Shown: positions 1 to 64,000, counted from the first letter of the stretch. The stretch: DNA of 64,000 nucleotides from Anaerolineales bacterium (GCA_020059485.1 JAGVCA010000036.1:6909-70908); one strand, 5' to 3'. Notes: a model not told the origin generated them from the sequence alone. Program-made: numbers and translations.

Positions 1-377
1 TCGATCAGATAAACTTTATACCGCCCCTGGTTGGGGGAGAAATTGATCTTGTCGCGCAGATCGCGCACATCTTCCACGCTGGTGTTGGAAGCCGCGTCGA
101 TCTCGATCAGGTCCAGGAAGCTGCTGGACGCCACCGCCCGGCAGTGGTCGCACTCGTCACACGGACGAGCCGATTGGTCCTCGGCCAGGCAGTTGACGGC
201 TTTGGCCAGGATCCGGGCGACGGTCGTCTTGCCGGTACCGCGCGGCCCGGCGAACAGGTAGGCGTGCCCCTGCCGGCCAGCGCTGACGGCATTCCGCAGC
301 GTCTGGACGACATGCTGCTGGCCGACGACCTGGTCCCATTTGGCGGGACGCCATTTTCGATAGAAGGCTTGTGACAT
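1..377 (-). CDS. dnaX: DNA polymerase III subunit gamma/tau, N-terminal part (runs off window edge)
   Basis: Manual translation from ATG at 377: MSQAFYRKWRP...GQQHV...HAYLFAGPRGTGKTT.ARILAKAVNC...C..CDHC...DLIEIDAASNTSVEDVRDLR. Not in the ORF track because the stop lies outside the window. Confidence 0.97.
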   Translation of the reverse strand, partial: MSQAFYRKWRPAKWDQVVGQQHVVQTLRNAVSAGRQGHAYLFAGPRGTGKTTVARILAKAVNCLAEDQSARPCDECDHCRAVASSSFLDLIEIDAASNTSVEDVRDLRDKINFSPNQGRYKVYLI

Positions 378-479
378 GGATACTTTCCAGTAAGCGATAG
401 TCGATTGTCTGAAGTTGATTTTGAGCCGTGATCAGATTAAGTGTAACCGAGGGGCACCCGGTTGGCAAGCAGACCAGCG

Positions 480-935
480 TTATTCCGGTGTCGCCGTGCT
501 GATCTCCTTGATCTCCCGTCCCACATCGATCACCGGCCGGCAGAACACATCTGCCGGGATCGCCAGGTTATAGGCTTTGATCCGCACATTCAGGGCTGCC
601 GCGCTCTCGCTGAAGCGCCGGACAGCCTTGCGCCATTCCTCTTCCGCCAGCTGATCTCCATCATTATCCGCCAGGCGGTTTTGGCACCATTCCCACGAGC
701 GGCGGAGCGCCGTCTGCGCGGCTGCCAGGGACTGCTCGATCTCTTTGCGGTCTTCGATCCAGGGCAAGGCAAAGCCGTGCTGCTCCAGCATCGAAAAAGC
801 CAGCTGCCAATCGCGCTCCACGTGGGGATTTACTTTAAGATTGAGGGGTTGGCCTTTGCCGCGCAGGTTATCGAACTCGCCGCGTGCCATCGCCGCCTGC
901 ATGATCGTGTCAATTACCCGGTCGAGGTTAGCCAT
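480..935 (-). CDS. DUF1992 (DnaJ-family-associated) domain protein
   Basis: IMQAAMARGEFDNLRGKGQPL...LPWIE signature typical of DUF1992. Confidence 0.85.
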   Translation of the reverse strand: MANLDRVIDTIMQAAMARGEFDNLRGKGQPLNLKVNPHVERDWQLAFSMLEQHGFALPWIEDRKEIEQSLAAAQTALRRSWEWCQNRLADNDGDQLAEEEWRKAVRRFSESAAALNVRIKAYNLAIPADVFCRPVIDVGREIKEISTATPE

Positions 936-947
936 GACCAGACGCCA

Positions 948-1472
948 TCACGGCACGGTGTACACCGCCCTGATCTCCCCTTGCGGATCGATCAGGAAGG
1001 CCTGTTCTCCCGGCTGCCACACCGGGCTGTCCTGTCCCCAGTACAACTCCACTACCGTGCTGGTGCCGCTGCGGGAATACACCGTCACCGCCCCACCCTG
1101 GAACATCGTCAGGGCCGGGAAGTTGTAGGCATTGCCATCCTCGTCCCGCAGCTGCCAACCGGTCAGCGAGATCTCCTTCTGACCAATATGCTGGATCAGC
1201 ACCCGCTCGGTATCCAACTCGCCGGTGCCGATGATACTCTCGATCGACAGCAAGTCCGGGGTGATCTCCACCGCCGCAGGCCCGTCCTGCCCGCCCACTG
1301 GTTGGGTCACCAGCAAAAGTTCACCGCCGCCGTTGGCCGGCGCGCTGGGCGGCAGGCTCTCCGGTCCGGACGCCGGCAGGTTGATGAACAGCGTCACCAC
1401 CGTCCAGGTGGTCAGCGCTGAAACAGCCACATTCAGCAAGAGAAAATAAAAGATCCTTCGCCAGCTTTGCAT
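948..1472 (-). CDS. Membrane-anchored lamin-tail-domain protein
   Basis: N-terminal TM, then ERVLIQH...ISLTGWQLRDEDGNAYNFP...VTVYSRSG...LYWG...VW, typical of lamin tail domains. Confidence 0.8.
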   Translation of the reverse strand: MQSWRRIFYFLLLNVAVSALTTWTVVTLFINLPASGPESLPPSAPANGGGELLLVTQPVGGQDGPAAVEITPDLLSIESIIGTGELDTERVLIQHIGQKEISLTGWQLRDEDGNAYNFPALTMFQGGAVTVYSRSGTSTVVELYWGQDSPVWQPGEQAFLIDPQGEIRAVYTVP

Positions 1473-1574
1473 ATCAATCGCCCTGTTCGTGAGTTGCCTT
1501 GATTTGAATATAACACAAAACCCGACCGCATTCGCTGGAAATCAGCACCCCTTTTTTTATCCGGCCTCCCCGGC

Positions 1575-1602
1575 TTGACATCCTCCGGGAACAGGCTAGA
1601 AT
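1575..1602 (+). promoter_or_regulatory. Sigma70-type promoter, probably giving a leaderless mRNA
   Basis: TTGACA(1575-1580)-16 nt-TAGAAT(1597-1602); ATG follows 6 nt later with no Shine-Dalgarno. Confidence 0.7.
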
Positions 1603-1608
1603 TCGGTC

Positions 1609-2067
1609 ATGCCGTATCTTATCGATGGACACAACCTGATCGGGAAGATCCCCGGCCTGCGCCTGGACGACCCGGAAGACGAGCAAAAACTGGTCGAACT
1701 GCTGCAAGCATTCTGCCAGCGCTCCGGCAAGGATGTCGAGGTCTATTTTGACCATTCCGCCACCGGCCATGCCCGCGCCAGCGTGCACGGCCGCGTCACT
1801 GCCCGCTTCGTCCGCTCCGGCGAAGAAGCCGATTATGCCATCTCCCGCCACCTCAAACGCCTGGGCAATGCCGCCGCCAACTGGACGGTGGTCAGTTCAG
1901 ATCACGCAGTGCAGGCCGCTACACGGCGGGCCAGGGCCAGGGTGGTGCCCTCGGAAACGTTCAGCCTGGATCTGCTGGACAGCGGGAGCAGCGACCGGCG
2001 TGATGACCTCAAGATCAGCGGTGACGAGCTCGATGAATGGCTGGATCTGTTTGGCGGGGATGACTGA
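1609..2067 (+). CDS. YacP-like NYN domain RNase
   Basis: YLIDGHNLI, VYFD, EEAD, VVSSD PIN/NYN motifs. Confidence 0.88.
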   Translation: MPYLIDGHNLIGKIPGLRLDDPEDEQKLVELLQAFCQRSGKDVEVYFDHSATGHARASVHGRVTARFVRSGEEADYAISRHLKRLGNAAANWTVVSSDHAVQAATRRARARVVPSETFSLDLLDSGSSDRRDDLKISGDELDEWLDLFGGDD

Positions 2068-2078
2068 ACTGCACCACG

Positions 2079-2110
2079 AAAAAAGCCCTTCAAAGTGAAG
2101 GGCTTTCTCT
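2079..2110. terminator. Bidirectional intrinsic terminator between convergent genes
   Basis: AAAGCCCTTC-AAAGT-GAAGGGCTTT hairpin with an A-run upstream and a T-rich tail. Confidence 0.8.
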
Positions 2111-2126
2111 GACGTTTGACACTGAC

Positions 2127-2501
2127 CTACTTTCCGCCGACCAGTTCGTCCTGAAGTTTTTTCAAGTCTTCCCACTTGCCGGCCGCAGCTAGCTTGGCCT
2201 GCTTCGGCCAGGACGTCTCGTCCATCGCTTTGTAGATCGACCCAGCCGCGTCCAGGATGGCATCCAGTTCCTCCGGGGTTTTGGCTGCCAGCTGGGCGAA
2301 AGTCATGATTCCAGCTTCGTTCAGCAGCCCTTTCACCTTCGGGCCGATCCCCTCAATTTTGGTCAGATCGTCGGAACTCACGGCTGCGTGAGCTTCCTCA
2401 TGATGCCCGGCCTCGGGTTGGTCCTCCACCTGGCGTGAGAGCAACCACCACACGATCAGCACGATCACAATAAAGATCAACAATATCAACCACCAGTCCA
2501 T
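2127..2501 (-). CDS. Single-TM protein with helix-hairpin-helix (DUF4332-like) domain
   Basis: Hydrophobic N-terminus; DDLTKIEGIGPKV..LLNEAGI.TFAQLA...SWPKQAKLAAAGKW; GGAGG RBS. Confidence 0.8.
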   Translation of the reverse strand: MDWWLILLIFIVIVLIVWWLLSRQVEDQPEAGHHEEAHAAVSSDDLTKIEGIGPKVKGLLNEAGIMTFAQLAAKTPEELDAILDAAGSIYKAMDETSWPKQAKLAAAGKWEDLKKLQDELVGGK

Positions 2502-2543
2502 ATCTTCCTCCTGTAATGTTCTCTTGATTGTCAGAATTATACC

Positions 2544-3170
2544 TTAGGGCAAATACAGCCCGCCGGTCTGTTCCATCCAGTCTGCCACCCGATCTGCCGC
2601 CGCATCCACGTTATCATCGCTGATATCGACCTCAAAGACCGGTAAACTCGACTGCGCCGCCAGCCGCTGGATCTGCTCCTGCTCGCGGATGAACAGTCCC
2701 AGGTCGTCATATTGAGACGGGTTGCCTGAGACCTTCAACCGTTCTACTTTGGCGGCCTCAAAGGTCTCCGGCCGCCGGATGCACAACACGATCCGGAACC
2801 CAAGCGGCAGCAGACGCTGTTCCAGCCAGGTAAAATCGTAATCTTTGTCATAGGTCATCTGCTGGTACAGCCGGGTGGAAAGATGAAAGCGGTCGATGAT
2901 CCAGGAGTAATAGCGCTGCAGTTCAAATAACCGCGCCCAGGTGTGGTAGGTCTCCATGGCCAGCGCCTCCTGGTCGGGGGTAAAGTTGATCAGCCCGTGC
3001 CCCCAGGGAAAGTTTGAAAACGCACACCACTCTCCCGAGACCAGCGGGCTGTGATATTTGTACTTGCGCGGCCCGACAATCCGCGGGTGCTCGTTGAGGG
3101 CGAAGGCCAGGTCGGTCTTATGCGTCAGGCGCGTGCCTTCCAGGATGATCTTTGGAACCATTTTTGGCAT
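2544..3170 (-). CDS. Hypothetical protein, NMP/deoxynucleoside-kinase-like P-loop fold with atypical Walker A
   Basis: IILEGTRLTHKT, WIIDRFHLS (DR motif) and a lid-like region. Confidence 0.6.
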   Translation of the reverse strand: MPKMVPKIILEGTRLTHKTDLAFALNEHPRIVGPRKYKYHSPLVSGEWCAFSNFPWGHGLINFTPDQEALAMETYHTWARLFELQRYYSWIIDRFHLSTRLYQQMTYDKDYDFTWLEQRLLPLGFRIVLCIRRPETFEAAKVERLKVSGNPSQYDDLGLFIREQEQIQRLAAQSSLPVFEVDISDDNVDAAADRVADWMEQTGGLYLP

Positions 3171-3201
3171 CGGTGTATCTCCGCGTTATGGCTGCTCGGG
3201 A

Positions 3202-4080
3202 TTACTCTTTTTCCAGCAGGGTGCGCATCTCGTCGAAGCGGGCTTTCTCAGCCGGGTCCACAGTCGGATAGGCGATATCCAGGGCTTTCAAATTGTCCAC
3301 TACGATCTGGGCCACCGACCGCCGCATGAACGGCTTGCTGTCCGCCGGGATCGCATACCACGGTGCCCACGGCCGCGAGGTGGCATTCAGCATCTCCTCA
3401 TACGCCTGCATATAACTGTCCCAATGACTGCGTTCTTTTACATCCCCAACCGAGAACTTCCAGTGCTTTTCCGGCTCATCCAGCCGGGAGAGGAATCGCT
3501 CCTTTTGCTCATCCCTGGAGACATTCAGCCAGAATTTCATGATCACTGTCCCGTTCCGGGCCAGGTGCTGTTCGTGCTCATTGATCGATTGGTAGCGCAG
3601 CCGCCAGAACTCGGTCAGGTCATCCGGCACCTCTGGCAGTTTTTGGCCGTCCAGGATCCCGGGATGCACACGCACCACCAGCACTTCCTCGTAATACGAA
3701 CGATTGAATACCCCGATCCGGCCGCGCTCGGGCAGCCGTTTGCTGGTGCGCCACAGGAAGTCATGGTCCAATTCCTCGGCGCTGGGCACTTTAAAGGAAA
3801 ATACCTGGAACCCCGCCGGGTTGACCCCGGTCATCACATTTCGGATCGTACTGTCCTTGCCGGCGGCATCCATCGCCTGGAAGATCAGCAGCACGCTGTA
3901 GCGGTCATCGGCGTACAGCACCTGCTGCAGTTCCCGCAGTTCCGCCACCAATGATTTAAGGAGATCCTTATTGGTCTTCTTGTCAGCCTGATCATCGGGC
4001 GGGCGGGTGGGCTGGTCGTCGATCCGAAATCCGCCCGAGAACGGGACCAGGAACGGGGAATTGATCGCTTCGAAGTTCAT
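3202..4080 (-). CDS. ppk2: Polyphosphate kinase 2 family protein
   Basis: FQAMDAAGKDSTI, FKVPSAEELDHDFLWR, FNRSYYEEVLVVRVH, APWYAIPAD.K. Confidence 0.95.
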   Translation of the reverse strand: MNFEAINSPFLVPFSGGFRIDDQPTRPPDDQADKKTNKDLLKSLVAELRELQQVLYADDRYSVLLIFQAMDAAGKDSTIRNVMTGVNPAGFQVFSFKVPSAEELDHDFLWRTSKRLPERGRIGVFNRSYYEEVLVVRVHPGILDGQKLPEVPDDLTEFWRLRYQSINEHEQHLARNGTVIMKFWLNVSRDEQKERFLSRLDEPEKHWKFSVGDVKERSHWDSYMQAYEEMLNATSRPWAPWYAIPADSKPFMRRSVAQIVVDNLKALDIAYPTVDPAEKARFDEMRTLLEKE

Positions 4081-4089
4081 ACTTTCCTC

Positions 4090-4875
4090 CTAGAAACTCA
4101 TGTTGGTCAATACGCCGCCATCCACGATCAGGTTGATCCCGCTGATCCAGCGGGAGGCCGGAGATGCCAGGAAAAGACAGGCATCAGCGATATCGTCCGG
4201 CTGGCCCAACCGTCCCAGCGGGGCAGACTGGCGGTAATGGCGCACGCCCTCCGGCCAGCTTTCCTCGATCCCCGGCCGCCAGATCAGCCCGGGGGAGACC
4301 GCATTCACCCGGATACCCTGCCGGCCGTATTCATTGGCGGCTGAGCGTGTGAACATCAGCACCCCGGCCTTGGAGGCGTTGTAATGGCTGTATCCAGGCG
4401 CTGGCTGGATCGCCTCCACTGTAGCAATATTGATGATCGCCCCTCCGCCCTCCTGGACGGTCATCTGGCGGGCCGCGGCCTGGGTGCACAGGAAAACGCT
4501 GCGCAAATTGGCTGCGAGGACCGCATCCCATTCACTGGCGCTCATTTCCGCCAGCATGCGCTCCGGGTATGCTCCCGCATTGTTGACCAGCAAATCCAGT
4601 CGGCCAAAGCGGGATACAGTTTCGCTCACCAGCCGTTCCACCTCGCCCTCATCGGTCACATCCGCCTGGATCACAATTACCTCTCCCCCGGCAGCGGCAA
4701 GCTCTTCGGCGATCTTTTCCGCCGCAGTCTGGCTGCTGCGGTAATTGAGAGCCACCTGCGCGCCGGTCTGGACAAAACGCCGCACGATCCCCTCCCCGAT
4801 CCCGCCGGAACCGCCAGTCACCAGCACCACTCGTCCGGTGAAGTCAAAGAATTTGTCCGGTGAGTGTTCGGTCAT
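4090..4875 (-). CDS. Short-chain dehydrogenase/reductase (FabG-like)
   Basis: TGGSGGIG, NNAG, YNASK, IRVNAVSPG, DGG. Confidence 0.93.
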   Translation of the reverse strand: MTEHSPDKFFDFTGRVVLVTGGSGGIGEGIVRRFVQTGAQVALNYRSSQTAAEKIAEELAAAGGEVIVIQADVTDEGEVERLVSETVSRFGRLDLLVNNAGAYPERMLAEMSASEWDAVLAANLRSVFLCTQAAARQMTVQEGGGAIINIATVEAIQPAPGYSHYNASKAGVLMFTRSAANEYGRQGIRVNAVSPGLIWRPGIEESWPEGVRHYRQSAPLGRLGQPDDIADACLFLASPASRWISGINLIVDGGVLTNMSF

Positions 4876-4877
4876 TG

Positions 4878-5390
4878 TTACTTCCTTGTTAATTTCTCAA
4901 TGATCTCGCCATGCTGCGGAAACCTGGTGAGTAAGTCCTTGCGGTTGGCCAGATCAAAATCCTCATCGGTGTATCCCGGCGCCATGGTGGTACCCATCAA
5001 TGCATATGCGCCTCCCGGCGCTAGTCTCAGCCCCTGCCACACCCCGGCCGGGACAGCATACTGCACCCGCTCCCCACCGAAAAGGTCCTGCCCCAGAGTC
5101 ACCACATCTAGCCCTCCCGTCGGGTCGAGCAGCGTCAATCGGACCGGATCGCCGAGGTAAAAATGGTAAACCTCATCAGTCGGCAGCCGGTGGAAAGCCG
5201 AAAACGAATCCGGTTCGCCGGTTAGCAGATAGTAGATCGCCGTCCCGGCCGGCTTGGCAGAACGATAGCGGTCCGGCAGCGCGCCCAGGGGCAGCACATC
5301 CGCCGAGCGATAGGATTGGCGATACAGCCCGCCCTCGCCATGTAACGCCTCCAGTCCCAGGAGATCGATCAATTTCTGCACGTCCATCAT
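4878..5390 (-). CDS. Cupin, DUF985 family
   Basis: EGGLYRQSYRS, TAIYYLL, FHRLPTDEVYHFYLGDP, VPAGVWQG, TMAPGY..EDF. Confidence 0.9.
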   Translation of the reverse strand: MMDVQKLIDLLGLEALHGEGGLYRQSYRSADVLPLGALPDRYRSAKPAGTAIYYLLTGEPDSFSAFHRLPTDEVYHFYLGDPVRLTLLDPTGGLDVVTLGQDLFGGERVQYAVPAGVWQGLRLAPGGAYALMGTTMAPGYTDEDFDLANRKDLLTRFPQHGEIIEKLTRK

Positions 5391-5416
5391 TTCGCAGCCA
5401 TCCTCTGCCGACTCAC

Positions 5417-5896
5417 TCAGGGAAGTGACTGGCGGACTCTCTCTGGATCGATCGAACCCACCATCCGCCAGACCTCTTCGCCGTCCGCATTAAAGTATAT
5501 GAAGGTCGGCGTCCCAAGTGTGCCATATTCCCGGGAGATTTCCCGACCGGTTCCGGTCTGGACATCCACCACCAGCACGACCAATTGTCCTACCAATTCT
5601 GTCTTCAGCCCATTCACGATGGGCTCGGCTGCTAGGCAGGCCAGTCAATTTGGAGACCGCACCTCCAGCAAGACCGGCATCCCTGCCCCGATCTGATTGC
5701 GCACGCCCGCCGCGCCTGGATCCTCAACCGCAGCCGGCCGCAGCGCCAGAAACACGACGGCCAAAACGACTGTTACCGCACCCAAACTGATCAGCGCCCA
5801 CTGGTCGGTTGACCGCCGCAAGATCAGCACCGCCGCCATTACCCACAGCCCGATCACCAGCAGCAGGAACGAATTCTGATTTACGATTTGAGCCAT
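5417..5896 (-). CDS. Membrane-anchored thioredoxin-fold selenoprotein (UxxC; in-frame TGA at 5645-5647)
   Basis: ORFs 5645..5896 and 5417..5617 are in the same frame: ...PVLLEVRSPN-TGA-LACLAAEPIVNGL...GTPTFIYFNADGEEVWRMVG. A SECIS-like hairpin follows the TGA. Confidence 0.85.
5607..5625 (-). promoter_or_regulatory. Candidate bacterial SECIS element
   Basis: AGCCCAU-CGUGA-AUGGGCU; the stem starts 19 nt after the UGA and G is the second loop base. Confidence 0.65.
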
Positions 5897-5903
5897 ATGC
5901 TCC

Positions 5904-6422
5904 TTATAATTGCGAGTCGTCTTCTTTGCCAAAACGATCGTCCGATCGGGTCTGCCGCAGTTCATCACGCGATCCCCGGTACCACCCCAGGCCAGAGACC
6001 TCCCAATGATCAAAGTCCGGGATATAGGGTTTGATATCCAGCAGCGGTGTACCATCCAGGATATCCACATTCTCGATCTCCAGCCGCTTGCCGGAAACTG
6101 CCGTCAGCCGCACGATCGAAAGGCCGATCGGATTCGGACGACTGGGCGCTCGGGTGGCAAACACCCCATGCGGCTCACCATCCAGGAACGGGGTCACCTG
6201 CAGCCGGGCTGCGCCTGCCTGATGGAAGTGATACAACAGGATCAGATGAGAAAAACCTTCCAGGTCGGCCAGCCCGGGCACGAAATCCGGCTGCATCTCG
6301 ATCCATCCCTTGACCCCCAACGCGGCCGCCGGCTGGATCGGCATCCCGCTGGGCTGCTTGAACGGGCTGTGGATCAGGCCGATCGGATCGAAGGATACCG
6401 GCCGCAATTCAGCGCCGCTCAT
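5904..6422 (-). CDS. trmO: tRNA (N6-threonylcarbamoyladenosine37-N6)-methyltransferase TrmO/TsaA
   Basis: PIGLIHSPF..P.GMPIQ, GL.DLEGFSH, GVFATRAPSRPNPIGLS, VDILDGTPLLDIKPY. Start reassigned to ATG 6422 (GGAGG upstream). Confidence 0.93.
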   Translation of the reverse strand: MSGAELRPVSFDPIGLIHSPFKQPSGMPIQPAAALGVKGWIEMQPDFVPGLADLEGFSHLILLYHFHQAGAARLQVTPFLDGEPHGVFATRAPSRPNPIGLSIVRLTAVSGKRLEIENVDILDGTPLLDIKPYIPDFDHWEVSGLGWYRGSRDELRQTRSDDRFGKEDDSQL

Positions 6423-7533
6423 CGCCCTCCTCCAGCAGCCGTTTATCAACTGAGGCCAGACGCTCACGCAGCCGGCGGACTTGGTTCTCGATCTGGGCAT
6501 TGTGCACCCCGAGGAAGTCACTCAACTGCATCGTCGGCTGGCTCTCCTCCTCCGTGAAAACGATCTCGCGCGCCAGCGGCGCCAGCAGCACGTTCAGATA
6601 CTCCATCGTGAACTTACGGATCGATTCGTCCAGGTAGGAGAAATCCACCCCCAGCGAAAGCCGGTCCATCAGCGAACTACGCTGGTCGATGGTCAGCTCT
6701 GCCAGCCGCTCATCGCCCGGCAGCACCCGCTTGGATGGCCCCTGCCCGAGCACACCGCCCCATTTCTTCTCGCGGATCTCGTACAGTTTCCAATCTTCCT
6801 TTTCGACAAAGAACCCCTGGAATTCGGATCGAATCCCTGAAATGACCACCTGCCCGGCGTCGTTGATCCGCAGACCGACCTTTTTCATGTCCACGCCCAG
6901 GTTGGCCTTGAACCGAGTATCCAGGATCCCTAGGTATTCCTGTTCGCTGCCCCGCCGCAGGCTGTCCGGTGGTGCGCTTTCCAGCTCTCGCAGGAGCACA
7001 TCCGTGATCATCGACTTAACCTCCAGGAAGGAGACCTTCTCGATCGGGCGGATGCTGTCCACCTCGACATGCATGTTCTTCTGCTTTTCCAGCTCGCGCT
7101 CCAGGATCGCCTTCTCCTTTTGCAGCAGGATGATCTCCTCGCGCTGTTCCTCGCCAACCTCGGTTAATTGACGCAGGTCTTGCTTGAGCACCAGGTCAGT
7201 CTCGATCTGCCTCTCGATCTGACGCACACCTTCACGAACTTTAGCGCGCAGCACAGCCGGCAGAGTGAAGGCGAACACAGCCGTACCCAGGGCCGCGCCC
7301 AGCGACGCCACCAGAACGGCAGTACTTTTTTCACTCAAGGAGTTGGCGACAAAGAACGACCCGGCCGCCAGCGCTGCCCCAGCCGCCAGCAGAATCCCGA
7401 GATAGATCTGGTTGAAAAAGCCGGTCAGCGCACCCCAGTAGCGCGTCAAGCGGTGCTGAAGTCCTCGCCAAGCGCGGCGCACCCGGCGTCCCCGTTCCTG
7501 GCGGGCTCGTTTTTGATTTTGATCATTATTCAT
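6409..7533 (-). CDS. Two-TM coiled-coil protein with possible DUF4230-like C-terminal domain
   Basis: Two hydrophobic helices and a heptad-rich middle; FKANLGVDMKKV resembles the DUF4230 core. TATAAT lies 6 nt before the ATG. Confidence 0.55.
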   Translation of the reverse strand: MNNDQNQKRARQERGRRVRRAWRGLQHRLTRYWGALTGFFNQIYLGILLAAGAALAAGSFFVANSLSEKSTAVLVASLGAALGTAVFAFTLPAVLRAKVREGVRQIERQIETDLVLKQDLRQLTEVGEEQREEIILLQKEKAILERELEKQKNMHVEVDSIRPIEKVSFLEVKSMITDVLLRELESAPPDSLRRGSEQEYLGILDTRFKANLGVDMKKVGLRINDAGQVVISGIRSEFQGFFVEKEDWKLYEIREKKWGGVLGQGPSKRVLPGDERLAELTIDQRSSLMDRLSLGVDFSYLDESIRKFTMEYLNVLLAPLAREIVFTEEESQPTMQLSDFLGVHNAQIENQVRRLRERLASVDKRLLEEGDERR

Positions 7534-7586
7534 GGGGCAATTATAACGGTGATTTGCCGGGACCTTGATCCGGAAGCAGCAGAGAG

Positions 7587-8936
7587 TTATTTCGTCGGCT
7601 GCTGGGTTTCCAGGTCTTCTCTCGGCGGTTCGTAAACGTACGTCCGGACCCGGTCATCCAGGTCTACCATGCGTTCTTCCGCCCGGTAGTTGGGATCCAT
7701 CCCGATCAGATTGGCAAGTACAGAAGAATACAATCTCGCCCGGTTGCGGCCTTCCTGCTTGGCGGCATACAGGGCGATATCCGCATTATGGATCAGATCA
7801 CGGGCGGAAGTGGCATCCCCCGTGCGCCCAGCGATCCCAAAACTGAGCGTGACCTTGATCGGCCTCGGACTGGTGGCAACTTCAAATCCGGCTTCCTCGA
7901 TCAGTTTACGGATCCTGTCAATGGGCGGGTAGGCATCCTCAGGGGACATCTCGGGAAACATAATGGCAAATTCCTCACCGCCAAAACGGGCAACAATATC
8001 ATATTCCCGCACGTTGGTGCGCAGGATATCGGCCACGCCCTTTAGCACCACATCTCCGGCCAGATGCCCGTAAGTATTATTGATATTGCGCAGCAGATCG
8101 AGGTCGGCCATCACGATCGTCAGCGGCCGCTGGTAACGGTTCGCACGCGCCAGTTCTTCCTCCAGGTTTTTGACCAGGTAACGGGCATTGAAAACCCCGG
8201 TCTTGGCATCCATCATGCTCTCACGCTCAAGCGCCGGCACACGCAGCACGCTGTATAAGATATAAAGCGAGACCAGCAGCAGCACAACCAGCAACGGATG
8301 CGTGCCCCACAGAATGAAGCCCGCCGCGCCCATACACACCAGCGTAAAATCGATCATCAGCGGCAGAAAGTTAAACACCCCGGACTTTTTAAAGCCGATC
8401 CCCCGTGTCAGGTAGATCACCAACCCCACCAGCAGCGCATTCAGCAGCACGAACGTCAGCAATGCTGCAAACAGTGCTGCCACACCGCCGGTAGACGTAA
8501 ATTCGGCTGCCGGGTTCAGCAGCCTGAAGATCAATCCGGCCGTATATCCGGTGATGATGTACTGGCCGATATTGAAGGTCTGGATGAACCAGCTCCACTT
8601 ATTCACCGGCCACTCGATCAGATGCGCCAATGTGATCACCACCGCCAGTTCTGGCGCACCCAATTGGAACAGCGTAAAACTGAATACCATCAGGCAGATG
8701 TTGTAATGGGTGTTCTCGGTCGTCCCCAGCGCATTGAAAATCAGAGCCAGCCCGCCCAGGACGGATAATGCCAGGACCTCAGGCCAGCGCGCCAGGTCCA
8801 GACGCGGCACTCCCAGCCCCAGGAGGATTGCCCCGATTGCGGTGACGGTCAGGATATAGAACTGAGCCCTTTTTGGAAAAGATCGCATACGATCGCTTGC
8901 CTGCGCTGGTATAAATTCAAATGTGCGAAAAGACAC
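7587..8936 (-). CDS. Membrane-bound diguanylate cyclase (multi-TM sensor plus GGDEF)
   Basis: About 7-8 TM helices; DAKTGVFN, DLDLLRNINNTYGHLAGD, RxxD I-site (REYD), intact GGEEF. The start may instead be ATG 8888. Confidence 0.92.
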   Translation of the reverse strand: MSFRTFEFIPAQASDRMRSFPKRAQFYILTVTAIGAILLGLGVPRLDLARWPEVLALSVLGGLALIFNALGTTENTHYNICLMVFSFTLFQLGAPELAVVITLAHLIEWPVNKWSWFIQTFNIGQYIITGYTAGLIFRLLNPAAEFTSTGGVAALFAALLTFVLLNALLVGLVIYLTRGIGFKKSGVFNFLPLMIDFTLVCMGAAGFILWGTHPLLVVLLLVSLYILYSVLRVPALERESMMDAKTGVFNARYLVKNLEEELARANRYQRPLTIVMADLDLLRNINNTYGHLAGDVVLKGVADILRTNVREYDIVARFGGEEFAIMFPEMSPEDAYPPIDRIRKLIEEAGFEVATSPRPIKVTLSFGIAGRTGDATSARDLIHNADIALYAAKQEGRNRARLYSSVLANLIGMDPNYRAEERMVDLDDRVRTYVYEPPREDLETQQPTK

Positions 8937-8991
8937 CTGCCTCTGCAGGAGGTAGGCACAGCCCCCGATCTGAAGTTATGCGTAGGGTTTG

Positions 8992-9099
8992 TCAGCCAGC
9001 CCAGGAAACCAGCGGCTTGGGCAGGTAAGGCCAGACGATAAAGAATGCAAACAGGGCTGTGGTCAGGATAATAAGTGCGTATTTCTTGATGGTATGCAT
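8992..9099 (-). CDS. Small hydrophobic peptide, 35 aa (MHTIKKYALIILTTALFAFFIVWPYLPKPLVSWAG)
   Basis: GGAGG 4 nt upstream of ATG; signal-peptide-like KK plus hydrophobic core; co-directional with and directly upstream of the DGC. Below the ORF-track length cutoff. Confidence 0.7.
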   Translation of the reverse strand: MHTIKKYALIILTTALFAFFIVWPYLPKPLVSWAG

Positions 9100-9206
9100 G
9101 TTTCCTCCATGGATATTGACTAACCTTACTATAGCACCGGCGGTACTGATTTCCTACTTACAATTTTGTTAGGTCGGAGGGCCTGATCCCTGCCCAAAAG
9201 TTGGGA

Positions 9207-9701
9207 TTACACCCCTTCCGGTCGGTGCCCAACCCAGCGGATTTCAATACCAGCCACCTGCCACAGCCGTTCAGCCAGTTCTCCGGTATGCTGCATCAGA
9301 TGCCGGATGTTGTAGAACTGCAGCTCGAACTTGGTCATATCCAGCCAATGAAAGCCGGATCCGGCCTCCAGGTTCAGGGCGTTGACCAGGTCATTGATCT
9401 GCGCTGAGAATTGGTCGATCAGGCCCAGGAGTTCAGCCTGTGTCTGCGGTTCCTGCTGGCCATCGTCGCCGGTCGGGTCGAATCGATGACTGTCAGCCCG
9501 TAGTCCCCGGAGAGGCTGGAAATCCTCGGCTGAGGGATGCAGGTAAAAATGGGAATAGAACAGGGTATGGGCGGCAATCTGCCAGTAGCGGTTCTTATAA
9601 GCCGGGTCATCCCACAGCACAGCCGGGCACAGTTCCACCACCTGCCGCAGCATCGCCAGCGAGGCGTGATATTGGGATTGGATCGCGGTCTTCATCTTCA
9701 T
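9207..9701 (-). CDS. DinB/YfiT family protein
   Basis: WQIAAHTLFY and YNIRHLMQHTGEL His motifs; start at ATG 9701 with AGAGGAG RBS. Confidence 0.82.
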   Translation of the reverse strand: MKMKTAIQSQYHASLAMLRQVVELCPAVLWDDPAYKNRYWQIAAHTLFYSHFYLHPSAEDFQPLRGLRADSHRFDPTGDDGQQEPQTQAELLGLIDQFSAQINDLVNALNLEAGSGFHWLDMTKFELQFYNIRHLMQHTGELAERLWQVAGIEIRWVGHRPEGV

Positions 9702-9796
9702 GATTTTCTCCTCTGCAGCACGCTCTAAGCAATTCCGGATAGGATTTCCCAGCATTATATCGCCGGAAGAATTTGACTGGCGCGGTATTTTCCTTC

Positions 9797-9848
9797 TGGA
9801 CAGGCAAGGAGAAAATCTATATACTGAAGATAGCTGGTCAGACCACTT
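9797..9848 (+). promoter_or_regulatory. fadR promoter with FadR operator
   Basis: TGGACA(9797)-17 nt-TATACT(9820). AGCTGGTCAGACCACTT (9832-9848) matches the FadR consensus AACTGGTCnGACCAGTT with two mismatches and overlaps the predicted +1. Confidence 0.75.
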
Positions 9849-9864
9849 ACCAGAGGAGAGCTTC

Positions 9865-10572
9865 ATGAATTGGATCACCCCTGCCAAACCGGCTGAGATC
9901 ACCGAAACCCGCCTGATCGAGGCTATCCTCAGCGGGTATTTCCCCGTCAATACTACCTTGCCTGGTGAACGCGAACTGGCCACCCAGTTAGGCGTCACCC
10001 GGCCCACCCTGCGGGAAGCTCTGCAGCGGCTGGCTCGTGATGGCTGGATCGAGATCCAGCATGGGAAACCCACCCGGATATGTAATTACTGGGAGGAAGG
10101 CAGCCTCGGTGTCCTGGCCGCCATCGCCCGGCATGCCAACAACCTGCCGGAGAAGTTCATCGAAAACCTGCTCGCCGTCCGAGCTTTGCTGGCCCCGGCC
10201 TACGCTCGCGCTGCCGTCGAGAACCAAGCGACCGGGTTGATTGCCCTGCTGGCAGACAATCTCACCCTGCCTGCAGAAGCCGAGGCCTACGCCCAGGCAG
10301 ACTGGGCGCTGCACCACCACCTGACGATCGCCTCTGGCAACCCGGTCTTCACCTTGATCCTGAACGGCTTCCGCGAGTTGTACCCCGCCCTGGGCCGGCG
10401 CTACTTCCGCAGCCCGGCGGCCCGGACCGCCTCACACGATTTCTACCGGCACCTGCAGGCCAGCGCCGCAGCCGGGGACCCGCACCAGGCGGAAACCGTC
10501 ACCCGGCAGGCAATGCTGATCTCCCAGCAGTTATGGGCACAACAGGGGGAAGGAGCGGGGCAGAATGACTGA
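9865..10572 (+). CDS. fadR: Fatty acid metabolism regulator FadR (GntR family, E. coli type)
   Basis: LPGERELATQLGVTRPTLREALQRLARDGWIEIQHGKPTRICNYWE and SGNPVFTLILNGF closely follow E. coli FadR; RBS AGAGGAG. Confidence 0.85.
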   Translation: MNWITPAKPAEITETRLIEAILSGYFPVNTTLPGERELATQLGVTRPTLREALQRLARDGWIEIQHGKPTRICNYWEEGSLGVLAAIARHANNLPEKFIENLLAVRALLAPAYARAAVENQATGLIALLADNLTLPAEAEAYAQADWALHHHLTIASGNPVFTLILNGFRELYPALGRRYFRSPAARTASHDFYRHLQASAAAGDPHQAETVTRQAMLISQQLWAQQGEGAGQND

Positions 10573-12316
10573 TCGGGACAAAACCCCAAACTGGTACCAG
10601 GGCCCACTCCCGGAACGCTCTTTCCGGTCGATCTTCCGCTGGGGCGCGCCGGACCGCTTTAAACATCCCGGCCGCGGGATGGTTGCGATGATCCACGAAC
10701 TGCTGGCCGTGCCCACCGACGGATTCGACAAGCCGGCCAATCTCGGTCTGGATCTGGTTCCCGACCAGCCGCCGGCCACGCTAATACCGGAACACCGCCG
10801 TGTACTGGCCGCTATCGTCGGCGAAGACAACATCCAGACCGACGGCTACCACCGTTTGCGGGCCAGTTACGGCCAGGGGATGATCGACAGCCTACGCCTG
10901 CGCTCCGGCGTGATCGAAAACCTGCCGGATGTGGTCGTCCATCCCCGCAGCCCGGAAGACATCACCCGGATCGTCCGCTTCTGCCACCAGGAGCGCATCC
11001 CGCTGTATGTGGTCAGCGGACGGTCGTCGGTCACCCGCGGTTTTGAAGCCGTCCAGGGCGGGGTCACGCTGGATATGTCCACCCACATGAACAAGGTGCT
11101 GGCGATCAACGAGACCAACCAGACCGTCACCGTGCAGCCCGGAATCTTCGGGCCGGCACTGGAAACCGCGCTCAATCACGCGGCCGAACGGTTCGGCTGC
11201 CGGCGCAATTACACCTGCGGCCACTTTCCGCAATCCTTCCAGTTCTCCACCGTCGGCGGCTGGGTTGCCACCCGCGGCGCCGGGCAGAACTCCACTTACT
11301 ATGGCAAGATCGAAGGCCTGGTCATCGCCCAGGAAGTCGTCACCCCAGCCGGGACCATCGCCACCCAGCCTTATCCCCGCCAGGCGACCGGCCCGGACCT
11401 CAACCAGATCCTGACCGGCAGCGAAGGCACTTTCGGCGTGCTGGTCGAGGTGACCCTCAAGATCTTCCGCCACCAGCCGGAGAACACCCGCCGCTTTAGC
11501 TATATGTTCCGCACCTGGGATCAGGCCTGCCGGGCCGCCCGCGAGATCATGCAGTCCGAAGCCGGTTATCCCTCGGTCTTCCGCATCTCAGACCCGGAAG
11601 AGACCGATGTCGCCATGCAAATGTACAACCTGGCCGGTACCCCGGCAGAAGCCGCCCTGGCCGCGCTCGGGTACCGCACTGGCGAGAAATGCCTGCTGAT
11701 CGGTACCGCCGACGGCGATCGTCGTTTGACTCGCGCCATTCACCGTAACGTCCGGCAGGTCTGCCGGTCATATGGGGCTTTCCCACTGACCGCCTTTGGC
11801 GTCGTCCAGCGCTGGGAGCACAGCCGCTTCCTCGACCCCTACCTGCGGGATGATCTCGCAGATTTCGGCGTCATAATCGACACACTGGAATGCAGCGTCA
11901 CCTGGGAATCCTTGCCGGCAGTCCATGCCGGGGTACGGGAGGTTGTCAAAGCCAAGCCGCACACCGTCTGCATGACCCACATCTCCCATTTCTACCCCCA
12001 GGGCGCCAACCTGTACTTCATCTTTATCACCCGCTGCACCGACCGGGAGGATTACCTCCGTCTGCAGTATACGGTCTTGCAGGCCATCCGCGACTACGGC
12101 GGGTCCGCCAGCCACCATCACGGCGTCGGCAAGGCGTTCGCGCCCTGGCTGCCCGACCAATTGGGTGATAGTGGGATGGCAGTGCTGCACGCGCTCAAAG
12201 GCCACTTCGACCCCCATGGGATCATGAACCCGGGCGGCACGCTCGGACTGGACCTGACCGCCGAGCAGCGCAGCAAGCGCTGGGGGCTTACTCCCCGCAC
12301 CCAGGAGGAGGACTAA
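10565..12316 (+). CDS. FAD-binding oxidoreductase, alkyl-DHAP-synthase-like
   Basis: PDVVVHP, GHFPQSFQFSTVGGWVATRGAGQNSTYYGKIE, TGPDL..GSEGTFGV, SHHHGVG, FDPHGIMNPG. Confidence 0.88.
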   Translation: MTDRDKTPNWYQGPLPERSFRSIFRWGAPDRFKHPGRGMVAMIHELLAVPTDGFDKPANLGLDLVPDQPPATLIPEHRRVLAAIVGEDNIQTDGYHRLRASYGQGMIDSLRLRSGVIENLPDVVVHPRSPEDITRIVRFCHQERIPLYVVSGRSSVTRGFEAVQGGVTLDMSTHMNKVLAINETNQTVTVQPGIFGPALETALNHAAERFGCRRNYTCGHFPQSFQFSTVGGWVATRGAGQNSTYYGKIEGLVIAQEVVTPAGTIATQPYPRQATGPDLNQILTGSEGTFGVLVEVTLKIFRHQPENTRRFSYMFRTWDQACRAAREIMQSEAGYPSVFRISDPEETDVAMQMYNLAGTPAEAALAALGYRTGEKCLLIGTADGDRRLTRAIHRNVRQVCRSYGAFPLTAFGVVQRWEHSRFLDPYLRDDLADFGVIIDTLECSVTWESLPAVHAGVREVVKAKPHTVCMTHISHFYPQGANLYFIFITRCTDREDYLRLQYTVLQAIRDYGGSASHHHGVGKAFAPWLPDQLGDSGMAVLHALKGHFDPHGIMNPGGTLGLDLTAEQRSKRWGLTPRTQEED

Positions 12317-12317
12317 C

Positions 12318-13901
12318 ATGTGGCAGCCCGGATGGCGTGACGAGATCTGGTCCCGACTGGACGAAGACTGGGACATCATCGTGGTGGGCGGGGGCATTAC
12401 CGGCGCGGGCATCCTGCGGGAAGCGGTTCGGGCCGGGTACCGGGCACTGCTGGTGGAAGCGCAGGACTTCGCCGGCGGCACTTCCAGCCGCTCCTCTAAG
12501 CTGGTGCATGGCGGGCTGCGCTACCTGGCCAACGCCCAGTTCAGGGTGACCTATGAATCCGTCCACGAGCGCGAACTGCTGCTGAAAGGCGGCTGCGGCC
12601 TGGTCAACCGTCTGGACATCCTGATGCCCAACGCCGACAGCAACCGAGTCCCCCCCTGGGCCTTCGGCCTCGGCCTGGTGCTCTACAGCCTGATGGCCCG
12701 GAAGCGCTCCTTTGGTTTCAAAACCAGGGCGAACCTGACTGCCATGATCCCGCAGTTAAGCCCCTCCGGGCTGAGCAGCGCCTTCCAGTATTACGATGCC
12801 AACGCCGACGACGCCCGGTTGACCTTACGGGTCATCCGGGAGGCTGTGGCGGCTGGCGGGACCGCGATCAATTACGTCCGGGCAGCCGATGTACTGCGGG
12901 ACCAAACCGGTCGTGTCCGCGGCGTCCGGGCGGAAGACCGGGCCGGGGACCGTCAATCGGTCGAGGTGCGTGCCCGGCTGGTGATCAACGCCGCCGGAGC
13001 CTGGGCAGATGGCCTGCGGGAAAAAGTCGGCGGCGCTCGCCGTCTGCGCCCGCTGCAAGGCAGCCACCTGGTGCTGCCCTTTGACCGCCTGCCGCTCAAG
13101 CAGTCCGTCTCCGTCTTTCATCCCCGGGACGGCCGCCCGGTCTTCACCCTGCCCTGGGAGAGCGTCACCCTGGTTGGGACCACCGATATCGATATCGGCC
13201 ACCAGTTTTCCGAAAACCCCTCTATCACCGCCGACGAGACCGGTTATCTGCTGGAGTTCCTGGCCCACACCTACCCCATGGAGCGGATCGGCCCCGAGGA
13301 TGTGCTCTGCACACTGTACGGCATCCGCCCGGTGATCGATACCGGCAAGGCCAACCCTTCAAAGGAATCGCGCGAACACGCCATCTGGCTGGAGGACGGC
13401 CTGCTGACTGTCACTGGCGGCAAGCTGACCACCTTCCGGCTGATGGCGCGGGATGTGATGAAAGCCGCCAGGAAGCTGGCAGCCCCCTCCCTGCCTGGGA
13501 ATGACGCCCACTCCTGCCTGCAGGCCGTCCCACCGGAAGCAGTCGAAACTGCCGCCGGGCAGATCGCGCCGGCGTCCGCCCTGCGGCTAGCCGGCCGCTA
13601 CGGAGGCGAGGCTGCTGTCCTGCTGGCCGAGGCCGACCCCGGGAGCTTGACACCGATCGAGGATACGCCCTATCTGTGGGCGGAACTGCGCTGGGCGGCC
13701 GGGATGGAAGGTATTGTCCACCTCGACGACCTGCTGCTGCGCCGCGTCCGGCTCGGTTTGCTGCTGCCCGCAGGCGGCATCCCGCTGCTGCCGCGCATCC
13801 GCGAAACCGCCCAGCCGGAATTGGGCTGGGACGACGCCCGCTGGGAGCGCGAAACCGAGCGGTATATCGGCATCTGGAATACCGGTTACCGCGTTAAGTA
13901 G
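12318..13901 (+). CDS. glpD: Glycerol-3-phosphate dehydrogenase/oxidase (GlpD family)
   Basis: IVVGGGITGAG, DFAGGTSSRSSKLVHGGLRYL, DDARL, GGKLTTFRLMA, LDDLLLRR.R. Confidence 0.9.
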   Translation: MWQPGWRDEIWSRLDEDWDIIVVGGGITGAGILREAVRAGYRALLVEAQDFAGGTSSRSSKLVHGGLRYLANAQFRVTYESVHERELLLKGGCGLVNRLDILMPNADSNRVPPWAFGLGLVLYSLMARKRSFGFKTRANLTAMIPQLSPSGLSSAFQYYDANADDARLTLRVIREAVAAGGTAINYVRAADVLRDQTGRVRGVRAEDRAGDRQSVEVRARLVINAAGAWADGLREKVGGARRLRPLQGSHLVLPFDRLPLKQSVSVFHPRDGRPVFTLPWESVTLVGTTDIDIGHQFSENPSITADETGYLLEFLAHTYPMERIGPEDVLCTLYGIRPVIDTGKANPSKESREHAIWLEDGLLTVTGGKLTTFRLMARDVMKAARKLAAPSLPGNDAHSCLQAVPPEAVETAAGQIAPASALRLAGRYGGEAAVLLAEADPGSLTPIEDTPYLWAELRWAAGMEGIVHLDDLLLRRVRLGLLLPAGGIPLLPRIRETAQPELGWDDARWERETERYIGIWNTGYRVK

Positions 13902-14012
13902 CACAGGGATCTATTTTTTCTTTAACGCCTGGACCGCTATAAATCCTGGAATCATCCTGCTGGGTTTAGCGGTCCAACCTACCGGTTTTGTTATGCTCAA
14001 GAGCAGTTCGCC

Positions 14013-15929
14013 TCAAGGCATGTAACATCCGAAAAGCCCGCCCGTTAGAGGCATCCGCCAGTCACAATTCGCCGCTTCACACGAGTTCTGGTCATTATAT
14101 TGGCTGGGGTTCACGCAGCTCACCACAGTCGGGGTCGGGCATGGCGGGACATAGACCGTGATCTCCGTGCACGACATGCCCCCGAATTCGATCGGGATAC
14201 AAGCGTTGGTCACCGGGTCAAACCGCGTCCATGGTGGGCAGATCGGGGCCGGGGTTTCCGGGATACAACACCCCGCTGCCGGGTCCATCTGGTAGCCCTC
14301 TGGGCATTCCGGGTTGAGGAACAACGACCAGCAGATCGGGCAGTCGCCCAGATCAAGCAGGATCATGTTCGGCGGGCAAGCCTCAAAAAGATCAAACGGC
14401 CAGCATTCATCCGGCTGCGGCACAGTGCCTGGATTAACCTCAAACTCACCGGCCAGGAGGGGGAAGGCGGGCATGAAGTTGATAAAGTCGTCCGGATCAG
14501 ATCCCTCCTCTCCCGGAGCACCCTCCACATTACAATTTAGCAGGTAGGGCAGGCACCCGCACTTAAGGTCATAGTGATACCCGGGGGGGCAGGTTGCCAC
14601 AGCGGGGTCCCCTTCGGGAACGCAACCAAAACCATCCAGCCAGTAAGTACCATACGGGCAAGAATTCTCTTCCTCAGACGGGCTGACCAGATCAACATCG
14701 ATACTGACCATAGACTGACAGTGACCGCTCTCACGGTTGAAGAAGAATCCCGGATCACACTGCGGGCACAGGCTGATGGTCACATTGGTTCCCGGTTTGA
14801 CCGCCGCCCCGTAGCACACCACCATATCGTTCACCGGGTCGCAGGAAATCGCTCCATTGGGGCTGGTGATCTCGAACTGGGTCAGGTCCACCTCATCGGG
14901 TGAAGACAGCACCACCCCGGCAGACTGGCCCGCCCCGCGCAGTTCACAATACCCCTCGCCTGTGATACGGGGGGGTTCAGACGCAGGCGTGTCCTCCGGT
15001 GGATCTCCACCAATGACAGGAGGCAGCTGGCACAACTGAGGTGGGACCGTCTCGCCGCAGCTCCAGGAGCAGCGAAAGCCCAGGTCTGTCCGGGCGTGGT
15101 CCGGCTCCAGGGCATCCCGCAGATACGCCTGCAGTTCTTCCGCCGGCGTCTGGTAACCGCCGCCCCGGAAGACGCGCAGAGTGCCCGTCTCCGGGCCTTG
15201 CGGGTTGGAAGCGGGGGAATTCTGGTAATAATCCGCGCCATACCAGTCTGCCACCCATTCATGCACATTGCCGCTCATATCCAGCATTTCAAACGGGCTT
15301 TTCCCGTCCGGGAGAATGCCGCTGAAAATAGGCTGGTCGTCCTCAGGTGCCAGACATCCGGCAAAATTGGCGTTTTCGCAGTCCGGCTCGTCCTCCCCCC
15401 ATGGGTACGTGAAGGATCCTGCTCCCCGGGCCGCGTATTCCCACTCGGCTTCCGTCGGTAGGCGTGTCCCGATCCACTCGCAATAGGCATCCGCCTGCTC
15501 CCAGGAAACCCCCACCACAGGTGTGTCAAGCCGTTCAACATCTTCGTACCAGTACGGCTGGTCCGTGGATTCTGCCGGCGGCTCACAAACGCCGGCAGTC
15601 ACACAGTTGGCATACTGCCGGTTAGTGACCTCGCCCTCGTGCATCCAGAGACCCGGCAGGGAGACGGAGTGCACCGGCTCAAAGTCTTGCTCGGCATCCG
15701 GGTCCTCAAAGCCCATCTGGAAATCGTTTTCGCGGATGAAAATGAACGTGCTGAGGTCGAACCAGGTCAGGCGCGTTCCCTGCGGTAAGTCACAATAGTC
15801 AAATTCTGCTTCCGTTTCCCCAGGCAAATCAGGTACAGGGGCCTCTTCGTCAGGCTCAACTGGAAAGTTGCAAGCTGCCAGGAGTGTGACCAGCAGGAGC
15901 GCTAGCAAACCGCCGGCTATCCTTTTCAT
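14013..15929 (-). CDS. Lipoprotein with FGE-sulfatase (SUMF1/CLec) domain and Cys-rich repeats, paralog A
   Basis: LLAAC lipobox; EVTNRQY, RLPTEAEWEYAARG, DMSGNVHEWVADWY, RGG, LGFRC; CPxGxxxD...C repeats. Start ATG 15929 with GGAGG. Confidence 0.88.
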   Translation of the reverse strand: MKRIAGGLLALLLVTLLAACNFPVEPDEEAPVPDLPGETEAEFDYCDLPQGTRLTWFDLSTFIFIRENDFQMGFEDPDAEQDFEPVHSVSLPGLWMHEGEVTNRQYANCVTAGVCEPPAESTDQPYWYEDVERLDTPVVGVSWEQADAYCEWIGTRLPTEAEWEYAARGAGSFTYPWGEDEPDCENANFAGCLAPEDDQPIFSGILPDGKSPFEMLDMSGNVHEWVADWYGADYYQNSPASNPQGPETGTLRVFRGGGYQTPAEELQAYLRDALEPDHARTDLGFRCSWSCGETVPPQLCQLPPVIGGDPPEDTPASEPPRITGEGYCELRGAGQSAGVVLSSPDEVDLTQFEITSPNGAISCDPVNDMVVCYGAAVKPGTNVTISLCPQCDPGFFFNRESGHCQSMVSIDVDLVSPSEEENSCPYGTYWLDGFGCVPEGDPAVATCPPGYHYDLKCGCLPYLLNCNVEGAPGEEGSDPDDFINFMPAFPLLAGEFEVNPGTVPQPDECWPFDLFEACPPNMILLDLGDCPICWSLFLNPECPEGYQMDPAAGCCIPETPAPICPPWTRFDPVTNACIPIEFGGMSCTEITVYVPPCPTPTVVSCVNPSQYNDQNSCEAANCDWRMPLTGGLFGCYMP

Positions 15930-16026
15930 CTGACACCTCCTTTTGTACACATCCATTGTAGGAGTTTTCACAAATAAACGCAATCAGGAATGTCTCACCA
16001 GGGTAAGCAAACATTGCGCAAAAAAA

Positions 16027-16341
16027 TGGTAGAAGAGTTCAAGCAGGAGCAAGCCTCCTTGCCCGCCGACGGTATCGAGGTGCTCCTCTGGGCACTCTCG
16101 GTGGTCTTCTATCCCAGTTTCCACCACCAATCTCCGGAACAGTAAAATGAATAACACTACCGATCAAAACCACAGCCCCAAAACCATGCGCACCTTTATG
16201 GTGATCTGAGCCGGGCAGTTCATCTCCCTGGTCGGCTCCGGACTGACCAGTTTCGGGCTGAGCGTGTGGGTTTTCACCCAGACCGGCAAAGCCACCCAGA
16301 TCACCATCAAAGCACTGCTGTGGCCGCATATCCCGCAGCCC
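16027..16341 (+). pseudogene. Degenerate copy of the 3' end of the HTH regulator and 5'/internal pieces of the MFS gene
   Basis: 16027-16309 aligns to 19947-20229 (offset 3920) with TGG to TGA at 16207-16209. About 16312-16341 aligns to about 20634-20663. Confidence 0.88.
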
Positions 16342-16346
16342 CTTTT

Positions 16347-16520
16347 ACCTGTTGCTGTGCCGCGTCCGACTAGGCTTGCTGCTGCCCGCAGGCGGCATCC
16401 CGCTGCTGCCGCTCATCCGCGAAACCGCCCGGTAGGAATTAGGCTGGGACGACGCCCGCTGGGCGCGTGAAACCGAGCGGTATATCGACATCTGGAATAC
16501 CGGTTACCGCCTAAAGTAGC
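16347..16520 (+). pseudogene. Degenerate copy of the glpD 3' end
   Basis: Aligns to 13729-13902 (offset 2618), with an in-frame TAG at 16433-16435. Confidence 0.9.
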
Positions 16521-16531
16521 GCAAGATTTGC

Positions 16532-17116
16532 CTATTCTTCGGGTTGCTCCGACTCAGGTTCCGCAGTCGGTTCTGTGATTGTGATGCATCGGTCGGCGAA
16601 TTCTTCCAGCGGTTCCACGGCCGCCACCAACTCCTCGTACGAGACCGGCTCAATCACGTGCAGGACATCGTACCTGGTGTCGGCGGTCGGCAGACCGCGC
16701 CGCACAACCGCGCTGAACTGTCCGACATCGGACCCGCACAGCCAATTAAAGGCCTCGGTCACTTCGATCTCGACCAGCCAATCATCGGTATAGCAGTAGG
16801 TATCGCCATATTCGGCAGCCTGGACAACACACTCCTCGCCTCCGCTGCGTCTGACGGTCCCGATCTTGTGCAAGATCACAATGCCAGCAGCATCCGGGTT
16901 TCCTTCAGGATCGTAGGGCGAGACAGCCTCGCTGACCAGGGTATCGATCTCAGCCTGGGTCATCTCCAAGCTGTCGATGTCGTCACCGCCGGGGTAGATT
17001 ACGGTGTATAGGATGAATCCGAGTACGACTACGGCCACAACGGCTGCGGCCCCGATCAGGATCCTGCGATTCTGTTCCATTTTGGGCTTTTCTGCTGATT
17101 CTGGTGTTTCTCCCAT
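16532..17116 (-). CDS. Single-TM extracytoplasmic hypothetical protein
   Basis: AGGAGG RBS, one TM, acidic domain with four Cys. Confidence 0.7.
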   Translation of the reverse strand: MGETPESAEKPKMEQNRRILIGAAAVVAVVVLGFILYTVIYPGGDDIDSLEMTQAEIDTLVSEAVSPYDPEGNPDAAGIVILHKIGTVRRSGGEECVVQAAEYGDTYCYTDDWLVEIEVTEAFNWLCGSDVGQFSAVVRRGLPTADTRYDVLHVIEPVSYEELVAAVEPLEEFADRCITITEPTAEPESEQPEE

Positions 17117-17226
17117 TACAAATCCTCCTTGATTTGATGTGCCAAGGAGATTATATCAAAGTAACGTTAAGCAGGCTACGTAATTGGCTTTCTTCCCGCG
17201 GTTGTTTGGAGTCCTGGTAGTTTTTT

Positions 17227-19260
17227 CTACGGTTGCACGCACCGTCCTGCCGCCAAATCGCTTGGCACCCAGCGGCAGTTGGCTTCTTCACACGAAGTCT
17301 GATTGCTGTACTGATCCGGATTGGTGCAGGTCGGCTGGGTCGGCTCCGGACAGGCCGGCACGTTCACGGTGATCTCGAAGCATGTCTGACCAACCGGGAT
17401 CGGCACACAACTGTTCGTCACCGGATCAAAAACGGTCCCCGGCGGGCAGGTCGATACCGGCACCTCCGGGACACAGCAGTTGGCATCCGGGTCAAAGTAG
17501 TACCCATCCGGGCAATCCGATTGCTGCGGGAACGGCCAGCACACCTGGCACCCGCCGACCTCGATGCTGAAAGTATTCGGCGGGCAGTTCAGTTCGGTCC
17601 CCGGCGGGGCACACACCTCCGGATCAATCCCATTATTGGGATCGTCATCCAGCATTCCAGGGACATACGGGATCAGCAGTTCCGGCAGATCGGGGAACAA
17701 CCCGGCCAACGGATCCTCCTCATCGTCACAGCAGAACGGATCGAATAGATCGGTGGGGGTCGGTGTCGGTCCACCCTCGATCACCAAGACGATCGGGGTC
17801 GGTGTTTCAATCACCAACTCAAGCGTCGGCACTTCTACTTCGGCCTCAACCGGCGTCGGGTCCACTACTATGCCACACAATACACCTTGAGGGATGCAGC
17901 CGCAGGGAGTAGTGTAGTAATAGCCCGGCTCGCAGGTCGGGGGCGGCGGAGGCGGCAGGTCGGGGACGCAGCCATATTCGGTTGGAATATAGCCCTCGGC
18001 GCACTCAAGTTCGGTTGGAGAGAGCAGGCTGACATCCACGTTCAGGATCGGCCGGCAGATGTCAAAATTCTGATCGAAATAGTAGCCAGGGCCGCAGTCT
18101 GGACAAACCGTGATCGTCACCTGGCTTGCAGGCTGAACTGCCGGGCCAAAGCACACCATCTTTTCATTCACCGGGGTGCAGGTCACCGGTCCGTCCGGGC
18201 TGGAATAATCATACTGGCTCAGGTCTGCGCCGCCGGATGGAGATAACACCACCCCGGCTTTGTTGCCACCAGCACTCGGTTCACAGTACGCCACCGCGGT
18301 TACATTCGGCTGGGGCGGGTTGGGGTTGGTCACCGGCAGATCACCGCCAACGGTCGGCGGCAGTTGGCATAGTTTCGGGTTCGAAGAAGCACCGCAATCC
18401 AGCGCGCAGCGGAAACCGAGGTCCGGGCTGGCAAACTCAGGTTCGAGAGAACCGCGCAGAAAAGCCGGCAATTCCTCTGTCGTTGACCCGAAATTGCCGC
18501 CCCTCAAAACACGCTGCTCGCCATGCTCTGGCCCGTCCGGATCAACCGATGGAGAGTTCAGATAATAATCCGGGGCATACCAGTCATTGACCCACTCGGC
18601 CACATTCCCGCTCAGGTCCAGCACATCCAGCGGATTCCCGCCATCGACGAGCAGTCCGGACAAAACCGGCGCATCCGGATCAGGATCCAGACAACCGGTG
18701 AAGTTCGCCAGGTCACAGTCAGGTTCTTCATTGCCCCAGGGGAATACATCAGTGGAGAAACCGCGGGCGGCATACTCCCATTCCGCCTCGGTCGGCAGAC
18801 GGGCGCCGATCCAGCCGCAGTAGTCATCGGCCTGCTCCCAGGACACCCCCGAGACCGGCGCGTCCAGGTAATCAGGGCGGTCAGCCCAATAGGGGAAATC
18901 CGTCCGCTCGATTGGCGGTGAACAAGCCCCGGACTTGACACACTCCGCATACTGGCGGTTGGTGACTTCTGTTTCATGGATCCAGAAGGCCGGCAGATCG
19001 ATAGTGTGCACCGGCTCAAAATCCTGTTCTTCTTCCGGATCATCGAACCCCATCGCGAAGGAACCTTCCGGCATGAAGATGAAGGTGCTGAGATCGAACC
19101 AGGTCGTCTTCGTCCCGGCCGGCAAGCTGCAATAATCGATCGAGACATCCTCAGCGCCAGCGCCTTGCCTTGATTGTGGGGATTGACCATCTGGAGAGCC
19201 GCAAGCGGCCATAAAGACAACCAAGACACATACCGAGCAAATACCAATAAACCACTTCAC
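17227..19260 (-). CDS. Lipoprotein with FGE-sulfatase domain and Cys-rich repeats, paralog B
   Basis: FMAAC lipobox; same architecture as paralog A plus a Pro/Thr linker (VDPTPVEA..ETPTP..GPTPTPTD); GGAGG before GTG. Confidence 0.88.
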   Translation of the reverse strand: MKWFIGICSVCVLVVFMAACGSPDGQSPQSRQGAGAEDVSIDYCSLPAGTKTTWFDLSTFIFMPEGSFAMGFDDPEEEQDFEPVHTIDLPAFWIHETEVTNRQYAECVKSGACSPPIERTDFPYWADRPDYLDAPVSGVSWEQADDYCGWIGARLPTEAEWEYAARGFSTDVFPWGNEEPDCDLANFTGCLDPDPDAPVLSGLLVDGGNPLDVLDLSGNVAEWVNDWYAPDYYLNSPSVDPDGPEHGEQRVLRGGNFGSTTEELPAFLRGSLEPEFASPDLGFRCALDCGASSNPKLCQLPPTVGGDLPVTNPNPPQPNVTAVAYCEPSAGGNKAGVVLSPSGGADLSQYDYSSPDGPVTCTPVNEKMVCFGPAVQPASQVTITVCPDCGPGYYFDQNFDICRPILNVDVSLLSPTELECAEGYIPTEYGCVPDLPPPPPPTCEPGYYYTTPCGCIPQGVLCGIVVDPTPVEAEVEVPTLELVIETPTPIVLVIEGGPTPTPTDLFDPFCCDDEEDPLAGLFPDLPELLIPYVPGMLDDDPNNGIDPEVCAPPGTELNCPPNTFSIEVGGCQVCWPFPQQSDCPDGYYFDPDANCCVPEVPVSTCPPGTVFDPVTNSCVPIPVGQTCFEITVNVPACPEPTQPTCTNPDQYSNQTSCEEANCRWVPSDLAAGRCVQP

Positions 19261-19361
19261 AATAATCCTCCAATCACCTGATCATGGTTCAGGCTTCCCT
19301 ATAAGGAATAACCGGAGAAGCCCGCCTGAGTTACGGGTGCCCCCGCATTTTCTCCTAACAC

Positions 19362-19389
19362 TTGACAGCAGCGATCTTCTCGCTATAAT
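19362..19389 (+). promoter_or_regulatory. Consensus sigma70 promoter
   Basis: TTGACA-16 nt-TATAAT upstream of the regulator/MFS operon. Confidence 0.75.
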
Positions 19390-19429
19390 TGTGTTTGACG
19401 ATAAAAATTATTTTAGCGAAAGAATATTT

Positions 19430-20062
19430 ATGAACAAAAACTATCCCACCCCCGAACCTGTCATCATCCTCGAAAACCTGGAAACCCTCAAGGTTGTCAC
19501 CGATCCGCTGCGTAACCAGATCCTCGAAACCCTCACCCCCGCCCCGCAGACGGTCGGCCAGATCGCCACCAAACTCGGCCTGGAAACCTCACGGTTGTAT
19601 TACCATTTCAATCTACTGGAAAAACACGGCTTCATCCAGGTAGTCGATACCTCTGTGCAGGGCAACTTGATCGAGAAGACCTACTGGTTGACCGCCTACC
19701 GCTTCGAGGTTGATCCCGAAGCCTTCAATTTCAACGTCGACACCCTGGAGGGGACCGAAAGCATCATCGCCCTGCTGCTTGCCAACATCAACGCCACCCG
19801 CGAAGACCTGCAGCGCAGCATCTATGCCCGCCACGAGCAGATCGCCCAGGGCGCGCCGAAGAATCCCCGCCATGTCCTCGATACCCGCGAAGTCTTCTAC
19901 CTCCCGGATGACAAAGCCGCCGAGTTCCATGCCCGTCTGAACGCACTGGTGGAAGAGTTCAAGCACGAGCAAGCCTCTCTGCCCGCCGACGGTCTTGAAG
20001 TACTCCCCTGGGCACTCTCGGTGATCTTTTATCCAAGTTTCCACTATCAATCGCAGGAATAG
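19430..20062 (+). CDS. ArsR-like winged-helix transcriptional regulator
   Basis: LKVVTDPLRNQIL..L...PQTVGQIA..LG....RLYYH...LEKHGFIQVV......NLIEKTY. Confidence 0.85.
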   Translation: MNKNYPTPEPVIILENLETLKVVTDPLRNQILETLTPAPQTVGQIATKLGLETSRLYYHFNLLEKHGFIQVVDTSVQGNLIEKTYWLTAYRFEVDPEAFNFNVDTLEGTESIIALLLANINATREDLQRSIYARHEQIAQGAPKNPRHVLDTREVFYLPDDKAAEFHARLNALVEEFKHEQASLPADGLEVLPWALSVIFYPSFHYQSQE

Positions 20063-20066
20063 AAAA

Positions 20067-21473
20067 ATGAATAACGGACCCGATCAAAACCACAGCCCCA
20101 AAACCATGCGCACCTTCCTGGTGATCTGGGCCGGGCAATTCATCTCCCTGGTCGGCTCCGGCCTGACCAGTTTCGGACTGAGCGTGTGGGTTTTCACCCA
20201 GACAGGAAAAGCCACCCCGATCGCCATCACCGCCCTAGTTTCCAACCTGCCGCGCATCCTGCTCTCCCCCATCGCCGGCTCGGTCGCCGACCGATTCAAC
20301 CGCAAGCGCCTGATGGTGCTGGCCGACACCGCCGCCGTGCTGGTCACCGTCGGCTTTGCCGTCCTGATCTTCATGGATACCTTGCAGATCTGGCACATCT
20401 ACCTCGGCGCCTTCCTCTCGGCCCTTTTCGGCGCGTTCCAGGAGCCCGCTTACCGCGCTTCGATCACCATGATCGTCCCCAAGAAAGATCTCGCCCGGGC
20501 CGCCGGCATCCAGCAGATCGGCTCAGCCATGCAGATCATCCTGGTGCCGGTGCTGGCCGGCGTGCTCTACGGGCTGATCGGCTTTCGCGGCATCATCCTG
20601 ATCGACATCATCACCTACTTCTTCGCCCTCGCCGCCCTGCTGTGGGCCCACATCCCCCAACCCCACCAGGTCACCCTGCCGGAGGATGGCCAGCCTCGTT
20701 CCATGCTGCGCGACGCCCTGTTCGGCTGGCGCTACTTGCAGGACCGCCCCGGCATGATCAGCCTGCTGCTGTACTTTGCGGTCGTCAATTTCTTCCTCAG
20801 CCTGTCCACCGTACTGATGGCCCCGCTGGTGCTCTCGTTCGGGACCCCCGAGCAAATGGGCCTGGTGCAGATGGCCGGCGGCGCGGCCATGCTGATCGGC
20901 GGGTTGCTGATCGGCATCTGGGGCGGGCCGAAGACCAAACGCCTGTGGACGGTTATCCTGACGATTTTCCTCTCCGGGTTCGGTTTTTTCATCGTCGCCC
21001 TGCGCCCTCAGGTGTGGACGATCTCCCTGGGTATGTTCGTATTCCTGTTTTTCATCCCGATCGCCGCGGCCATCAATCAGGCCATCTGGCAGGTCAAGAT
21101 CCCGGCTGACCTGCAAGGGCGGGTGTTCGCTATCCGCTCGATGATCGCCACCTCGATCATACCGCTCGCCAACCTGGCCGCCGGCCCGCTGGCCGACAAC
21201 CTGTTTGAGCCGCGCATGGCCGCCGGCGGCGCGTTGGCCGCCACCTTTCTGGGCGAACTCATCGGGACCGGCCCTGGCCGCGGGATCGCCGTGCTCTTCC
21301 TGATCTCGGCCGTCTTCCTGTGGGCTTCCAGCCTGGTGATCTTCTCATCTCCGCGTGTGCGCAACCTGGAGGACGAACTCCCGGACGCCATCCCGGACGA
21401 CGAACCTGCCGAGACCCCAGACGCCAATCCGGAACCCTTGAGCGGAGCCGTCGCCGAAAACTTGCCAACCTGA
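20067..21473 (+). CDS. MFS transporter, DHA3/Mef(A)-like
   Basis: FLVIWAGQFISLVGSGLT.F, AGSVADRFNRKRLMVLAD, PADLQGRVF; 12 TM. Confidence 0.9.
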   Translation: MNNGPDQNHSPKTMRTFLVIWAGQFISLVGSGLTSFGLSVWVFTQTGKATPIAITALVSNLPRILLSPIAGSVADRFNRKRLMVLADTAAVLVTVGFAVLIFMDTLQIWHIYLGAFLSALFGAFQEPAYRASITMIVPKKDLARAAGIQQIGSAMQIILVPVLAGVLYGLIGFRGIILIDIITYFFALAALLWAHIPQPHQVTLPEDGQPRSMLRDALFGWRYLQDRPGMISLLLYFAVVNFFLSLSTVLMAPLVLSFGTPEQMGLVQMAGGAAMLIGGLLIGIWGGPKTKRLWTVILTIFLSGFGFFIVALRPQVWTISLGMFVFLFFIPIAAAINQAIWQVKIPADLQGRVFAIRSMIATSIIPLANLAAGPLADNLFEPRMAAGGALAATFLGELIGTGPGRGIAVLFLISAVFLWASSLVIFSSPRVRNLEDELPDAIPDDEPAETPDANPEPLSGAVAENLPT

Positions 21474-21528
21474 ATCCAGGCCTTTTGCCGGTCAAGTACG
21501 AGCGAATATTTTTTCCGACTACAGAATC

Positions 21529-21552
21529 AAAACCTCCTTACAGAGGTTTTTT
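21529..21552 (+). terminator. Intrinsic terminator after the MFS gene
   Basis: AAAACCTC-CTTACA-GAGGTTTTTT. Confidence 0.65.
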
Positions 21553-21571
21553 CTGAAAAAAGTCTGAATAG

Positions 21572-21770
21572 GTTAGGTCGGCCAGGCGACCTTACTTGGA
21601 AAACCCATCTGACCTGACATCGATCCGCCTGGCCTCACATTGAGGGGGTTTGGGGGGATCACCAATCCCCGATCAAAAGGCAAAGCCTTTTGATTCTGGA
21701 GTTCGCAAAGCGAACTCGTAAACAAAGCGTAGGCTTTGTCCGGGGGAGCAGGGGTCGGCAGATCCCTGCA
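21572..21770. repeat. Array of tandem inverted repeats (multi-hairpin element)
   Basis: At least six hairpins, including ATCAAAAGGC-AAA-GCCTTTTGAT, GAGTTCGC-AAA-GCGAACTC, ACAAAGC-GTAG-GCTTTGT and GCAGGGGTC-GGCA-GATCCCTGC. Confidence 0.8.
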
Positions 21771-22113
21771 AGAAACCCAACAATATCAAAATCTAGTCTT
21801 CGCTGCCAACAACTGACTCCATCATAAAATCCATTCATTCTGGTGGAAACCCTCATAGGGACAACATTACCCCTCGGACCCATCAAAAGAGGACAACCTT
21901 GTTGACACCAACCAGCGAAGAAGGAATCAATATATTGAGCTTAGTTAGTTTAATATGAGGGAATGCATCAACTATCGAGAAAGTATTCTAACTCTAACCA
22001 AGTTTATATCCACTCAACCAGACTTAACAAACGATACTATTCAATAAATCCATCGTTGAATATATTATCATCCAACCTCGTAACACTACGGTCCGCATCC
22101 AGGATAAATCGAA

Positions 22114-22627
22114 CTATTCCTCCTGATGATCCTCACAATAGGTGCTATCGACTTGCCGATAACCCCATAAAGTGATGGCCATGTTTGCTGGAAGGTCATT
22201 ATCAGAAATATCAAACGCTACTGGAATAACCAACTTTGAGTTGTTGGATCCTGATGGACCTAAGATCAAAGATGTATCAATTTCACTACGAAGAAGATTT
22301 CCCATACTTCTCCAATTATTTTCACTAGTTTCTATCCACATAATTAAATTCAGTTGCGGAGGGAACCAAATTTGGACGTCCGTTGTGTTCTCAACTTCCA
22401 ATGACAGGTGAATACGTTCTGGAGATGTAGTCAAGTGCTCATACAATGACAACTGGACAGACTTGTACATCAATGGTATTCCAACTGAAGAAAAGTTTTC
22501 ATCCAATGGACTCGGAAAACAATCAAACCTGGAATACCTGTTTTTTTTCTTTGCATCCTGAGAGAGGTTAAACGACAAGGCATATTGACAATAGAAAGAA
22601 GAATAATACTGTCCTATCTCGATTCAC
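22114..22627 (-). pseudogene. Decayed AT-rich lipoprotein gene
   Basis: GGAGGAG RBS and GTG at 22627: MNRDRTVLFFFLLSICLVV*PLSGC (TAA inside the signal peptide, LSGC lipobox). The frame then changes near the A8 run (22541-22548) into ORF 22114..22578. Confidence 0.55.
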
Positions 22628-22694
22628 TTCATCTCCTCCAATGCCAATTTTAGATACAATCTGATTGTTTAAAAATCACCAAGCGTCCTCCCCC

Positions 22695-23645
22695 TCACTT
22701 CCCCCCAAAATATACCTGCATCAACTCCGACAGCGTCAGGTAATGGGTCACCCGGTAATGCTTGTTCACCACCGGCAGGCCGGTCAGCCCCTGCGCCTGG
22801 AACTCCAGGAAGGCGTCCTCCAGCGAGCTCTCGTTCAGGATAAAGACCGGCTCCTCCATAATGTCAAACGCCCGCTGGCTCTTCTCCATCCGGGCGTACG
22901 CGATCGCCTTCTCATACTGCTCCGGCTTCTGGATGAACTGCTCCGGCATCGCCGGCACCAGCATCATTTCCGCAAACACCTGCTGGCGGATGATCCCCAC
23001 CAGCCGCTCCGCCCGGTTGACCACGCACGCCAGCGGCACATGCGGGTTCGCCAGGAACGCCGCCATCACCTTGTTCATGTCGTCGTCCACCGTCACGACC
23101 ACCGGCTCGTCCAGATACTCCTTGAACACCACCGAGATGATCTGCTTGCGCTGCTTGCGCCAGCCGGTCAGGGTTGCATCGCCATGCAGCCCGCGCACCT
23201 CTTCCTCAAACCAGCCCAGCAGGTTCTCCCCGCCCTTGTCAACCTGTTTCTTCTCCCGTGCCGAAAGGTGAGCCTTCTCCTCTAGCCGGCGGGTCTCGCC
23301 CCACTTGCGCAAACCAAGCGCCTGGCCCACTTCAACCGTGAATAGGATCCCACTGTTCGGCCGGTCAAACCCGCCCACCACCCGCTCCGCTTCCGAGATG
23401 GCGATCCCCAGCGTCTCCTTGTTGTCGATCAGGCTCAGGATCATCCGCTGGCTCGGACTGGCCTGTTCCATCAGGCTCAGCAGGCTCTTCAGTCCGCCCC
23501 GGTTCAGCTGGTCCACCGCCTGATAACCGCCCACGCTCGGCAGCAGGGTTGTGCCGGGGATCCCGACCTGTTTCCAGGCTTCCATCAGTTCCGGCAGCAG
23601 GTCAAGGTTATGCAGGATCACAACAAGTAATGTATACATCGCCAA
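22695..23645 (-). CDS. PII-like domain fused to a CBS pair
   Basis: N-terminal LLVVIL...AW...GIPGTTLLPSVG...GGFDRPNSGILFTVEV; C-terminal CBS motifs (ACVVNRAERLVGII, GLPVVNKHYRV). Confidence 0.72.
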   Translation of the reverse strand: MAMYTLLVVILHNLDLLPELMEAWKQVGIPGTTLLPSVGGYQAVDQLNRGGLKSLLSLMEQASPSQRMILSLIDNKETLGIAISEAERVVGGFDRPNSGILFTVEVGQALGLRKWGETRRLEEKAHLSAREKKQVDKGGENLLGWFEEEVRGLHGDATLTGWRKQRKQIISVVFKEYLDEPVVVTVDDDMNKVMAAFLANPHVPLACVVNRAERLVGIIRQQVFAEMMLVPAMPEQFIQKPEQYEKAIAYARMEKSQRAFDIMEEPVFILNESSLEDAFLEFQAQGLTGLPVVNKHYRVTHYLTLSELMQVYFGGK

Positions 23646-23654
23646 CTCCTTCCG

Positions 23655-24776
23655 TTATTTCTTCCGGAGATCCCGGACCGACTCCACTGCCTGCAGGAAC
23701 TCGGCCGCCATCACATCCAGGTTGATCTCCTTTGCCGCGATCCGGTACGACTCCGCCCCCATCCGCCGCAGCCGTTCCGGGTCGGAGAGTGCATCTGACA
23801 GCGCCGCTTCCAGCGCAGACTGGTCATCCGGCCGGATCAGCCAGCCGTTGTTCGGGCCAACCAGGTCTTCCTGGGTACCGTCGCCGCGTGCCACGATCAC
23901 CGGCAGGGCGTGCGCCATGGCCTGCTGCACCGCCAGCCCGCCCGTCCCCGGCAGTACGAACAGGTCCGCCTGAGCAAAATACGGGCGCAACTCAGCGCCA
24001 TGCACCGCCCCGGTGAACTGCGTCTGCGGGTACAGTTGCCGGGCTTGCGCCTCAAAATAATCCCGGTCAGGCCCATCCCCCACCACCACCAGGTCTGGCT
24101 GCTGGGATTCCGGCAGCGCCGCGCAGGCGGCAAACAACCGCTCCAGCCGCTTGCGGGCTTGCAGCCGCCCGACAAACAGCACTGTCGCCCGCCCTTCCAG
24201 CGCACCGCGCACCGGAGGCGGCGCATCCGGCCGCGGCGCGGCTGCGTTATGGGCCACAAACACCCGCTCTTCCGGAATCCCCACCGCGCGGTATTCCGCC
24301 GCGCCGCGCTCGCTGTACGCGATCAACCCATCCAGTTCGGCCAGGAACCGGCGGCGCATCATCTCGCGCACACCAGCCAGCGGGCCAGGTATCGCCGGCG
24401 CGCCCAGCCCCCAGCCCAGCACCGGTCGGCCGCGCGTCCGCATCCAGCGTACCGCCGACCGGGTATTCGGATACCGGCTGTTGGCCTCCACCACCAGTGC
24501 GTCGGGCTGCCAGCTTTCCAGCCAGCGCAGGATACCCGGCTGGTAACACAAATACAACGGGCCGTTGAGCAGATGCAGGTTGCGGGCCGGGACCAGCACC
24601 CCGGAGTTAAGCCAGCCCGCAGTTTTGATCGCTTCGCTCGGGCGCGGCTCCCCGGCAAACAGACTGAACCCGCCGTGGCAAGTCCGCGCCAAAGTCTCAA
24701 AGAACGGGGCGCGGTAGTCCGGCAGCACCCGCTGCTGCACAGCCAGACGGCCTTCAAAACGTGCTGGCTCGCTCAT
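23655..24776 (-). CDS. Glycosyltransferase family 4
   Basis: VLFVGRLQARKRL, VVGDGP, ADLFVLPGTGGLAVQQAMAHALPVI. Confidence 0.9.
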   Translation of the reverse strand: MSEPARFEGRLAVQQRVLPDYRAPFFETLARTCHGGFSLFAGEPRPSEAIKTAGWLNSGVLVPARNLHLLNGPLYLCYQPGILRWLESWQPDALVVEANSRYPNTRSAVRWMRTRGRPVLGWGLGAPAIPGPLAGVREMMRRRFLAELDGLIAYSERGAAEYRAVGIPEERVFVAHNAAAPRPDAPPPVRGALEGRATVLFVGRLQARKRLERLFAACAALPESQQPDLVVVGDGPDRDYFEAQARQLYPQTQFTGAVHGAELRPYFAQADLFVLPGTGGLAVQQAMAHALPVIVARGDGTQEDLVGPNNGWLIRPDDQSALEAALSDALSDPERLRRMGAESYRIAAKEINLDVMAAEFLQAVESVRDLRKK

Positions 24777-25801
24777 ACTTTTGCCAATGCCTCCAGATAG
24801 CGGCAGGTGGTCTCGCGGATATCATACGCCTCCACCGCCCGGCGGCGGGCCCCTTCCCGGAAGCGCGGCTGATCCAGCAATATCTCGGCAGCTGCCTGGG
24901 CCAGCGCCGGGATATCCGGCTGTTCCAGCGCCCACGAATCTGCGCCGTAAGGCACCACATGACCGGCATTTCCGCGCACGATCTCCGGCAGCGCGCCAGT
25001 ATCGAAAGCCGCCACCGGCAGACCACAGGCCAGCGCCTCGATCACCGCATTCGGGCAGGCCGGGTGCAGCTCACCGGAGAAGTACAGGTGCGCCGAGCGG
25101 TGCAGGTACGGAATCTCGGACCGGGGCACCACCCCCAGCCAGCGTACCGGCACCCTCGCATACGCCGCCCACTGGGCCTGCACTTCCGGCCGGATCTTGC
25201 CGGCTACCGCCACCTCGATCTCCAGGCGGTGCAGTTCCCGCAGGACGGCGGCCAGGTCCAGGCCCAGCTTGAGGCCAAAGTCGTACCCGCCCTCAAAGGC
25301 GCCTTCCAGCATCATCAACCGGAAGTGTGCGGTCGGCCTCTCATCCGGTCCCTCCGGCATAAACTCGCCCAGGTCGATCCCATTATGAATGACATCAAAC
25401 GGTTTGGAAACCGCGCCAAAGGCCTGCTGCCAGCGCCGGACGACAAATTCGCTCTGATACACGATCCGGTCGGCCAGATACCGCCGGATGATCCACAGGA
25501 TCCAATTACGGAACTCGGCCCGCAGCCGGTAGGTCAGGCTCGTCGGGATCCGCCGGTGCAGCCAGTTGAAACCGTCCAGCCGCTGTACGATCGGGATGCC
25601 GCTGTGCCGCGCCCGCCACAACTTGCCCAGTTGTCGGGTGCCGCCGATCACGAGGATGGCATCATACGGGCCATCATCCAGGTCATGGCTGACCGCCACA
25701 CCTTGCCGGGCGGCTTCCTGAGCGAAACGCAGCTGGAAACTGGCCGGTCCGCCCACCCCGGAATAGGACGGTACCAGGCACACCCGTTTGATCGTCCTCA
25801 T
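24773..25801 (-). CDS. Glycosyltransferase family 4
   Basis: VIHNGIDL, ACPNAVIEALACGLPV..FDTGALPEIV. Confidence 0.9.
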   Translation of the reverse strand: MRTIKRVCLVPSYSGVGGPASFQLRFAQEAARQGVAVSHDLDDGPYDAILVIGGTRQLGKLWRARHSGIPIVQRLDGFNWLHRRIPTSLTYRLRAEFRNWILWIIRRYLADRIVYQSEFVVRRWQQAFGAVSKPFDVIHNGIDLGEFMPEGPDERPTAHFRLMMLEGAFEGGYDFGLKLGLDLAAVLRELHRLEIEVAVAGKIRPEVQAQWAAYARVPVRWLGVVPRSEIPYLHRSAHLYFSGELHPACPNAVIEALACGLPVAAFDTGALPEIVRGNAGHVVPYGADSWALEQPDIPALAQAAAEILLDQPRFREGARRRAVEAYDIRETTCRYLEALAKV

Positions 25802-26556
25802 GTCACCGCCAGTCCCCGGACTTCGATCCAGGCTTCTGGTCCCGCCAGCGTGCCATACCCAAGCCGGCCGTCCGGCCTCCAGGCAGCATACTGGTTATCG
25901 ATCCACACCACCAGTCCCAGCGGGCCGGTCGGCGAAACAGGAGACTCATCAACGACCTGCCCGTCGACCGAAAAAATGACCCCATCCGACCGCCAGTCGA
26001 TCGCGTAATTGTGCCAGCGGGTCACATCCAGCCCAAGGGCTGCCGCATGCTCACGCACGATCCCGGCCGCCATCCGTCGCCCAATCCGGGCGAGCGGTCG
26101 GACCGCCAGCAGCACGGCCAGCGGAGCCAGCGGCAAAAATGGCCACACCGGCAGAGATGGCGAGCGAAATACCCCGGCCAACGCGCCGTGCGCCGGCTGG
26201 TCGTTCCGGAAAGAGAGGTAATTCTGTTCAGAGGCGAAAAAGAACCAGGCTGCCTTCGGCAGCGCCGGGAGCAGGCGCGTCCCACCATAGGCTAGCCCGT
26301 TCCCAAACGGATCGTTCCACAAGCCAAACCCCCAGGTGCCCGGCAGATTATCGGCGGAAGCGCGCGCCTCCAGGGTCAGGCGCAGCGGCGGCTGCCAAGG
26401 AAAGGCTTGCCGCGAGAGCGAGCGGTAATCATCCAGCTGCGCCAGACGGTATTGGCCCGCTCGCCCGGCAGGGATCACCAACCGCCACGCGCCGGCGGCA
26501 ATCTCGGCCACCTCGGCAGCCGGCGTCTGGTGTGGCTTCAATCCTGTATCAGACAT
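25798..26556 (-). CDS. Concanavalin-A-like (GH16/LamG-fold) protein
   Basis: GTWGFGLWN and WHNYAIDWRSDGVIFSVDGQ resemble the GH16 fold; no EIDxxE catalytic motif seen. Confidence 0.6.
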   Translation of the reverse strand: MSDTGLKPHQTPAAEVAEIAAGAWRLVIPAGRAGQYRLAQLDDYRSLSRQAFPWQPPLRLTLEARASADNLPGTWGFGLWNDPFGNGLAYGGTRLLPALPKAAWFFFASEQNYLSFRNDQPAHGALAGVFRSPSLPVWPFLPLAPLAVLLAVRPLARIGRRMAAGIVREHAAALGLDVTRWHNYAIDWRSDGVIFSVDGQVVDESPVSPTGPLGLVVWIDNQYAAWRPDGRLGYGTLAGPEAWIEVRGLAVT

Positions 26557-26686
26557 GGCTGTATTATAGTGGATTTCCCGCCCCTCTTCAGCCCCTCACC
26601 AACGCCTGCCCGGCACCGTCCTCCTGACGCGGTGTTACAATACAGAGCGAACAAATCTTGTTCCCGTTGTTAGGAGGATCTGTCAC

Positions 26687-27220
26687 TTGAAGCCCCCTGA
26701 GATCTTTGAAACCCACCGGCTTTCTCTTCGTCCACCCCAAATGAAGGATGCAGAAGCAGTTTTCCAAAACTATGCCCGGGATAAACTCGTCACCCGCTAC
26801 TTGCACTGGAACCCCCACGAAACCATCGAGCAGACCAAAACCTTCCTCAAGCGCTGTGTCCATGTCTGGCAGGCCGGGACAGCCTTCCCCTGGGTCATGA
26901 CGCTCAAGGACACCAGCGAAGTCATCGGGATGATCGAATTACGGATCGAAGAACACCGCGCCGACCTGGGTTATGTACTGGCTCGGGAGTACTGGGAGCA
27001 AGGCCTGGCCACCGAGGCCGCCAAACTGGTGATCGACTGGGCGATTGCCCAACCCGGCATCTTCCGAGTCTGGGCGGTCTGCGATGTCGACAACCACGGC
27101 TCAGCCCGGGTGCTGGAAAAGGCTGGCATGGAGCGGGAAGGCATCCTGCGCCGCTGGCTGTACCATCCCAATGTCGATAAGGAACCTCGGGACTGTTATT
27201 CTTATTCGATCGTCAAATAG
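26687..27220 (+). CDS. GNAT acetyltransferase, RimJ/RimL family
   Basis: ETHRLSLR, LGYVLAREYWEQGLATEA, N.GSARVLEKAGM..EG.LR. Confidence 0.92.
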   Translation: MKPPEIFETHRLSLRPPQMKDAEAVFQNYARDKLVTRYLHWNPHETIEQTKTFLKRCVHVWQAGTAFPWVMTLKDTSEVIGMIELRIEEHRADLGYVLAREYWEQGLATEAAKLVIDWAIAQPGIFRVWAVCDVDNHGSARVLEKAGMEREGILRRWLYHPNVDKEPRDCYSYSIVK

Positions 27221-27235
27221 ATCTTCCCGAAAAAA

Positions 27236-28489
27236 TTAAACCACCGGCATTTGCGGCAGCATGGCGTCTTTTTGTCTTCGCAACCACAGGATAGTGATCC
27301 CAAACAAACCCAGGGATATGATCGCACCTGTCACTGTCATGACGCTGAAACCAGTCCCGGCGTAGATCAAACCGCTGCCTAAACTGCCGATGGCTGACAC
27401 AAAACTGACCAGCAGGTCATTGAAGCCCTGCGTCTGGGTGCGTTCAGCCGGCCTGAGTTGATCAGATAATAGCGTTGAACCTCCGACATAGCAAAAATTC
27501 CAGCCCAAACCCAGCAGAAACAACGCCACCGCCAGCGGGAAGACCTGGCCAGACAAAGGAGCCAAAACGCAAGCCGCCACCAGAGTCCCCGCCCCGATCG
27601 CAATCACCTTGCCTCGGCCCAAGCTGTCTGTCAACCGACCAGAGATGATTGAGAACGCGTACATTCCTAAGGTGTGCGATGAGAAAACCAGAGAGATTGC
27701 GCTGAGTTCATGTTGGTGATTCCTCATATGCAATGATGTAATCACCATCACCATCACCATCACCAATTGTCCAAATACCATTGCCAGGATTGCCAGCCGG
27801 GTAGAGCTCTGCGCCAGGATAACGCTAATTGTCCGCTTTTCACCTGAATCCAGCATGGCTTCAGGATACATTTGACTAATTTGATCCCCAATCAGCTTCG
27901 GCTCCGGCCTCAGACCAAAGAAGACCACCAAGGCTGCCAGTATGAACAATACACTACCAAAAACATACGCGCCCCCCAACTCGCTTGCGCCGAACATCAC
28001 CGCCGCCTGGCCGGTCGGCCCCACCATCAGCGGGCCAAAAATCGCGCCTACCGTCCCACCCAGAACAACAGTGGAAACCGCTTTGCCGCGTGAAACCGGC
28101 GGATTCACCTCAGCGGCAGCAAACCGGCTGAGACTCATTGCCGCTGAACCCACTCCGATCAAGACCATCGAGAACAGGATCAGGGTCCAGGAATTGATCT
28201 GGATTGCCACGAAACTGAACGCACCACCCACCCCGCCGATCATCAGCCCTGCCGACAACCCGATCCGCCAGCCTGCTTTGGTGATCACATTTCCCCAGAC
28301 ATATGCTGCCAGTGCAATCGATACCAGATACACCGCAGCGGGGATCCCGGCCAAATTCTCCTGACCGCTGATCCGGGCACCAACGATCGCACTCAGCGTA
28401 GACATCGCAATCATCCCGGCAGAAAAAATGCTCTGGGTAATAAAAAGTAAAGTGGTGATCTTCCGGGAATTATTAGTCAAAGTCTCCAT
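27236..28489 (-). CDS. MFS transporter
   Basis: 12 hydrophobic segments; SRFAAAE, HTLGMY, GRLTDSLGR, GLGWNF. Start reassigned to ATG 28489 (GGAGGG RBS). Confidence 0.9.
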   Translation of the reverse strand: METLTNNSRKITTLLFITQSIFSAGMIAMSTLSAIVGARISGQENLAGIPAAVYLVSIALAAYVWGNVITKAGWRIGLSAGLMIGGVGGAFSFVAIQINSWTLILFSMVLIGVGSAAMSLSRFAAAEVNPPVSRGKAVSTVVLGGTVGAIFGPLMVGPTGQAAVMFGASELGGAYVFGSVLFILAALVVFFGLRPEPKLIGDQISQMYPEAMLDSGEKRTISVILAQSSTRLAILAMVFGQLVMVMVMVITSLHMRNHQHELSAISLVFSSHTLGMYAFSIISGRLTDSLGRGKVIAIGAGTLVAACVLAPLSGQVFPLAVALFLLGLGWNFCYVGGSTLLSDQLRPAERTQTQGFNDLLVSFVSAIGSLGSGLIYAGTGFSVMTVTGAIISLGLFGITILWLRRQKDAMLPQMPVV

Positions 28490-28703
28490 CTGAAGCCCTC
28501 CCAAATGATAGTTCACGCGGTTGATCTGTAATTCAGACAATTCTACTACGAATACTCCGGGCTCTTGGGTCGACACTCAAACCCTGGATGGTTTTTTTAG
28601 TACCGTAGTGAGGACCGCCATCCATTTGACTTTACACAACCGCCTCCTGTTTGTGTGCGACTCCGATTGGAATGTTATAATTAACCTGATCTCTGGAGGT
28701 TCA

Positions 28704-29345
28704 ATGGAAATTACCTGGTACGGACATTCTTGCTTTCGGATCACCGAACGCGGTATGGCAACTGTGGTCACAGACCCATACGATCATACCGTCATTGGCT
28801 ATTCCGAACTCTCTCTGCGGGCGGATATAGTCACCATCAGCCACAACGCTCCCGGACACAACCACATCGACGCCGTTAAAGGGGCCAAATGGCATCTGGA
28901 CGGACCCGGCGAATACGAGATCGGCGGCGTCTTCCTGACCGCCGTCCCGGTCGGCAATCACGACCAGAACGGCAACGGCCGTAACATGGTCTTCGTCTTT
29001 GACTACGACGGGATCACCGTCGGCCACCTCGGCGACCTGACCACCGTCCCCTCCCGCAAAGATGTTGAAGCTTTCGGCAATGTCGATATCCTGCTCGTCC
29101 CGGTGGGCGGCGGGAATAGCCTTCCGGCTGCCAAAGCGGCGGAAGTGGTCAACCTGATCGAACCTGGCATCGTTGTCCCGATGCACTACAATACCCCGGA
29201 AGTTAAAGCGAAACTGGATGGCCTCTCAGGCTTCCTTAAGCAGATCGGGATGAGCGACCAGGTCACCCCGGAGGAAAGTCTCAAGGTCAACGCCCGCGAG
29301 ATCCCGGAAGAGACCCGGGTGGTTGTCCTCAAATACAAACACTAA
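28704..29345 (+). CDS. MBL-fold metallo-hydrolase (Lactamase_B_3-like)
   Basis: MEITWYGHSCF, DPY, TISH...GH, GPGEYEIGG, HLGDL, VVPMHY; GGAGG RBS. Confidence 0.88.
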   Translation: MEITWYGHSCFRITERGMATVVTDPYDHTVIGYSELSLRADIVTISHNAPGHNHIDAVKGAKWHLDGPGEYEIGGVFLTAVPVGNHDQNGNGRNMVFVFDYDGITVGHLGDLTTVPSRKDVEAFGNVDILLVPVGGGNSLPAAKAAEVVNLIEPGIVVPMHYNTPEVKAKLDGLSGFLKQIGMSDQVTPEESLKVNAREIPEETRVVVLKYKH

Positions 29346-29363
29346 GACCGAAGGAGCGCCCGG

Positions 29364-29672
29364 ATGAGCGGCGAAGTCAAATTGATGATGACCTGGGATA
29401 TCCTGCCCGGCCGTGAAGAGGACTATTTCGAATTTCACATCCGGCAGTTTGTCCCCGCCCTGGAGAAGATGGGCCTTGTGCTGCACGAAGCCTGGCTGAC
29501 GCAGTATGGTGAACAACCGCGCTTGATGGTCGAAGCCCTCGTCCCCAGCCTGACCCGTGCCCGCAACATCCTGGTCTCAAATGATTGGGACCATCTCGGC
29601 ATGCTGCTCCAGGACCTGGTCGAAAACTTTGATTACAAGGTCGTCCCCAACCGCACCCGCTGGCAGATGTGA
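29364..29672 (+). CDS. Small hypothetical protein, dimeric alpha-beta-barrel-like
   Basis: AGGAG RBS; WDILPGREEDYFEF..AW.T.YG pattern. Confidence 0.7.
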   Translation: MSGEVKLMMTWDILPGREEDYFEFHIRQFVPALEKMGLVLHEAWLTQYGEQPRLMVEALVPSLTRARNILVSNDWDHLGMLLQDLVENFDYKVVPNRTRWQM

Positions 29673-29705
29673 TCCCGGCCTGCCGTCACCCTTTCGATCC
29701 TCTGC

Positions 29706-29735
29706 GAGGCCGGGTTAACCTGGCCTCTTTTATTT
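29706..29735 (+). terminator. Intrinsic terminator-like hairpin immediately upstream of mutY
   Basis: GAGGCCGGG-TTAA-CCTGGCCTC followed by TTTTATTT. Confidence 0.55.
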
Positions 29736-29739
29736 GAAC

Positions 29740-30810
29740 ATGCCAAACGCACTCTCAAACCAATTATTGTCCTGGTATGCCGATCACGGCCGCAGCCTGC
29801 CCTGGCGCGAACGCCCGGAACCGTATGCCGTCTGGATCTCCGAGATCATGGCCCAGCAAACCCGTCTGGAAACAGTGCTGCCCTACTACCGGCGCTGGAT
29901 GACCCTATTCCCGGACATCGCCACTCTGGCCGCCGCCAGCCAGCAGGATGTGCTCAACGCCTGGGAGGGGTTGGGGTACTACAGCCGGGCGCGCAATCTG
30001 CACAAAGCTGCTGGCATCGTGGTTCGCGAGCACGGCGGCCAACTCCCCGCAGACCCCACCCGCCTGCAATCCCTCCCCGGAATCGGCCGCTATACCGCCG
30101 GTGCGGTCGCCTCGATCGCCTTTGGCCGGGACGAACCAGTGGTGGACGGCAACGTCAAACGGGTCTACGCCCGGTTGTTTCTGGTCGAAGAACCAATCAA
30201 TACCCCTCAGGGAGAACAGGCCATCTGGTCGCTGGCCGCAGCGCATTTGCCGGCTGGCCAGGCGGGAAACTTCAACCAGGCGCTGATGGACCTCGGTGCG
30301 CTGGTCTGCTTGCCAAAACAGCCCGACTGTCCGGCCTGCCCGCTCAATGCCATCTGCCTGGCAGCCCAACAGGGCAAAACAGGCGCATATCCGCGTAAAA
30401 AGCCCCGCCCGGAGGTGCCCCATTACACCGTCACTGCCGCCGTCATCCGGGACCAACACGGCCAGGTACTGCTCACCCAGCGCCCGGAGAATGTCCTGCT
30501 CGGGGGGTTGTGGGAGTTCCCGGGTGGCAAACAGGAAGCGGGGGAAACCCTGAAATCCTGCCTGAAACGCGAGATCCGCGAGGAACTTGCATGTACAATA
30601 GATGTGCACGAAGCGCTGGGGATCTTCCGGCATGCCTACACCCACTTCAAAGTCACCCTACACGCCTTCCATGCCCGGCTCGCCACTGAGCGCTTTGAGC
30701 TTCTCTATCATCAGGCTGCCCGCTGGGTGCCGCCTGAATTACTGGATGAGTACCCGATGGGCAAGATCGACCGGATGATCGCCCGACAACTGCAGGACAA
30801 TACAGGCTGA
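29740..30810 (+). CDS. mutY: A/G-specific adenine glycosylase MutY with C-terminal Nudix domain
   Basis: LPWR, VWISEIMAQQT, WEGLGYYSRARNL, LPGIGRYTA, VDGNVKRV, C-x6-C-x2-C-x5-C. Confidence 0.96.
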   Translation: MPNALSNQLLSWYADHGRSLPWRERPEPYAVWISEIMAQQTRLETVLPYYRRWMTLFPDIATLAAASQQDVLNAWEGLGYYSRARNLHKAAGIVVREHGGQLPADPTRLQSLPGIGRYTAGAVASIAFGRDEPVVDGNVKRVYARLFLVEEPINTPQGEQAIWSLAAAHLPAGQAGNFNQALMDLGALVCLPKQPDCPACPLNAICLAAQQGKTGAYPRKKPRPEVPHYTVTAAVIRDQHGQVLLTQRPENVLLGGLWEFPGGKQEAGETLKSCLKREIREELACTIDVHEALGIFRHAYTHFKVTLHAFHARLATERFELLYHQAARWVPPELLDEYPMGKIDRMIARQLQDNTG

Positions 30811-30813
30811 CCG

Positions 30814-31128
30814 ATGGAATCTCCCCGCTTCCAACGCAATATCGAGGACTTCCGCTGCGAGCACTGCGGGCGGCTGGTGGAGGGCGACGGTTTCACCAAC
30901 CACTGCCCGGCCTGCCTGTGGAGCAAACATGTCGATATTCACCCCGGCGACCGGGCCGAGGAATGCGGCGGCCTGATGGAACCGGTGGCGGTCGAAAACC
31001 GCAAGGACGGCTACCGCCTGCTGTTCCGCTGTACCCGCTGCGGAGCCGAACGCTGGAACAAGACCCGCCCGGAGGATGATTTTCAGCGCCTGCTGGAGAT
31101 CGCCCGCGGGCAAGGCAGGGAACCATGA
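30814..31128 (+). CDS. RNHCP domain protein
   Basis: FRCEHCG...TNHCPACLWSKHVDIHPGDRAEECGGLMEP..RCTRCG. Confidence 0.9.
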   Translation: MESPRFQRNIEDFRCEHCGRLVEGDGFTNHCPACLWSKHVDIHPGDRAEECGGLMEPVAVENRKDGYRLLFRCTRCGAERWNKTRPEDDFQRLLEIARGQGREP

Positions 31129-31796
31129 ACGAGGAGAAATTCGCCCGTCAGCGCCATGAGATGGTCGCTGAACAGATCGAAGCCCGGCATCTGCGCGATC
31201 CCCGGCTGCTGGACGCCATGCGTCGTATCCCCCGGCATGCCTTCATCCCCCCGACCTACCACGACCTAGCCTATCAGGACCGCCCGGTGCTGATCGGCGA
31301 AAACCAGACCATCTCCCAGCCCTATATCGTTGCCCTGATGACCAACCTGCTGCAGCTGCAAGGCGAGGAGCGCGTGCTGGAGATCGGGACCGGTTCAGGT
31401 TACCAGGCCGCCATCCTGGCCGCCATGGCCCGCCAGGTATACACCATCGAACGTCATGAGCTACTGGCCGAAAGGGCGGCCGAGATCCTGGAAAAGTTGG
31501 GGATCAAAAATGTTGCCATCCGGCAAGGGGATGGCTCGCGCGGCTGGCCGGAAGAAGCACCCTTCGATGCCATCATGGTGACAGCCGCCGCCCCACGCGT
31601 GCCAAAACCGTTATCTGACCAACTCGCCGAGGGCGGGCGGATGGTGATTCCGGTCGGCCCGGCCGGAATGCAGCAGCTTGAGGTCTGGACCCGCCAGTCC
31701 GGTCAGCTCAAACAGGACGTGATCGTCCCAGTCTCGTTCGTACCCTTGCGCGGGGAATTCGGTTTCGAGGACGATTGGACCACAGGGATTTTATAG
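31125..31796 (+). CDS. pcm: Protein-L-isoaspartate O-methyltransferase
   Basis: QTISQPYIVA.M, VLEIGTGSGYQAAIL, GDGSRGWPEEAPFDAI.VTAA. Confidence 0.96.
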   Translation: MNEEKFARQRHEMVAEQIEARHLRDPRLLDAMRRIPRHAFIPPTYHDLAYQDRPVLIGENQTISQPYIVALMTNLLQLQGEERVLEIGTGSGYQAAILAAMARQVYTIERHELLAERAAEILEKLGIKNVAIRQGDGSRGWPEEAPFDAIMVTAAAPRVPKPLSDQLAEGGRMVIPVGPAGMQQLEVWTRQSGQLKQDVIVPVSFVPLRGEFGFEDDWTTGIL

Positions 31797-31830
31797 CCGG
31801 GCCAAAATTTGTCTCAACGTCCCTTCATAC

Positions 31831-32961
31831 CTAGGGTTCCTCACCAGCGTCAGATGTTAGCGCCCTGCGGATCTCCCCCCGCACCCAGTCATCTCCCTCC
31901 TCCCCCTCTGCCTTCTCCAACGCTCGCCGCCCCGTCTGCCCGCCGATCTGCCCCAGCGCCCAGGCGGCATGACCGCGCACCAGCGGTTCGTCATCCTGCA
32001 GCGCGGCCGCCAGTGCCGCTCCCGCCCCTTCCTCACCCCGGTTGCCCAGCGCCACTGCCGTGTTCCGCAGTAGTCCCCGCCGCTTGGCGCGTTTGATCGG
32101 GCTGCCCTGATACCGCCGGCTGAACGTCTCCGGCGTTAGGCGCAGCGTATCCACCGGCGGGTGGGCCGGCCGCGGCCGGAGAGCGGGATCGATCTCGTCC
32201 GGCGCAAACCGGTTCCACGGGCACACCTGCTGGCAGACATCGCAGCCGAACTGCCACTCGCCCATCAACCCCCGCAGGTCCGCCGGGATCTCGCCCTTGT
32301 TTTCGATCGTCAGGTACGAAATGCACCGGCCGGCATCCAGTGTGCGGTCCGGGCGGATGCAGGCCGTCGGGCAAGCCTCCAGACAGCGGGTGCAGCTGCC
32401 GCAATGATCACTCTCAAATTGTGCATCCGGCAGGAGATCGATCCCCAGCAGGATCTCGGCAAGCAGGAAGTACGATCCGGCCTGCGGGTGGATCAGCATG
32501 CTGTTCTTCCCGATCCAGCCCAGACCAGCCCGCCGTGCCAGGTCTCGCTCCAATACCGGGCCGGTGTCGGTGTACCAGCGGCTCGGGACTGGTTCGCCAA
32601 TGCGTTTTTCGAGGAAATCGACCAGGGCTGCCAGCCGCGGCACCAGCACATCGTGGTAATCATCCCCCTGAGCATATGCTGCCAGCCCGCCGCGCGCATC
32701 GCCCGCCGGCTGGTATGGGATCCCGAGCACCAGCACCGATCTGCATTCCGGCAGGATCGCCCGCAGATCTGCCCGGCGGGTAAGATTACGCTCCAATGCC
32801 AGGTAACCCATATCCGCGTGCCGGCCGGCTTGTACCCAGGCCGCAAAGCGCTGAAAACTCTCCGGCGGTTCAGCCGTGGTCACCCCCGCCAGCATGAACC
32901 CCAACCGGCGCGCTTCCGCGAGCAAGGCTTGTTTTAATTTTTCCTGCTCAGGTTGAACCAT
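31831..32961 (-). CDS. queG: Epoxyqueuosine reductase with C-terminal HEAT repeats
   Basis: YAQGDDYH, YTDTGPVLERDLA.RAGLGWIGKN, CGSCTRCLEACPT, CISYLTIE, FGCDVCQQVCPWN. Confidence 0.95.
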   Translation of the reverse strand: MVQPEQEKLKQALLAEARRLGFMLAGVTTAEPPESFQRFAAWVQAGRHADMGYLALERNLTRRADLRAILPECRSVLVLGIPYQPAGDARGGLAAYAQGDDYHDVLVPRLAALVDFLEKRIGEPVPSRWYTDTGPVLERDLARRAGLGWIGKNSMLIHPQAGSYFLLAEILLGIDLLPDAQFESDHCGSCTRCLEACPTACIRPDRTLDAGRCISYLTIENKGEIPADLRGLMGEWQFGCDVCQQVCPWNRFAPDEIDPALRPRPAHPPVDTLRLTPETFSRRYQGSPIKRAKRRGLLRNTAVALGNRGEEGAGAALAAALQDDEPLVRGHAAWALGQIGGQTGRRALEKAEGEEGDDWVRGEIRRALTSDAGEEP

Positions 32962-33953
32962 CAGGGCAGCTTCCAGGTAATGTAAGCAAGCTCCAGGGTC
33001 TGGACCTGGGAAATATCATCCGGTTTCAGGGCAACGACCCGGAAGCGGCCAATCCGCCCTTCACTGGTCTTGAAGCACACCCATTGCCCCACCAGGTCGC
33101 TGTCAACCTCGATTGGATCAGAGGTCAGGTCCGCACCCTCGCATGCACCGTAGGCTGGCTTATCCTCCCCCATCAATTCGAACACCGCCGTGTTTTCCGC
33201 CTCGATGCGCTTATCGTTGGCCGTCACCGCCCGGAAGGTGAAGTCTTCGATCCCGAGTGCCGGCGAAGCGCCGTCATCCAGATCGGCGTCAAAGGTTTGC
33301 TGGATCTGGAAACTGACCTTGCTGCTGAAGACCTCCGGCTCAACCACTTCGATCTCCGCCCAGAAACCGCCGACCGTGAAGATCACATCCTGATCGTTGC
33401 GCAGCTGCCACACACCGCGGTACACGCCGGGGGTTTCCGGCGCCACCAGATCGATCGAAATATCCACCTCAGAACCAGCGGGCACCGTCCCCTTGGTGAC
33501 TGGGGTGGAAGCCGGACCGCCCATCGCCGCGCCCTCATCAAACACCAGGTCGTAGGCCGTGTTCCAGTCGCACGTGCCCTCGTTCAGGATCCGCCAGGTC
33601 TTGGTGAAGGCTTCACCGGGCTGCATTTCCGTTCCGTCCGGGATGGTCACATCCCGGATAAAACCGGCCGCGTCGCAGGGGTCTGCTTTAGTGGTGGCCG
33701 ACGGCTGGGGGGTGGTCGTCGGGGCTAGAGTGATGGTCGGCGCACCGCCATTCGCGCTGGTGGACTGCGGTGCCGGCAGGGTCATCGCATTCACCGTCAT
33801 CTGGGCTTCCACCGTCTGCGCCGCCAGGGTCAACGCCCCGGTCCCGGGCTCCTCATTCACGCGGGCAGGCAGGTTGCAGCCGGCCAGCAGCACGATCAAC
33901 ACACCAGCGCTCAGGGGTTTCAGCCATTTCACCATTGCCAGGCTCCTTTTCAT
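32961..33953 (-). CDS. Lipoprotein with NBR1-like Ig domain
   Basis: LLAGC lipobox, Thr/Pro linker, FIRDVTIPDGT.M.PGE.FTKTWRILNEGTC.W...GVYRGVWQL. Confidence 0.85.
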   Translation of the reverse strand: MKRSLAMVKWLKPLSAGVLIVLLAGCNLPARVNEEPGTGALTLAAQTVEAQMTVNAMTLPAPQSTSANGGAPTITLAPTTTPQPSATTKADPCDAAGFIRDVTIPDGTEMQPGEAFTKTWRILNEGTCDWNTAYDLVFDEGAAMGGPASTPVTKGTVPAGSEVDISIDLVAPETPGVYRGVWQLRNDQDVIFTVGGFWAEIEVVEPEVFSSKVSFQIQQTFDADLDDGASPALGIEDFTFRAVTANDKRIEAENTAVFELMGEDKPAYGACEGADLTSDPIEVDSDLVGQWVCFKTSEGRIGRFRVVALKPDDISQVQTLELAYITWKLP

Positions 33954-34003
33954 CTCTGCTTGGTATTTTACACTACACTTCCAGGATCGTTATCCCAGAC
34001 GAC

Positions 34004-34681
34004 TTAAGACCGCCCGCACACCAGAAATGCCCCCGCCATGATCTCTAACAGAGGCAGGGCCTGATCATACACTTTCAGATCGGCGGCATCATCAAATACC
34101 AGGCTGTACGCCGAGATATTCTCACTCACCGTCAGCAGCAACGCCCCGAGCTGTACCGCCAGCAGATCGACTGCCGCCCGGTCCCCCGCATCTTCCTGCC
34201 AGCGCTGGTAGGCCGGCCGGTCCACCGGACTCCACACCGGATACTCATCTGAGATCGTATTGGCTACATGAATAACCCCGTTCAGCCGTTGACCGAAGGC
34301 ATCCACCGCTACCGGTTTCCCGCGCCAATAAGGCGTCCGCTCTACAAAGAACTTTACCGCTGGATGGGCGGTCAGCCTGAGCCGGGCATCTTCGGGGAGT
34401 GAGGCAACCGCCAAAGATACCATCTGGTCTGCGCCAACCGGCTCGACCAGCGCGACCCGCACACTCCCGTTCTCCCGGGAAAGGACCTCTCCGGCACCAT
34501 CCCGCACCAGGATGGTGGTCAGGCCGTGCTCGGCTGCCAGGACTGTATAGATCTGACTGAAAGCCCGCCACCACAGAAAGAATTTCTCCACTCCTTCCCG
34601 GCCGTCGCGCCGCGGCTTCATTCTCTCGGCTGATTCGATCATGGCATACGCCATCGGCAGCTGGCTGCGTTTGAATTTCAT
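34004..34681 (-). CDS. Hypothetical protein, possibly a degenerate Apea-like HEPN domain
   Basis: EKFFLWWRAFSQIY N-terminal helix pattern; no RxxxxH motif. Start ATG 34681 with GGAGG. Confidence 0.5.
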   Translation of the reverse strand: MKFKRSQLPMAYAMIESAERMKPRRDGREGVEKFFLWWRAFSQIYTVLAAEHGLTTILVRDGAGEVLSRENGSVRVALVEPVGADQMVSLAVASLPEDARLRLTAHPAVKFFVERTPYWRGKPVAVDAFGQRLNGVIHVANTISDEYPVWSPVDRPAYQRWQEDAGDRAAVDLLAVQLGALLLTVSENISAYSLVFDDAADLKVYDQALPLLEIMAGAFLVCGRS

Positions 34682-34767
34682 CAGAACACCTCCCGGTTTG
34701 GCCACCACCCTGATTAAAGCACGAAATCCGCCTGCGCGGATCCCGATCTCTGCCCTCTTCGCCCCGA

Positions 34768-35556
34768 TCAGCGCACGCGGCGGCGCCATTCATCCTTCAG
34801 CTGCAGCTGACTCATGCTCTGCCCTGAAGGCAGGTCGAGGAAATCGTTCATCAGCCGGTGGAACTTGTTGGGCTGGTCGAGCATCGGAAAGTGTCCGGAT
34901 TCATCGAACACGATCTGATGCGCCATACCCGGCAGATTGCCGTTGTCACCCAGGTTCGGGGCTTCGATCAGCGGGTCGCGCAGGCCGTGCACCAGCAGCG
35001 ATGCCGTGGTGGTTTGCTTGACGATCTCGGACAGGTTAATATAATTCAGCTCATCGAAGGAGGTCGCAATCGCGGCCGGATCGGTCTTGTTGGCCTCACT
35101 GCGGGCAGCCTCGCCGCCGGATTTGGTATCCACCACCCGGGCTGCCATCTCCACCGGGTCCAGCGTACCGGCCTTTTCGGCCAGCCCGCGACCGTTGGTC
35201 GGGATCGAGACCACCATCGCCCGGTCAACCACATACGCATGTTTGGAGGCAAACAGCAGCGCCACCACCGCCCCCAGACCGTGCCCCACCAGCGCCACTT
35301 TCCCGATCCCCATCGCATTCATAAACTTATCCAGCAGCACAGTCTGCTCTTCCAGAGAATAATTCACCGTTTCCTTAGCGCTTTCTCCAAAGCCCCATAG
35401 GTCAAAGGCATACGCCCGGTAATTTTGGGACGCGGCCTGCATTGCCGGGATCCAGTACCGCCAGGACCCGATCCAGGAGTGCAGAAAGATGATCGGCTTG
35501 CCCCGGCCGAGCACCTCGTAATGGACCATCTTTTCATCTATGATGATCGCGCTCAT
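34768..35556 (-). CDS. Alpha/beta hydrolase-fold protein lacking the catalytic Ser
   Basis: HSWIGS, FDLWGFGES, nucleophile elbow GHGLGA (Ser to Gly); Asp and His retained. Confidence 0.88.
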   Translation of the reverse strand: MSAIIIDEKMVHYEVLGRGKPIIFLHSWIGSWRYWIPAMQAASQNYRAYAFDLWGFGESAKETVNYSLEEQTVLLDKFMNAMGIGKVALVGHGLGAVVALLFASKHAYVVDRAMVVSIPTNGRGLAEKAGTLDPVEMAARVVDTKSGGEAARSEANKTDPAAIATSFDELNYINLSEIVKQTTTASLLVHGLRDPLIEAPNLGDNGNLPGMAHQIVFDESGHFPMLDQPNKFHRLMNDFLDLPSGQSMSQLQLKDEWRRRVR

Positions 35557-35568
35557 CCCAATCCCGTC

Positions 35569-36168
35569 TTACTTGTTGGTCCGATCCTTGTCATCCCGAT
35601 CCAGCCAGCTTGGCCGTCTCGGTGGCCATGTGCTGGCTGGTTTTTCACCGGCCGGTCTGTCGCTGGCCGTTCTGTCGCTTCCCGGCGGGGTACTCGACGG
35701 AGGGCTGGCCGGCGGATCGCCTGCCGGTGGCCTGCTGGAAATCGGGCCGCCCTGCCCTGGTTGGGGCTGAGATGAGCTGGCCGCCGCAGGTTTGCCTTTG
35801 TGCTTTTCCAGGATCTCGGCCACCTTGGCGGTCAGTTCCATCGGCGCAAAAGGCTTGAGGATATATTCCACCGCGCCCGCCTCCAGCCCGGCTGAGACCT
35901 CCGATTCCTGCCCCTTGGCGGACAGGAACACCACCGGCACCGGTTTCAGCGTATCGATCTCTTTCATCAGCCGGCAGGCCTCATACCCGGTCATGCGCGG
36001 CATGCGCACATCCATCATGATCAGGTCCGGAATGATCTCCTGGGCTTTTTCGAATGCCTCTTCACCGTTGCTGGTCGCCACCACATCATGCCCCGCAAAT
36101 CGCAGCGTCAGGGAGATCAGGTCTCGGATATCACGTTCGTCTTCTGCAATCAGAATCTTGGCCATCAT
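35569..36168 (-). CDS. Response regulator receiver with Pro/Ser-rich tail
   Basis: ILIAEDE, PDLIMMDVRMP.MTG, FLSAK, YILKPF. Confidence 0.93.
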   Translation of the reverse strand: MMAKILIAEDERDIRDLISLTLRFAGHDVVATSNGEEAFEKAQEIIPDLIMMDVRMPRMTGYEACRLMKEIDTLKPVPVVFLSAKGQESEVSAGLEAGAVEYILKPFAPMELTAKVAEILEKHKGKPAAASSSQPQPGQGGPISSRPPAGDPPASPPSSTPPGSDRTASDRPAGEKPASTWPPRRPSWLDRDDKDRTNK

Positions 36169-39100
36169 TCATCCTCTAGTCGAATGGTCTCGCGTTCATC
36201 TTCATACTGCGGTAAGGTGCAGGAGAAAGTGCTGCCCTCGCCGGGCACACCGGTGCTCCGCACCCAGATCTTTCCATTGTGCATCTCCACCAGTTCCCGC
36301 ACGATCGGCAGACCCAGCCCGGTGCCGGCAGTCGCCATCACCAGATGGTTCTCGCCGCGGTAGAAACGTTCAAAGATCTTGTCGTGCTCATCCGGGAAGA
36401 TCCCGATCCCCTGGTCGATCACATCGATCTGAACCGAATTATCCACCGGGTACAAGTTTAGTGTCACCGTGCTGTTCTCCGGCGAATATTTGCAGGCATT
36501 GTCCACCAGGTTGGTCACGATCTGGCGGACGCGCTCGGCGTCGCCATACACGCTCGGCAGGTCATCGGGGATGTCCACGACGATCTTTACTGGCCGCTGG
36601 TCATCCTCCGAGCGCTGCTGGATCACACCTAATACCTCCTCGACCACTTCATGCAGGTCGATCGGCTGCATATTGAGGGCTACCTTGCCGGCCTCGATCC
36701 TCGAGACATCCAGCAAGTCGTTCACCAGGACGCTCAGTCGGTCGATATTCGTCTTGATGACATTAACAAACTCCATCTGCTGCGGGTTCAGCTCGCCCGC
36801 CCCGCCCATAAGCAGGAACTCGACATACCCCTTGATCGGTGTCATCGGCGTGCGCAGCTCATGGCTGACCGTGGCAACGAACTCTGACTTCAATCGGTCA
36901 ACCTCCACCTGGTGGGTGATATCCCGGAAGATCGAGATCGTCCCCAGGAATTCCTGCCGGTCGGAGACCGGGGAGAGGTGGACTGACAGCACTCGCCCAT
37001 CTTCCAGATACAACCGCTCCTGGTACATCTCGGCGTCCTCGGGCTGATGCGGGCTGACCGACCATACCCGGATCGTATCCATCCAGGCCCGCGCCGCGCC
37101 GCCGAACAGGCCGACAAATTCATCCAGCGATTTACCCATGACCTGTACCCGTGCCAGGTCCAGCATCTTCTCGGCGGCAGCATTGAACAGTGTGATGACG
37201 TTCTGACTGTCGGTCACCAGCACCCCATCACCCACCCCTTCCAGCATAGCCGTCGAACGGCTGAACTCGATCTGCTGCGCTCGCAGCATATTGCCAAGAT
37301 CTTCAGCCTGGTCGCGGATCAGTTGGAACAATTCGCCGTTGTTGATCGTGACCGCGAACTGGTTGGCAGCCGCCTGGATCGGGTCTGCCAATCCATGCTT
37401 GAAATGGTTCGGCTGGCGGTGGAAGAGCATCAAACAGCCGAGCACATCCTGTCCGACGATCAGTGGAGTGGCGATCGTGCTGCGGTATACCTGGTTCAGG
37501 CCGTGTTTTTGCTGCCAGACACTATCGGTCAGCAGATCATCGATTACCAGCGGGCGTTGCTGCTTAAACAACCAACCGGCGATCCCTTCCTTCTGCGTCA
37601 ATTTGGATGCCGTCCCATCCATCGGCGGCGATTCATGGATCCCGGCGCCGGCCCGGAACAGCAAGCTCGGCGTTCCCAGCTGGGAAATGTAGATATTGCA
37701 TTGTTCTGCCCCCGCCGCCTCACACAGCATCTCCAGCGACCGGTTGAGCACCATGTTCAGGTCCAGGCTGGAAGACAGCTCTGAACTGATCTTCAGCAGG
37801 ATCTGGGAGAACTGGTGCTCTTCTGCCAGTTCCTGCGTACGTTCGGCCACGCGCTGCTCCAGGGCTTCGTTGACCCGCCGCGTTTCGGCATACAGCCGGG
37901 CATTTTCCAGCGCCAGGGCAGTCTGCTGAGCGAGGGACTCGATCAGCGCCTGGTCCTCGGCGGTAAAGGCCGCCGCGGTGTTGAAGTTATCCAGCTCGAT
38001 CACGCCCTCCACCTGGTCAGGTGATTTGATCGGGATCAGCAGCATCGATACTGGCAGCCGGCCTCCGGTGGCCTCACGGTATTTCAGCAGGTTATCGGGA
38101 GAAAGATCGAAATCAGTGGCAAAGTCCACCTCGGCGATATTCAGCGTCTCGCCTTTTTGGAACACCCGGCCGATCACCGAGGTATTCATGCGGTGATTGA
38201 TCTCCGTCAGGCGCTCGTTATCATTGTAACCAGCGGCGGCTTCCGTCCGCAGCAGCGCTTCTTCTTCATGCCACATCACCACCCGGACGCCGTGAGCGTG
38301 CGGCAGTACTCGCCGCACCGACCCGACCAACGTATTCAGGTTTTCATTCGGATCCAGGCTGCCCAACTGGCGGCTGAAGTCCAGCAGCAGATTGACTTCC
38401 CGCAGGCGGCGGCGTGTCTCGGTCAGCAGGGTCAGATTTTGCAGTGTCAGCGAAACCTGAGATGAGATCAACTCATAGACCTGCTCATCTTCCAGGGTGA
38501 CATCTCCCAGCGGCACTGTCGAGATCGCCAGCAAAGCGGCATCAACCTTGCCATTCGAAGAGATTGGCAGGGAGATAAACCCGCGCGCACCCAGAGTCTT
38601 CAGCAGCGGCGAATTGCGCCACTCACGGCTGTCCTCCAGGTTGGGCACAAACACCATCTGCCCGCTGTGCAGTGTCTCCCGCAGCGGGTTGCGCTGCCCA
38701 AGCAACGCGCTCGGGTTGGCGTTTGGCGGCATCGGCCCAAACTGCCCGACCAACTGTAAACCGGTTCCGGCCGGTTCAGCCACCAATGCAATATCGAGCT
38801 CCATCTCGGTCAGCATCTGGCTCGCCACCGAGTGCAGCACGGATTGTCGGTCGGGCTGGCGGTTGACATTCTCGGCAATGCCCAGGCCGATCCGGATATT
38901 GCGCGACCGGCGATACAGTTGCTGCAACGCCAGGGTTTGCTCCAGATCCTTTTGCAGCAGGGTAGTTAGCTGCGGGAACTGCTGGGCGGCCAATGCCTCT
39001 GCCTCAGCCTGGCGGATGCGGGTCTCAACCTGGTCGATCTGCTGCCGCAATTCAGCCACTTTGGCGCTCCGCTCCATCACCAGCCCAACATCGGCTGCAA

Positions 39101-42100
39101 ACAATTCCAACATCTCCAGGCGGAGATCCGAAGGGATCATACCGTCCACCGGCACATCCAGCGCGATCAACCCCAGCGGCTGACCATGCCCGTCAGAGAC
39201 CGGCATCAACAACTGGGTACCAGGGATCCAGGCCTCTTCGGTATCCAGCGGAACGGTGAAATCAAACTGCAGGTGCTTTGGCACCAGCGAAAATTGCGCC
39301 TGGCTCTGGTCGTGCGGCACCAGATAAGAACGGCTACGTTGATATTCAGGCAGGATCAACTGCTGGATATTTTCCCAGGGATGGCTGATCTCCGAGACCA
39401 CCTCTGCGTCTGATTTGCTGAAACCCTGCATGGCCGCCGGTTCCAGCATCCGGTACTGCCGGTCATATCTGTAGATCAGCACGACCTCAAACTGGCTGAT
39501 CTGCTGGATGGCATCGGCGAGCAGGTCCAGCGCTTTATCCAGGGGAAGATCCGGCGAAAGTTGCTTGCGGGTCAGGAGCAGGTGGTTGAGCGCTTCGGCC
39601 TGATCACTCAGCAACGAGGTGCGTCGGATAGCCTGCTGGTAGTCCCAGATATTGGAGAGCGCTACCCCGGCCTGCGAGGTCAGGGCCTGGATCAAGTCCT
39701 GGATCGTGGTGTCAAAATGGTCCTTCCGGCGTGAGAACAGGCGCAACACCCCGACAACGTGGCCAAACTTGGTGATCGGTAAGAACATTCCGCTGGCCAT
39801 GCCGTCCACATCCGGCGAAAAAGCATGATTGGCAAAATTATTGACAATCATCGTTTCTTTATGGGTTGCGGCGTGGATATCAAGAGCGGTGATGGTCGGC
39901 GGTGTTATGCCCACCCGCTCCTGGATGATCACCGGGGTCGAGTTGGTGAACTCGTACTGAAAAACCATGATTCCGCCGCTGTCCGCCCCGCTGATCCTCA
40001 TCGCCTCGTTGTGAATGACTCTGAGCAGATTCTCGACATTGTCGGTCACGGCGAACTGGCGGGCTAGCCGGTGAATGGCGCCCATCTCATCGGCGCGTCG
40101 CTGCAGGGTTTCATCGGTCTGGTCGGCCATGCTGGCGCGTTCGACAGAGATCGCCACCTGACTGGCCGCGGTCTCCAGGGTCTGGTAATCGTTCTGGTCG
40201 AACTGGCCGCGGTGCTCACTCCCAACCAGCACTTCCCCCACTCCCCGGCCTCGCACCACCATTGGCACCACCATCAACGAATGGATGTTCGGCAGCATCG
40301 GCTGCAAAGCCCGGTACGGCAGTGGCAGTTCAGCCTCTTCCGGCATATCTTCGCTAAAGAGCGGCTGCAGCGTCTCGGTGACGGTATTCCGGATATTGGC
40401 CTGGGTCGCCAGATGCAGGGAGATCTGACCAATCTTCTCCGGCGCAATCCCAACCGCTGAGCGTTCATGCAGCTGAAGCGTGCCGAGCGTATTGTCCAGC
40501 AGGAAGATCGCCGCCATATCTGCCTGCAGAAAGCGGCTCAACTCCAGCAGGGAGAACTGCAGGGATTCATCGACCGTGGCTTCCGACCCGGCCAGGCTGG
40601 CGATCCGCCGCAGGGCCTCGGCTCGCTGGGCGCGCCGTCGGGCCTGATGGATCAGGTTGGCATTCTCCAGGATCGGGGATACCTGTCCGGCAATGATCCG
40701 CATCAACCGCAGGTCATCCTCATTGAAGCGGGCGCCATCCAACTTGTTGGCGGCCTGTAAATAGCCGAGGCTGCGGCCGGCACTAGTCAGCGGGACCAGC
40801 ACGGTCTCGCGCATGGCACTGGCCTGGGCCAAGGGCGACAGCCCCAGAGCGCCCATCAGCGAATCCGGACCCATATCATCGGTGATGATCACATCACCTT
40901 CCAGCCAGACCCGCTCTCCCGGGCTTTCCGGTTCGATCGTGGTCCGGTAAAGTTCAATAAACGGCTCCGGCAGCCCGTGGAACGGGATCTGGCCTTCCAG
41001 TGAGCGGGTTTGCTCATCGTAGATCAGGAAGCCAAGGATCTCTGCCTCGACCAGCGGAGAGATCGTCTCCAGGATCTGGCCGTACAGCACTTGGGCCGAG
41101 GATGCCGAGCGGCTAACCTGAGCCAGTTCAGCCAGGCCGGCCATCTCCCGGATGCGGAGTTTTTCCTTATTGTGGATGAAGGCATTCTGCAGCGCCACAG
41201 CGGCATGTCCCGAGAGCAGGTCCAGCACTTCCCTGTCCTGATCGGTGAAGGCATCCACACTCTGGGAGGCCAGCTCGATCGTGCCGATCAGCATCCCTCC
41301 AATGCGGAGCGGAATACCCAGGTACGAGCGGATCGGGAACTGCCCCCGGCTAACGGCCGGGCGGGCATCCTGGAATTCAACCACATCCCGCACCAGCAGA
41401 GCTTCACTGCGCGAGGACAGATACCCGGTGTACCCTTTATCCAGTGTGTAATTGACCGCCACCAGGTTTAACCGCCGAATGCCGTCCTCTTCTGTCAGGT
41501 AGCGGTAAGGGGTGAAATCGATAGTCTCGGTATTGAACAGGTTGATCTCCGAGAAATCGGAGGGGATCAACTTTTCAATGCTCTCCAGAATGGTCTCGAT
41601 GGTCGTTTCAAGTTCCAGGCTGGCCGACATCGCCTGACTGATCTCATTGAAGATCGTGACCGCAAAACTGGAAAGCGTATCCTGGCCTTCCTCCGTCCCG
41701 CCAAGATGCGGCCGTTTCAGTGTCACCAGCACCGCCGCCGATTCCTGGTAAGGTACAGCATACGAGACCCCTTCCACCAGGTTGTGGTCCAGATTGAAAC
41801 GGGTCTGCCCCTCACCAGCGCACAGACTGAAGAACGCATCTGCCGGCCGGATGCGGCGAGCCATTCGTTCCAGGTTGGGGTTCTCATTGACAGAAAGACC
41901 AAACCACTCCCGGGCCAGCGGGTTCAGATAGACCACGCGGCCACCGCGCATCACCAGCAAGGTGGCACTCTCATTGACCGGCAGGTTTGGGTCCACCACC
42001 GGCTGCATGTCCTCGCTCACAACCTTGCCTGACCGCCGAGGCAGCCGGCGCAAGGCCAACGGAATGATCCCCAGCAAGCCTATGCCCACCAGGACCAATA

Positions 42101-42140
42101 CCAACCCAACGCCCAAATTCTGTGACAGGACCATCGACAC
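36165..42140 (-). CDS. Multi-GAF (about 8)/PAS sensor histidine kinase, 1991 aa
   Basis: N-terminal TM; repeated GAF motifs (S.LGIPL...GTIEL...FT..D..L..L...AA.ALQNA); PAS; H-box VSHELRTPMTPI; N-box NLVDNACKY; DQGIGI; GTGLGL. Confidence 0.95.
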   Translation of the reverse strand: MSMVLSQNLGVGLVLVLVGIGLLGIIPLALRRLPRRSGKVVSEDMQPVVDPNLPVNESATLLVMRGGRVVYLNPLAREWFGLSVNENPNLERMARRIRPADAFFSLCAGEGQTRFNLDHNLVEGVSYAVPYQESAAVLVTLKRPHLGGTEEGQDTLSSFAVTIFNEISQAMSASLELETTIETILESIEKLIPSDFSEINLFNTETIDFTPYRYLTEEDGIRRLNLVAVNYTLDKGYTGYLSSRSEALLVRDVVEFQDARPAVSRGQFPIRSYLGIPLRIGGMLIGTIELASQSVDAFTDQDREVLDLLSGHAAVALQNAFIHNKEKLRIREMAGLAELAQVSRSASSAQVLYGQILETISPLVEAEILGFLIYDEQTRSLEGQIPFHGLPEPFIELYRTTIEPESPGERVWLEGDVIITDDMGPDSLMGALGLSPLAQASAMRETVLVPLTSAGRSLGYLQAANKLDGARFNEDDLRLMRIIAGQVSPILENANLIHQARRRAQRAEALRRIASLAGSEATVDESLQFSLLELSRFLQADMAAIFLLDNTLGTLQLHERSAVGIAPEKIGQISLHLATQANIRNTVTETLQPLFSEDMPEEAELPLPYRALQPMLPNIHSLMVVPMVVRGRGVGEVLVGSEHRGQFDQNDYQTLETAASQVAISVERASMADQTDETLQRRADEMGAIHRLARQFAVTDNVENLLRVIHNEAMRISGADSGGIMVFQYEFTNSTPVIIQERVGITPPTITALDIHAATHKETMIVNNFANHAFSPDVDGMASGMFLPITKFGHVVGVLRLFSRRKDHFDTTIQDLIQALTSQAGVALSNIWDYQQAIRRTSLLSDQAEALNHLLLTRKQLSPDLPLDKALDLLADAIQQISQFEVVLIYRYDRQYRMLEPAAMQGFSKSDAEVVSEISHPWENIQQLILPEYQRSRSYLVPHDQSQAQFSLVPKHLQFDFTVPLDTEEAWIPGTQLLMPVSDGHGQPLGLIALDVPVDGMIPSDLRLEMLELFAADVGLVMERSAKVAELRQQIDQVETRIRQAEAEALAAQQFPQLTTLLQKDLEQTLALQQLYRRSRNIRIGLGIAENVNRQPDRQSVLHSVASQMLTEMELDIALVAEPAGTGLQLVGQFGPMPPNANPSALLGQRNPLRETLHSGQMVFVPNLEDSREWRNSPLLKTLGARGFISLPISSNGKVDAALLAISTVPLGDVTLEDEQVYELISSQVSLTLQNLTLLTETRRRLREVNLLLDFSRQLGSLDPNENLNTLVGSVRRVLPHAHGVRVVMWHEEEALLRTEAAAGYNDNERLTEINHRMNTSVIGRVFQKGETLNIAEVDFATDFDLSPDNLLKYREATGGRLPVSMLLIPIKSPDQVEGVIELDNFNTAAAFTAEDQALIESLAQQTALALENARLYAETRRVNEALEQRVAERTQELAEEHQFSQILLKISSELSSSLDLNMVLNRSLEMLCEAAGAEQCNIYISQLGTPSLLFRAGAGIHESPPMDGTASKLTQKEGIAGWLFKQQRPLVIDDLLTDSVWQQKHGLNQVYRSTIATPLIVGQDVLGCLMLFHRQPNHFKHGLADPIQAAANQFAVTINNGELFQLIRDQAEDLGNMLRAQQIEFSRSTAMLEGVGDGVLVTDSQNVITLFNAAAEKMLDLARVQVMGKSLDEFVGLFGGAARAWMDTIRVWSVSPHQPEDAEMYQERLYLEDGRVLSVHLSPVSDRQEFLGTISIFRDITHQVEVDRLKSEFVATVSHELRTPMTPIKGYVEFLLMGGAGELNPQQMEFVNVIKTNIDRLSVLVNDLLDVSRIEAGKVALNMQPIDLHEVVEEVLGVIQQRSEDDQRPVKIVVDIPDDLPSVYGDAERVRQIVTNLVDNACKYSPENSTVTLNLYPVDNSVQIDVIDQGIGIFPDEHDKIFERFYRGENHLVMATAGTGLGLPIVRELVEMHNGKIWVRSTGVPGEGSTFSCTLPQYEDERETIRLEDE

Positions 42141-43106
42141 CTACTTCCGCAGTCGTCTCCAGATGGATGTTTTTTCTGGTTTGTTCTCCTCTTTCCGGGC
42201 CGGTTTTTCTGAACCGGTCTGCATCTCCTTGCGCCGTTCTTCTGCCGCCAGTTCGGTGATCTGGCGGATATCGGCGATCGGGAATTCGCCCGGAGTGACC
42301 ACGCCGATCGCGACCGTCATCAGCCCGGTCTGCTCCTGCTCGCCGTCGCCGCTGACCGTTTCGATATAACCGCGCTCACGGTCGATGAAGTTGTAGTGCG
42401 AGAGCACCTGTTCTCTGAAACGGGTCTTGATGCCCTCCTCGATCCGGTCCTGATTCCCATCGGTCGTGATGACCACGAAATTATTGCCGCCGGGATGTCC
42501 GATAAAGTCATCCGGGGACCCTAGTTCATCCACCACCTCACTCAGCAGCAGGGTTGTAAAGCGGATCACATTATCGGCAGCCACAAAGCCGTATACATCC
42601 GCGAACGGTTCAAAATGATTGATCCGGATATCTAGGTATGCCCAGCCCTCCCGGCGGATGATCTGCCGCAACTGGTCTTCGATCAGGCGGCCGGATGGCA
42701 GCCCCGAACGTGGGTCGGTCAGACTTTCGCGCTCGGCCCTGGCGATCGCGTTCTGCACCCTCAGGCGCAGTTCCTCGACATCGAACGGCTTGGTGACATA
42801 GTCGTCCGCGCCCAGTTCCAGGCCCTGCAGCTTGTCGCTGCGTTCATCCTTCTGTGTCAGGAAGATCACCGGGATATGGCTGGTACGGGTGCTGGTGCGC
42901 AGCTGGCGGCAGACCTCATACCCGTCAATATCCGGCAGCATGATATCCAGCACGATCAGGTGCGGCAGGTTTTGCCGGGTCATCTCCAGGGCAGCGCTGC
43001 CCCGGCCAGCCACATCCACCTCAAAACCCTGCCCCCCGAAGTAGATCTTCAACATGTTGGCAATATCGAAATCGTCTTCTACCACCAAAATCCTTGCTTT
43101 TCCCAT
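42141..43106 (-). CDS. Response regulator with degenerate GGDEF domain
   Basis: REC domain (VEDD, LDIMLP, KPF), DPRSGLP, GHPGGNNF in place of GGDEF. Confidence 0.9.
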   Translation of the reverse strand: MGKARILVVEDDFDIANMLKIYFGGQGFEVDVAGRGSAALEMTRQNLPHLIVLDIMLPDIDGYEVCRQLRTSTRTSHIPVIFLTQKDERSDKLQGLELGADDYVTKPFDVEELRLRVQNAIARAERESLTDPRSGLPSGRLIEDQLRQIIRREGWAYLDIRINHFEPFADVYGFVAADNVIRFTTLLLSEVVDELGSPDDFIGHPGGNNFVVITTDGNQDRIEEGIKTRFREQVLSHYNFIDRERGYIETVSGDGEQEQTGLMTVAIGVVTPGEFPIADIRQITELAAEERRKEMQTGSEKPARKEENKPEKTSIWRRLRK

Positions 43107-43121
43107 ACGGCCCTCCAAATA

Positions 43122-44219
43122 CTAGGATGATTGCAGGACAGCCTGTGCACGCAGCCTGGTCCGGTCGATCTGCTCCACGCTGAGGCTCTTCTCAAATGAA
43201 CGGTATCCGCTCAACCTGAACCCGTGTCGCTCCGCAATTGTATCAATTTCCTCCACCTGGCTGAGGGACAGCGCTTTCCCCAGGGTGTAATCCTCAAAAC
43301 GACCCTCCAGGGTCAGGGCGATTGTCTCAGCCTTGCAGGCATAGGCTTTCCCCGTGGGAAAACCGAAATCAAAATGAAAATCTGGCATCCCGGGCACATC
43401 CACGATCCCGCCGTCGATCACCAGCACATCACTTCGGCTGGCGGCCACGTCAGCCGAGACATCCCGCGGCCGGGAGACATCGCATACCACCGCGCCAGGC
43501 CGCAAATGCCTGGAATGGATGATCGTCTCGGTATCGCTGGTCACGGTCAGGATCAGGTTGGCTTTCCGCACATCGTCCACATTCACGGACGGGTGCAGCC
43601 GGGCCCGCGGCCGGCCGCGTTCGATCTCTGCCGCCGTTCGTTCGGTCTTCTCCCAGTCACGCCCGATCAAATACAGATCGGCGACCTTGCCGGCCAGCAG
43701 CTGCGCACACACCTTGCCGATCGCACCTGTCGCTCCGACCACGGCCGCGCTGGCCTGACCGGGTTCAATGTGCATCTCAGCCGCCGCCCGCAGCACGGCT
43801 CTGATCGCGGTCGCCACTGTGTACGAATCCCCGGTCGTCACCGGAATCTCTAACCGCTCGGCGATCGTGATGCCGGCATCCCCGACCACTGAGGTGAACG
43901 CCCCCAGACCGAGCATCCTGGCGCCCAGTTTCTGCGCCATCCGGCCGGTTTGCACGATCTTGTCGTACACCACCGGGACCGGCAGCTGCAGCATCCGACG
44001 CGGGGTGTACGGGCAGGCCACAAACCATCCCTTGACCTCCTTGCCGGTCGCCGCCGACCGGATCCCGGTGATCTCGGAGATATACACCGGAGGGAAGTAG
44101 GTCGAGAAAAAGTCGATCTGCCGGGCGGTCAGCACGCGCCCCAGCAGCGGGAACTTGCGTTCCACATCCCGCTTGGGGTCGATCGGGTGAATGATAAAGG
44201 CAAAGGTATCCATCATCAC
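43122..44219 (-). CDS. Acyl-ACP reductase-like / shikimate-dehydrogenase-like NAD(P)-dependent oxidoreductase
   Basis: FAFIIHP, LGAFTSVV, TTGDSYT, VVGATGAIG, DVSRPRDV, YACKAET (Cys at the position of the AAR catalytic Cys). Confidence 0.75.
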   Translation of the reverse strand: MMMDTFAFIIHPIDPKRDVERKFPLLGRVLTARQIDFFSTYFPPVYISEITGIRSAATGKEVKGWFVACPYTPRRMLQLPVPVVYDKIVQTGRMAQKLGARMLGLGAFTSVVGDAGITIAERLEIPVTTGDSYTVATAIRAVLRAAAEMHIEPGQASAAVVGATGAIGKVCAQLLAGKVADLYLIGRDWEKTERTAAEIERGRPRARLHPSVNVDDVRKANLILTVTSDTETIIHSRHLRPGAVVCDVSRPRDVSADVAASRSDVLVIDGGIVDVPGMPDFHFDFGFPTGKAYACKAETIALTLEGRFEDYTLGKALSLSQVEEIDTIAERHGFRLSGYRSFEKSLSVEQIDRTRLRAQAVLQSS

Positions 44220-45514
44220 CAGGTATCCACTTGGCGCCGGTCGGTGGCGTACAGCTGGCGGTGCAGCTCAGCCGCCGTCAGCTCATGATGATCGCTCTGT
44301 TCGAATTTGACATTCTTGTTAATGACCCGGCGGGAATCAGAGGCCACGATGACCACATCCGATTCGATCGTCCTGGCAGGATGGATGATCACCCCGGCGC
44401 CGATCCGGCAATTGTGTCCCACGCAGCTTCCGAGCACATCCTGCTTGATCTCCCGCAGTTCGCCATTCCCGTCCAGCGCACGCAGCGGCTTGGGCAGCAG
44501 GTTGAAATCGGTGAATGTATTCCCGGCGCCGATGAAGGTATTCCGGCCGATCACGCACATCTGCAGGCAGGTATTTTGGGCCACCATACTGTTTTCCATC
44601 AGTGTGGTCATGAACAGCGCAGCCCGGAACGGCAGGAACGCGCCATCCCCGACCACCGAGAGCATCAACTGGCAGCCCTGCGAAATATTGACATTGTCTC
44701 CGATGACACAGTTCTCGATCACCGTGCCTGCCCCAATGGTCACATTGTTGCCGATGGTGGTTGGGCCGTGGATCACCGCCGTCGGGTCGATCACACAGTT
44801 GCTGCCCACTTCCACCACCCGGGCAGATTCCAGCAGTTGCTTGCCCTGATACATGGCATTGAAGAACACCTGGAGCTTGAATTTCAGGTCACTGTCCAGA
44901 CGCTGTTCAAAACGGGCACCGCGGCCGAACAGACCAAAGACCACATCGGCGACAAAGATATGCACCCACGAATCGATCGCCAGGAAAGCCTTCAGAGGCA
45001 CCTGGTAGGTCAGGTCTCCCTGCTGCGAGGCCATGTAGCTCGGGACGTGGTAATACCCGATCTCGCGGGCTTCCAGGTCGATGATCAGCGGTTCTGGCTC
45101 TTCGTGCGTCGGTCCGTCAGGGAAATACCACAGGTCGGCCAGATACAGCCCGCCGCCCGGCGTATAGGAGGTCGAAAGCGGCAAGGCGTGCTCGCGGAAG
45201 GCCGCATCGGTCGGCAGGAAGGCCGCCCGCGAAGGTTTTTGGCGAGCCTTGGCCTGCTGCAGGAATTCTTCAATATAGATCCGGTCAAAATACAGGTTGT
45301 CGCGGTACACAATACACGCTCTGTCCCCCTCGCGCGGCAGGGTGATCGGGGAGAAGATATCCTCCCAGGCATCCACCTGCCTTTCGCCGTCCACATACGG
45401 GGACAGCAGGTCGCGGTGATGCAGCCAGAGCGGCTTGTTCAGGATTCGCAGGTCCCGGGCATAGTCATTGAACGGGGACAGGTATCGGTGATCTCTCAGG
45501 CTAATTCTGATCAT
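44216..45514 (-). CDS. Hexapeptide-repeat (left-handed beta-helix) protein, GlmU-like architecture
   Basis: LRILNKPL N-terminus; VGSNCVIDPTAVIHGPTTIGNNVTIGAGTVIENCVIGDNV repeats. Confidence 0.8.
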   Translation of the reverse strand: MIRISLRDHRYLSPFNDYARDLRILNKPLWLHHRDLLSPYVDGERQVDAWEDIFSPITLPREGDRACIVYRDNLYFDRIYIEEFLQQAKARQKPSRAAFLPTDAAFREHALPLSTSYTPGGGLYLADLWYFPDGPTHEEPEPLIIDLEAREIGYYHVPSYMASQQGDLTYQVPLKAFLAIDSWVHIFVADVVFGLFGRGARFEQRLDSDLKFKLQVFFNAMYQGKQLLESARVVEVGSNCVIDPTAVIHGPTTIGNNVTIGAGTVIENCVIGDNVNISQGCQLMLSVVGDGAFLPFRAALFMTTLMENSMVAQNTCLQMCVIGRNTFIGAGNTFTDFNLLPKPLRALDGNGELREIKQDVLGSCVGHNCRIGAGVIIHPARTIESDVVIVASDSRRVINKNVKFEQSDHHELTAAELHRQLYATDRRQVDTW

Positions 45515-45677
45515 ACTGTTCTCTTTGCATGTAGCATGCCGAATTTGCAGACCGACTGCCCATCATCGGTCTGCTCTGATTTGAGTATACCTGCCATTCA
45601 TGCCGACAATATGATAATTTCAGGATAGTTCCAAATCACCCCTCAGACGCTCTATCGCCCCCCGGTTCAGCGCCTGG

Positions 45678-47672
45678 TTAAGCCTCCGGCTCCGCGCCCT
45701 GTTGGGCCGCCGGCTCATCGCCCGGCTCCCCGGCCGACTCCCCGGCCGGTTCAGCATCCCGCAGCATCGAATGGATGTGGTACGGGACATCGATCACCAC
45801 GACATCCTGGTATTGGCGCAGACTGGCGCGCAGACGCCGGGCTGTCTGGTTATGCAGGAAGCCGGCCGCCTCGGTCTCCGGGATGAATTCCGGCACCACG
45901 ATCGTGGTCAGCTGGCCGGAGAATTCCTGGGCGCTGATCTTGGCAATATACTCCACCAACGGAGCCAGCACATCCCGGTAATCGTACTCGATCAACACCA
46001 GCATCAAGTCCGAAGTGATCTCGGGGAAGCGGTTCCAGCGGCGCATGAAACGCTCCTCCGCCTCCGGCGATGTGATGATCGTCAGCACGCGCACATCCCG
46101 CGAGATCCGCTTGGCGTACGAGATCGCCTGGATCGAACCGCGGTGAATATCAGCGATCGGCACAAAGACCACATCCGCCACCTTGGTCACATTCTCATCG
46201 GACAGGCCGGTGGTGCTGAGCGAATCCGCCACCCGCTCGTAGTGCCGGTGGATGGCATTGAAACCGATCACCATCAAGGGGATCAACAGCACCACCACCC
46301 AGGCCCCTTCCAGAAACTTGGTAAACACCAGAATAATGAAGACCACGAAAGTGACCACTGCGCCAAGGGCATTGAAAGCCTGTTTCAGCCGAGCGCTCTT
46401 CTCATAATGGATCACGGTGACGTTGGTATGAATTGACTCTCCTGGTTTGAGATGCGCGATCTTTCCCATCAGCAGGAACATGCCGGATTGCGATAAACTG
46501 AAGCTTAGCATCACGCCCAGGGCATACAGCGGCAGCATGGCGATCTCGTCCGCCTGGAAGATGATCACCAGCAGCGAGGAAAGGGCTGCCAGTACCAAGA
46601 TCCCGGAACTGAACACCAGCCGGTCGCCGCGGTTCTGCATCCAGCGCGGTAAAAAACTATCTTTAGCAAGAAAAGAGCCCAGACGAGGGAAGTCCTGGTA
46701 GCCGGTATTGGCCGCCAGGAACAGGATCATGGCGGTGAAGAACTGCACCCAGTAATACATAAAGCCGCGGCCGGTGATCTGGCGCGTCATCTGCGAGAGG
46801 ATGCTCTCAGCTTCATCCGGTACCAGCGAGAGATGGGTTGCCAGGAAGGTGATCCCGATGAACAACGACATCGCCATCAGGCCCATTGCCACCATCGTGA
46901 TGGCCGCATTTTTGGATTCCGGCGGCTTGAAAGCCTGCACGCCGTTGCTGATCGCCTCGATCCCGGTCAGGGCTGTACAGCCACCGGCGAATGCCCGCAG
47001 CAGCAGCCAGATGTAGGCGAATCCAGCCAACTGCGCGTGGGCAGCCACCTGCTCGGCTTCGATCACGATCGGCGCAGCCCCAAACCAGCCAAAATAGCGC
47101 ACCAGCCCGATCAGAATGACGACCAGCACGCCGGCGACAAAGGCATAGGTCGGAATAGCAAATACCGTTCCGGATTCCCGGACGCCACGAAGGTTCACCC
47201 AGGTGATGATCAGGATCGCACCCAGCGCAATCCACACCCGCAGATCGAACAATTCAGGAAAAGCCGAAGTAACCGCCCGCACGCCGGCGGAAACCGAGAC
47301 CGAGACGGTCAGGATGTAGTCAGTCAGCAGGGCCGCAGCCGCGATCAGGGCCGGCTTGGTTCCCAGATTGTCTTTGGCAACCGTGTACGCGCCGCCGCCA
47401 TCCGGATAGTGCAGGATCGTCTGGATATAACTTGAAACCACCAGCAGCACCAGGCCGGCGACTGCCAGGCCGAGCGGCAGGGTCAGCGACAGAGCGCCAC
47501 TGCCCAGCACGATCAGCACGCTCATGATCGCCTCGGTGGCATAAGCATTGCTCGAGATCGGGTCGGAGGCGAACACCGCCAGCGCCCGCACCTTGTCCAG
47601 CCGCTCGTGCAATTCCTGGCTGGTCGGGAACGGATCGCCGATCAGTAATTTCTTGATGTCTGAAAATCCCAT
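45678..47672 (-). CDS. kimA: APC-family permease, KimA/YdaO-like K+ transporter
   Basis: LAVFASDPISSNAYATE, YPDGGGAYTVAKDNLG, DYILTVSVSV, NLRGVRESG, GCTALTGIEAISNGV.AFKPP, FLHNQTA..L. Confidence 0.85.
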   Translation of the reverse strand: MGFSDIKKLLIGDPFPTSQELHERLDKVRALAVFASDPISSNAYATEAIMSVLIVLGSGALSLTLPLGLAVAGLVLLVVSSYIQTILHYPDGGGAYTVAKDNLGTKPALIAAAALLTDYILTVSVSVSAGVRAVTSAFPELFDLRVWIALGAILIITWVNLRGVRESGTVFAIPTYAFVAGVLVVILIGLVRYFGWFGAAPIVIEAEQVAAHAQLAGFAYIWLLLRAFAGGCTALTGIEAISNGVQAFKPPESKNAAITMVAMGLMAMSLFIGITFLATHLSLVPDEAESILSQMTRQITGRGFMYYWVQFFTAMILFLAANTGYQDFPRLGSFLAKDSFLPRWMQNRGDRLVFSSGILVLAALSSLLVIIFQADEIAMLPLYALGVMLSFSLSQSGMFLLMGKIAHLKPGESIHTNVTVIHYEKSARLKQAFNALGAVVTFVVFIILVFTKFLEGAWVVVLLIPLMVIGFNAIHRHYERVADSLSTTGLSDENVTKVADVVFVPIADIHRGSIQAISYAKRISRDVRVLTIITSPEAEERFMRRWNRFPEITSDLMLVLIEYDYRDVLAPLVEYIAKISAQEFSGQLTTIVVPEFIPETEAAGFLHNQTARRLRASLRQYQDVVVIDVPYHIHSMLRDAEPAGESAGEPGDEPAAQQGAEPEA

Positions 47673-47696
47673 ACTGTTTTCCTGTTCAAAACTGCT

Positions 47697-47786
47697 AAAA
47701 AATAAAAACGCCAGACACCAAGTGAAAATGGCATGCCCGACGGCTCCACAACCAACGCATTATAGTCCTGTTTATTGGGTTGTCAA
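47697..47786 (-). promoter_or_regulatory. Promoter plus short leader with intrinsic terminator (attenuator or candidate riboswitch) of kimA
   Basis: TTGACA(47786-47781)-16 nt-TATAAT(47764-47759); hairpin 47742-47709 followed by TTTTTATTTTTT before the start codon. Confidence 0.7.
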
Positions 47787-47917
47787 TCGACAACTATGCA
47801 AACTCATCTGGGGCTTACCTGGTGGACACACCTAACATACCTCGGATATCCCGACGATATGGCATTGCGATCGAGACGCTGCCAGGCGTCGAAAGAAGCA
47901 ATCTCTCTATTCAGGAA

Positions 47918-48697
47918 CTAATTCGCCAGGAAATCCTGCACGACGGAAATGAACGTCTCTGGGTCGTCCAGCATCGGGAAGTGACCGGCATCCGGCAGAT
48001 ACACCACCACCGGCTGGCTGGCATACTCCTCCACCAACTTGTGCTGGTTGGGATTGACGATCACATCTTTGCGGCCGTAGATGCCCAGCAGCGGGACCTC
48101 GATCTTGTGCAGGTCTTGCCGCAGGTCGGTATAACGCAGCGATTTGATGCTCAGGAGGAAGGACTCCAGCGTGGTCTGCGAAAGGTCGGCGGCGATCATC
48201 TCCGGCCAGCGTTTGTCCCTGGTCACCAGCGGCCAGCCGATGCGGATGCCCAGGTTGAGCGCCCACAGGCTGTTGTGCACCACCGCCGCCACCAGTTTCA
48301 TCCCGGCCAATTTGAGCAGGAAAGCCAGCGAATCCCCCACCACCGGCGAACCGATCACACCGGCCTTGGTCACCCGCTCCGGGTGTTGGATGGCAAACGA
48401 CATCGTCACCGTCCCGCCCATGCTGTGGCCGATGATCGGCGCTTGCTCGATGCCCAGCTGGTCCATGAATTGTGCCACCAGACTGACAAAATCGCTGATA
48501 TTGTAGGTCTCGCGCTTCTTGCCAGACTCGCCAAACCCCCAGAAATCCAGCGCATAGGTGCGGTAGTGCTGCAAGCCTTTCATCGTATCCTGCCACAGAT
48601 ACCACGAGCCTAGCCAGCCATGCAGCAGGATTACCGGCTGGCCGCGGCCATACACTTCATAATGAACGATCCCCTGGTCGGTTGTGATAGTAGACAC
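47918..48697 (-). CDS. Alpha/beta hydrolase with intact Ser-Asp-His triad
   Basis: HGWLGS, GHSMGG, GRKDVIV, AGHFPM; paralog of 34768..35556. Confidence 0.92.
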   Translation of the reverse strand: MSTITTDQGIVHYEVYGRGQPVILLHGWLGSWYLWQDTMKGLQHYRTYALDFWGFGESGKKRETYNISDFVSLVAQFMDQLGIEQAPIIGHSMGGTVTMSFAIQHPERVTKAGVIGSPVVGDSLAFLLKLAGMKLVAAVVHNSLWALNLGIRIGWPLVTRDKRWPEMIAADLSQTTLESFLLSIKSLRYTDLRQDLHKIEVPLLGIYGRKDVIVNPNQHKLVEEYASQPVVVYLPDAGHFPMLDDPETFISVVQDFLAN

Positions 48698-48734
48698 GGC
48701 CTGGCTGTCCTTCCCTCCTGCGCTCGGATCCCGG

Positions 48735-49268
48735 TTATTTGCTGATCTCGCGCATAATGATCTGCAGCAGTTCGATCAGTACGGTTTTCACCGATTCCTT
48801 GTCCCGGGCCACTGCTGGCAGCAGCGGGATATTTTTGTCCAGCCGCAGGGCGATCCGCATATCCTCCACGTCCCAGGCATCCGGTTTGTCCTGCTTGTTG
48901 GCGGCCACCACATACGGCGTCGGCGCATACGCCCGGAAGGTCTCCAGGATCGTGCGGGCCTCGCGAAAGGTCTCCGGCCTGGTGCTGTCCACCATCACAA
49001 TAAATCCCAGCATCCCTTCCGAGAGGATCTCCCACATGAAGTCAAAACGTTTCTGACCGGGCGTCCCAAAAAGGTACAGTACCAGTTCGTCGTCCACCGT
49101 GATGCGCCCAAAATCCATCGCCACCGTGGTCGATTCCTTGATCTTTTCCGCCTCGGCAGTGATCTTGCGTTCAGTGGAGACCACATCAATCTCGCTGACC
49201 GTCTGGATGAACTCGGTCTTGCCTGAGTTGAATGGTCCGGTAACCACCATTTTGACTGTTTGCATCAT
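48735..49268 (-). CDS. MglA/CvnD-like small GTPase
   Basis: GPFNSGKT, TTVAMDFG, LFGTPGQKRFDFMW, NKQD. Confidence 0.92.
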   Translation of the reverse strand: MMQTVKMVVTGPFNSGKTEFIQTVSEIDVVSTERKITAEAEKIKESTTVAMDFGRITVDDELVLYLFGTPGQKRFDFMWEILSEGMLGFIVMVDSTRPETFREARTILETFRAYAPTPYVVAANKQDKPDAWDVEDMRIALRLDKNIPLLPAVARDKESVKTVLIELLQIIMREISK

Positions 49269-49290
49269 GAATATTCCTTCAATGATTTCA

Positions 49291-50112
49291 TTATAATGAT
49301 CTGATCCGCCCGATCAACCGGTTGACCAGGTTCTTTTGCTCTTCCTTGCTCTTGCCGGCCAGGGTCTGTTCCAGACCCGGCAGGCTTTGTTCGATGCCTT
49401 CCGGCCGCACCAGTTCCACCAGCCCGGCTTGCAGCAGACTATAAACCACGCGGCGGATCTCCAGGTCGGACATCCGCGAGGCTTTGGCGATCTGCCTGAT
49501 GGAGTTTTTGGGGTTGATATAGGAGACGACCTTCCATTCCTCCACGCTCATATTCAGCTTCTGAATATTCACGCCCGGGCGGTCGGTGAACTTCAGCGCC
49601 AGGTCCAGGTTGGGCAGCTCGTCCTGCAGCTGCTCCCACTCCCGCAGGCGGCGCGAGCCTTCGATGATGATGTTCTCCAGATCCATGCGGATTGGGATCC
49701 GGTCGGGGGGCAAGGCTTCGCCGTTATTAAAATAGAACTGGCCTTCATCCCAATTAAACAGCCGCTGCAGGATATCGAGGAAATGGTTCTGCAGGCTGGT
49801 GATCACATCCCGCTGGGTGACATGGCCGGAATTGATCAGCAGCAATCCCAGTTCTTTGTCGCTGATATTGCCAGCGCGCTGGCTGATGGTCCTGTACTGG
49901 GCCGGGGTGAGCACATTGGCCTTGTGCAGGATCGCCCCCAAACGGCTGTCCTCATTGCTGATCTCGGCGTAAGCCAGTTTGCCCTCCCGGAAAGTGATCC
50001 GTGCGGCCTGGCTGGCGCTCTCCACCACAAGCGTCCCGGTCTTTTTGGCAAGGTTGACCAGGTTAAGTAGTTGTGTGATGGTGAAATCTCTTAAATTGCC
50101 CTTCAGCGCCAT
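49291..50112 (-). CDS. DUF4388 (PatA-N-like) domain protein with C-terminal winged helix
   Basis: MALKGNLRDFTITQLLNLV..AKKTGTL, LFNWDEGQFYF, IIIEGSRRL.EW. Confidence 0.88.
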   Translation of the reverse strand: MALKGNLRDFTITQLLNLVNLAKKTGTLVVESASQAARITFREGKLAYAEISNEDSRLGAILHKANVLTPAQYRTISQRAGNISDKELGLLLINSGHVTQRDVITSLQNHFLDILQRLFNWDEGQFYFNNGEALPPDRIPIRMDLENIIIEGSRRLREWEQLQDELPNLDLALKFTDRPGVNIQKLNMSVEEWKVVSYINPKNSIRQIAKASRMSDLEIRRVVYSLLQAGLVELVRPEGIEQSLPGLEQTLAGKSKEEQKNLVNRLIGRIRSL

Positions 50113-50219
50113 AGAAAATCTCTTTGCAGTCGAAATGATTGATAAAAAATTATACTGTAAAACAAACTATCCCGCCTTTTAGGAACATGGGTCAGAGTTT
50201 ACAGCTTTGTTGGGCAGTC

Positions 50220-51404
50220 TCACCGGATCTCCTCCCCCGCCATCACCACCACCGGCCGCCCCTCCATCTGCGTCAGGAACACGGTCATTTCGCCGTCTCC
50301 TTCCAGGCGCAGCTGCTGGATCAGGTCTTCCGGCAAGATCGGTGAGCCGCGCTTCTTGACCGTCAACCGCCCAATGCCGCGTTCGCGCAGCGCTGCCCGC
50401 AGCCGTTTCAGCTGGAACGGCATCCAGTCCTCCACCGGCCACACACGGGCGAAAGGTGTCGTCACCAGCTCATCGGCCGTCAGGTAAGCGATCTGCGGAT
50501 CCAGTTGGGCTGCACCCAGTTCGGCCCCCAGCATCTCCACCAGGCCCGCCCGCAGCACGGCCGGGTCCGGTTCATACAGATACCCGCCCGGCTCACCAAG
50601 CGGCAGGCGCGGCTGTTCGGCCTCCGGACCCAACGCCAGCGTATGCACCGCCTCGCCGGTCAGCAGCGTCGCCCGCCGTCCTGTCGTCCGGAACTGCCCA
50701 AACCACAGGGCGGCCTCTTTCAGATCGCCATCCTGGGATACAAATTCCACTTCGCAGTCATAGCCGGAGATCTCATTCAGATCCACCCCAGGCGAAACCT
50801 TGACGCACAGTCCAGCCGCATCCGGCAGCCAGCCCGCGATGATCGAAAGCGGCGGCTGGTAATCCTCGACCGAAAAAATCCGCTGGTGGTCCTGCCGCCG
50901 GGCCGGATCAAAGAACACCGCCTCGCGCCCGGTCAGCCTGAACGGCAGCTCGGTCACATCGGCCTGCACCACCTGTACATCGGCCCGCAGCGCTCGCGCA
51001 TTCAGCCTGACCATCGCCGTTCGCACCTCGTCCAGCTCCACGCCGATCACCGGCCCGGCCGCCGCCAGCGCCAGCGCATCCCCCCCAATCGAGCAGCCCA
51101 GGTCGAGGATCCGTTCCGCCCCGGTGAACCGCCGCGCCCGGTGGGCGGCCACCGCCCATGGCGTGGCCTGTTCCAGCGCCTCGCGGGTGAAGTACATTTT
51201 TTCAGCGTTGGGAAATTTAGCAGCAGCCTCGCCGCGCAGGATCGCGATCGTCAACGCTGCCCGGGCGGTCTCGCGCGGGAAGCGCTTGGCCAGCATCGCA
51301 AAATCGGGCAGGAAATCCTTCTCGCGCGGCTCAAAAGCCATCGCAGATTCCAACGCCCACCGGCCTTCGCGCGTCAGCAGCGCGTACAAATCTGGCAGAT
51401 GCAC
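50220..51404 (-). CDS. Class I SAM methyltransferase with THUMP-like C-terminal domain
   Basis: EALEQAT, LDLGCSIGGD, FFDPARR, KVSPG, YLYEPDPAVLRAG, VKKRG. Confidence 0.85.
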   Translation of the reverse strand: MHLPDLYALLTREGRWALESAMAFEPREKDFLPDFAMLAKRFPRETARAALTIAILRGEAAAKFPNAEKMYFTREALEQATPWAVAAHRARRFTGAERILDLGCSIGGDALALAAAGPVIGVELDEVRTAMVRLNARALRADVQVVQADVTELPFRLTGREAVFFDPARRQDHQRIFSVEDYQPPLSIIAGWLPDAAGLCVKVSPGVDLNEISGYDCEVEFVSQDGDLKEAALWFGQFRTTGRRATLLTGEAVHTLALGPEAEQPRLPLGEPGGYLYEPDPAVLRAGLVEMLGAELGAAQLDPQIAYLTADELVTTPFARVWPVEDWMPFQLKRLRAALRERGIGRLTVKKRGSPILPEDLIQQLRLEGDGEMTVFLTQMEGRPVVVMAGEEIR

Positions 51405-51408
51405 CGGT

Positions 51409-52707
51409 TTACTCCTCCCCCATCATCAACCGCGCCGCCCGCCGTCCGATCTCCACCGCGAAATTCGTCCCCCGGTCCCACGGATACACCTGGCTCATGC
51501 TGGCAAAGTACAACCCCTTGACCGGCGTCTGGATCGACGGGATATTGCGTGAGTGGTTCACCAGCGGCACCGGCTGGGCATAGTTCGCGCGGTGCAGCCA
51601 GGTCTTGATCACCCAGTCCTCCCGGAAATCCGGGTTGATGCGCTGGATGGCCGGCAGGAAGCGGGCCAGCAGCTGCTCTTTCGTCAGGGAGAAGTACTCA
51701 TGCCCGGGCTCAAGATAATCGCCGGCATACACAATATGTTCACCCCCAAAATGCGCTGGCGAGACATAATTGGTATGCTCGACCAACGCCAGGAACGGGA
51801 ACCCGGCCCGCTTTGGCAGGTTGAACCAGTAATAACCCTCGGTGGAAAGCTGCTGCCTGAGCGACATCGTCAGCACCACCGCGCCCATGCTCTTCAGTTC
51901 CAGCAGCCCTTTAAGGTACCCTTCGGGCAGGGCTGGCGCTAACCCCGCCAGCATATGCGGCGAAGTGGTCACCAGCACCTGGTCAAATGTGATCTGGTCG
52001 TACTGCCCGGCCTTGACGGTCAGCTGCTCGTCCGGGGTCGTGACGATCCCGGAGACCGGCATATTCAGCCGGAAGCGTACTCCCATCCCGGTCAGGATCT
52101 CGGCGAAGTCGTCCGCAAAGGCCTGAAACCCGCCCTGGTAGGTGCCCAGCCGCGAGGTGCGCGCCTTGAGCCGTGCCCACATCCAGGCCATATTGACCTG
52201 GTTGGCATAACGCTCACCGAACTTGCCAACCACCAGCGGTTCCCACATTTCCCGGTACACCTTTTCGCCCGCCCACTTCCGCATCCAGGTTTCCACCGTC
52301 ACGGCTTCGAGCCGCTTCCAGTTGTTGGTTAACTTAAGATACAGGCCAACCAGCCCAAATCGGATCTTATTGATGCCCCATCCCAGCCCTGGGTACCGCA
52401 GGGCGTTCAGGATCGAGTCGAACGGATACCATTTCCCTTCATGCAGCAGCACGGTCAGCGGCCGTGGGAACAGCACCTTGTCACTTAATCCCAGCTCAGC
52501 GATCAAACCGAGCATGTGCCGGTCGCTCTGGAACCAGTGATGGTAAAACTTTTCCACCGACCAGTCCCAATGTGGTTCCTTGAACCCGGCCGCCAGTCCG
52601 CCGACATGATCGGCACCCTCAAATATCGTGACCTCATGCCCGGCCCGTGTCAGGTCGTTGGCAGCCGCCATCCCGCCAAATCCAGCCCCGATGATTGCGA
52701 TCTTCAT
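51409..52707 (-). CDS. FAD-dependent oxidoreductase (amine oxidase/protoporphyrinogen-oxidase-like)
   Basis: IAIIGAGFGG.AAA, GGLA, EKFYHHWF, QVYPWDRG.N. Confidence 0.85.
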   Translation of the reverse strand: MKIAIIGAGFGGMAAANDLTRAGHEVTIFEGADHVGGLAAGFKEPHWDWSVEKFYHHWFQSDRHMLGLIAELGLSDKVLFPRPLTVLLHEGKWYPFDSILNALRYPGLGWGINKIRFGLVGLYLKLTNNWKRLEAVTVETWMRKWAGEKVYREMWEPLVVGKFGERYANQVNMAWMWARLKARTSRLGTYQGGFQAFADDFAEILTGMGVRFRLNMPVSGIVTTPDEQLTVKAGQYDQITFDQVLVTTSPHMLAGLAPALPEGYLKGLLELKSMGAVVLTMSLRQQLSTEGYYWFNLPKRAGFPFLALVEHTNYVSPAHFGGEHIVYAGDYLEPGHEYFSLTKEQLLARFLPAIQRINPDFREDWVIKTWLHRANYAQPVPLVNHSRNIPSIQTPVKGLYFASMSQVYPWDRGTNFAVEIGRRAARLMMGEE

Positions 52708-53756
52708 TCTTGGGATCCTCCCTCAAGCGGCATTTCAGGCTCAGGCATAGGCTTTTGCCGCAACTCGCCCACCTGCCGCCACGAGATCCCCTCCCGGGCA
52801 AGATAGGCCAGCCCGACGACCAGCACCGGCAGCCACAAAGAGAAATGCAGCACAAACGCGTAGCTGGTAGCGATCTCGTTGGGGACATTGTAAAGCCCCA
52901 GCACGGCGATCGCGGCCAGATGAAAGACGCCGAAATACCCCGGTGCCGAAGGGATCGAGGTTGCCAGGTTGATCACGCCGATCATCAGCAGCAACGCCAT
53001 GAAATCCACGCTGAAATCGAAGGCGTGCATCACGAGCCAGGCATTGGCGGTCTCCAGCAGCCAGACCACGATCGAAGTCAATGAGACCTGCAGGATATCG
53101 AGTGGAGAACGCAGCGAAGCCAGGCCGTCCAGGAACGGGGTCGCAAAATCAAGCACCCGCGCCTGGATGCGCTCCGGCAGCAGGCGGACGGCGAACCAAC
53201 GCAGCACGCTCTCCGCCTGGCGCGGCAGCAAGGCCACCAGCACAAAAACCCCCAGCAGCCCGCCGATCACCGCGCCACCCCAGATCCCCACATCCCGGAT
53301 CGAAACATCCCCAAACAGGATCAAGTCCTCATTCGCCTGGGTAAGTCCGGTCACGCCGATGAAAACGAAAGCCAGCATGGTCAGCCCATCATAGATCCGT
53401 TCCACCACGATCGTCGCCAGGGATGCCGAGATCGGGACTTCCTCCCGCGACTTGAGTACGACCGCCCGCAGCACCTCGCCGGCTCGAGCCGGGAAGATGT
53501 TGTTGCCGGCATATCCGATCGTGATCACCGGGTAGATCCGGCTGGGGGGAATGCGCTTAACCGGCCGCAGCAGGGATTGCCACCGCCAGGCGCGCACCCA
53601 CAGGGACAGGAAATACACGGCCACCCCAGGGACGAGCCACCAGTACTTTGCCTGGGCAGTCTCCACCCACAGTCTGGCAAAATCTACGTCCTTCAGAGCC
53701 AAATACAGGAACAGTGCGCTGATCAGCACACCCAGCCAAAAGATCCATCTTTTCAT
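52704..53756 (-). CDS. LPG-synthase TM domain (flippase-like) membrane protein
   Basis: RAWRWQ, NNIFPARAGEVLRA, ATIVVERIYD, PSAPGYFG.F. Confidence 0.88.
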   Translation of the reverse strand: MKRWIFWLGVLISALFLYLALKDVDFARLWVETAQAKYWWLVPGVAVYFLSLWVRAWRWQSLLRPVKRIPPSRIYPVITIGYAGNNIFPARAGEVLRAVVLKSREEVPISASLATIVVERIYDGLTMLAFVFIGVTGLTQANEDLILFGDVSIRDVGIWGGAVIGGLLGVFVLVALLPRQAESVLRWFAVRLLPERIQARVLDFATPFLDGLASLRSPLDILQVSLTSIVVWLLETANAWLVMHAFDFSVDFMALLLMIGVINLATSIPSAPGYFGVFHLAAIAVLGLYNVPNEIATSYAFVLHFSLWLPVLVVGLAYLAREGISWRQVGELRQKPMPEPEMPLEGGSQE

Positions 53757-53810
53757 AACAGGACGATTCTACCACCGGGAGCCAATCCGGACAGATAATC
53801 GAGGCTTTGA

Positions 53811-54656
53811 TCAGGATGCCATCTCTGAAAGCAACCGCTTAATGTGCGGCAGCACCTCCCGAGTCGCTTCCGCCCCTTTCTCGATGATCTCCGGAATCCG
53901 GTCGACATCAAACAAAGACAGATTCTGCTCAAACTCCGGCATGATCAGAAAGATCTCGGCGTGATGGGCCAGGTTGTAGAAGGCATAGGTCGCCTTGAGG
54001 ATATTATTCATATAGATGCTGTTCATCTGCTCCTGGACCGCCGCCATCGAGCGCAGGCGGTTGCGATAACTCAGCGTGAATCCCATCGCGATGATGATAT
54101 CCGCCCCATCCTGAATGGCGACGTCCACCGGCAACGGATCAGACACTCCGCCGTCGATCAGCAGCCGTCCATCCACTTCCCACGGTGGGAAGATCATCGG
54201 AATCGCCAGGCTCGCCCGGACGGCATCCTTGACCCGGCCTTCCGACAGGATCACCTTCTCCCCATCTGCCAGATCGGTCGCAACCAGCTTAAGGGGTATC
54301 TTCGTCTGATCAAAGGTCAGGTCGGAGGCCACATTTTCCAGCGCCATATTCAGATATTGGTCATCCACCAGCCCACTGCGTTCATCGAATTTCATTGAAC
54401 CATTCCGGGCGGCCCTCAGGTTCGTGGTGTACCCTTCCATGATCTCACTGGTCCAGATCGCCTTTGATCCCTCCATCATATACTCAATATCCGCGCCCTG
54501 CGCGATCAGCGCACCATACACACTACCGCCACTGCACCCGATGATCGAATCTACCTCAATCTCGTTCCTCAGCACTTCCCACATCCCGATCGCAGCCGCG
54601 CACTTGATCCCGCCGGATCCGATCACCAGAGCCGTTCTCTTACCATTAATATTCAT
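53811..54656 (-). CDS. Patatin-like phospholipase
   Basis: GSGG, GCSGG, VRASLAIP..FPP, DGG. Confidence 0.9.
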   Translation of the reverse strand: MNINGKRTALVIGSGGIKCAAAIGMWEVLRNEIEVDSIIGCSGGSVYGALIAQGADIEYMMEGSKAIWTSEIMEGYTTNLRAARNGSMKFDERSGLVDDQYLNMALENVASDLTFDQTKIPLKLVATDLADGEKVILSEGRVKDAVRASLAIPMIFPPWEVDGRLLIDGGVSDPLPVDVAIQDGADIIIAMGFTLSYRNRLRSMAAVQEQMNSIYMNNILKATYAFYNLAHHAEIFLIMPEFEQNLSLFDVDRIPEIIEKGAEATREVLPHIKRLLSEMAS

Positions 54657-54671
54657 TTTTATTTCAGTTTC

Positions 54672-55004
54672 CTAGAAATTACTGATCGCGCTGTCCACAT
54701 CCGGGAACAACTTAATAATGCTGGTAAACCCGGTCAGGCTGAGCACCTTTTCCACCTGTTTCTGCACGCCGGCCAGGAACAGATCCCCCCCATTGCCACG
54801 AGCCGCCTTCGCCGCCAACAAAACCACCCGCAGTCCTGCGCTGCTGGTGTAGTCCACCTGACTGAAATCCGCCACGATCTTGCTGGCCCCCCCGGCGATC
54901 AAACCGTCCATATGAGCCGAGATCTGCTGAGCGGTCAGTGAATCAATGCTGCCGGCAAAGCCGACCACCGTGATGTCATTAATCTTGCGATCTTTAATTT
55001 CCAT
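54672..55004 (-). CDS. STAS-domain anti-anti-sigma factor (RsbV-like)
   Basis: GSIDS.TA, DFSQVDYTSSAGLRV, V.KVL.LTGF. Confidence 0.9.
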   Translation of the reverse strand: MEIKDRKINDITVVGFAGSIDSLTAQQISAHMDGLIAGGASKIVADFSQVDYTSSAGLRVVLLAAKAARGNGGDLFLAGVQKQVEKVLSLTGFTSIIKLFPDVDSAISNF

Positions 55005-55136
55005 TCGAATCCTTTCGATCATCCCCATATCCCAACCGGGCAAGCGGGGGGGATTATTGTCAATGAACTTTGCCCGGTAATTAAACCTAACCAGTTCTGC
55101 CTTGCTGTGGCTGCCGCGAATGCAGTCGGAAGGAGG

Positions 55137-55553
55137 TCAATCTAACTTCTTTTGCAGCGTCAGCACATTGCCCGCCCCGGAATGCTCATAAGCAACCGAA
55201 TCCATCGTCTGAAAGATCAGGTGCCAGCCCAATCCGCCAGCCCGGCGATCCTCCAGCGGACCATCCAGGTCGGGTGCCGGCGTCTGGTCGGGAGAAAAGA
55301 CCTGACCGAAATCCGTGATCTGCACGGTCACCCGGTCCGGCCAGAACTGCAGCGCCAGGATGATTGATCCGGGGGGCATCCCCTTGTATCCGTGCATGAC
55401 GACATTGCTGCAGACCTCATCCACCGCCAGTTTCAGATCAAAGACCACCTCCTCCGGGATGCCAAACCGGCTGCATTCGTCCTCAATGAATGTCCGAAAA
55501 ATACCCAGGGCCTCCGGTTCAGCGGCGCAGGTGATCTCGACGGTATTTGCCAT
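55137..55553 (-). CDS. Anti-sigma factor / Ser kinase (RsbW-like)
   Basis: LAVDEVCSNVVMHGY, DFGQ.F.P, GGLGWHLI...MD. Confidence 0.9.
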   Translation of the reverse strand: MANTVEITCAAEPEALGIFRTFIEDECSRFGIPEEVVFDLKLAVDEVCSNVVMHGYKGMPPGSIILALQFWPDRVTVQITDFGQVFSPDQTPAPDLDGPLEDRRAGGLGWHLIFQTMDSVAYEHSGAGNVLTLQKKLD

Positions 55554-55609
55554 ACCCACTCCCGATAATGCGCTTCAGATCATCCGCTTGCCGACAGCCA
55601 GAGCGTTCA

Positions 55610-55957
55610 CTAAAACTGCAGGAAATACGACTCCGTTTCGGCATCATTGTAGAACACCAGCACCAGGATCCCCGCCACCATCGACAGGATATTGGCCCAC
55701 AGGAGGCTGGCGATCTCCAGCCCGGCCACCAGACGGATGTTGCGGGCCGGTTTGCCGGAGATCGTGTTCACCCCCGTGATTACCTCGTAAATGCCGATCC
55801 CGATCGGGATCAACAGCACGGGCAGGCAGATCAACCCGACGAAAAAAGTGCCAAAAATAATGGCGATCGCGATCCCGCTGCCGGTCAGGATGTTCAACAC
55901 CCCGCTGGCCAGCATCAGGATCCCAATGATCAGGACATTCCCTGGTTTCGGTTCCAT
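55610..55957 (-). CDS. Small membrane protein
   Basis: AAGGAG RBS; three hydrophobic helices. Confidence 0.7.
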   Translation of the reverse strand: MEPKPGNVLIIGILMLASGVLNILTGSGIAIAIIFGTFFVGLICLPVLLIPIGIGIYEVITGVNTISGKPARNIRLVAGLEIASLLWANILSMVAGILVLVFYNDAETESYFLQF

Positions 55958-56078
55958 TTACTCTCCTTGTTCCGCCTAGGCGGTCCTTGTGGACTTTTCT
56001 GATCCTATTTTACATGAAATCGCCGCTCTGTTCGTCAGTTGGACCAACCAAACGCCCCAAATCAATTAGAATTAAGGT

Positions 56079-57482
56079 ATGTCAATCCCACGCCGATGGA
56101 TCCTGATCGCTGTTGTCGCTTTGCTGCTTGCCGCGGTGATCGCCTCGTTGCTGCTGCTGCCGGAGGTGGAGGACTTTGCTCCTCAACCAGTCTCGGGCGG
56201 CCACGCCAATACCACCGCCTTTGAGATCACCTTCACCCGCCGCATGAACCGCGAGGATGTGGCCGACGCGCTGCAGATCATGCCTGAGATCGAAGGCAAA
56301 CTTATTTGGGAAGAGAATACCCTGATCTTCACCCCGATGGAGCGCTGGCCTGCCGGCGCGGAGGTCCAGGTCTCGCTGCCGGCCGGGGTCCGTTCGGTCA
56401 TTGGCTTGCCTCTGCTGCGCGCCGCCGGCTGGCGCTTCCAGATCACCCCCGTCCAGCTAGCCTACCTCTGGCCGGCCTCCGGCAGCAGCCAGCTCTACCT
56501 GCTTGACCCGGATTCCGGCGATACCCAGCAGCTGACTGCCGGCAGCCCGGTGCTGTCCTACGGTTTCTCTCCCGACGGTCTGACCGCATATTACTTTTCC
56601 GAGAACAGCCTGGGGGGATCAGACCTGTTCACCCTGCCGCGCTTTGAACCGGACGCGGAACCAGCCCGCCTGCTGACCTGTCAGCGGGCGATCTGCAATG
56701 CGCTGCAGGTCTCACCGGACGGCGAATGGCTGGCCTATACCCGCAACGACGCCGAGATCTGGCTGCTGCCCCTGCTCCAGCCTGGCGAAGCCCGCCAGGT
56801 CAGCACCGAAGACCAGATCTGCTACCAGCCGTTATGGTCAAACCGCGGCCTGCTGAGCTATTACAACGCTGACCGCCTGACGTACACGGTCGTCGATCCC
56901 AATGGCGGCGCTGAAGCCTCCTGGCCAAATGAGAATGGCGAGACGGCCGTCTGGTCTCCGGGTGGGTCGGCACTGGTCGCCCCGGATGCCTTCCTGGTCG
57001 AGACCGATATCCTACGCGGCCCATCCGGCGAGCGAGCCTTGCAGGAAGTGGATGAAGAAGAACTGGAACCGGTCCGGGTGCTTGCCAGCCGCTTGCAGGT
57101 CTACCAGTTTGGCAGCGCCGAAGTGATCAACCTGACCGAGGACCCCCTGGCCGAGGACTTCTCCCCGGCCTTCTCGCCGGATGGCACCATTCTGGCCTTT
57201 ACCCGCCGCTACCTGGATGACGAACGCTGGTCGCCCGGCCGGCAGATCTGGCTGATGTCGCTTCCCGGCGGAGTAGCCTCTCCGGTCCAGGTCCGCCCGC
57301 TGACCGATGCCCAGGATTATCTCTATACCCGCCTGGCCTGGCATCCCGACGGCCAATCGCTGGCCGCGGTACGCTTCAACGTCACCGTGCTGACCGACCC
57401 GCCGGAGATCTGGCTGCTGCCGCTGTCCGGTCAGGCCGTCCGCCTGGTGATCGGCGGTTTCCAACCGCAATGGGTGCCGTGA
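56079..57482 (+). CDS. Membrane-anchored Ig-like (Big_5) plus TolB-like beta-propeller protein
   Basis: ITFTRRMN...V...W.ENTLIFTP; repeated FSPDG/WSPGG/WHPDG motifs. Confidence 0.82.
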   Translation: MSIPRRWILIAVVALLLAAVIASLLLLPEVEDFAPQPVSGGHANTTAFEITFTRRMNREDVADALQIMPEIEGKLIWEENTLIFTPMERWPAGAEVQVSLPAGVRSVIGLPLLRAAGWRFQITPVQLAYLWPASGSSQLYLLDPDSGDTQQLTAGSPVLSYGFSPDGLTAYYFSENSLGGSDLFTLPRFEPDAEPARLLTCQRAICNALQVSPDGEWLAYTRNDAEIWLLPLLQPGEARQVSTEDQICYQPLWSNRGLLSYYNADRLTYTVVDPNGGAEASWPNENGETAVWSPGGSALVAPDAFLVETDILRGPSGERALQEVDEEELEPVRVLASRLQVYQFGSAEVINLTEDPLAEDFSPAFSPDGTILAFTRRYLDDERWSPGRQIWLMSLPGGVASPVQVRPLTDAQDYLYTRLAWHPDGQSLAAVRFNVTVLTDPPEIWLLPLSGQAVRLVIGGFQPQWVP

Positions 57483-57985
57483 TGAATACCGGTCAACCTG
57501 TGCCCGATCTCACCCTGTACGACCTCGCGGGCCGGCCTCACCACCTGAACGATTACCGCGGCCGGGTGGTGGTGCTGGTCTTTTGGTCGGCAGAGTGCCC
57601 GTGGTCGCGCCGGGCGGACGAAGCGCTGGCCGCCATGCAGGCGGAATGGCCCGCCGACCAGGTGACGGTGCTGTCAATTGCTTCGAATGCCAATGAGAAA
57701 TTAGAGGACATCCAGACCGCTGCCGCCGCCCGCCGGGTGACCCCCCTGATGCACGACCCCGGCCAGCGCGCCGCTCGCGCACTTGGCGCCACCATCACCC
57801 CGGAGGTCTTCGTGATCAACGCGGACGGCTGCCTGCGCTACCATGGCGCTTTCAATGATGCCACCTTCCGCCAGCCGGAACCGACCACCAACTACCTGTG
57901 GGAAGCGGTCGGTGCGCTGCTCTCCGGCGAGAACCCGGTCCCCGGGCATCATCCCCCATACGGATGCACGATCGTGTTTGGGTAA
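57482..57985 (+). CDS. Redoxin (AhpC/TSA) family thioredoxin-like protein
   Basis: PDLTL.DL.G, FWSAECPWS, GATITPEVFV, LRYHGA, YGCTI. Confidence 0.85.
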   Translation: MNTGQPVPDLTLYDLAGRPHHLNDYRGRVVVLVFWSAECPWSRRADEALAAMQAEWPADQVTVLSIASNANEKLEDIQTAAAARRVTPLMHDPGQRAARALGATITPEVFVINADGCLRYHGAFNDATFRQPEPTTNYLWEAVGALLSGENPVPGHHPPYGCTIVFG

Positions 57986-57988
57986 ACG

Positions 57989-59014
57989 CTACTTCACCGC
58001 GTTGATCAGGTCAGCCAGCAAGCCGTAGGCAGTCGTATCCGGGCTGGGATCAGCCTCGATCAGCGTCAGCGGCCCGAGCACATCGCTCTCGATCGTCACG
58101 ATCGAAGTCGTGCCCTCCACCGTGTACATCGCCGACGCCGGCCCGACCATCTGCGGCCCTACCTGCGCCCGCACGCTCTCCCCTTCCCGTTCTGCACTGC
58201 ATACCAGCTTCCAGCGTTTACCGGCCTCGGCGGCCTGGGCGATCCTCCCGGCATTGATCTCCCGGATCCCAGTCCGCTCGACCTGATCCGGGGTCAGTGG
58301 CACGCCCATCAGCACGGTCGCCAGCGCCGAGATCTTGATGGCCGCGTCCCAGCCGTCCACATCCCCGCTCGGGTCGGTCTCGGCGATCCCGATCGACTGG
58401 GCATACGCCACCGCCGCGTCAAAGCTCTCTCCCCGCTCCATCCGGCTCAGGATCAGGTTGGTGGTTGAGTTCAGCACCCCGCTGATCCGCTGCACCACCC
58501 CGGCCGGGACGGTTTCGCGCATCATCCCGAACACCGGCGCGCCGTCCATCACAGTCGACTCGAACAAAAAACGCACCCCGCGGCTGGTTGCCAGGTCGGT
58601 CAGTGCCCGGTAGCCATGCACCACCGGCCCCTTATTGGCGGTCACGGCATGCATCCCGGCCTTCAGCGCCGCCCGGATGTGGTCCAGCGCTGGCTGGCCG
58701 TCGGCATAGCTGACCGGGGTATTCTCCAGCAGCACTTCCGCCCCGCTGGCCTGGATGAAAGCCAGATTGTCCGGCGGCGCGGGGCGAGTCGAAAGCTTAT
58801 CCAATGGCTGATCTTGGGCGATGCAGTCCAGCGCGGCTTGCAGGTCGATCCCGGCCGGGTCGATCGCCCGTCCGCGGCTGCCAGTGGCAATCGCGGTGAC
58901 CGTAAACACCAGGCCGAGCTCATCCCGCAGCGTATCCGCTTTCCGCAGCAGCAGCCGGGCAAACGCCTGCCCGACATTCCCAAATCCCAATAATGCCAAG
59001 TGAGTTACTGTCAT
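57989..59014 (-). CDS. hom: Homoserine dehydrogenase
   Basis: GFGNVG, HAVTANKGP, FESTVMDG.P, GVLNSTTN.IL, AETDPSGDVDGWDAAIK. Confidence 0.92.
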   Translation of the reverse strand: MTVTHLALLGFGNVGQAFARLLLRKADTLRDELGLVFTVTAIATGSRGRAIDPAGIDLQAALDCIAQDQPLDKLSTRPAPPDNLAFIQASGAEVLLENTPVSYADGQPALDHIRAALKAGMHAVTANKGPVVHGYRALTDLATSRGVRFLFESTVMDGAPVFGMMRETVPAGVVQRISGVLNSTTNLILSRMERGESFDAAVAYAQSIGIAETDPSGDVDGWDAAIKISALATVLMGVPLTPDQVERTGIREINAGRIAQAAEAGKRWKLVCSAEREGESVRAQVGPQMVGPASAMYTVEGTTSIVTIESDVLGPLTLIEADPSPDTTAYGLLADLINAVK

Positions 59015-59032
59015 TGAAATTCTCCTCAATAT

Positions 59033-59764
59033 CTACACCGGCGGCCAGGGCGTCGCCGGCCAGTCTTCGCTCGGATACGGGAAAGCGTCTTCCTCCAGCA
59101 GTAAGTCGATTCGCCCGATCACTGCCGTGATCTCGCGCCGGTGCAGGTATTCGCTCAATTGCGTATGGGTGGGGGTCCCGGGCTGCAGCGTCTGGCGCAG
59201 GTCCGCCAGCTGCCCACACTCCTCCGGCGTCAGCGTCCGGCCGGCAAAGTCCCACACCACCGTCCGCAGCTTGGGCTGGACATGGAAGCACACCCCGTGA
59301 TCGATCAGCCACATCCGGTCGTCCTCGCCCACCAGCAGGTGGCCGCCCTTGCGGTCGGTATTGTTGATCACCACATCAAACAAAGCCGCGGCCCGGGTGC
59401 GGGCCCGGTCTTCCGGACTGAATTTAAAAAAGTGATACTCGGGGTCGTGCTCGATATACAACTGCAGCGATCCCGGCCCGGCTGGCCCCTCCTCCCGGAA
59501 GACCGTCGGCGGCACCATCCGCCAGCCGCCGGCCTCGCTCACCAGGAACGCCGCCACCTCGCGCCGGGCCAGCGACTCGCTGGGAAAATCCCACAGCGGA
59601 CGCTCGCCGCGCACCGGTTTATACACGGCCTGGAAAGAGCCGCCATTGTCGGTCACATCACAGAAAAAAGTGTAGTTTGACCCCCACATAAACTGGCCGG
59701 TCACCTGAATCTCGCCGTGTTCGAGCTGTTCCAGCAGCCCGGCCCGATCCGGATCGATCTTCAT
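59033..59764 (-). CDS. SCO1664-family PI3/4-kinase-like protein
   Basis: GSNYTF, VYKPVRGERPLWDFP..LARREVAA, FDVVINNTDRKGGH, IDHGVCF..KLRTVVW. Confidence 0.9.
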   Translation of the reverse strand: MKIDPDRAGLLEQLEHGEIQVTGQFMWGSNYTFFCDVTDNGGSFQAVYKPVRGERPLWDFPSESLARREVAAFLVSEAGGWRMVPPTVFREEGPAGPGSLQLYIEHDPEYHFFKFSPEDRARTRAAALFDVVINNTDRKGGHLLVGEDDRMWLIDHGVCFHVQPKLRTVVWDFAGRTLTPEECGQLADLRQTLQPGTPTHTQLSEYLHRREITAVIGRIDLLLEEDAFPYPSEDWPATPWPPV

Positions 59765-59783
59765 ACTCTGGTCCCCTTCGGGC

Positions 59784-60329
59784 TTAGGCCTTGTGTCCAT
59801 TCTTGCGGGAGCAGAAGTGCCCTTCCGGGTCCATCGGTTCGCCGCACTGCTCGCACAACGGGCGGCCGCGGCCGGCGATCTCCATCCCCCAACTGACCAG
59901 CGCGCGCGCCTGGGCGCGGGTGCACCACAGCTTGACGATCATCCCTTCCGGTGCCTCACCGGAACCTTCTTCCGGGGCGGGGACCTCCCGGGCGATCAAG
60001 CCGATCAGGTCTTTCTCAGCATCGAAGGACAGCCCAAACTCAGCCACCCGGAATAGCGGTTCGACCGGCGGCAGGATCCGCATCTGGTCTTCGTTAAAGT
60101 CAGCCGAAGCCTCCCGCAATAGCGGCAAGCGCTGACGGACCTCGCTCAGGAACTGCTCAATCCCGATCGACAGCGTCTGGAGCTGGAATTTCTCGATGAT
60201 CATCGTCACAACCTGATCGTCCTTGATCCCCTGCAGGTAAAAGACGCGCTTACCGGGCGGACCGATCGCATCAGCTGTGATATGGGTCACCGGGTTCAGT
60301 TCGATCTCTTGGTTCTCAAAGTCATCCAT
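59784..60329 (-). CDS. DUF3090 family protein
   Basis: AIGPPGKRVFYLQ, EKFQL, GRPLCEQCGEPMDPEGHFCSRKNGH. Confidence 0.9.
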   Translation of the reverse strand: MDDFENQEIELNPVTHITADAIGPPGKRVFYLQGIKDDQVVTMIIEKFQLQTLSIGIEQFLSEVRQRLPLLREASADFNEDQMRILPPVEPLFRVAEFGLSFDAEKDLIGLIAREVPAPEEGSGEAPEGMIVKLWCTRAQARALVSWGMEIAGRGRPLCEQCGEPMDPEGHFCSRKNGHKA

Positions 60330-60379
60330 TGGACTCTCGATTCATGGGGAAGGGCAGATAAAAGTATACCATTTCCGGG

Positions 60380-61006
60380 TCAGTTGTTCTTCTCATCCGG
60401 CAGGCGGTAAGGGATCGTGTTCAGGTTCAGCAGGCGGGCAAACCGCCCCGGCATCAAGTGGACAGAAGTCACCGATGCCGGTTCCACCACCAGCCGCTGG
60501 AACAGGTCCAGCGGCAGACCGAGATAGTACGCCGCCGCCAATTTGATCATATCGCTGTGCCCGACACACACCACCATCTCGTTCTTCTTGTGCATCTCCG
60601 CCAGGGTCTCCAGCTCAGTGGCGATCCGCAACTGTGCTTCAGCAAAGCTCTCTCCTCCGGGGAAGCGGGCATGTGACGGGGCTCCCTGCACAGTGCGCCA
60701 CAGTTTGCGGCGGGAGAGCTGCTTGAGGGTTTTGTCCTGCCACGAGCCGTAATCCACTTCCAGCAACCCGCCACGCGGGATCACTTCGAGCTTGAAGGCG
60801 GCCGCAATCGGGGCCGCGGTCTCCATCGTGCGGTCCAGAGGGCTGCTGTAGACCGCTTTGACCAAGTGATGGCGCAGCGCCTCGGCCAGCGCGGCTGCCT
60901 GGGCCTGGCCTTTGTCGTTCAGGTGAACACCCGGCTTGCGGCCGGCCAGCTTGCCTTTCCTGACATACTCATTTTCTCCATGACGGACCAGCAGGATCAC
61001 CGGCAT
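60380..61006 (-). CDS. Histidine phosphatase family protein (MSMEG_4193-like)
   Basis: LVRHG, LAGR.PGVHL, SSPL.RT.ETA, EVDYGSW, HSDMIK..A..LG.PLDLFQR. Confidence 0.9.
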   Translation of the reverse strand: MPVILLVRHGENEYVRKGKLAGRKPGVHLNDKGQAQAAALAEALRHHLVKAVYSSPLDRTMETAAPIAAAFKLEVIPRGGLLEVDYGSWQDKTLKQLSRRKLWRTVQGAPSHARFPGGESFAEAQLRIATELETLAEMHKKNEMVVCVGHSDMIKLAAAYYLGLPLDLFQRLVVEPASVTSVHLMPGRFARLLNLNTIPYRLPDEKNN

Positions 61007-61124
61007 TGCTTCACCTCATTCCTATGTGGATGAAATCATAAGGGTATCTCTGGATTTTACCAGCCTTTGAAAGCCGACTGGGCTATAATATCCATGTGAA
61101 AAAAAGCACAGAAAAGAGGTCTCC

Positions 61125-62873
61125 ATGAGAAAACCCCTGGTTACGATCCTGGTGTTAGCCGTCCTGCTGGTCGGCTGCGGCCCAGACCCGATCCCCGGAC
61201 AGGTGCCCGGCCCGACTTTCCCCCCGCCGACCGCCGCCCCGACCACCCCGGCGGCCGTCTCCCCAACCACAACCGAACCGGAACCATCCGCCTCGACCCT
61301 GTTGGTCGATCGCCAGGTCGATCCACCCGGTCTGCCGCAGGATGCCACCGAACTGGTCTCGGCCTCCGGCAACTGCAGCGCCTGCCACACCGGCCTGACC
61401 GGGTCGGCCGGCGAAGACCTCTCCTTTGACACCCTCTGGCGTTCCTCGATGATGGCCCACAGCGCCCGGGATCCCTATTGGCAGGCCACGGTCAGCACCG
61501 AGACAGTCGAGTTTCCCGAGCTGGCCGAAGTGATCGCCTCGAAGTGTGCCGGCTGCCACATGCCGCTGGCCAGCCTGGACGCACACGCCAACGGAATCAC
61601 GGTCCTGGTGCTGGAAGATGGCTTCCTCAATCCTGCCAACCCGCTGCACGACCTGGCGATGGACGGCGGTTCGTGCACCGGCTGCCACCAGATCCTGCCG
61701 GACAACCTCGGGCTGAAGACCTCATTCAGCGGCGGCTACCTGATCGACACCCTCAACCGCGGCTTTGGCGAGCGGGTCACTTACGGTCCGCTCCCAGTTA
61801 CCGAAGCCAACGCACAACTGATGCAGCAAGCCAGCGGCTACCTGCCGATCGAAGCTGCCCACAGCGCCGAGGCCGCCCTGTGCGGCACCTGCCACAACCT
61901 CTATACCCCCTTCCTGGACAGCGCCGGCGAGATCGCGGGCGAGTTCCCCGAGCAGATGGTCTACAGCGAGTGGCTGAACAGCGACTTTGCCCGCGGTTCG
62001 TGCACCGACTGCCATATGCCGCAGGTCGAGGATGTCCAGATCGCCACGGTCGCCGCCGAGCCGCAGGCCTACCTGCGCAAGCACACCTTCACCGGGGCGA
62101 ATGCCTTCATGCTCACACTACTGAACGACAACGCCGCTGACACCGGTATCACCGCCACCGATGAACAGATGGCTGCCGCCATCCAGCGCACCCAGGACCA
62201 ATTCTCCGTAAATGAAGACAACAGCCTGCAGATCCTGGAAGTGACCGAGATCGACGACCAGCTGGAAATCACCCTGCTGGTTAGCAATCCCAACGGCCAC
62301 AAACGCCCGACCAGCTTCCCCTCCCGCCGCATCTGGATCCACCTGCAGGTGACCGACCCGGCCGGCAACCTGGTGTTTGAATCCGGCGTGGTGGACGATA
62401 CCGGCATGATCGCCGGGAACGACAACGACCTCGACCCGGCACTGTTCGAGCCGCACTACGACCTGATCACCAGCCCTGACCAGGTGCAGATCTACGAGTC
62501 GATCATGGCCAACACCGAGGGAGAGGTCACCACCACCCTGCTCCGGGCAGCCGCCTACCTGAAGGACAACCGCCTGCTGCCGGCTGGCTTCCCGCTCGCT
62601 GATCCCGACCCGGACATTGCGGTCTATGGTGAAGCCTTGGCAGACCCCAATTTCCTGCCCGGCAGCGACACAGTCACCTACCAGATCGATATCAGCGAGT
62701 CTCCCGGTCCGTACACCGTTACCGCGACGCTGTACTACCAGTCAATCGGATATCGCTGGGCGGAAAACCTGCGCGGCTATCAGACCGAGCAAACCGCGGC
62801 TTTCTTCGGGTATTACGATGTTTCCGACCGGACCCCGATTGTTTTGGGGAGCATTGAACTTAACAAGGAGTGA
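61125..62873 (+). CDS. Multiheme (5 CxxCH) cytochrome c lipoprotein
   Basis: LLVGC lipobox, Pro/Thr linker, CSACH, CAGCH, CTGCH, CGTCH, CTDCH; SMMAHSARDP motif; C-terminal beta-sandwich. Confidence 0.9.
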   Translation: MRKPLVTILVLAVLLVGCGPDPIPGQVPGPTFPPPTAAPTTPAAVSPTTTEPEPSASTLLVDRQVDPPGLPQDATELVSASGNCSACHTGLTGSAGEDLSFDTLWRSSMMAHSARDPYWQATVSTETVEFPELAEVIASKCAGCHMPLASLDAHANGITVLVLEDGFLNPANPLHDLAMDGGSCTGCHQILPDNLGLKTSFSGGYLIDTLNRGFGERVTYGPLPVTEANAQLMQQASGYLPIEAAHSAEAALCGTCHNLYTPFLDSAGEIAGEFPEQMVYSEWLNSDFARGSCTDCHMPQVEDVQIATVAAEPQAYLRKHTFTGANAFMLTLLNDNAADTGITATDEQMAAAIQRTQDQFSVNEDNSLQILEVTEIDDQLEITLLVSNPNGHKRPTSFPSRRIWIHLQVTDPAGNLVFESGVVDDTGMIAGNDNDLDPALFEPHYDLITSPDQVQIYESIMANTEGEVTTTLLRAAAYLKDNRLLPAGFPLADPDPDIAVYGEALADPNFLPGSDTVTYQIDISESPGPYTVTATLYYQSIGYRWAENLRGYQTEQTAAFFGYYDVSDRTPIVLGSIELNKE

Positions 62874-62876
62874 TCG

Positions 62877-64000
62877 ATGACAGAGCTGCCAAGACAATAC
62901 CAACTCCGCCCCGCCGATCGGGAAACAGACCTGATGGCGATCTCCCGGATGGTCTCGAATGCCTTCGCTGGTGGCGTTGAAGTCGAAGAGATCAGCCAGA
63001 TGTACATCGGCAGCTGCCACTATGACTTTCCTGTTTCACAGTTAATCTGGGTGGACGATACACTCGCGCACCATTGGGGCGTGTGGGGGTACCCGATGCG
63101 GGTCGGCGCTGCGCAGTTGAGAGCCGCCGGTATCGGGGCGGTCGTCACCCTGGAAGCGCATCGCAAGCAGGGCCTGATGGCCGCGGCCGCTGAAGCCTCA
63201 TTCACCGCCATGCGGGAGGCCGGTTACGACATCAGCATCCTGCGCGGGCGGCACTACCACAAGTTTGGCTACCGGCGGGCCTGGAACTATGTCACCACCA
63301 AACTCAACCCGCAGCACACGCCTCCCGAAACAATCCCCGTTTTTCCGCTCAAGTCCCCCTACCGGGCGCTTGGTCCGGACGACATGGCCCAGATCAATGA
63401 CCGCTACAATCAGGAATATCGAGAGGTTACCGGGTCCTGCGTTCGCCCGACCTATGATATGTTGGCAGCGGGCGATATGGGCGCTTATGGCTGGTTCGAA
63501 GGGGATAGATTGGCCGGGTATGTGCGGGCCGTCCCCACGGAGGACAAGTCCGCCCTGCAGTGCCTGGAAGCGGCCGGCGACCCCGAACAAGGGCTGGCAG
63601 TGTTGGCCGACCGGATGACGGAAACTGGTTGCCAGCAATTGCATTTCTTCACCATGCCGGCCCGACACCCGATCCTGCAGATCGTTCGGCGCGGCGCCTG
63701 CACCGTCGAGGACCGCTACTTCCATCACACCGGCTGGCAGATCAAGCTCATTAACCTGCACAGCGCCCTGGTGAAACTTGTCCCACTATTCGAAGACCGG
63801 CTGGCGGCTTCCCACCTGGCTGGCTGGCGGGGAAAACTGCACCTGGATGCCGGAGACCAGGCCGCTTCGCTGGAAATTGAAAAAGGCACGGTCTCGGTTA
63901 CGACCGACCCGCCCGGTAAGCACGTCATCACTGCCGGCCCGGCCCTCGGACGGCTGCTGATCGGTTCAGAAGACCCGGATGAGATCATCCGCCAAGAGGA
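62877..64000 (+). CDS. Eis-like GNAT acetyltransferase (runs off window edge)
   Basis: Manual translation from ATG 62877 (AAGGAG RBS): ...AAGIGAVVTLEAHRKQGLM...AGYDISILRGRHYHKFGY...; open to the window end. Confidence 0.82.
   Translation, partial: MTELPRQYQLRPADRETDLMAISRMVSNAFAGGVEVEEISQMYIGSCHYDFPVSQLIWVDDTLAHHWGVWGYPMRVGAAQLRAAGIGAVVTLEAHRKQGLMAAAAEASFTAMREAGYDISILRGRHYHKFGYRRAWNYVTTKLNPQHTPPETIPVFPLKSPYRALGPDDMAQINDRYNQEYREVTGSCVRPTYDMLAAGDMGAYGWFEGDRLAGYVRAVPTEDKSALQCLEAAGDPEQGLAVLADRMTETGCQQLHFFTMPARHPILQIVRRGACTVEDRYFHHTGWQIKLINLHSALVKLVPLFEDRLAASHLAGWRGKLHLDAGDQAASLEIEKGTVSVTTDPPGKHVITAGPALGRLLIGSEDPDEIIRQE

Follow-up and report, generated by a model that had tools for sequence, protein, structure and literature searches.

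A conserved gene cluster of filamentous Chloroflexota that joins a PATAN–GTPase pair to enzyme-like proteins and a giant GAF-domain kinase, a candidate arm of a small-GTPase signalling system

The window analysed here, a 64,000-nt stretch of an Anaerolineales bacterium genome, contains a block of ten open reading frames (ORFs), all on the minus strand. Family assignments with Pfam and NCBIfam give, in order, a DUF4388/PATAN protein, a small Ras-like GTPase, an alpha/beta hydrolase (ABH1), a KimA-type K+ transporter, a hexapeptide-repeat protein (HEX), an AAR/PigE-N-like reductase, a response regulator with REC and degenerate GGDEF domains, a histidine kinase, a single-domain REC response regulator, and a second alpha/beta hydrolase (ABH2). 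Intergenic spacing, computed from longest-ORF coordinates, is very tight over the six genes from 45514 to 34768: the HEX and reductase genes overlap by 4 nt, 3 nt separate the reductase from the REC-GGDEF gene, which directly abuts the kinase gene (0 nt), the kinase and single-domain REC genes again overlap by 4 nt, and 12 nt precede ABH2. The gaps on the two sides of kimA measure 245 nt (upstream) and 163 nt. A preliminary description of this DNA had already given this gene order and close packing, a promoter belonging to kimA, a degenerate GGDEF motif, a kinase of 1991 aa with about eight GAF domains, and paralogous hydrolases, one of them dead; all of these features were recovered in our analysis.

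The first gene (49291-50112, minus strand) encodes a 273-aa PATAN protein (PF14332, E 7.5e-29) whose AlphaFold model (pLDDT 81.4) comprises a PATAN domain with a helical insert, a winged helix at residues ~161-239, and a conserved C-terminal helix at ~256-272; helix-turn-helix matches to its C-terminus were all below threshold. It lies immediately upstream of the GTPase gene (48735-49268, minus strand) at every GTPase-holding locus surveyed. The GTPase matches ATP_bind_1 (E 5e-19), Ras (E 6e-10), and Arf in Pfam, as well as TIGR00231 (42.7 bits for a cut-off of 42.5), carries the P-loop GPFNSGKT and the NKQD motif of a Ras-like G domain, and has MglA (6hjh, E 1.3e-8) as its nearest solved structure. 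Orthologues are present in 38 of 41 relatives, with 75-91% identity, and the G3 motif FGTPGQ is invariant across 38 aligned sequences. The ‘TDRT’ of MglA aligns to ‘ESTT’, Thr replacing the intrinsic Arg finger, and this Ser/Thr position, together with GTPGQ where Group 1 MglA has TVPGQ, sets it apart from MglA/MglB Group 1. In Anaerolinea thermophila, ANT_06780 (179 aa) is tabulated as ‘MglA Group 5, <MglA<PATAN’ in the accessible part of PMC4316618, and PATAN-adjacent GTPase orthologues of 179 aa in MAGs labelled Anaerolinea share 79-81% identity with the one studied here. Sequence comparison thus places this GTPase in the MglA family, within the Groups 2-5 type, and makes it a putative Group 5 member by its neighbourhood and by orthology to ANT_06780, the gene catalogued for Anaerolinea.

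The preliminary description had proposed modelling the complex of these two proteins. With GTP and Mg included, the PATAN–GTPase model reached an ipSAE of 0.77 (0.75, 0.79, and 0.77 in the separate runs), against 0.00 for the best of three controls. Of 157 solved complexes, 116 attain the mark used for this score, as do 2 of 215 mismatched pairs; these counts apply only roughly here, since the model was built from our own alignments and included the ligands. The runs had at least 76% of contacts in common, with partner pLDDT of at least 82, and a Foldseek search of the PATAN protein against solved structures found nothing similar at E ≤ 0.001, so that the score is unlikely to reflect a memorised structure. 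In the modelled interface, PATAN residues 3-22 and 251-273 contact GTPase residues 55-63, 97-101, 131-139, and 156-175, and the PATAN C-terminal helix is predicted to occupy the alpha5/beta2-beta3 pocket, the same one that receives the C-terminal helix of MglB on MglA (alpha5, beta2, and the beta2-beta3 loop, according to the part of PMC6785124 available to us). Compared with that system as it appears in the same source, the putative pocket-binding helix would belong here to the PATAN protein and not to a Roadblock protein, and its residues (NRLIGRIRSL) make it basic, unlike the acidic helix of MglB.

Several of the remaining proteins resemble enzymes. Cross-hits at 30-36% identity identify ABH1 (47918-48697, minus strand; Abhydrolase_1, E 4e-29) and ABH2 (34768-35556, minus strand) as paralogues. 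The nucleophile elbow GHSMGG of ABH1 is found in 72/72 orthologues and its Asp and His columns are kept in 15/15, so ABH1 retains an intact Ser-Asp-His triad. In ABH2 the elbow reads GHGLGA and the nucleophile Ser is replaced by Gly, Ala, or Val in all 29 orthologues; we therefore reject ABH2 as a catalytic alpha/beta hydrolase and refer to it as a pseudo-hydrolase. It is also the last gene of the block, and the earlier argument that the two hydrolases, by flanking kimA, tie the halves together is not supported. HEX (44216-45514, minus strand; 432 aa), a hexapeptide/left-handed beta-helix (LbH) protein with a mean column identity of 73% over 44 orthologues, matches only Hexapep in Pfam, NTP_transferase giving no match at E ≤ 0.01. 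The model of its N-terminal domain (pLDDT ~90) resembles ST0452 (5z09_E; Foldseek E 4e-6; VIA Z 16.2, rmsd 6.2, 293 residues aligned) and GlmU (Z ~12.5). The NTP_transferase signature is a Gly-rich G-x-G-T-R loop; the HEX N-terminus, ISLRDHRYLSPFNDYARDLR, in which P14-F15 is invariant and N16 nearly so, lacks the Gly-rich loop. HEX is thus predicted, from its model, to combine a GlmU/ST0452-type nucleotidyltransferase fold with degenerate signature and a left-handed beta-helix. The following gene (43122-44219, minus strand) encodes a putative AAR/PigE-N-like NAD(P)-dependent thioester reductase (4ppm, E 4.4e-33; AAR 6jzq, E 1.7e-22) whose catalytic Cys is aligned and is present in 58/58 sequences, with a conserved GxTGxIG motif. 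Its scores for TIGR04058 (95.9 bits, cut-off 449.7) and NF053554 (197, cut-off 850) lie under the cut-offs, which excludes equivalog membership. Of 71 informative loci, 53 carry the gene, and three others (L027, L028, and L036) also lack it, which makes it an optional member of the cluster. Among the ten ORFs, Pfam and NCBIfam detected no ACP, ketosynthase, ligase, or other acyl-chain-forming or -activating family. The label ‘lipid-modifying enzymes’ given to these genes in the preliminary description was too strong, considering the fold of HEX and the optional reductase.

The 1991-aa histidine kinase (36165-42140, minus strand) has eight GAF domains, a PAS, HisKA, and HATPase_c according to Pfam, with an N-terminal hydrophobic segment at residues ~8-30 and the H-box HELRTP at residue 1760; its orthologues range from 1596 to 2500 aa. 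The preceding REC-GGDEF protein (42141-43118, minus strand; REC E 2e-29, GGDEF E 7e-8) shows GGNNF in place of GGDEF. The fourth-position Glu of GG(D/E)EF is essential to diguanylate cyclases. Among 77 aligned sequences, 56 have GGDNF and none has GGDEF, GGEEF, or a fourth-position Glu; with the motif absent, a role as diguanylate cyclase is rejected. Its phospho-acceptor context, LDIMLP, is kept in 77/77, as is the phospho-acceptor Asp of the single-domain REC protein (35569-36168, minus strand; REC E 1.5e-27) in 62/62 (MDVRMP and variants). The Pro/Ser-rich tail of the latter is specific to this genome, most orthologues measuring 124-130 aa.

KimA (45678-47672, minus strand) is similar to its Bacillus subtilis homolog over its full length (6s3k_B, E 5.6e-121, residues 4-633 of 664). 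A sigma-70-type promoter identical to consensus at 12/12 positions (TTGACA-16-TATAAT, 47786-47759, minus strand) lies in the 245-nt gap ~85 nt before kimA. The total of promoter-like sites in the region (7, for 6.7 expected) is not above chance. Only one of 62 informative HEX-anchored loci carries kimA at this site, and within the genus it is found here only in this genome and in one other, two further genomes having the junction without it. It occupies the position where most relatives have a V4R gene, which has been lost in this lineage. We conclude that kimA stands outside the system and was recently inserted, along with a promoter of its own, at the lost V4R site. That such an insertion is tolerated implies that co-transcription of the two halves is not required here.

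Across 80 HEX-anchored loci the canonical order is PATAN-GTPase-ABH1-V4R-HEX-(AAR)-REC/dead-GGDEF-kinase-REC-ABH2, with less than 90 nt between tblastn matches in canonical loci (e.g., L137). PATAN and GTPase are present in 57 of the 62 HEX-anchored loci informative upstream and the kinase in 51 of the 54 informative downstream. The two halves lie next to each other in 41/46 HEX-anchored loci informative on both sides and in 11/17 GTPase-anchored loci, although much of this synteny could be inherited, as related genomes are not independent. The preliminary description held that its proposal would fail if the halves were never adjacent, and had asked whether the block is contiguous without kimA; these counts answer both points, and its view of a conserved, co-localised signalling system is borne out by the neighbourhood survey. 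The linkage also outlasts rearrangement: in L113 the kinase pair is inverted yet still adjacent, and in L130, from another class, a GAF kinase and a response regulator are followed by PATAN, GTPase, three Roadblock genes, V4R, HEX, and ABH1. This is a real gene cluster, kept in filamentous Chloroflexota, in which a GTPase switch and its PATAN protein are joined to enzyme-like proteins and a giant kinase. Only the first two genes had been catalogued; we found no published description of the cluster beyond the PATAN–GTPase pair, so that ‘undescribed’, as the preliminary description had it, holds for the cluster but not for the pair, listed under Group 5 in the accessible part of PMC4316618.

No Roadblock gene was found within the window, as previously noticed, and a ‘coupled’ MglB within four genes of the GTPase is likewise absent there. 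A partner nevertheless exists elsewhere in the genome: its sole PF03259 match, on contig C36, heads a trio Roadblock-V4R-REC/dead-GGDEF. Because the genome is 70% complete, the single PATAN, GTPase, and Roadblock genes that we count in it may be undercounts. The V4R and REC/dead-GGDEF proteins of the trio are paralogues of cluster members, the two REC/dead-GGDEF proteins sharing 36% identity. The C36 Roadblock protein (139 aa, Pfam match at 26-114 followed by ~25 residues) matches CvnB5 (3leq, E 2.9e-9) more closely in sequence than it does MglB (E 0.0075). Its orthologues adjoin the cluster in four loci: the whole trio sits immediately upstream of PATAN in L085 and L095, an orthologue with 70% identity comes after the GTPase in L129, and L130 is described above. 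In 301 genomes surveyed across the phylum, Roadblock was found in 55 and a GTPase match in 58, all 55 Roadblock holders being GTPase-positive; in one family with eight sampled genomes, the only match-bearing genome was the same for both. For A. thermophila, ANT_03760 is given as an orphan MglB in the accessible table of PMC4316618. Linkage and co-occurrence indicate that the GTPase system has a Roadblock partner, putatively the C36 protein, whose gene lies outside the block.

Judged from gene content, conservation, the state of the motifs, the genomic linkage of Roadblock, and the predicted complex, the block is probably one arm of a multi-protein small-GTPase signalling system of Anaerolineae, with a core also present in other Chloroflexota classes. 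The core switch would pair the Group 5-type GTPase with the PATAN/winged-helix protein, the latter clamping, in the model, the GTPase face away from the nucleotide by placing its N-terminal strand-helix and its C-terminal helix on the allosteric pocket, which would keep the switch face open to a Roadblock-type GAP. Roadblock would be supplied in trans from C36, together with V4R and REC/dead-GGDEF. Input most likely comes from the kinase, presumably membrane-anchored through its N-terminus, which may phosphorylate both the single-domain REC and the REC/dead-GGDEF proteins. RomR and FrzX/FrzZ act on MglA, and by analogy the phosphorylated regulators could gate the GTPase cycle. ABH1, V4R, HEX, the AAR-like reductase, and ABH2 may be accessory subunits that handle small molecules or act as scaffolds.

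It is unlikely that the block comprises two unrelated, uncoupled units that are neighbours by descent only, namely one operon with PATAN-GTPase(-ABH1-V4R-HEX) and another of the ordinary two-component kind. The halves are separable: two Thermanaerothrix-type loci keep the front genes with no kinase within 10 kb, five loci have HEX and the following genes without PATAN-GTPase upstream, 6/17 GTPase-anchored loci are minimal PATAN-GTPase loci lacking the kinase, other classes mostly retain the pair alone (eight loci), and in this genome the block is interrupted by kimA and its separate promoter. However, the prevalent adjacency, its survival after inversion in L113, and the different arrangement in which a GAF-kinase/response regulator pair adjoins PATAN-GTPase in L130 argue for coupling, and the REC/dead-GGDEF and V4R paralogues in the Roadblock trio link two-component parts to a GTPase regulator.

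Two further readings of the output and input of the GTPase system deserve attention. In the model of the preliminary description, the enzymes might produce or convert an acyl or aldehyde ligand, which would be of a self-made, DSF/Rpf-like kind; the GAF array or the dead hydrolase would sense it and relay it to the GTPase. The invariant reductase Cys with its NAD(P) motif, the conserved ABH1 triad, the receptor-like, nucleophile-less ABH2, and the small hydrophobic ligands that V4R domains bind (available part of PMC10933270) are consistent with this idea, which we nonetheless regard as very unlikely given that 18 of the 71 informative loci lack the reductase, this lineage no longer has V4R, an NTP_transferase signature was not detected in HEX, and acyl-chain-forming or -activating families were not found among the ten ORFs. 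The preliminary description had named polarity or gliding as a possible output. A Myxococcus-like polarity module, placing the type IV pili with which the filament would twitch or glide, appears highly improbable. The GTPase does belong to the MglA family and its orthologue is limited to a subset of families (58/301 genomes), and PilB1, the pilus motor, is a binding partner of PATAN regulators in Synechocystis, PATAN genes also adjoining mglA/mglB (bioRxiv 10.1101/2021.06.11.447907, in the part available). Yet PilT (TIGR01420) scores above cut-off in 43/301 genomes but in only one of the 58 GTPase-positive ones, the best PilT-family match of this genome (E 4e-14) is far under the cut-off, and the GTPase lacks the intrinsic Arg finger that Group 1 MglA has. 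A PilT-type type IV pilus output is thus not supported and is disfavoured.

The favoured reading, a multi-protein small-GTPase system, can be compared with several known ones. Group 5 MglA with a PATAN neighbour shares with it GTPGQ, Thr for the G2 Arg finger, and PATAN upstream; Group 5 neighbourhoods ‘vary widely’ and the pair alone is recorded (Wuichet and Sogaard-Andersen 2014, PMC4316618), the accessible part of that work describing neither the linked ABH1, V4R, HEX, reductase, REC/dead-GGDEF, GAF kinase, REC, and ABH2 nor the pairing of an orphan MglB with V4R and REC/dead-GGDEF. Conservons, as presented in the parts of PMC13343842, PMC13621833, PMC11343762, and PMC4316618 available to us, contain a kinase (CvnA), a Roadblock protein (CvnB), a DUF742 protein (CvnC), and a GTPase (CvnD), and the CvnC-type DUF742 protein MfpC is a GEF (first three sources). 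The Anaerolineae system similarly has a histidine kinase, Roadblock, a helix-turn-helix-like adaptor, and a Groups 2-5-type GTPase, but the place of DUF742 (PF05331, no match at E ≤ 0.01 in the ten proteins or in the 70% complete genome) is taken by the PATAN/winged-helix protein. It also differs from the conservons of Actinomycetota, to judge from the same partial sources, in its multi-GAF kinase, its two response regulators in the block (conservons have none, PMC4316618), its Roadblock in a separate locus, and its phylum, Chloroflexota. With MglA/MglB/RomR of M. xanthus it shares a Ras-like GTPase, a Roadblock regulator, and REC-domain inputs (available part of PMC6785124), whereas both the Arg finger and the PilT association are absent here.

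V4R is a prokaryotic relative of TRAPPC3/Bet3 (PMC2253512 and PMC10933270, in the parts available). TRAPP and GATOR1-Ragulator, multi-subunit GTPase regulators of eukaryotes, consist of Roadblock/longin, Bet3 (V4R-fold), and winged-helix parts. In the Anaerolineae system, V4R and Roadblock genes occur as a pair with linkage to a Ras-like GTPase gene, and the PATAN winged helix scores best with GATOR1/SEA-complex chains (8fw5_C, Z 10.3; 8adl_S, Z 9.7; generic winged helices ~Z 6), a likeness at the level of fold only, with weak global scores (Foldseek E 3e-3, TM 0.24). It is quite unlikely, though worth stating, that this system represents the bacterial equivalent of such eukaryotic assemblies. 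Roadblock, V4R, and PATAN/winged-helix proteins would then come together on the GTPase to form a composite platform with GAP and GEF roles, ligands would gate two of the subunits, namely the pseudo-nucleotidyltransferase/LbH protein and the pseudo-hydrolase, and the phosphorelay would set the assembly state; if true, this would provide a tractable prokaryotic model for the origin of TRAPP- or Ragulator-type assemblies. The nucleotidyltransferase/LbH domain pair also occurs in eIF2B gamma/epsilon and in GMPPA.

Contig C60, from which the window is taken, belongs to a 2.2-Mb metagenome-assembled genome (MAG) that is 70% complete. Open reading frames (ORFs) and Pfam/NCBIfam searches bear out the ten minus-strand genes of the preliminary description, in both their coordinates and their domains. 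In transcription order, they encode a PATAN (DUF4388) protein (49291-50112), a small GTPase (48735-49268), the alpha/beta hydrolase ABH1 (47918-48697), KimA (45678-47672; matching the solved B. subtilis KimA at E 5.6e-121), the hexapeptide-repeat (LbH) protein HEX (44216-45514), an AAR/PigE-N-like reductase (AAR, acyl-ACP-reductase-like enzyme; 43122-44219), a REC protein with a degenerate GGDEF domain (REC/dGGDEF; 42141-43118), a 1991-aa kinase with eight GAF stretches, PAS, HisKA, and HATPase domains (36165-42140), a single-domain REC protein (35569-36168), and the paralogous hydrolase ABH2 (34768-35556). The six rear genes are as tightly packed as had been described, with overlaps or gaps of 0-12 nt. 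A query for sequencing runs over 42000-50200 returned none, RNA included. A 261-aa ORF (34004-34789, minus strand) overlaps the 3' end of ABH2 by 22 nt, occupies the 814-nt gap before an NBR1-Ig gene, and has a weak DUF6519 match (22.3 bits). We rejected it as a member of the system since none of the fetched loci has a counterpart; a homologue occurs in one of five congeners, with 43% identity and at a different site, and the ORF is probably an inserted gene. Upstream of the block, minus-strand genes (50220-54656) encode a THUMP-like methyltransferase, an amine oxidase-type flavoprotein, an LPG_synthase_TM protein, and a patatin-like phospholipase, the first three of which also lie upstream of the block in the congener G001.

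Of 41 relatives from the same order, 38 have a GTPase orthologue, with 75-91% identity. A HEX profile search retrieved at least 596 species-level contigs carrying HEX, from which the best 80 loci were kept; being the most similar to the query, they tilt the sample towards close relatives. Their labels are of Anaerolineae, Chloroflexota, or Chloroflexia type, including one 'uncultured Chloroflexus sp.', and the carriers among them include Levilinea saccharolytica, Ornatilinea apprima, and Thermanaerothrix solaris. The canonical order in these 80 loci is PATAN, GTPase, ABH1, V4R, HEX, (AAR), REC/dGGDEF, GAF kinase, REC, and ABH2. PATAN and GTPase occur together in 57 of the 62 loci with informative upstream sequence, as does ABH1 (57), with V4R in 52 and KimA in one. 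Of the 71 loci that extend 3 kb or more downstream, 68 have REC/dGGDEF and 53 have AAR; of the 54 that extend 9.9 kb or more, 51 have the kinase, 48 REC, and 43 ABH2. One relative (locus L030, genome G032) has two REC/dGGDEF genes in tandem within the block (12024-12842 and 11110-12027).

The preliminary description had joined the front half of the block (PATAN-GTPase-ABH1) and the rear half (HEX through ABH2, with the kinase) into one system, and the idea that they are never adjacent fails because they stand together in most informative loci. Both halves are present in 41 of the 46 HEX loci informative on both sides, and the PATAN-GTPase pair and the kinase in 11 of 17 GTPase-anchored loci (20 were fetched, of which 17 extended 15 kb or more downstream and were counted). 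The six kinase-less GTPase-anchored loci (L024, L025, L026, L029, L031, and L038) are minimal forms, for example PATAN-GTPase-REC or PATAN-GTPase-x-HEX-ABH2. The halves might instead be two unrelated units, neighbours only by descent and devoid of functional coupling, as would suit the absence of the kinase from L053 and L055 and of the front genes from L057, L100, L104, L108, and L121. As related genomes are not independent, we give greater weight to rearranged loci. The kinase pair of L113 is inverted yet still next to the block, and L130, which belongs to a different class of the phylum, has the order REC-GAF-kinase, REC-LuxR, PATAN, GTPase, Roadblock, Roadblock, V4R, HEX, ABH1, and Roadblock (Roadblock being the MglB-type family PF03259). 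The full ten-gene order is found in L133, from another order of the same class; loci from other classes (L123-L128, L134, and L135) have mostly the PATAN-GTPase pair only, with GTPase identities of 62-66%.

KimA lies between ABH1 and HEX, at the place of the V4R gene in most relatives, and within the genus it occupies this site only in our genome and in G001; we conclude that it was inserted recently and does not belong to the system. The kimA gene is spaced 245 and 163 nt from its neighbours and, as proposed, has its own promoter, a 12/12 sigma-70 consensus ~85 nt upstream. No riboswitch was detected before it, as no Rfam family reached the gathering score within 30000-56000. The V4R gene has been lost from the ABH1-HEX site in the closest clade (L044-L046, L048-L050, and L052); the junction is a 1.1-kb gap devoid of long ORFs in G002, and ABH1 is directly joined to HEX in G005. 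In three congeneric MAGs (G003, G004, and G007; loci L004, L006, and L010) the contigs stop less than ~800 nt downstream of ABH1, which suggests that this junction is variable or repeat-bearing in the genus. Between kimA and HEX there is also an 8-bp hairpin, CAGACCGA ... TCGGTCTG (45545-45575, minus strand), which has no T-run and was not called in a terminator scan. G001 (L022/L043) has its kinase gene, its AAR-like gene, and kimA each fragmented into several ORFs, which may reflect assembly indels or decay.

The closest solved structure to the GTPase is MglA (E 1.3e-8). The sequence, with a mean column identity of 84% over 38 orthologues, contains GTPGQ and a Thr at the Arg-finger position of Group 1 MglA, both marks of MglA Groups 2-5 in a published classification (PMC4316618). 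Its supplementary file 3 places a 179-aa gene adjacent to PATAN in Anaerolinea thermophila in Group 5 and treats an MglB of that species as an orphan. The PATAN protein model (pLDDT 81.4) had no Foldseek match at E ≤ 0.001 when searched whole, the top matches being weak ones to chains from GATOR1 and SEA-complex entries (E 3e-3, TM 0.24). Residues 161-239 form a winged helix (VIA-align) that best matches GATOR1/SEA-complex chains (Z 10.3, rmsd 2.2, 73 aligned; and Z 9.7), generic winged helices scoring about Z 6. A DUF742/CvnC-like nature of the C-terminus was rejected, as Pfam gave only sub-threshold HTH_9, MarR_2, and TrmB matches. The GTPase/DUF4388 complex, for which the preliminary description had suggested structure prediction, was modelled with GTP and Mg alongside three controls. 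It obtained an ipSAE of 0.77 (runs 0.75, 0.79, and 0.77), against 0.00 for the best control, with at least 76% of contacts in common among runs and partner pLDDT of at least 82. Of 157 solved complexes, 116 reached the ipSAE mark, as did 2 of 215 mismatched pairs; these counts hold only roughly here because custom alignments and ligands were included. The prediction supports PATAN-GTPase binding through PATAN residues 3-22 and 251-273 (a conserved C-terminal helix) and GTPase residues 55-63 (beta2-beta3 hairpin), 97-101, 131-139, and 156-175 (alpha5). This modelled site on the GTPase coincides with the pocket that receives the MglB Ct-helix in M. xanthus and controls nucleotide exchange (PMC6785124).

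The absence of a Roadblock gene from the block, noted in the preliminary description, stands, but the genome does contain one PF03259 gene, on contig C36. There, the Roadblock (139 aa) is followed by a V4R protein (211 aa), a REC/dead-GGDEF protein (292 aa), and a GT2 glycosyltransferase. The V4R protein shares ~50% identity with the V4R that relatives carry within the cluster, and the REC/dead-GGDEF protein aligns over its full length with that of the block (36% identity, E 2e-67). Roadblock and V4R genes are repeatedly neighbours across the order; in L085 and L095, the Roadblock-V4R-REC/dGGDEF trio immediately precedes PATAN on that gene's strand, in L129 an orthologous Roadblock (70% identity) follows the GTPase, and in L130 Roadblock genes are inside the cluster. 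We surveyed 301 genomes from the phylum with a completeness of 85% or more (E ≤ 1e-30 for the GTPase, ≤ 1e-20 for Roadblock): 58 have a GTPase match and 55 a C36-type Roadblock, all 55 also holding the GTPase. The three GTPase-only genomes have distant matches (40-43% identity), and in family f15 (eight genomes sampled) the single positive, G258, is the same for both proteins. In our 70% complete genome, where DUF742 was not found, the single PATAN gene forms a 1:1:1 set with the GTPase and Roadblock genes. In sequence, the C36 Roadblock resembles CvnB5 (E 2.9e-9) more closely than MglB (E 0.0075). A sequence search of solved structures gave no significant match for V4R (2osd, E 0.94). Prokaryotic V4R proteins are described as relatives of the TRAPP subunit Bet3 in PMC2253512 and PMC10933270, and the accessible part of Podar et al. 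2008 mentions neither the GTPase nor Roadblock nor operons. One relative carries an array of seven V4R paralogues in tandem (G034:C6:51983-57912).

Several of the enzyme-like proteins have altered motifs. The HEX model (pLDDT ~90 for the N-domain, the LbH part being less certain) has the fold of ST0452/GlmU-type bifunctional sugar-1-phosphate nucleotidyltransferases (Foldseek E 4e-6; Z 16.2). It has no Pfam NTP_transferase match, and a conserved SPFN stretch occupies what we take to be the position of the Gly-rich loop. The ABH1 triad is kept in 72/72 sequences, ABH2 lacks the nucleophile Ser in 29/29, and GGDEF, changed to GGDNF or GGNNF, is canonical in none of 77 aligned sequences. Both regulators keep their REC phospho-acceptor motifs (77/77 and 62/62), and the AAR-like reductase keeps its Cys (58/58) and NAD(P) motif. 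The kinase, whose orthologues span 1596-2500 aa, has an N-terminal hydrophobic segment and the H-box HELRTP. The single-domain REC protein bears a Pro/Ser-rich tail of ~70 aa, most orthologues being 124-130 aa long, and this tail is a genome-specific low-complexity extension. The Atlas includes HEX-like clusters (score 0.98) in which Myxococcota is the commonest phylum.

Bacterial Ras-like GTPases are known mainly from Myxococcus polarity and, lately, from the actinobacterial conservons. The Anaerolineae system is a third, widespread design, in which a GTPase and a PATAN adaptor are joined with a detached Roadblock-V4R arm, with pseudo-enzymes, and with a giant GAF kinase. We propose that the PATAN protein would bind the allosteric face of a G-protein switch on which Roadblock, together with V4R, might act in trans as the GAP, and that a phosphorelay from the GAF kinase to the two REC proteins could provide the input; ABH1, V4R, HEX, the reductase, and ABH2 would be accessory ligand-handling or scaffold proteins. 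The system makes it possible to test whether the PATAN domain acts by binding the GTPase directly at the allosteric pocket, what prokaryotic V4R proteins do, and whether a phosphorelay feeds into a G-protein switch. Anaerolineae are abundant filamentous bacteria of digesters and sediments, and the system offers an entry to their cell biology for which the cultured carriers Levilinea, Ornatilinea, and Thermanaerothrix are usable. The PATAN-MglA pairing was already catalogued (PMC4316618), and DUF4388, GTPase, MhpC, and glmU are listed without comment as neighbours of a nitrite reductase gene in A. thermolimosa (PMC8756737); our literature searches found no description of a larger system beyond that pairing.

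As to the output, a link to type IV pili, with PilT as marker, is unsupported: PilT exceeds the cut-off in 43 of the 301 genomes but in only one of the 58 GTPase holders, which makes a twitching-pilus output unlikely. An envelope-glycan output is a lead only, suggested by the GT2 gene that follows the Roadblock trio and by HEX having a sugar-nucleotide fold.
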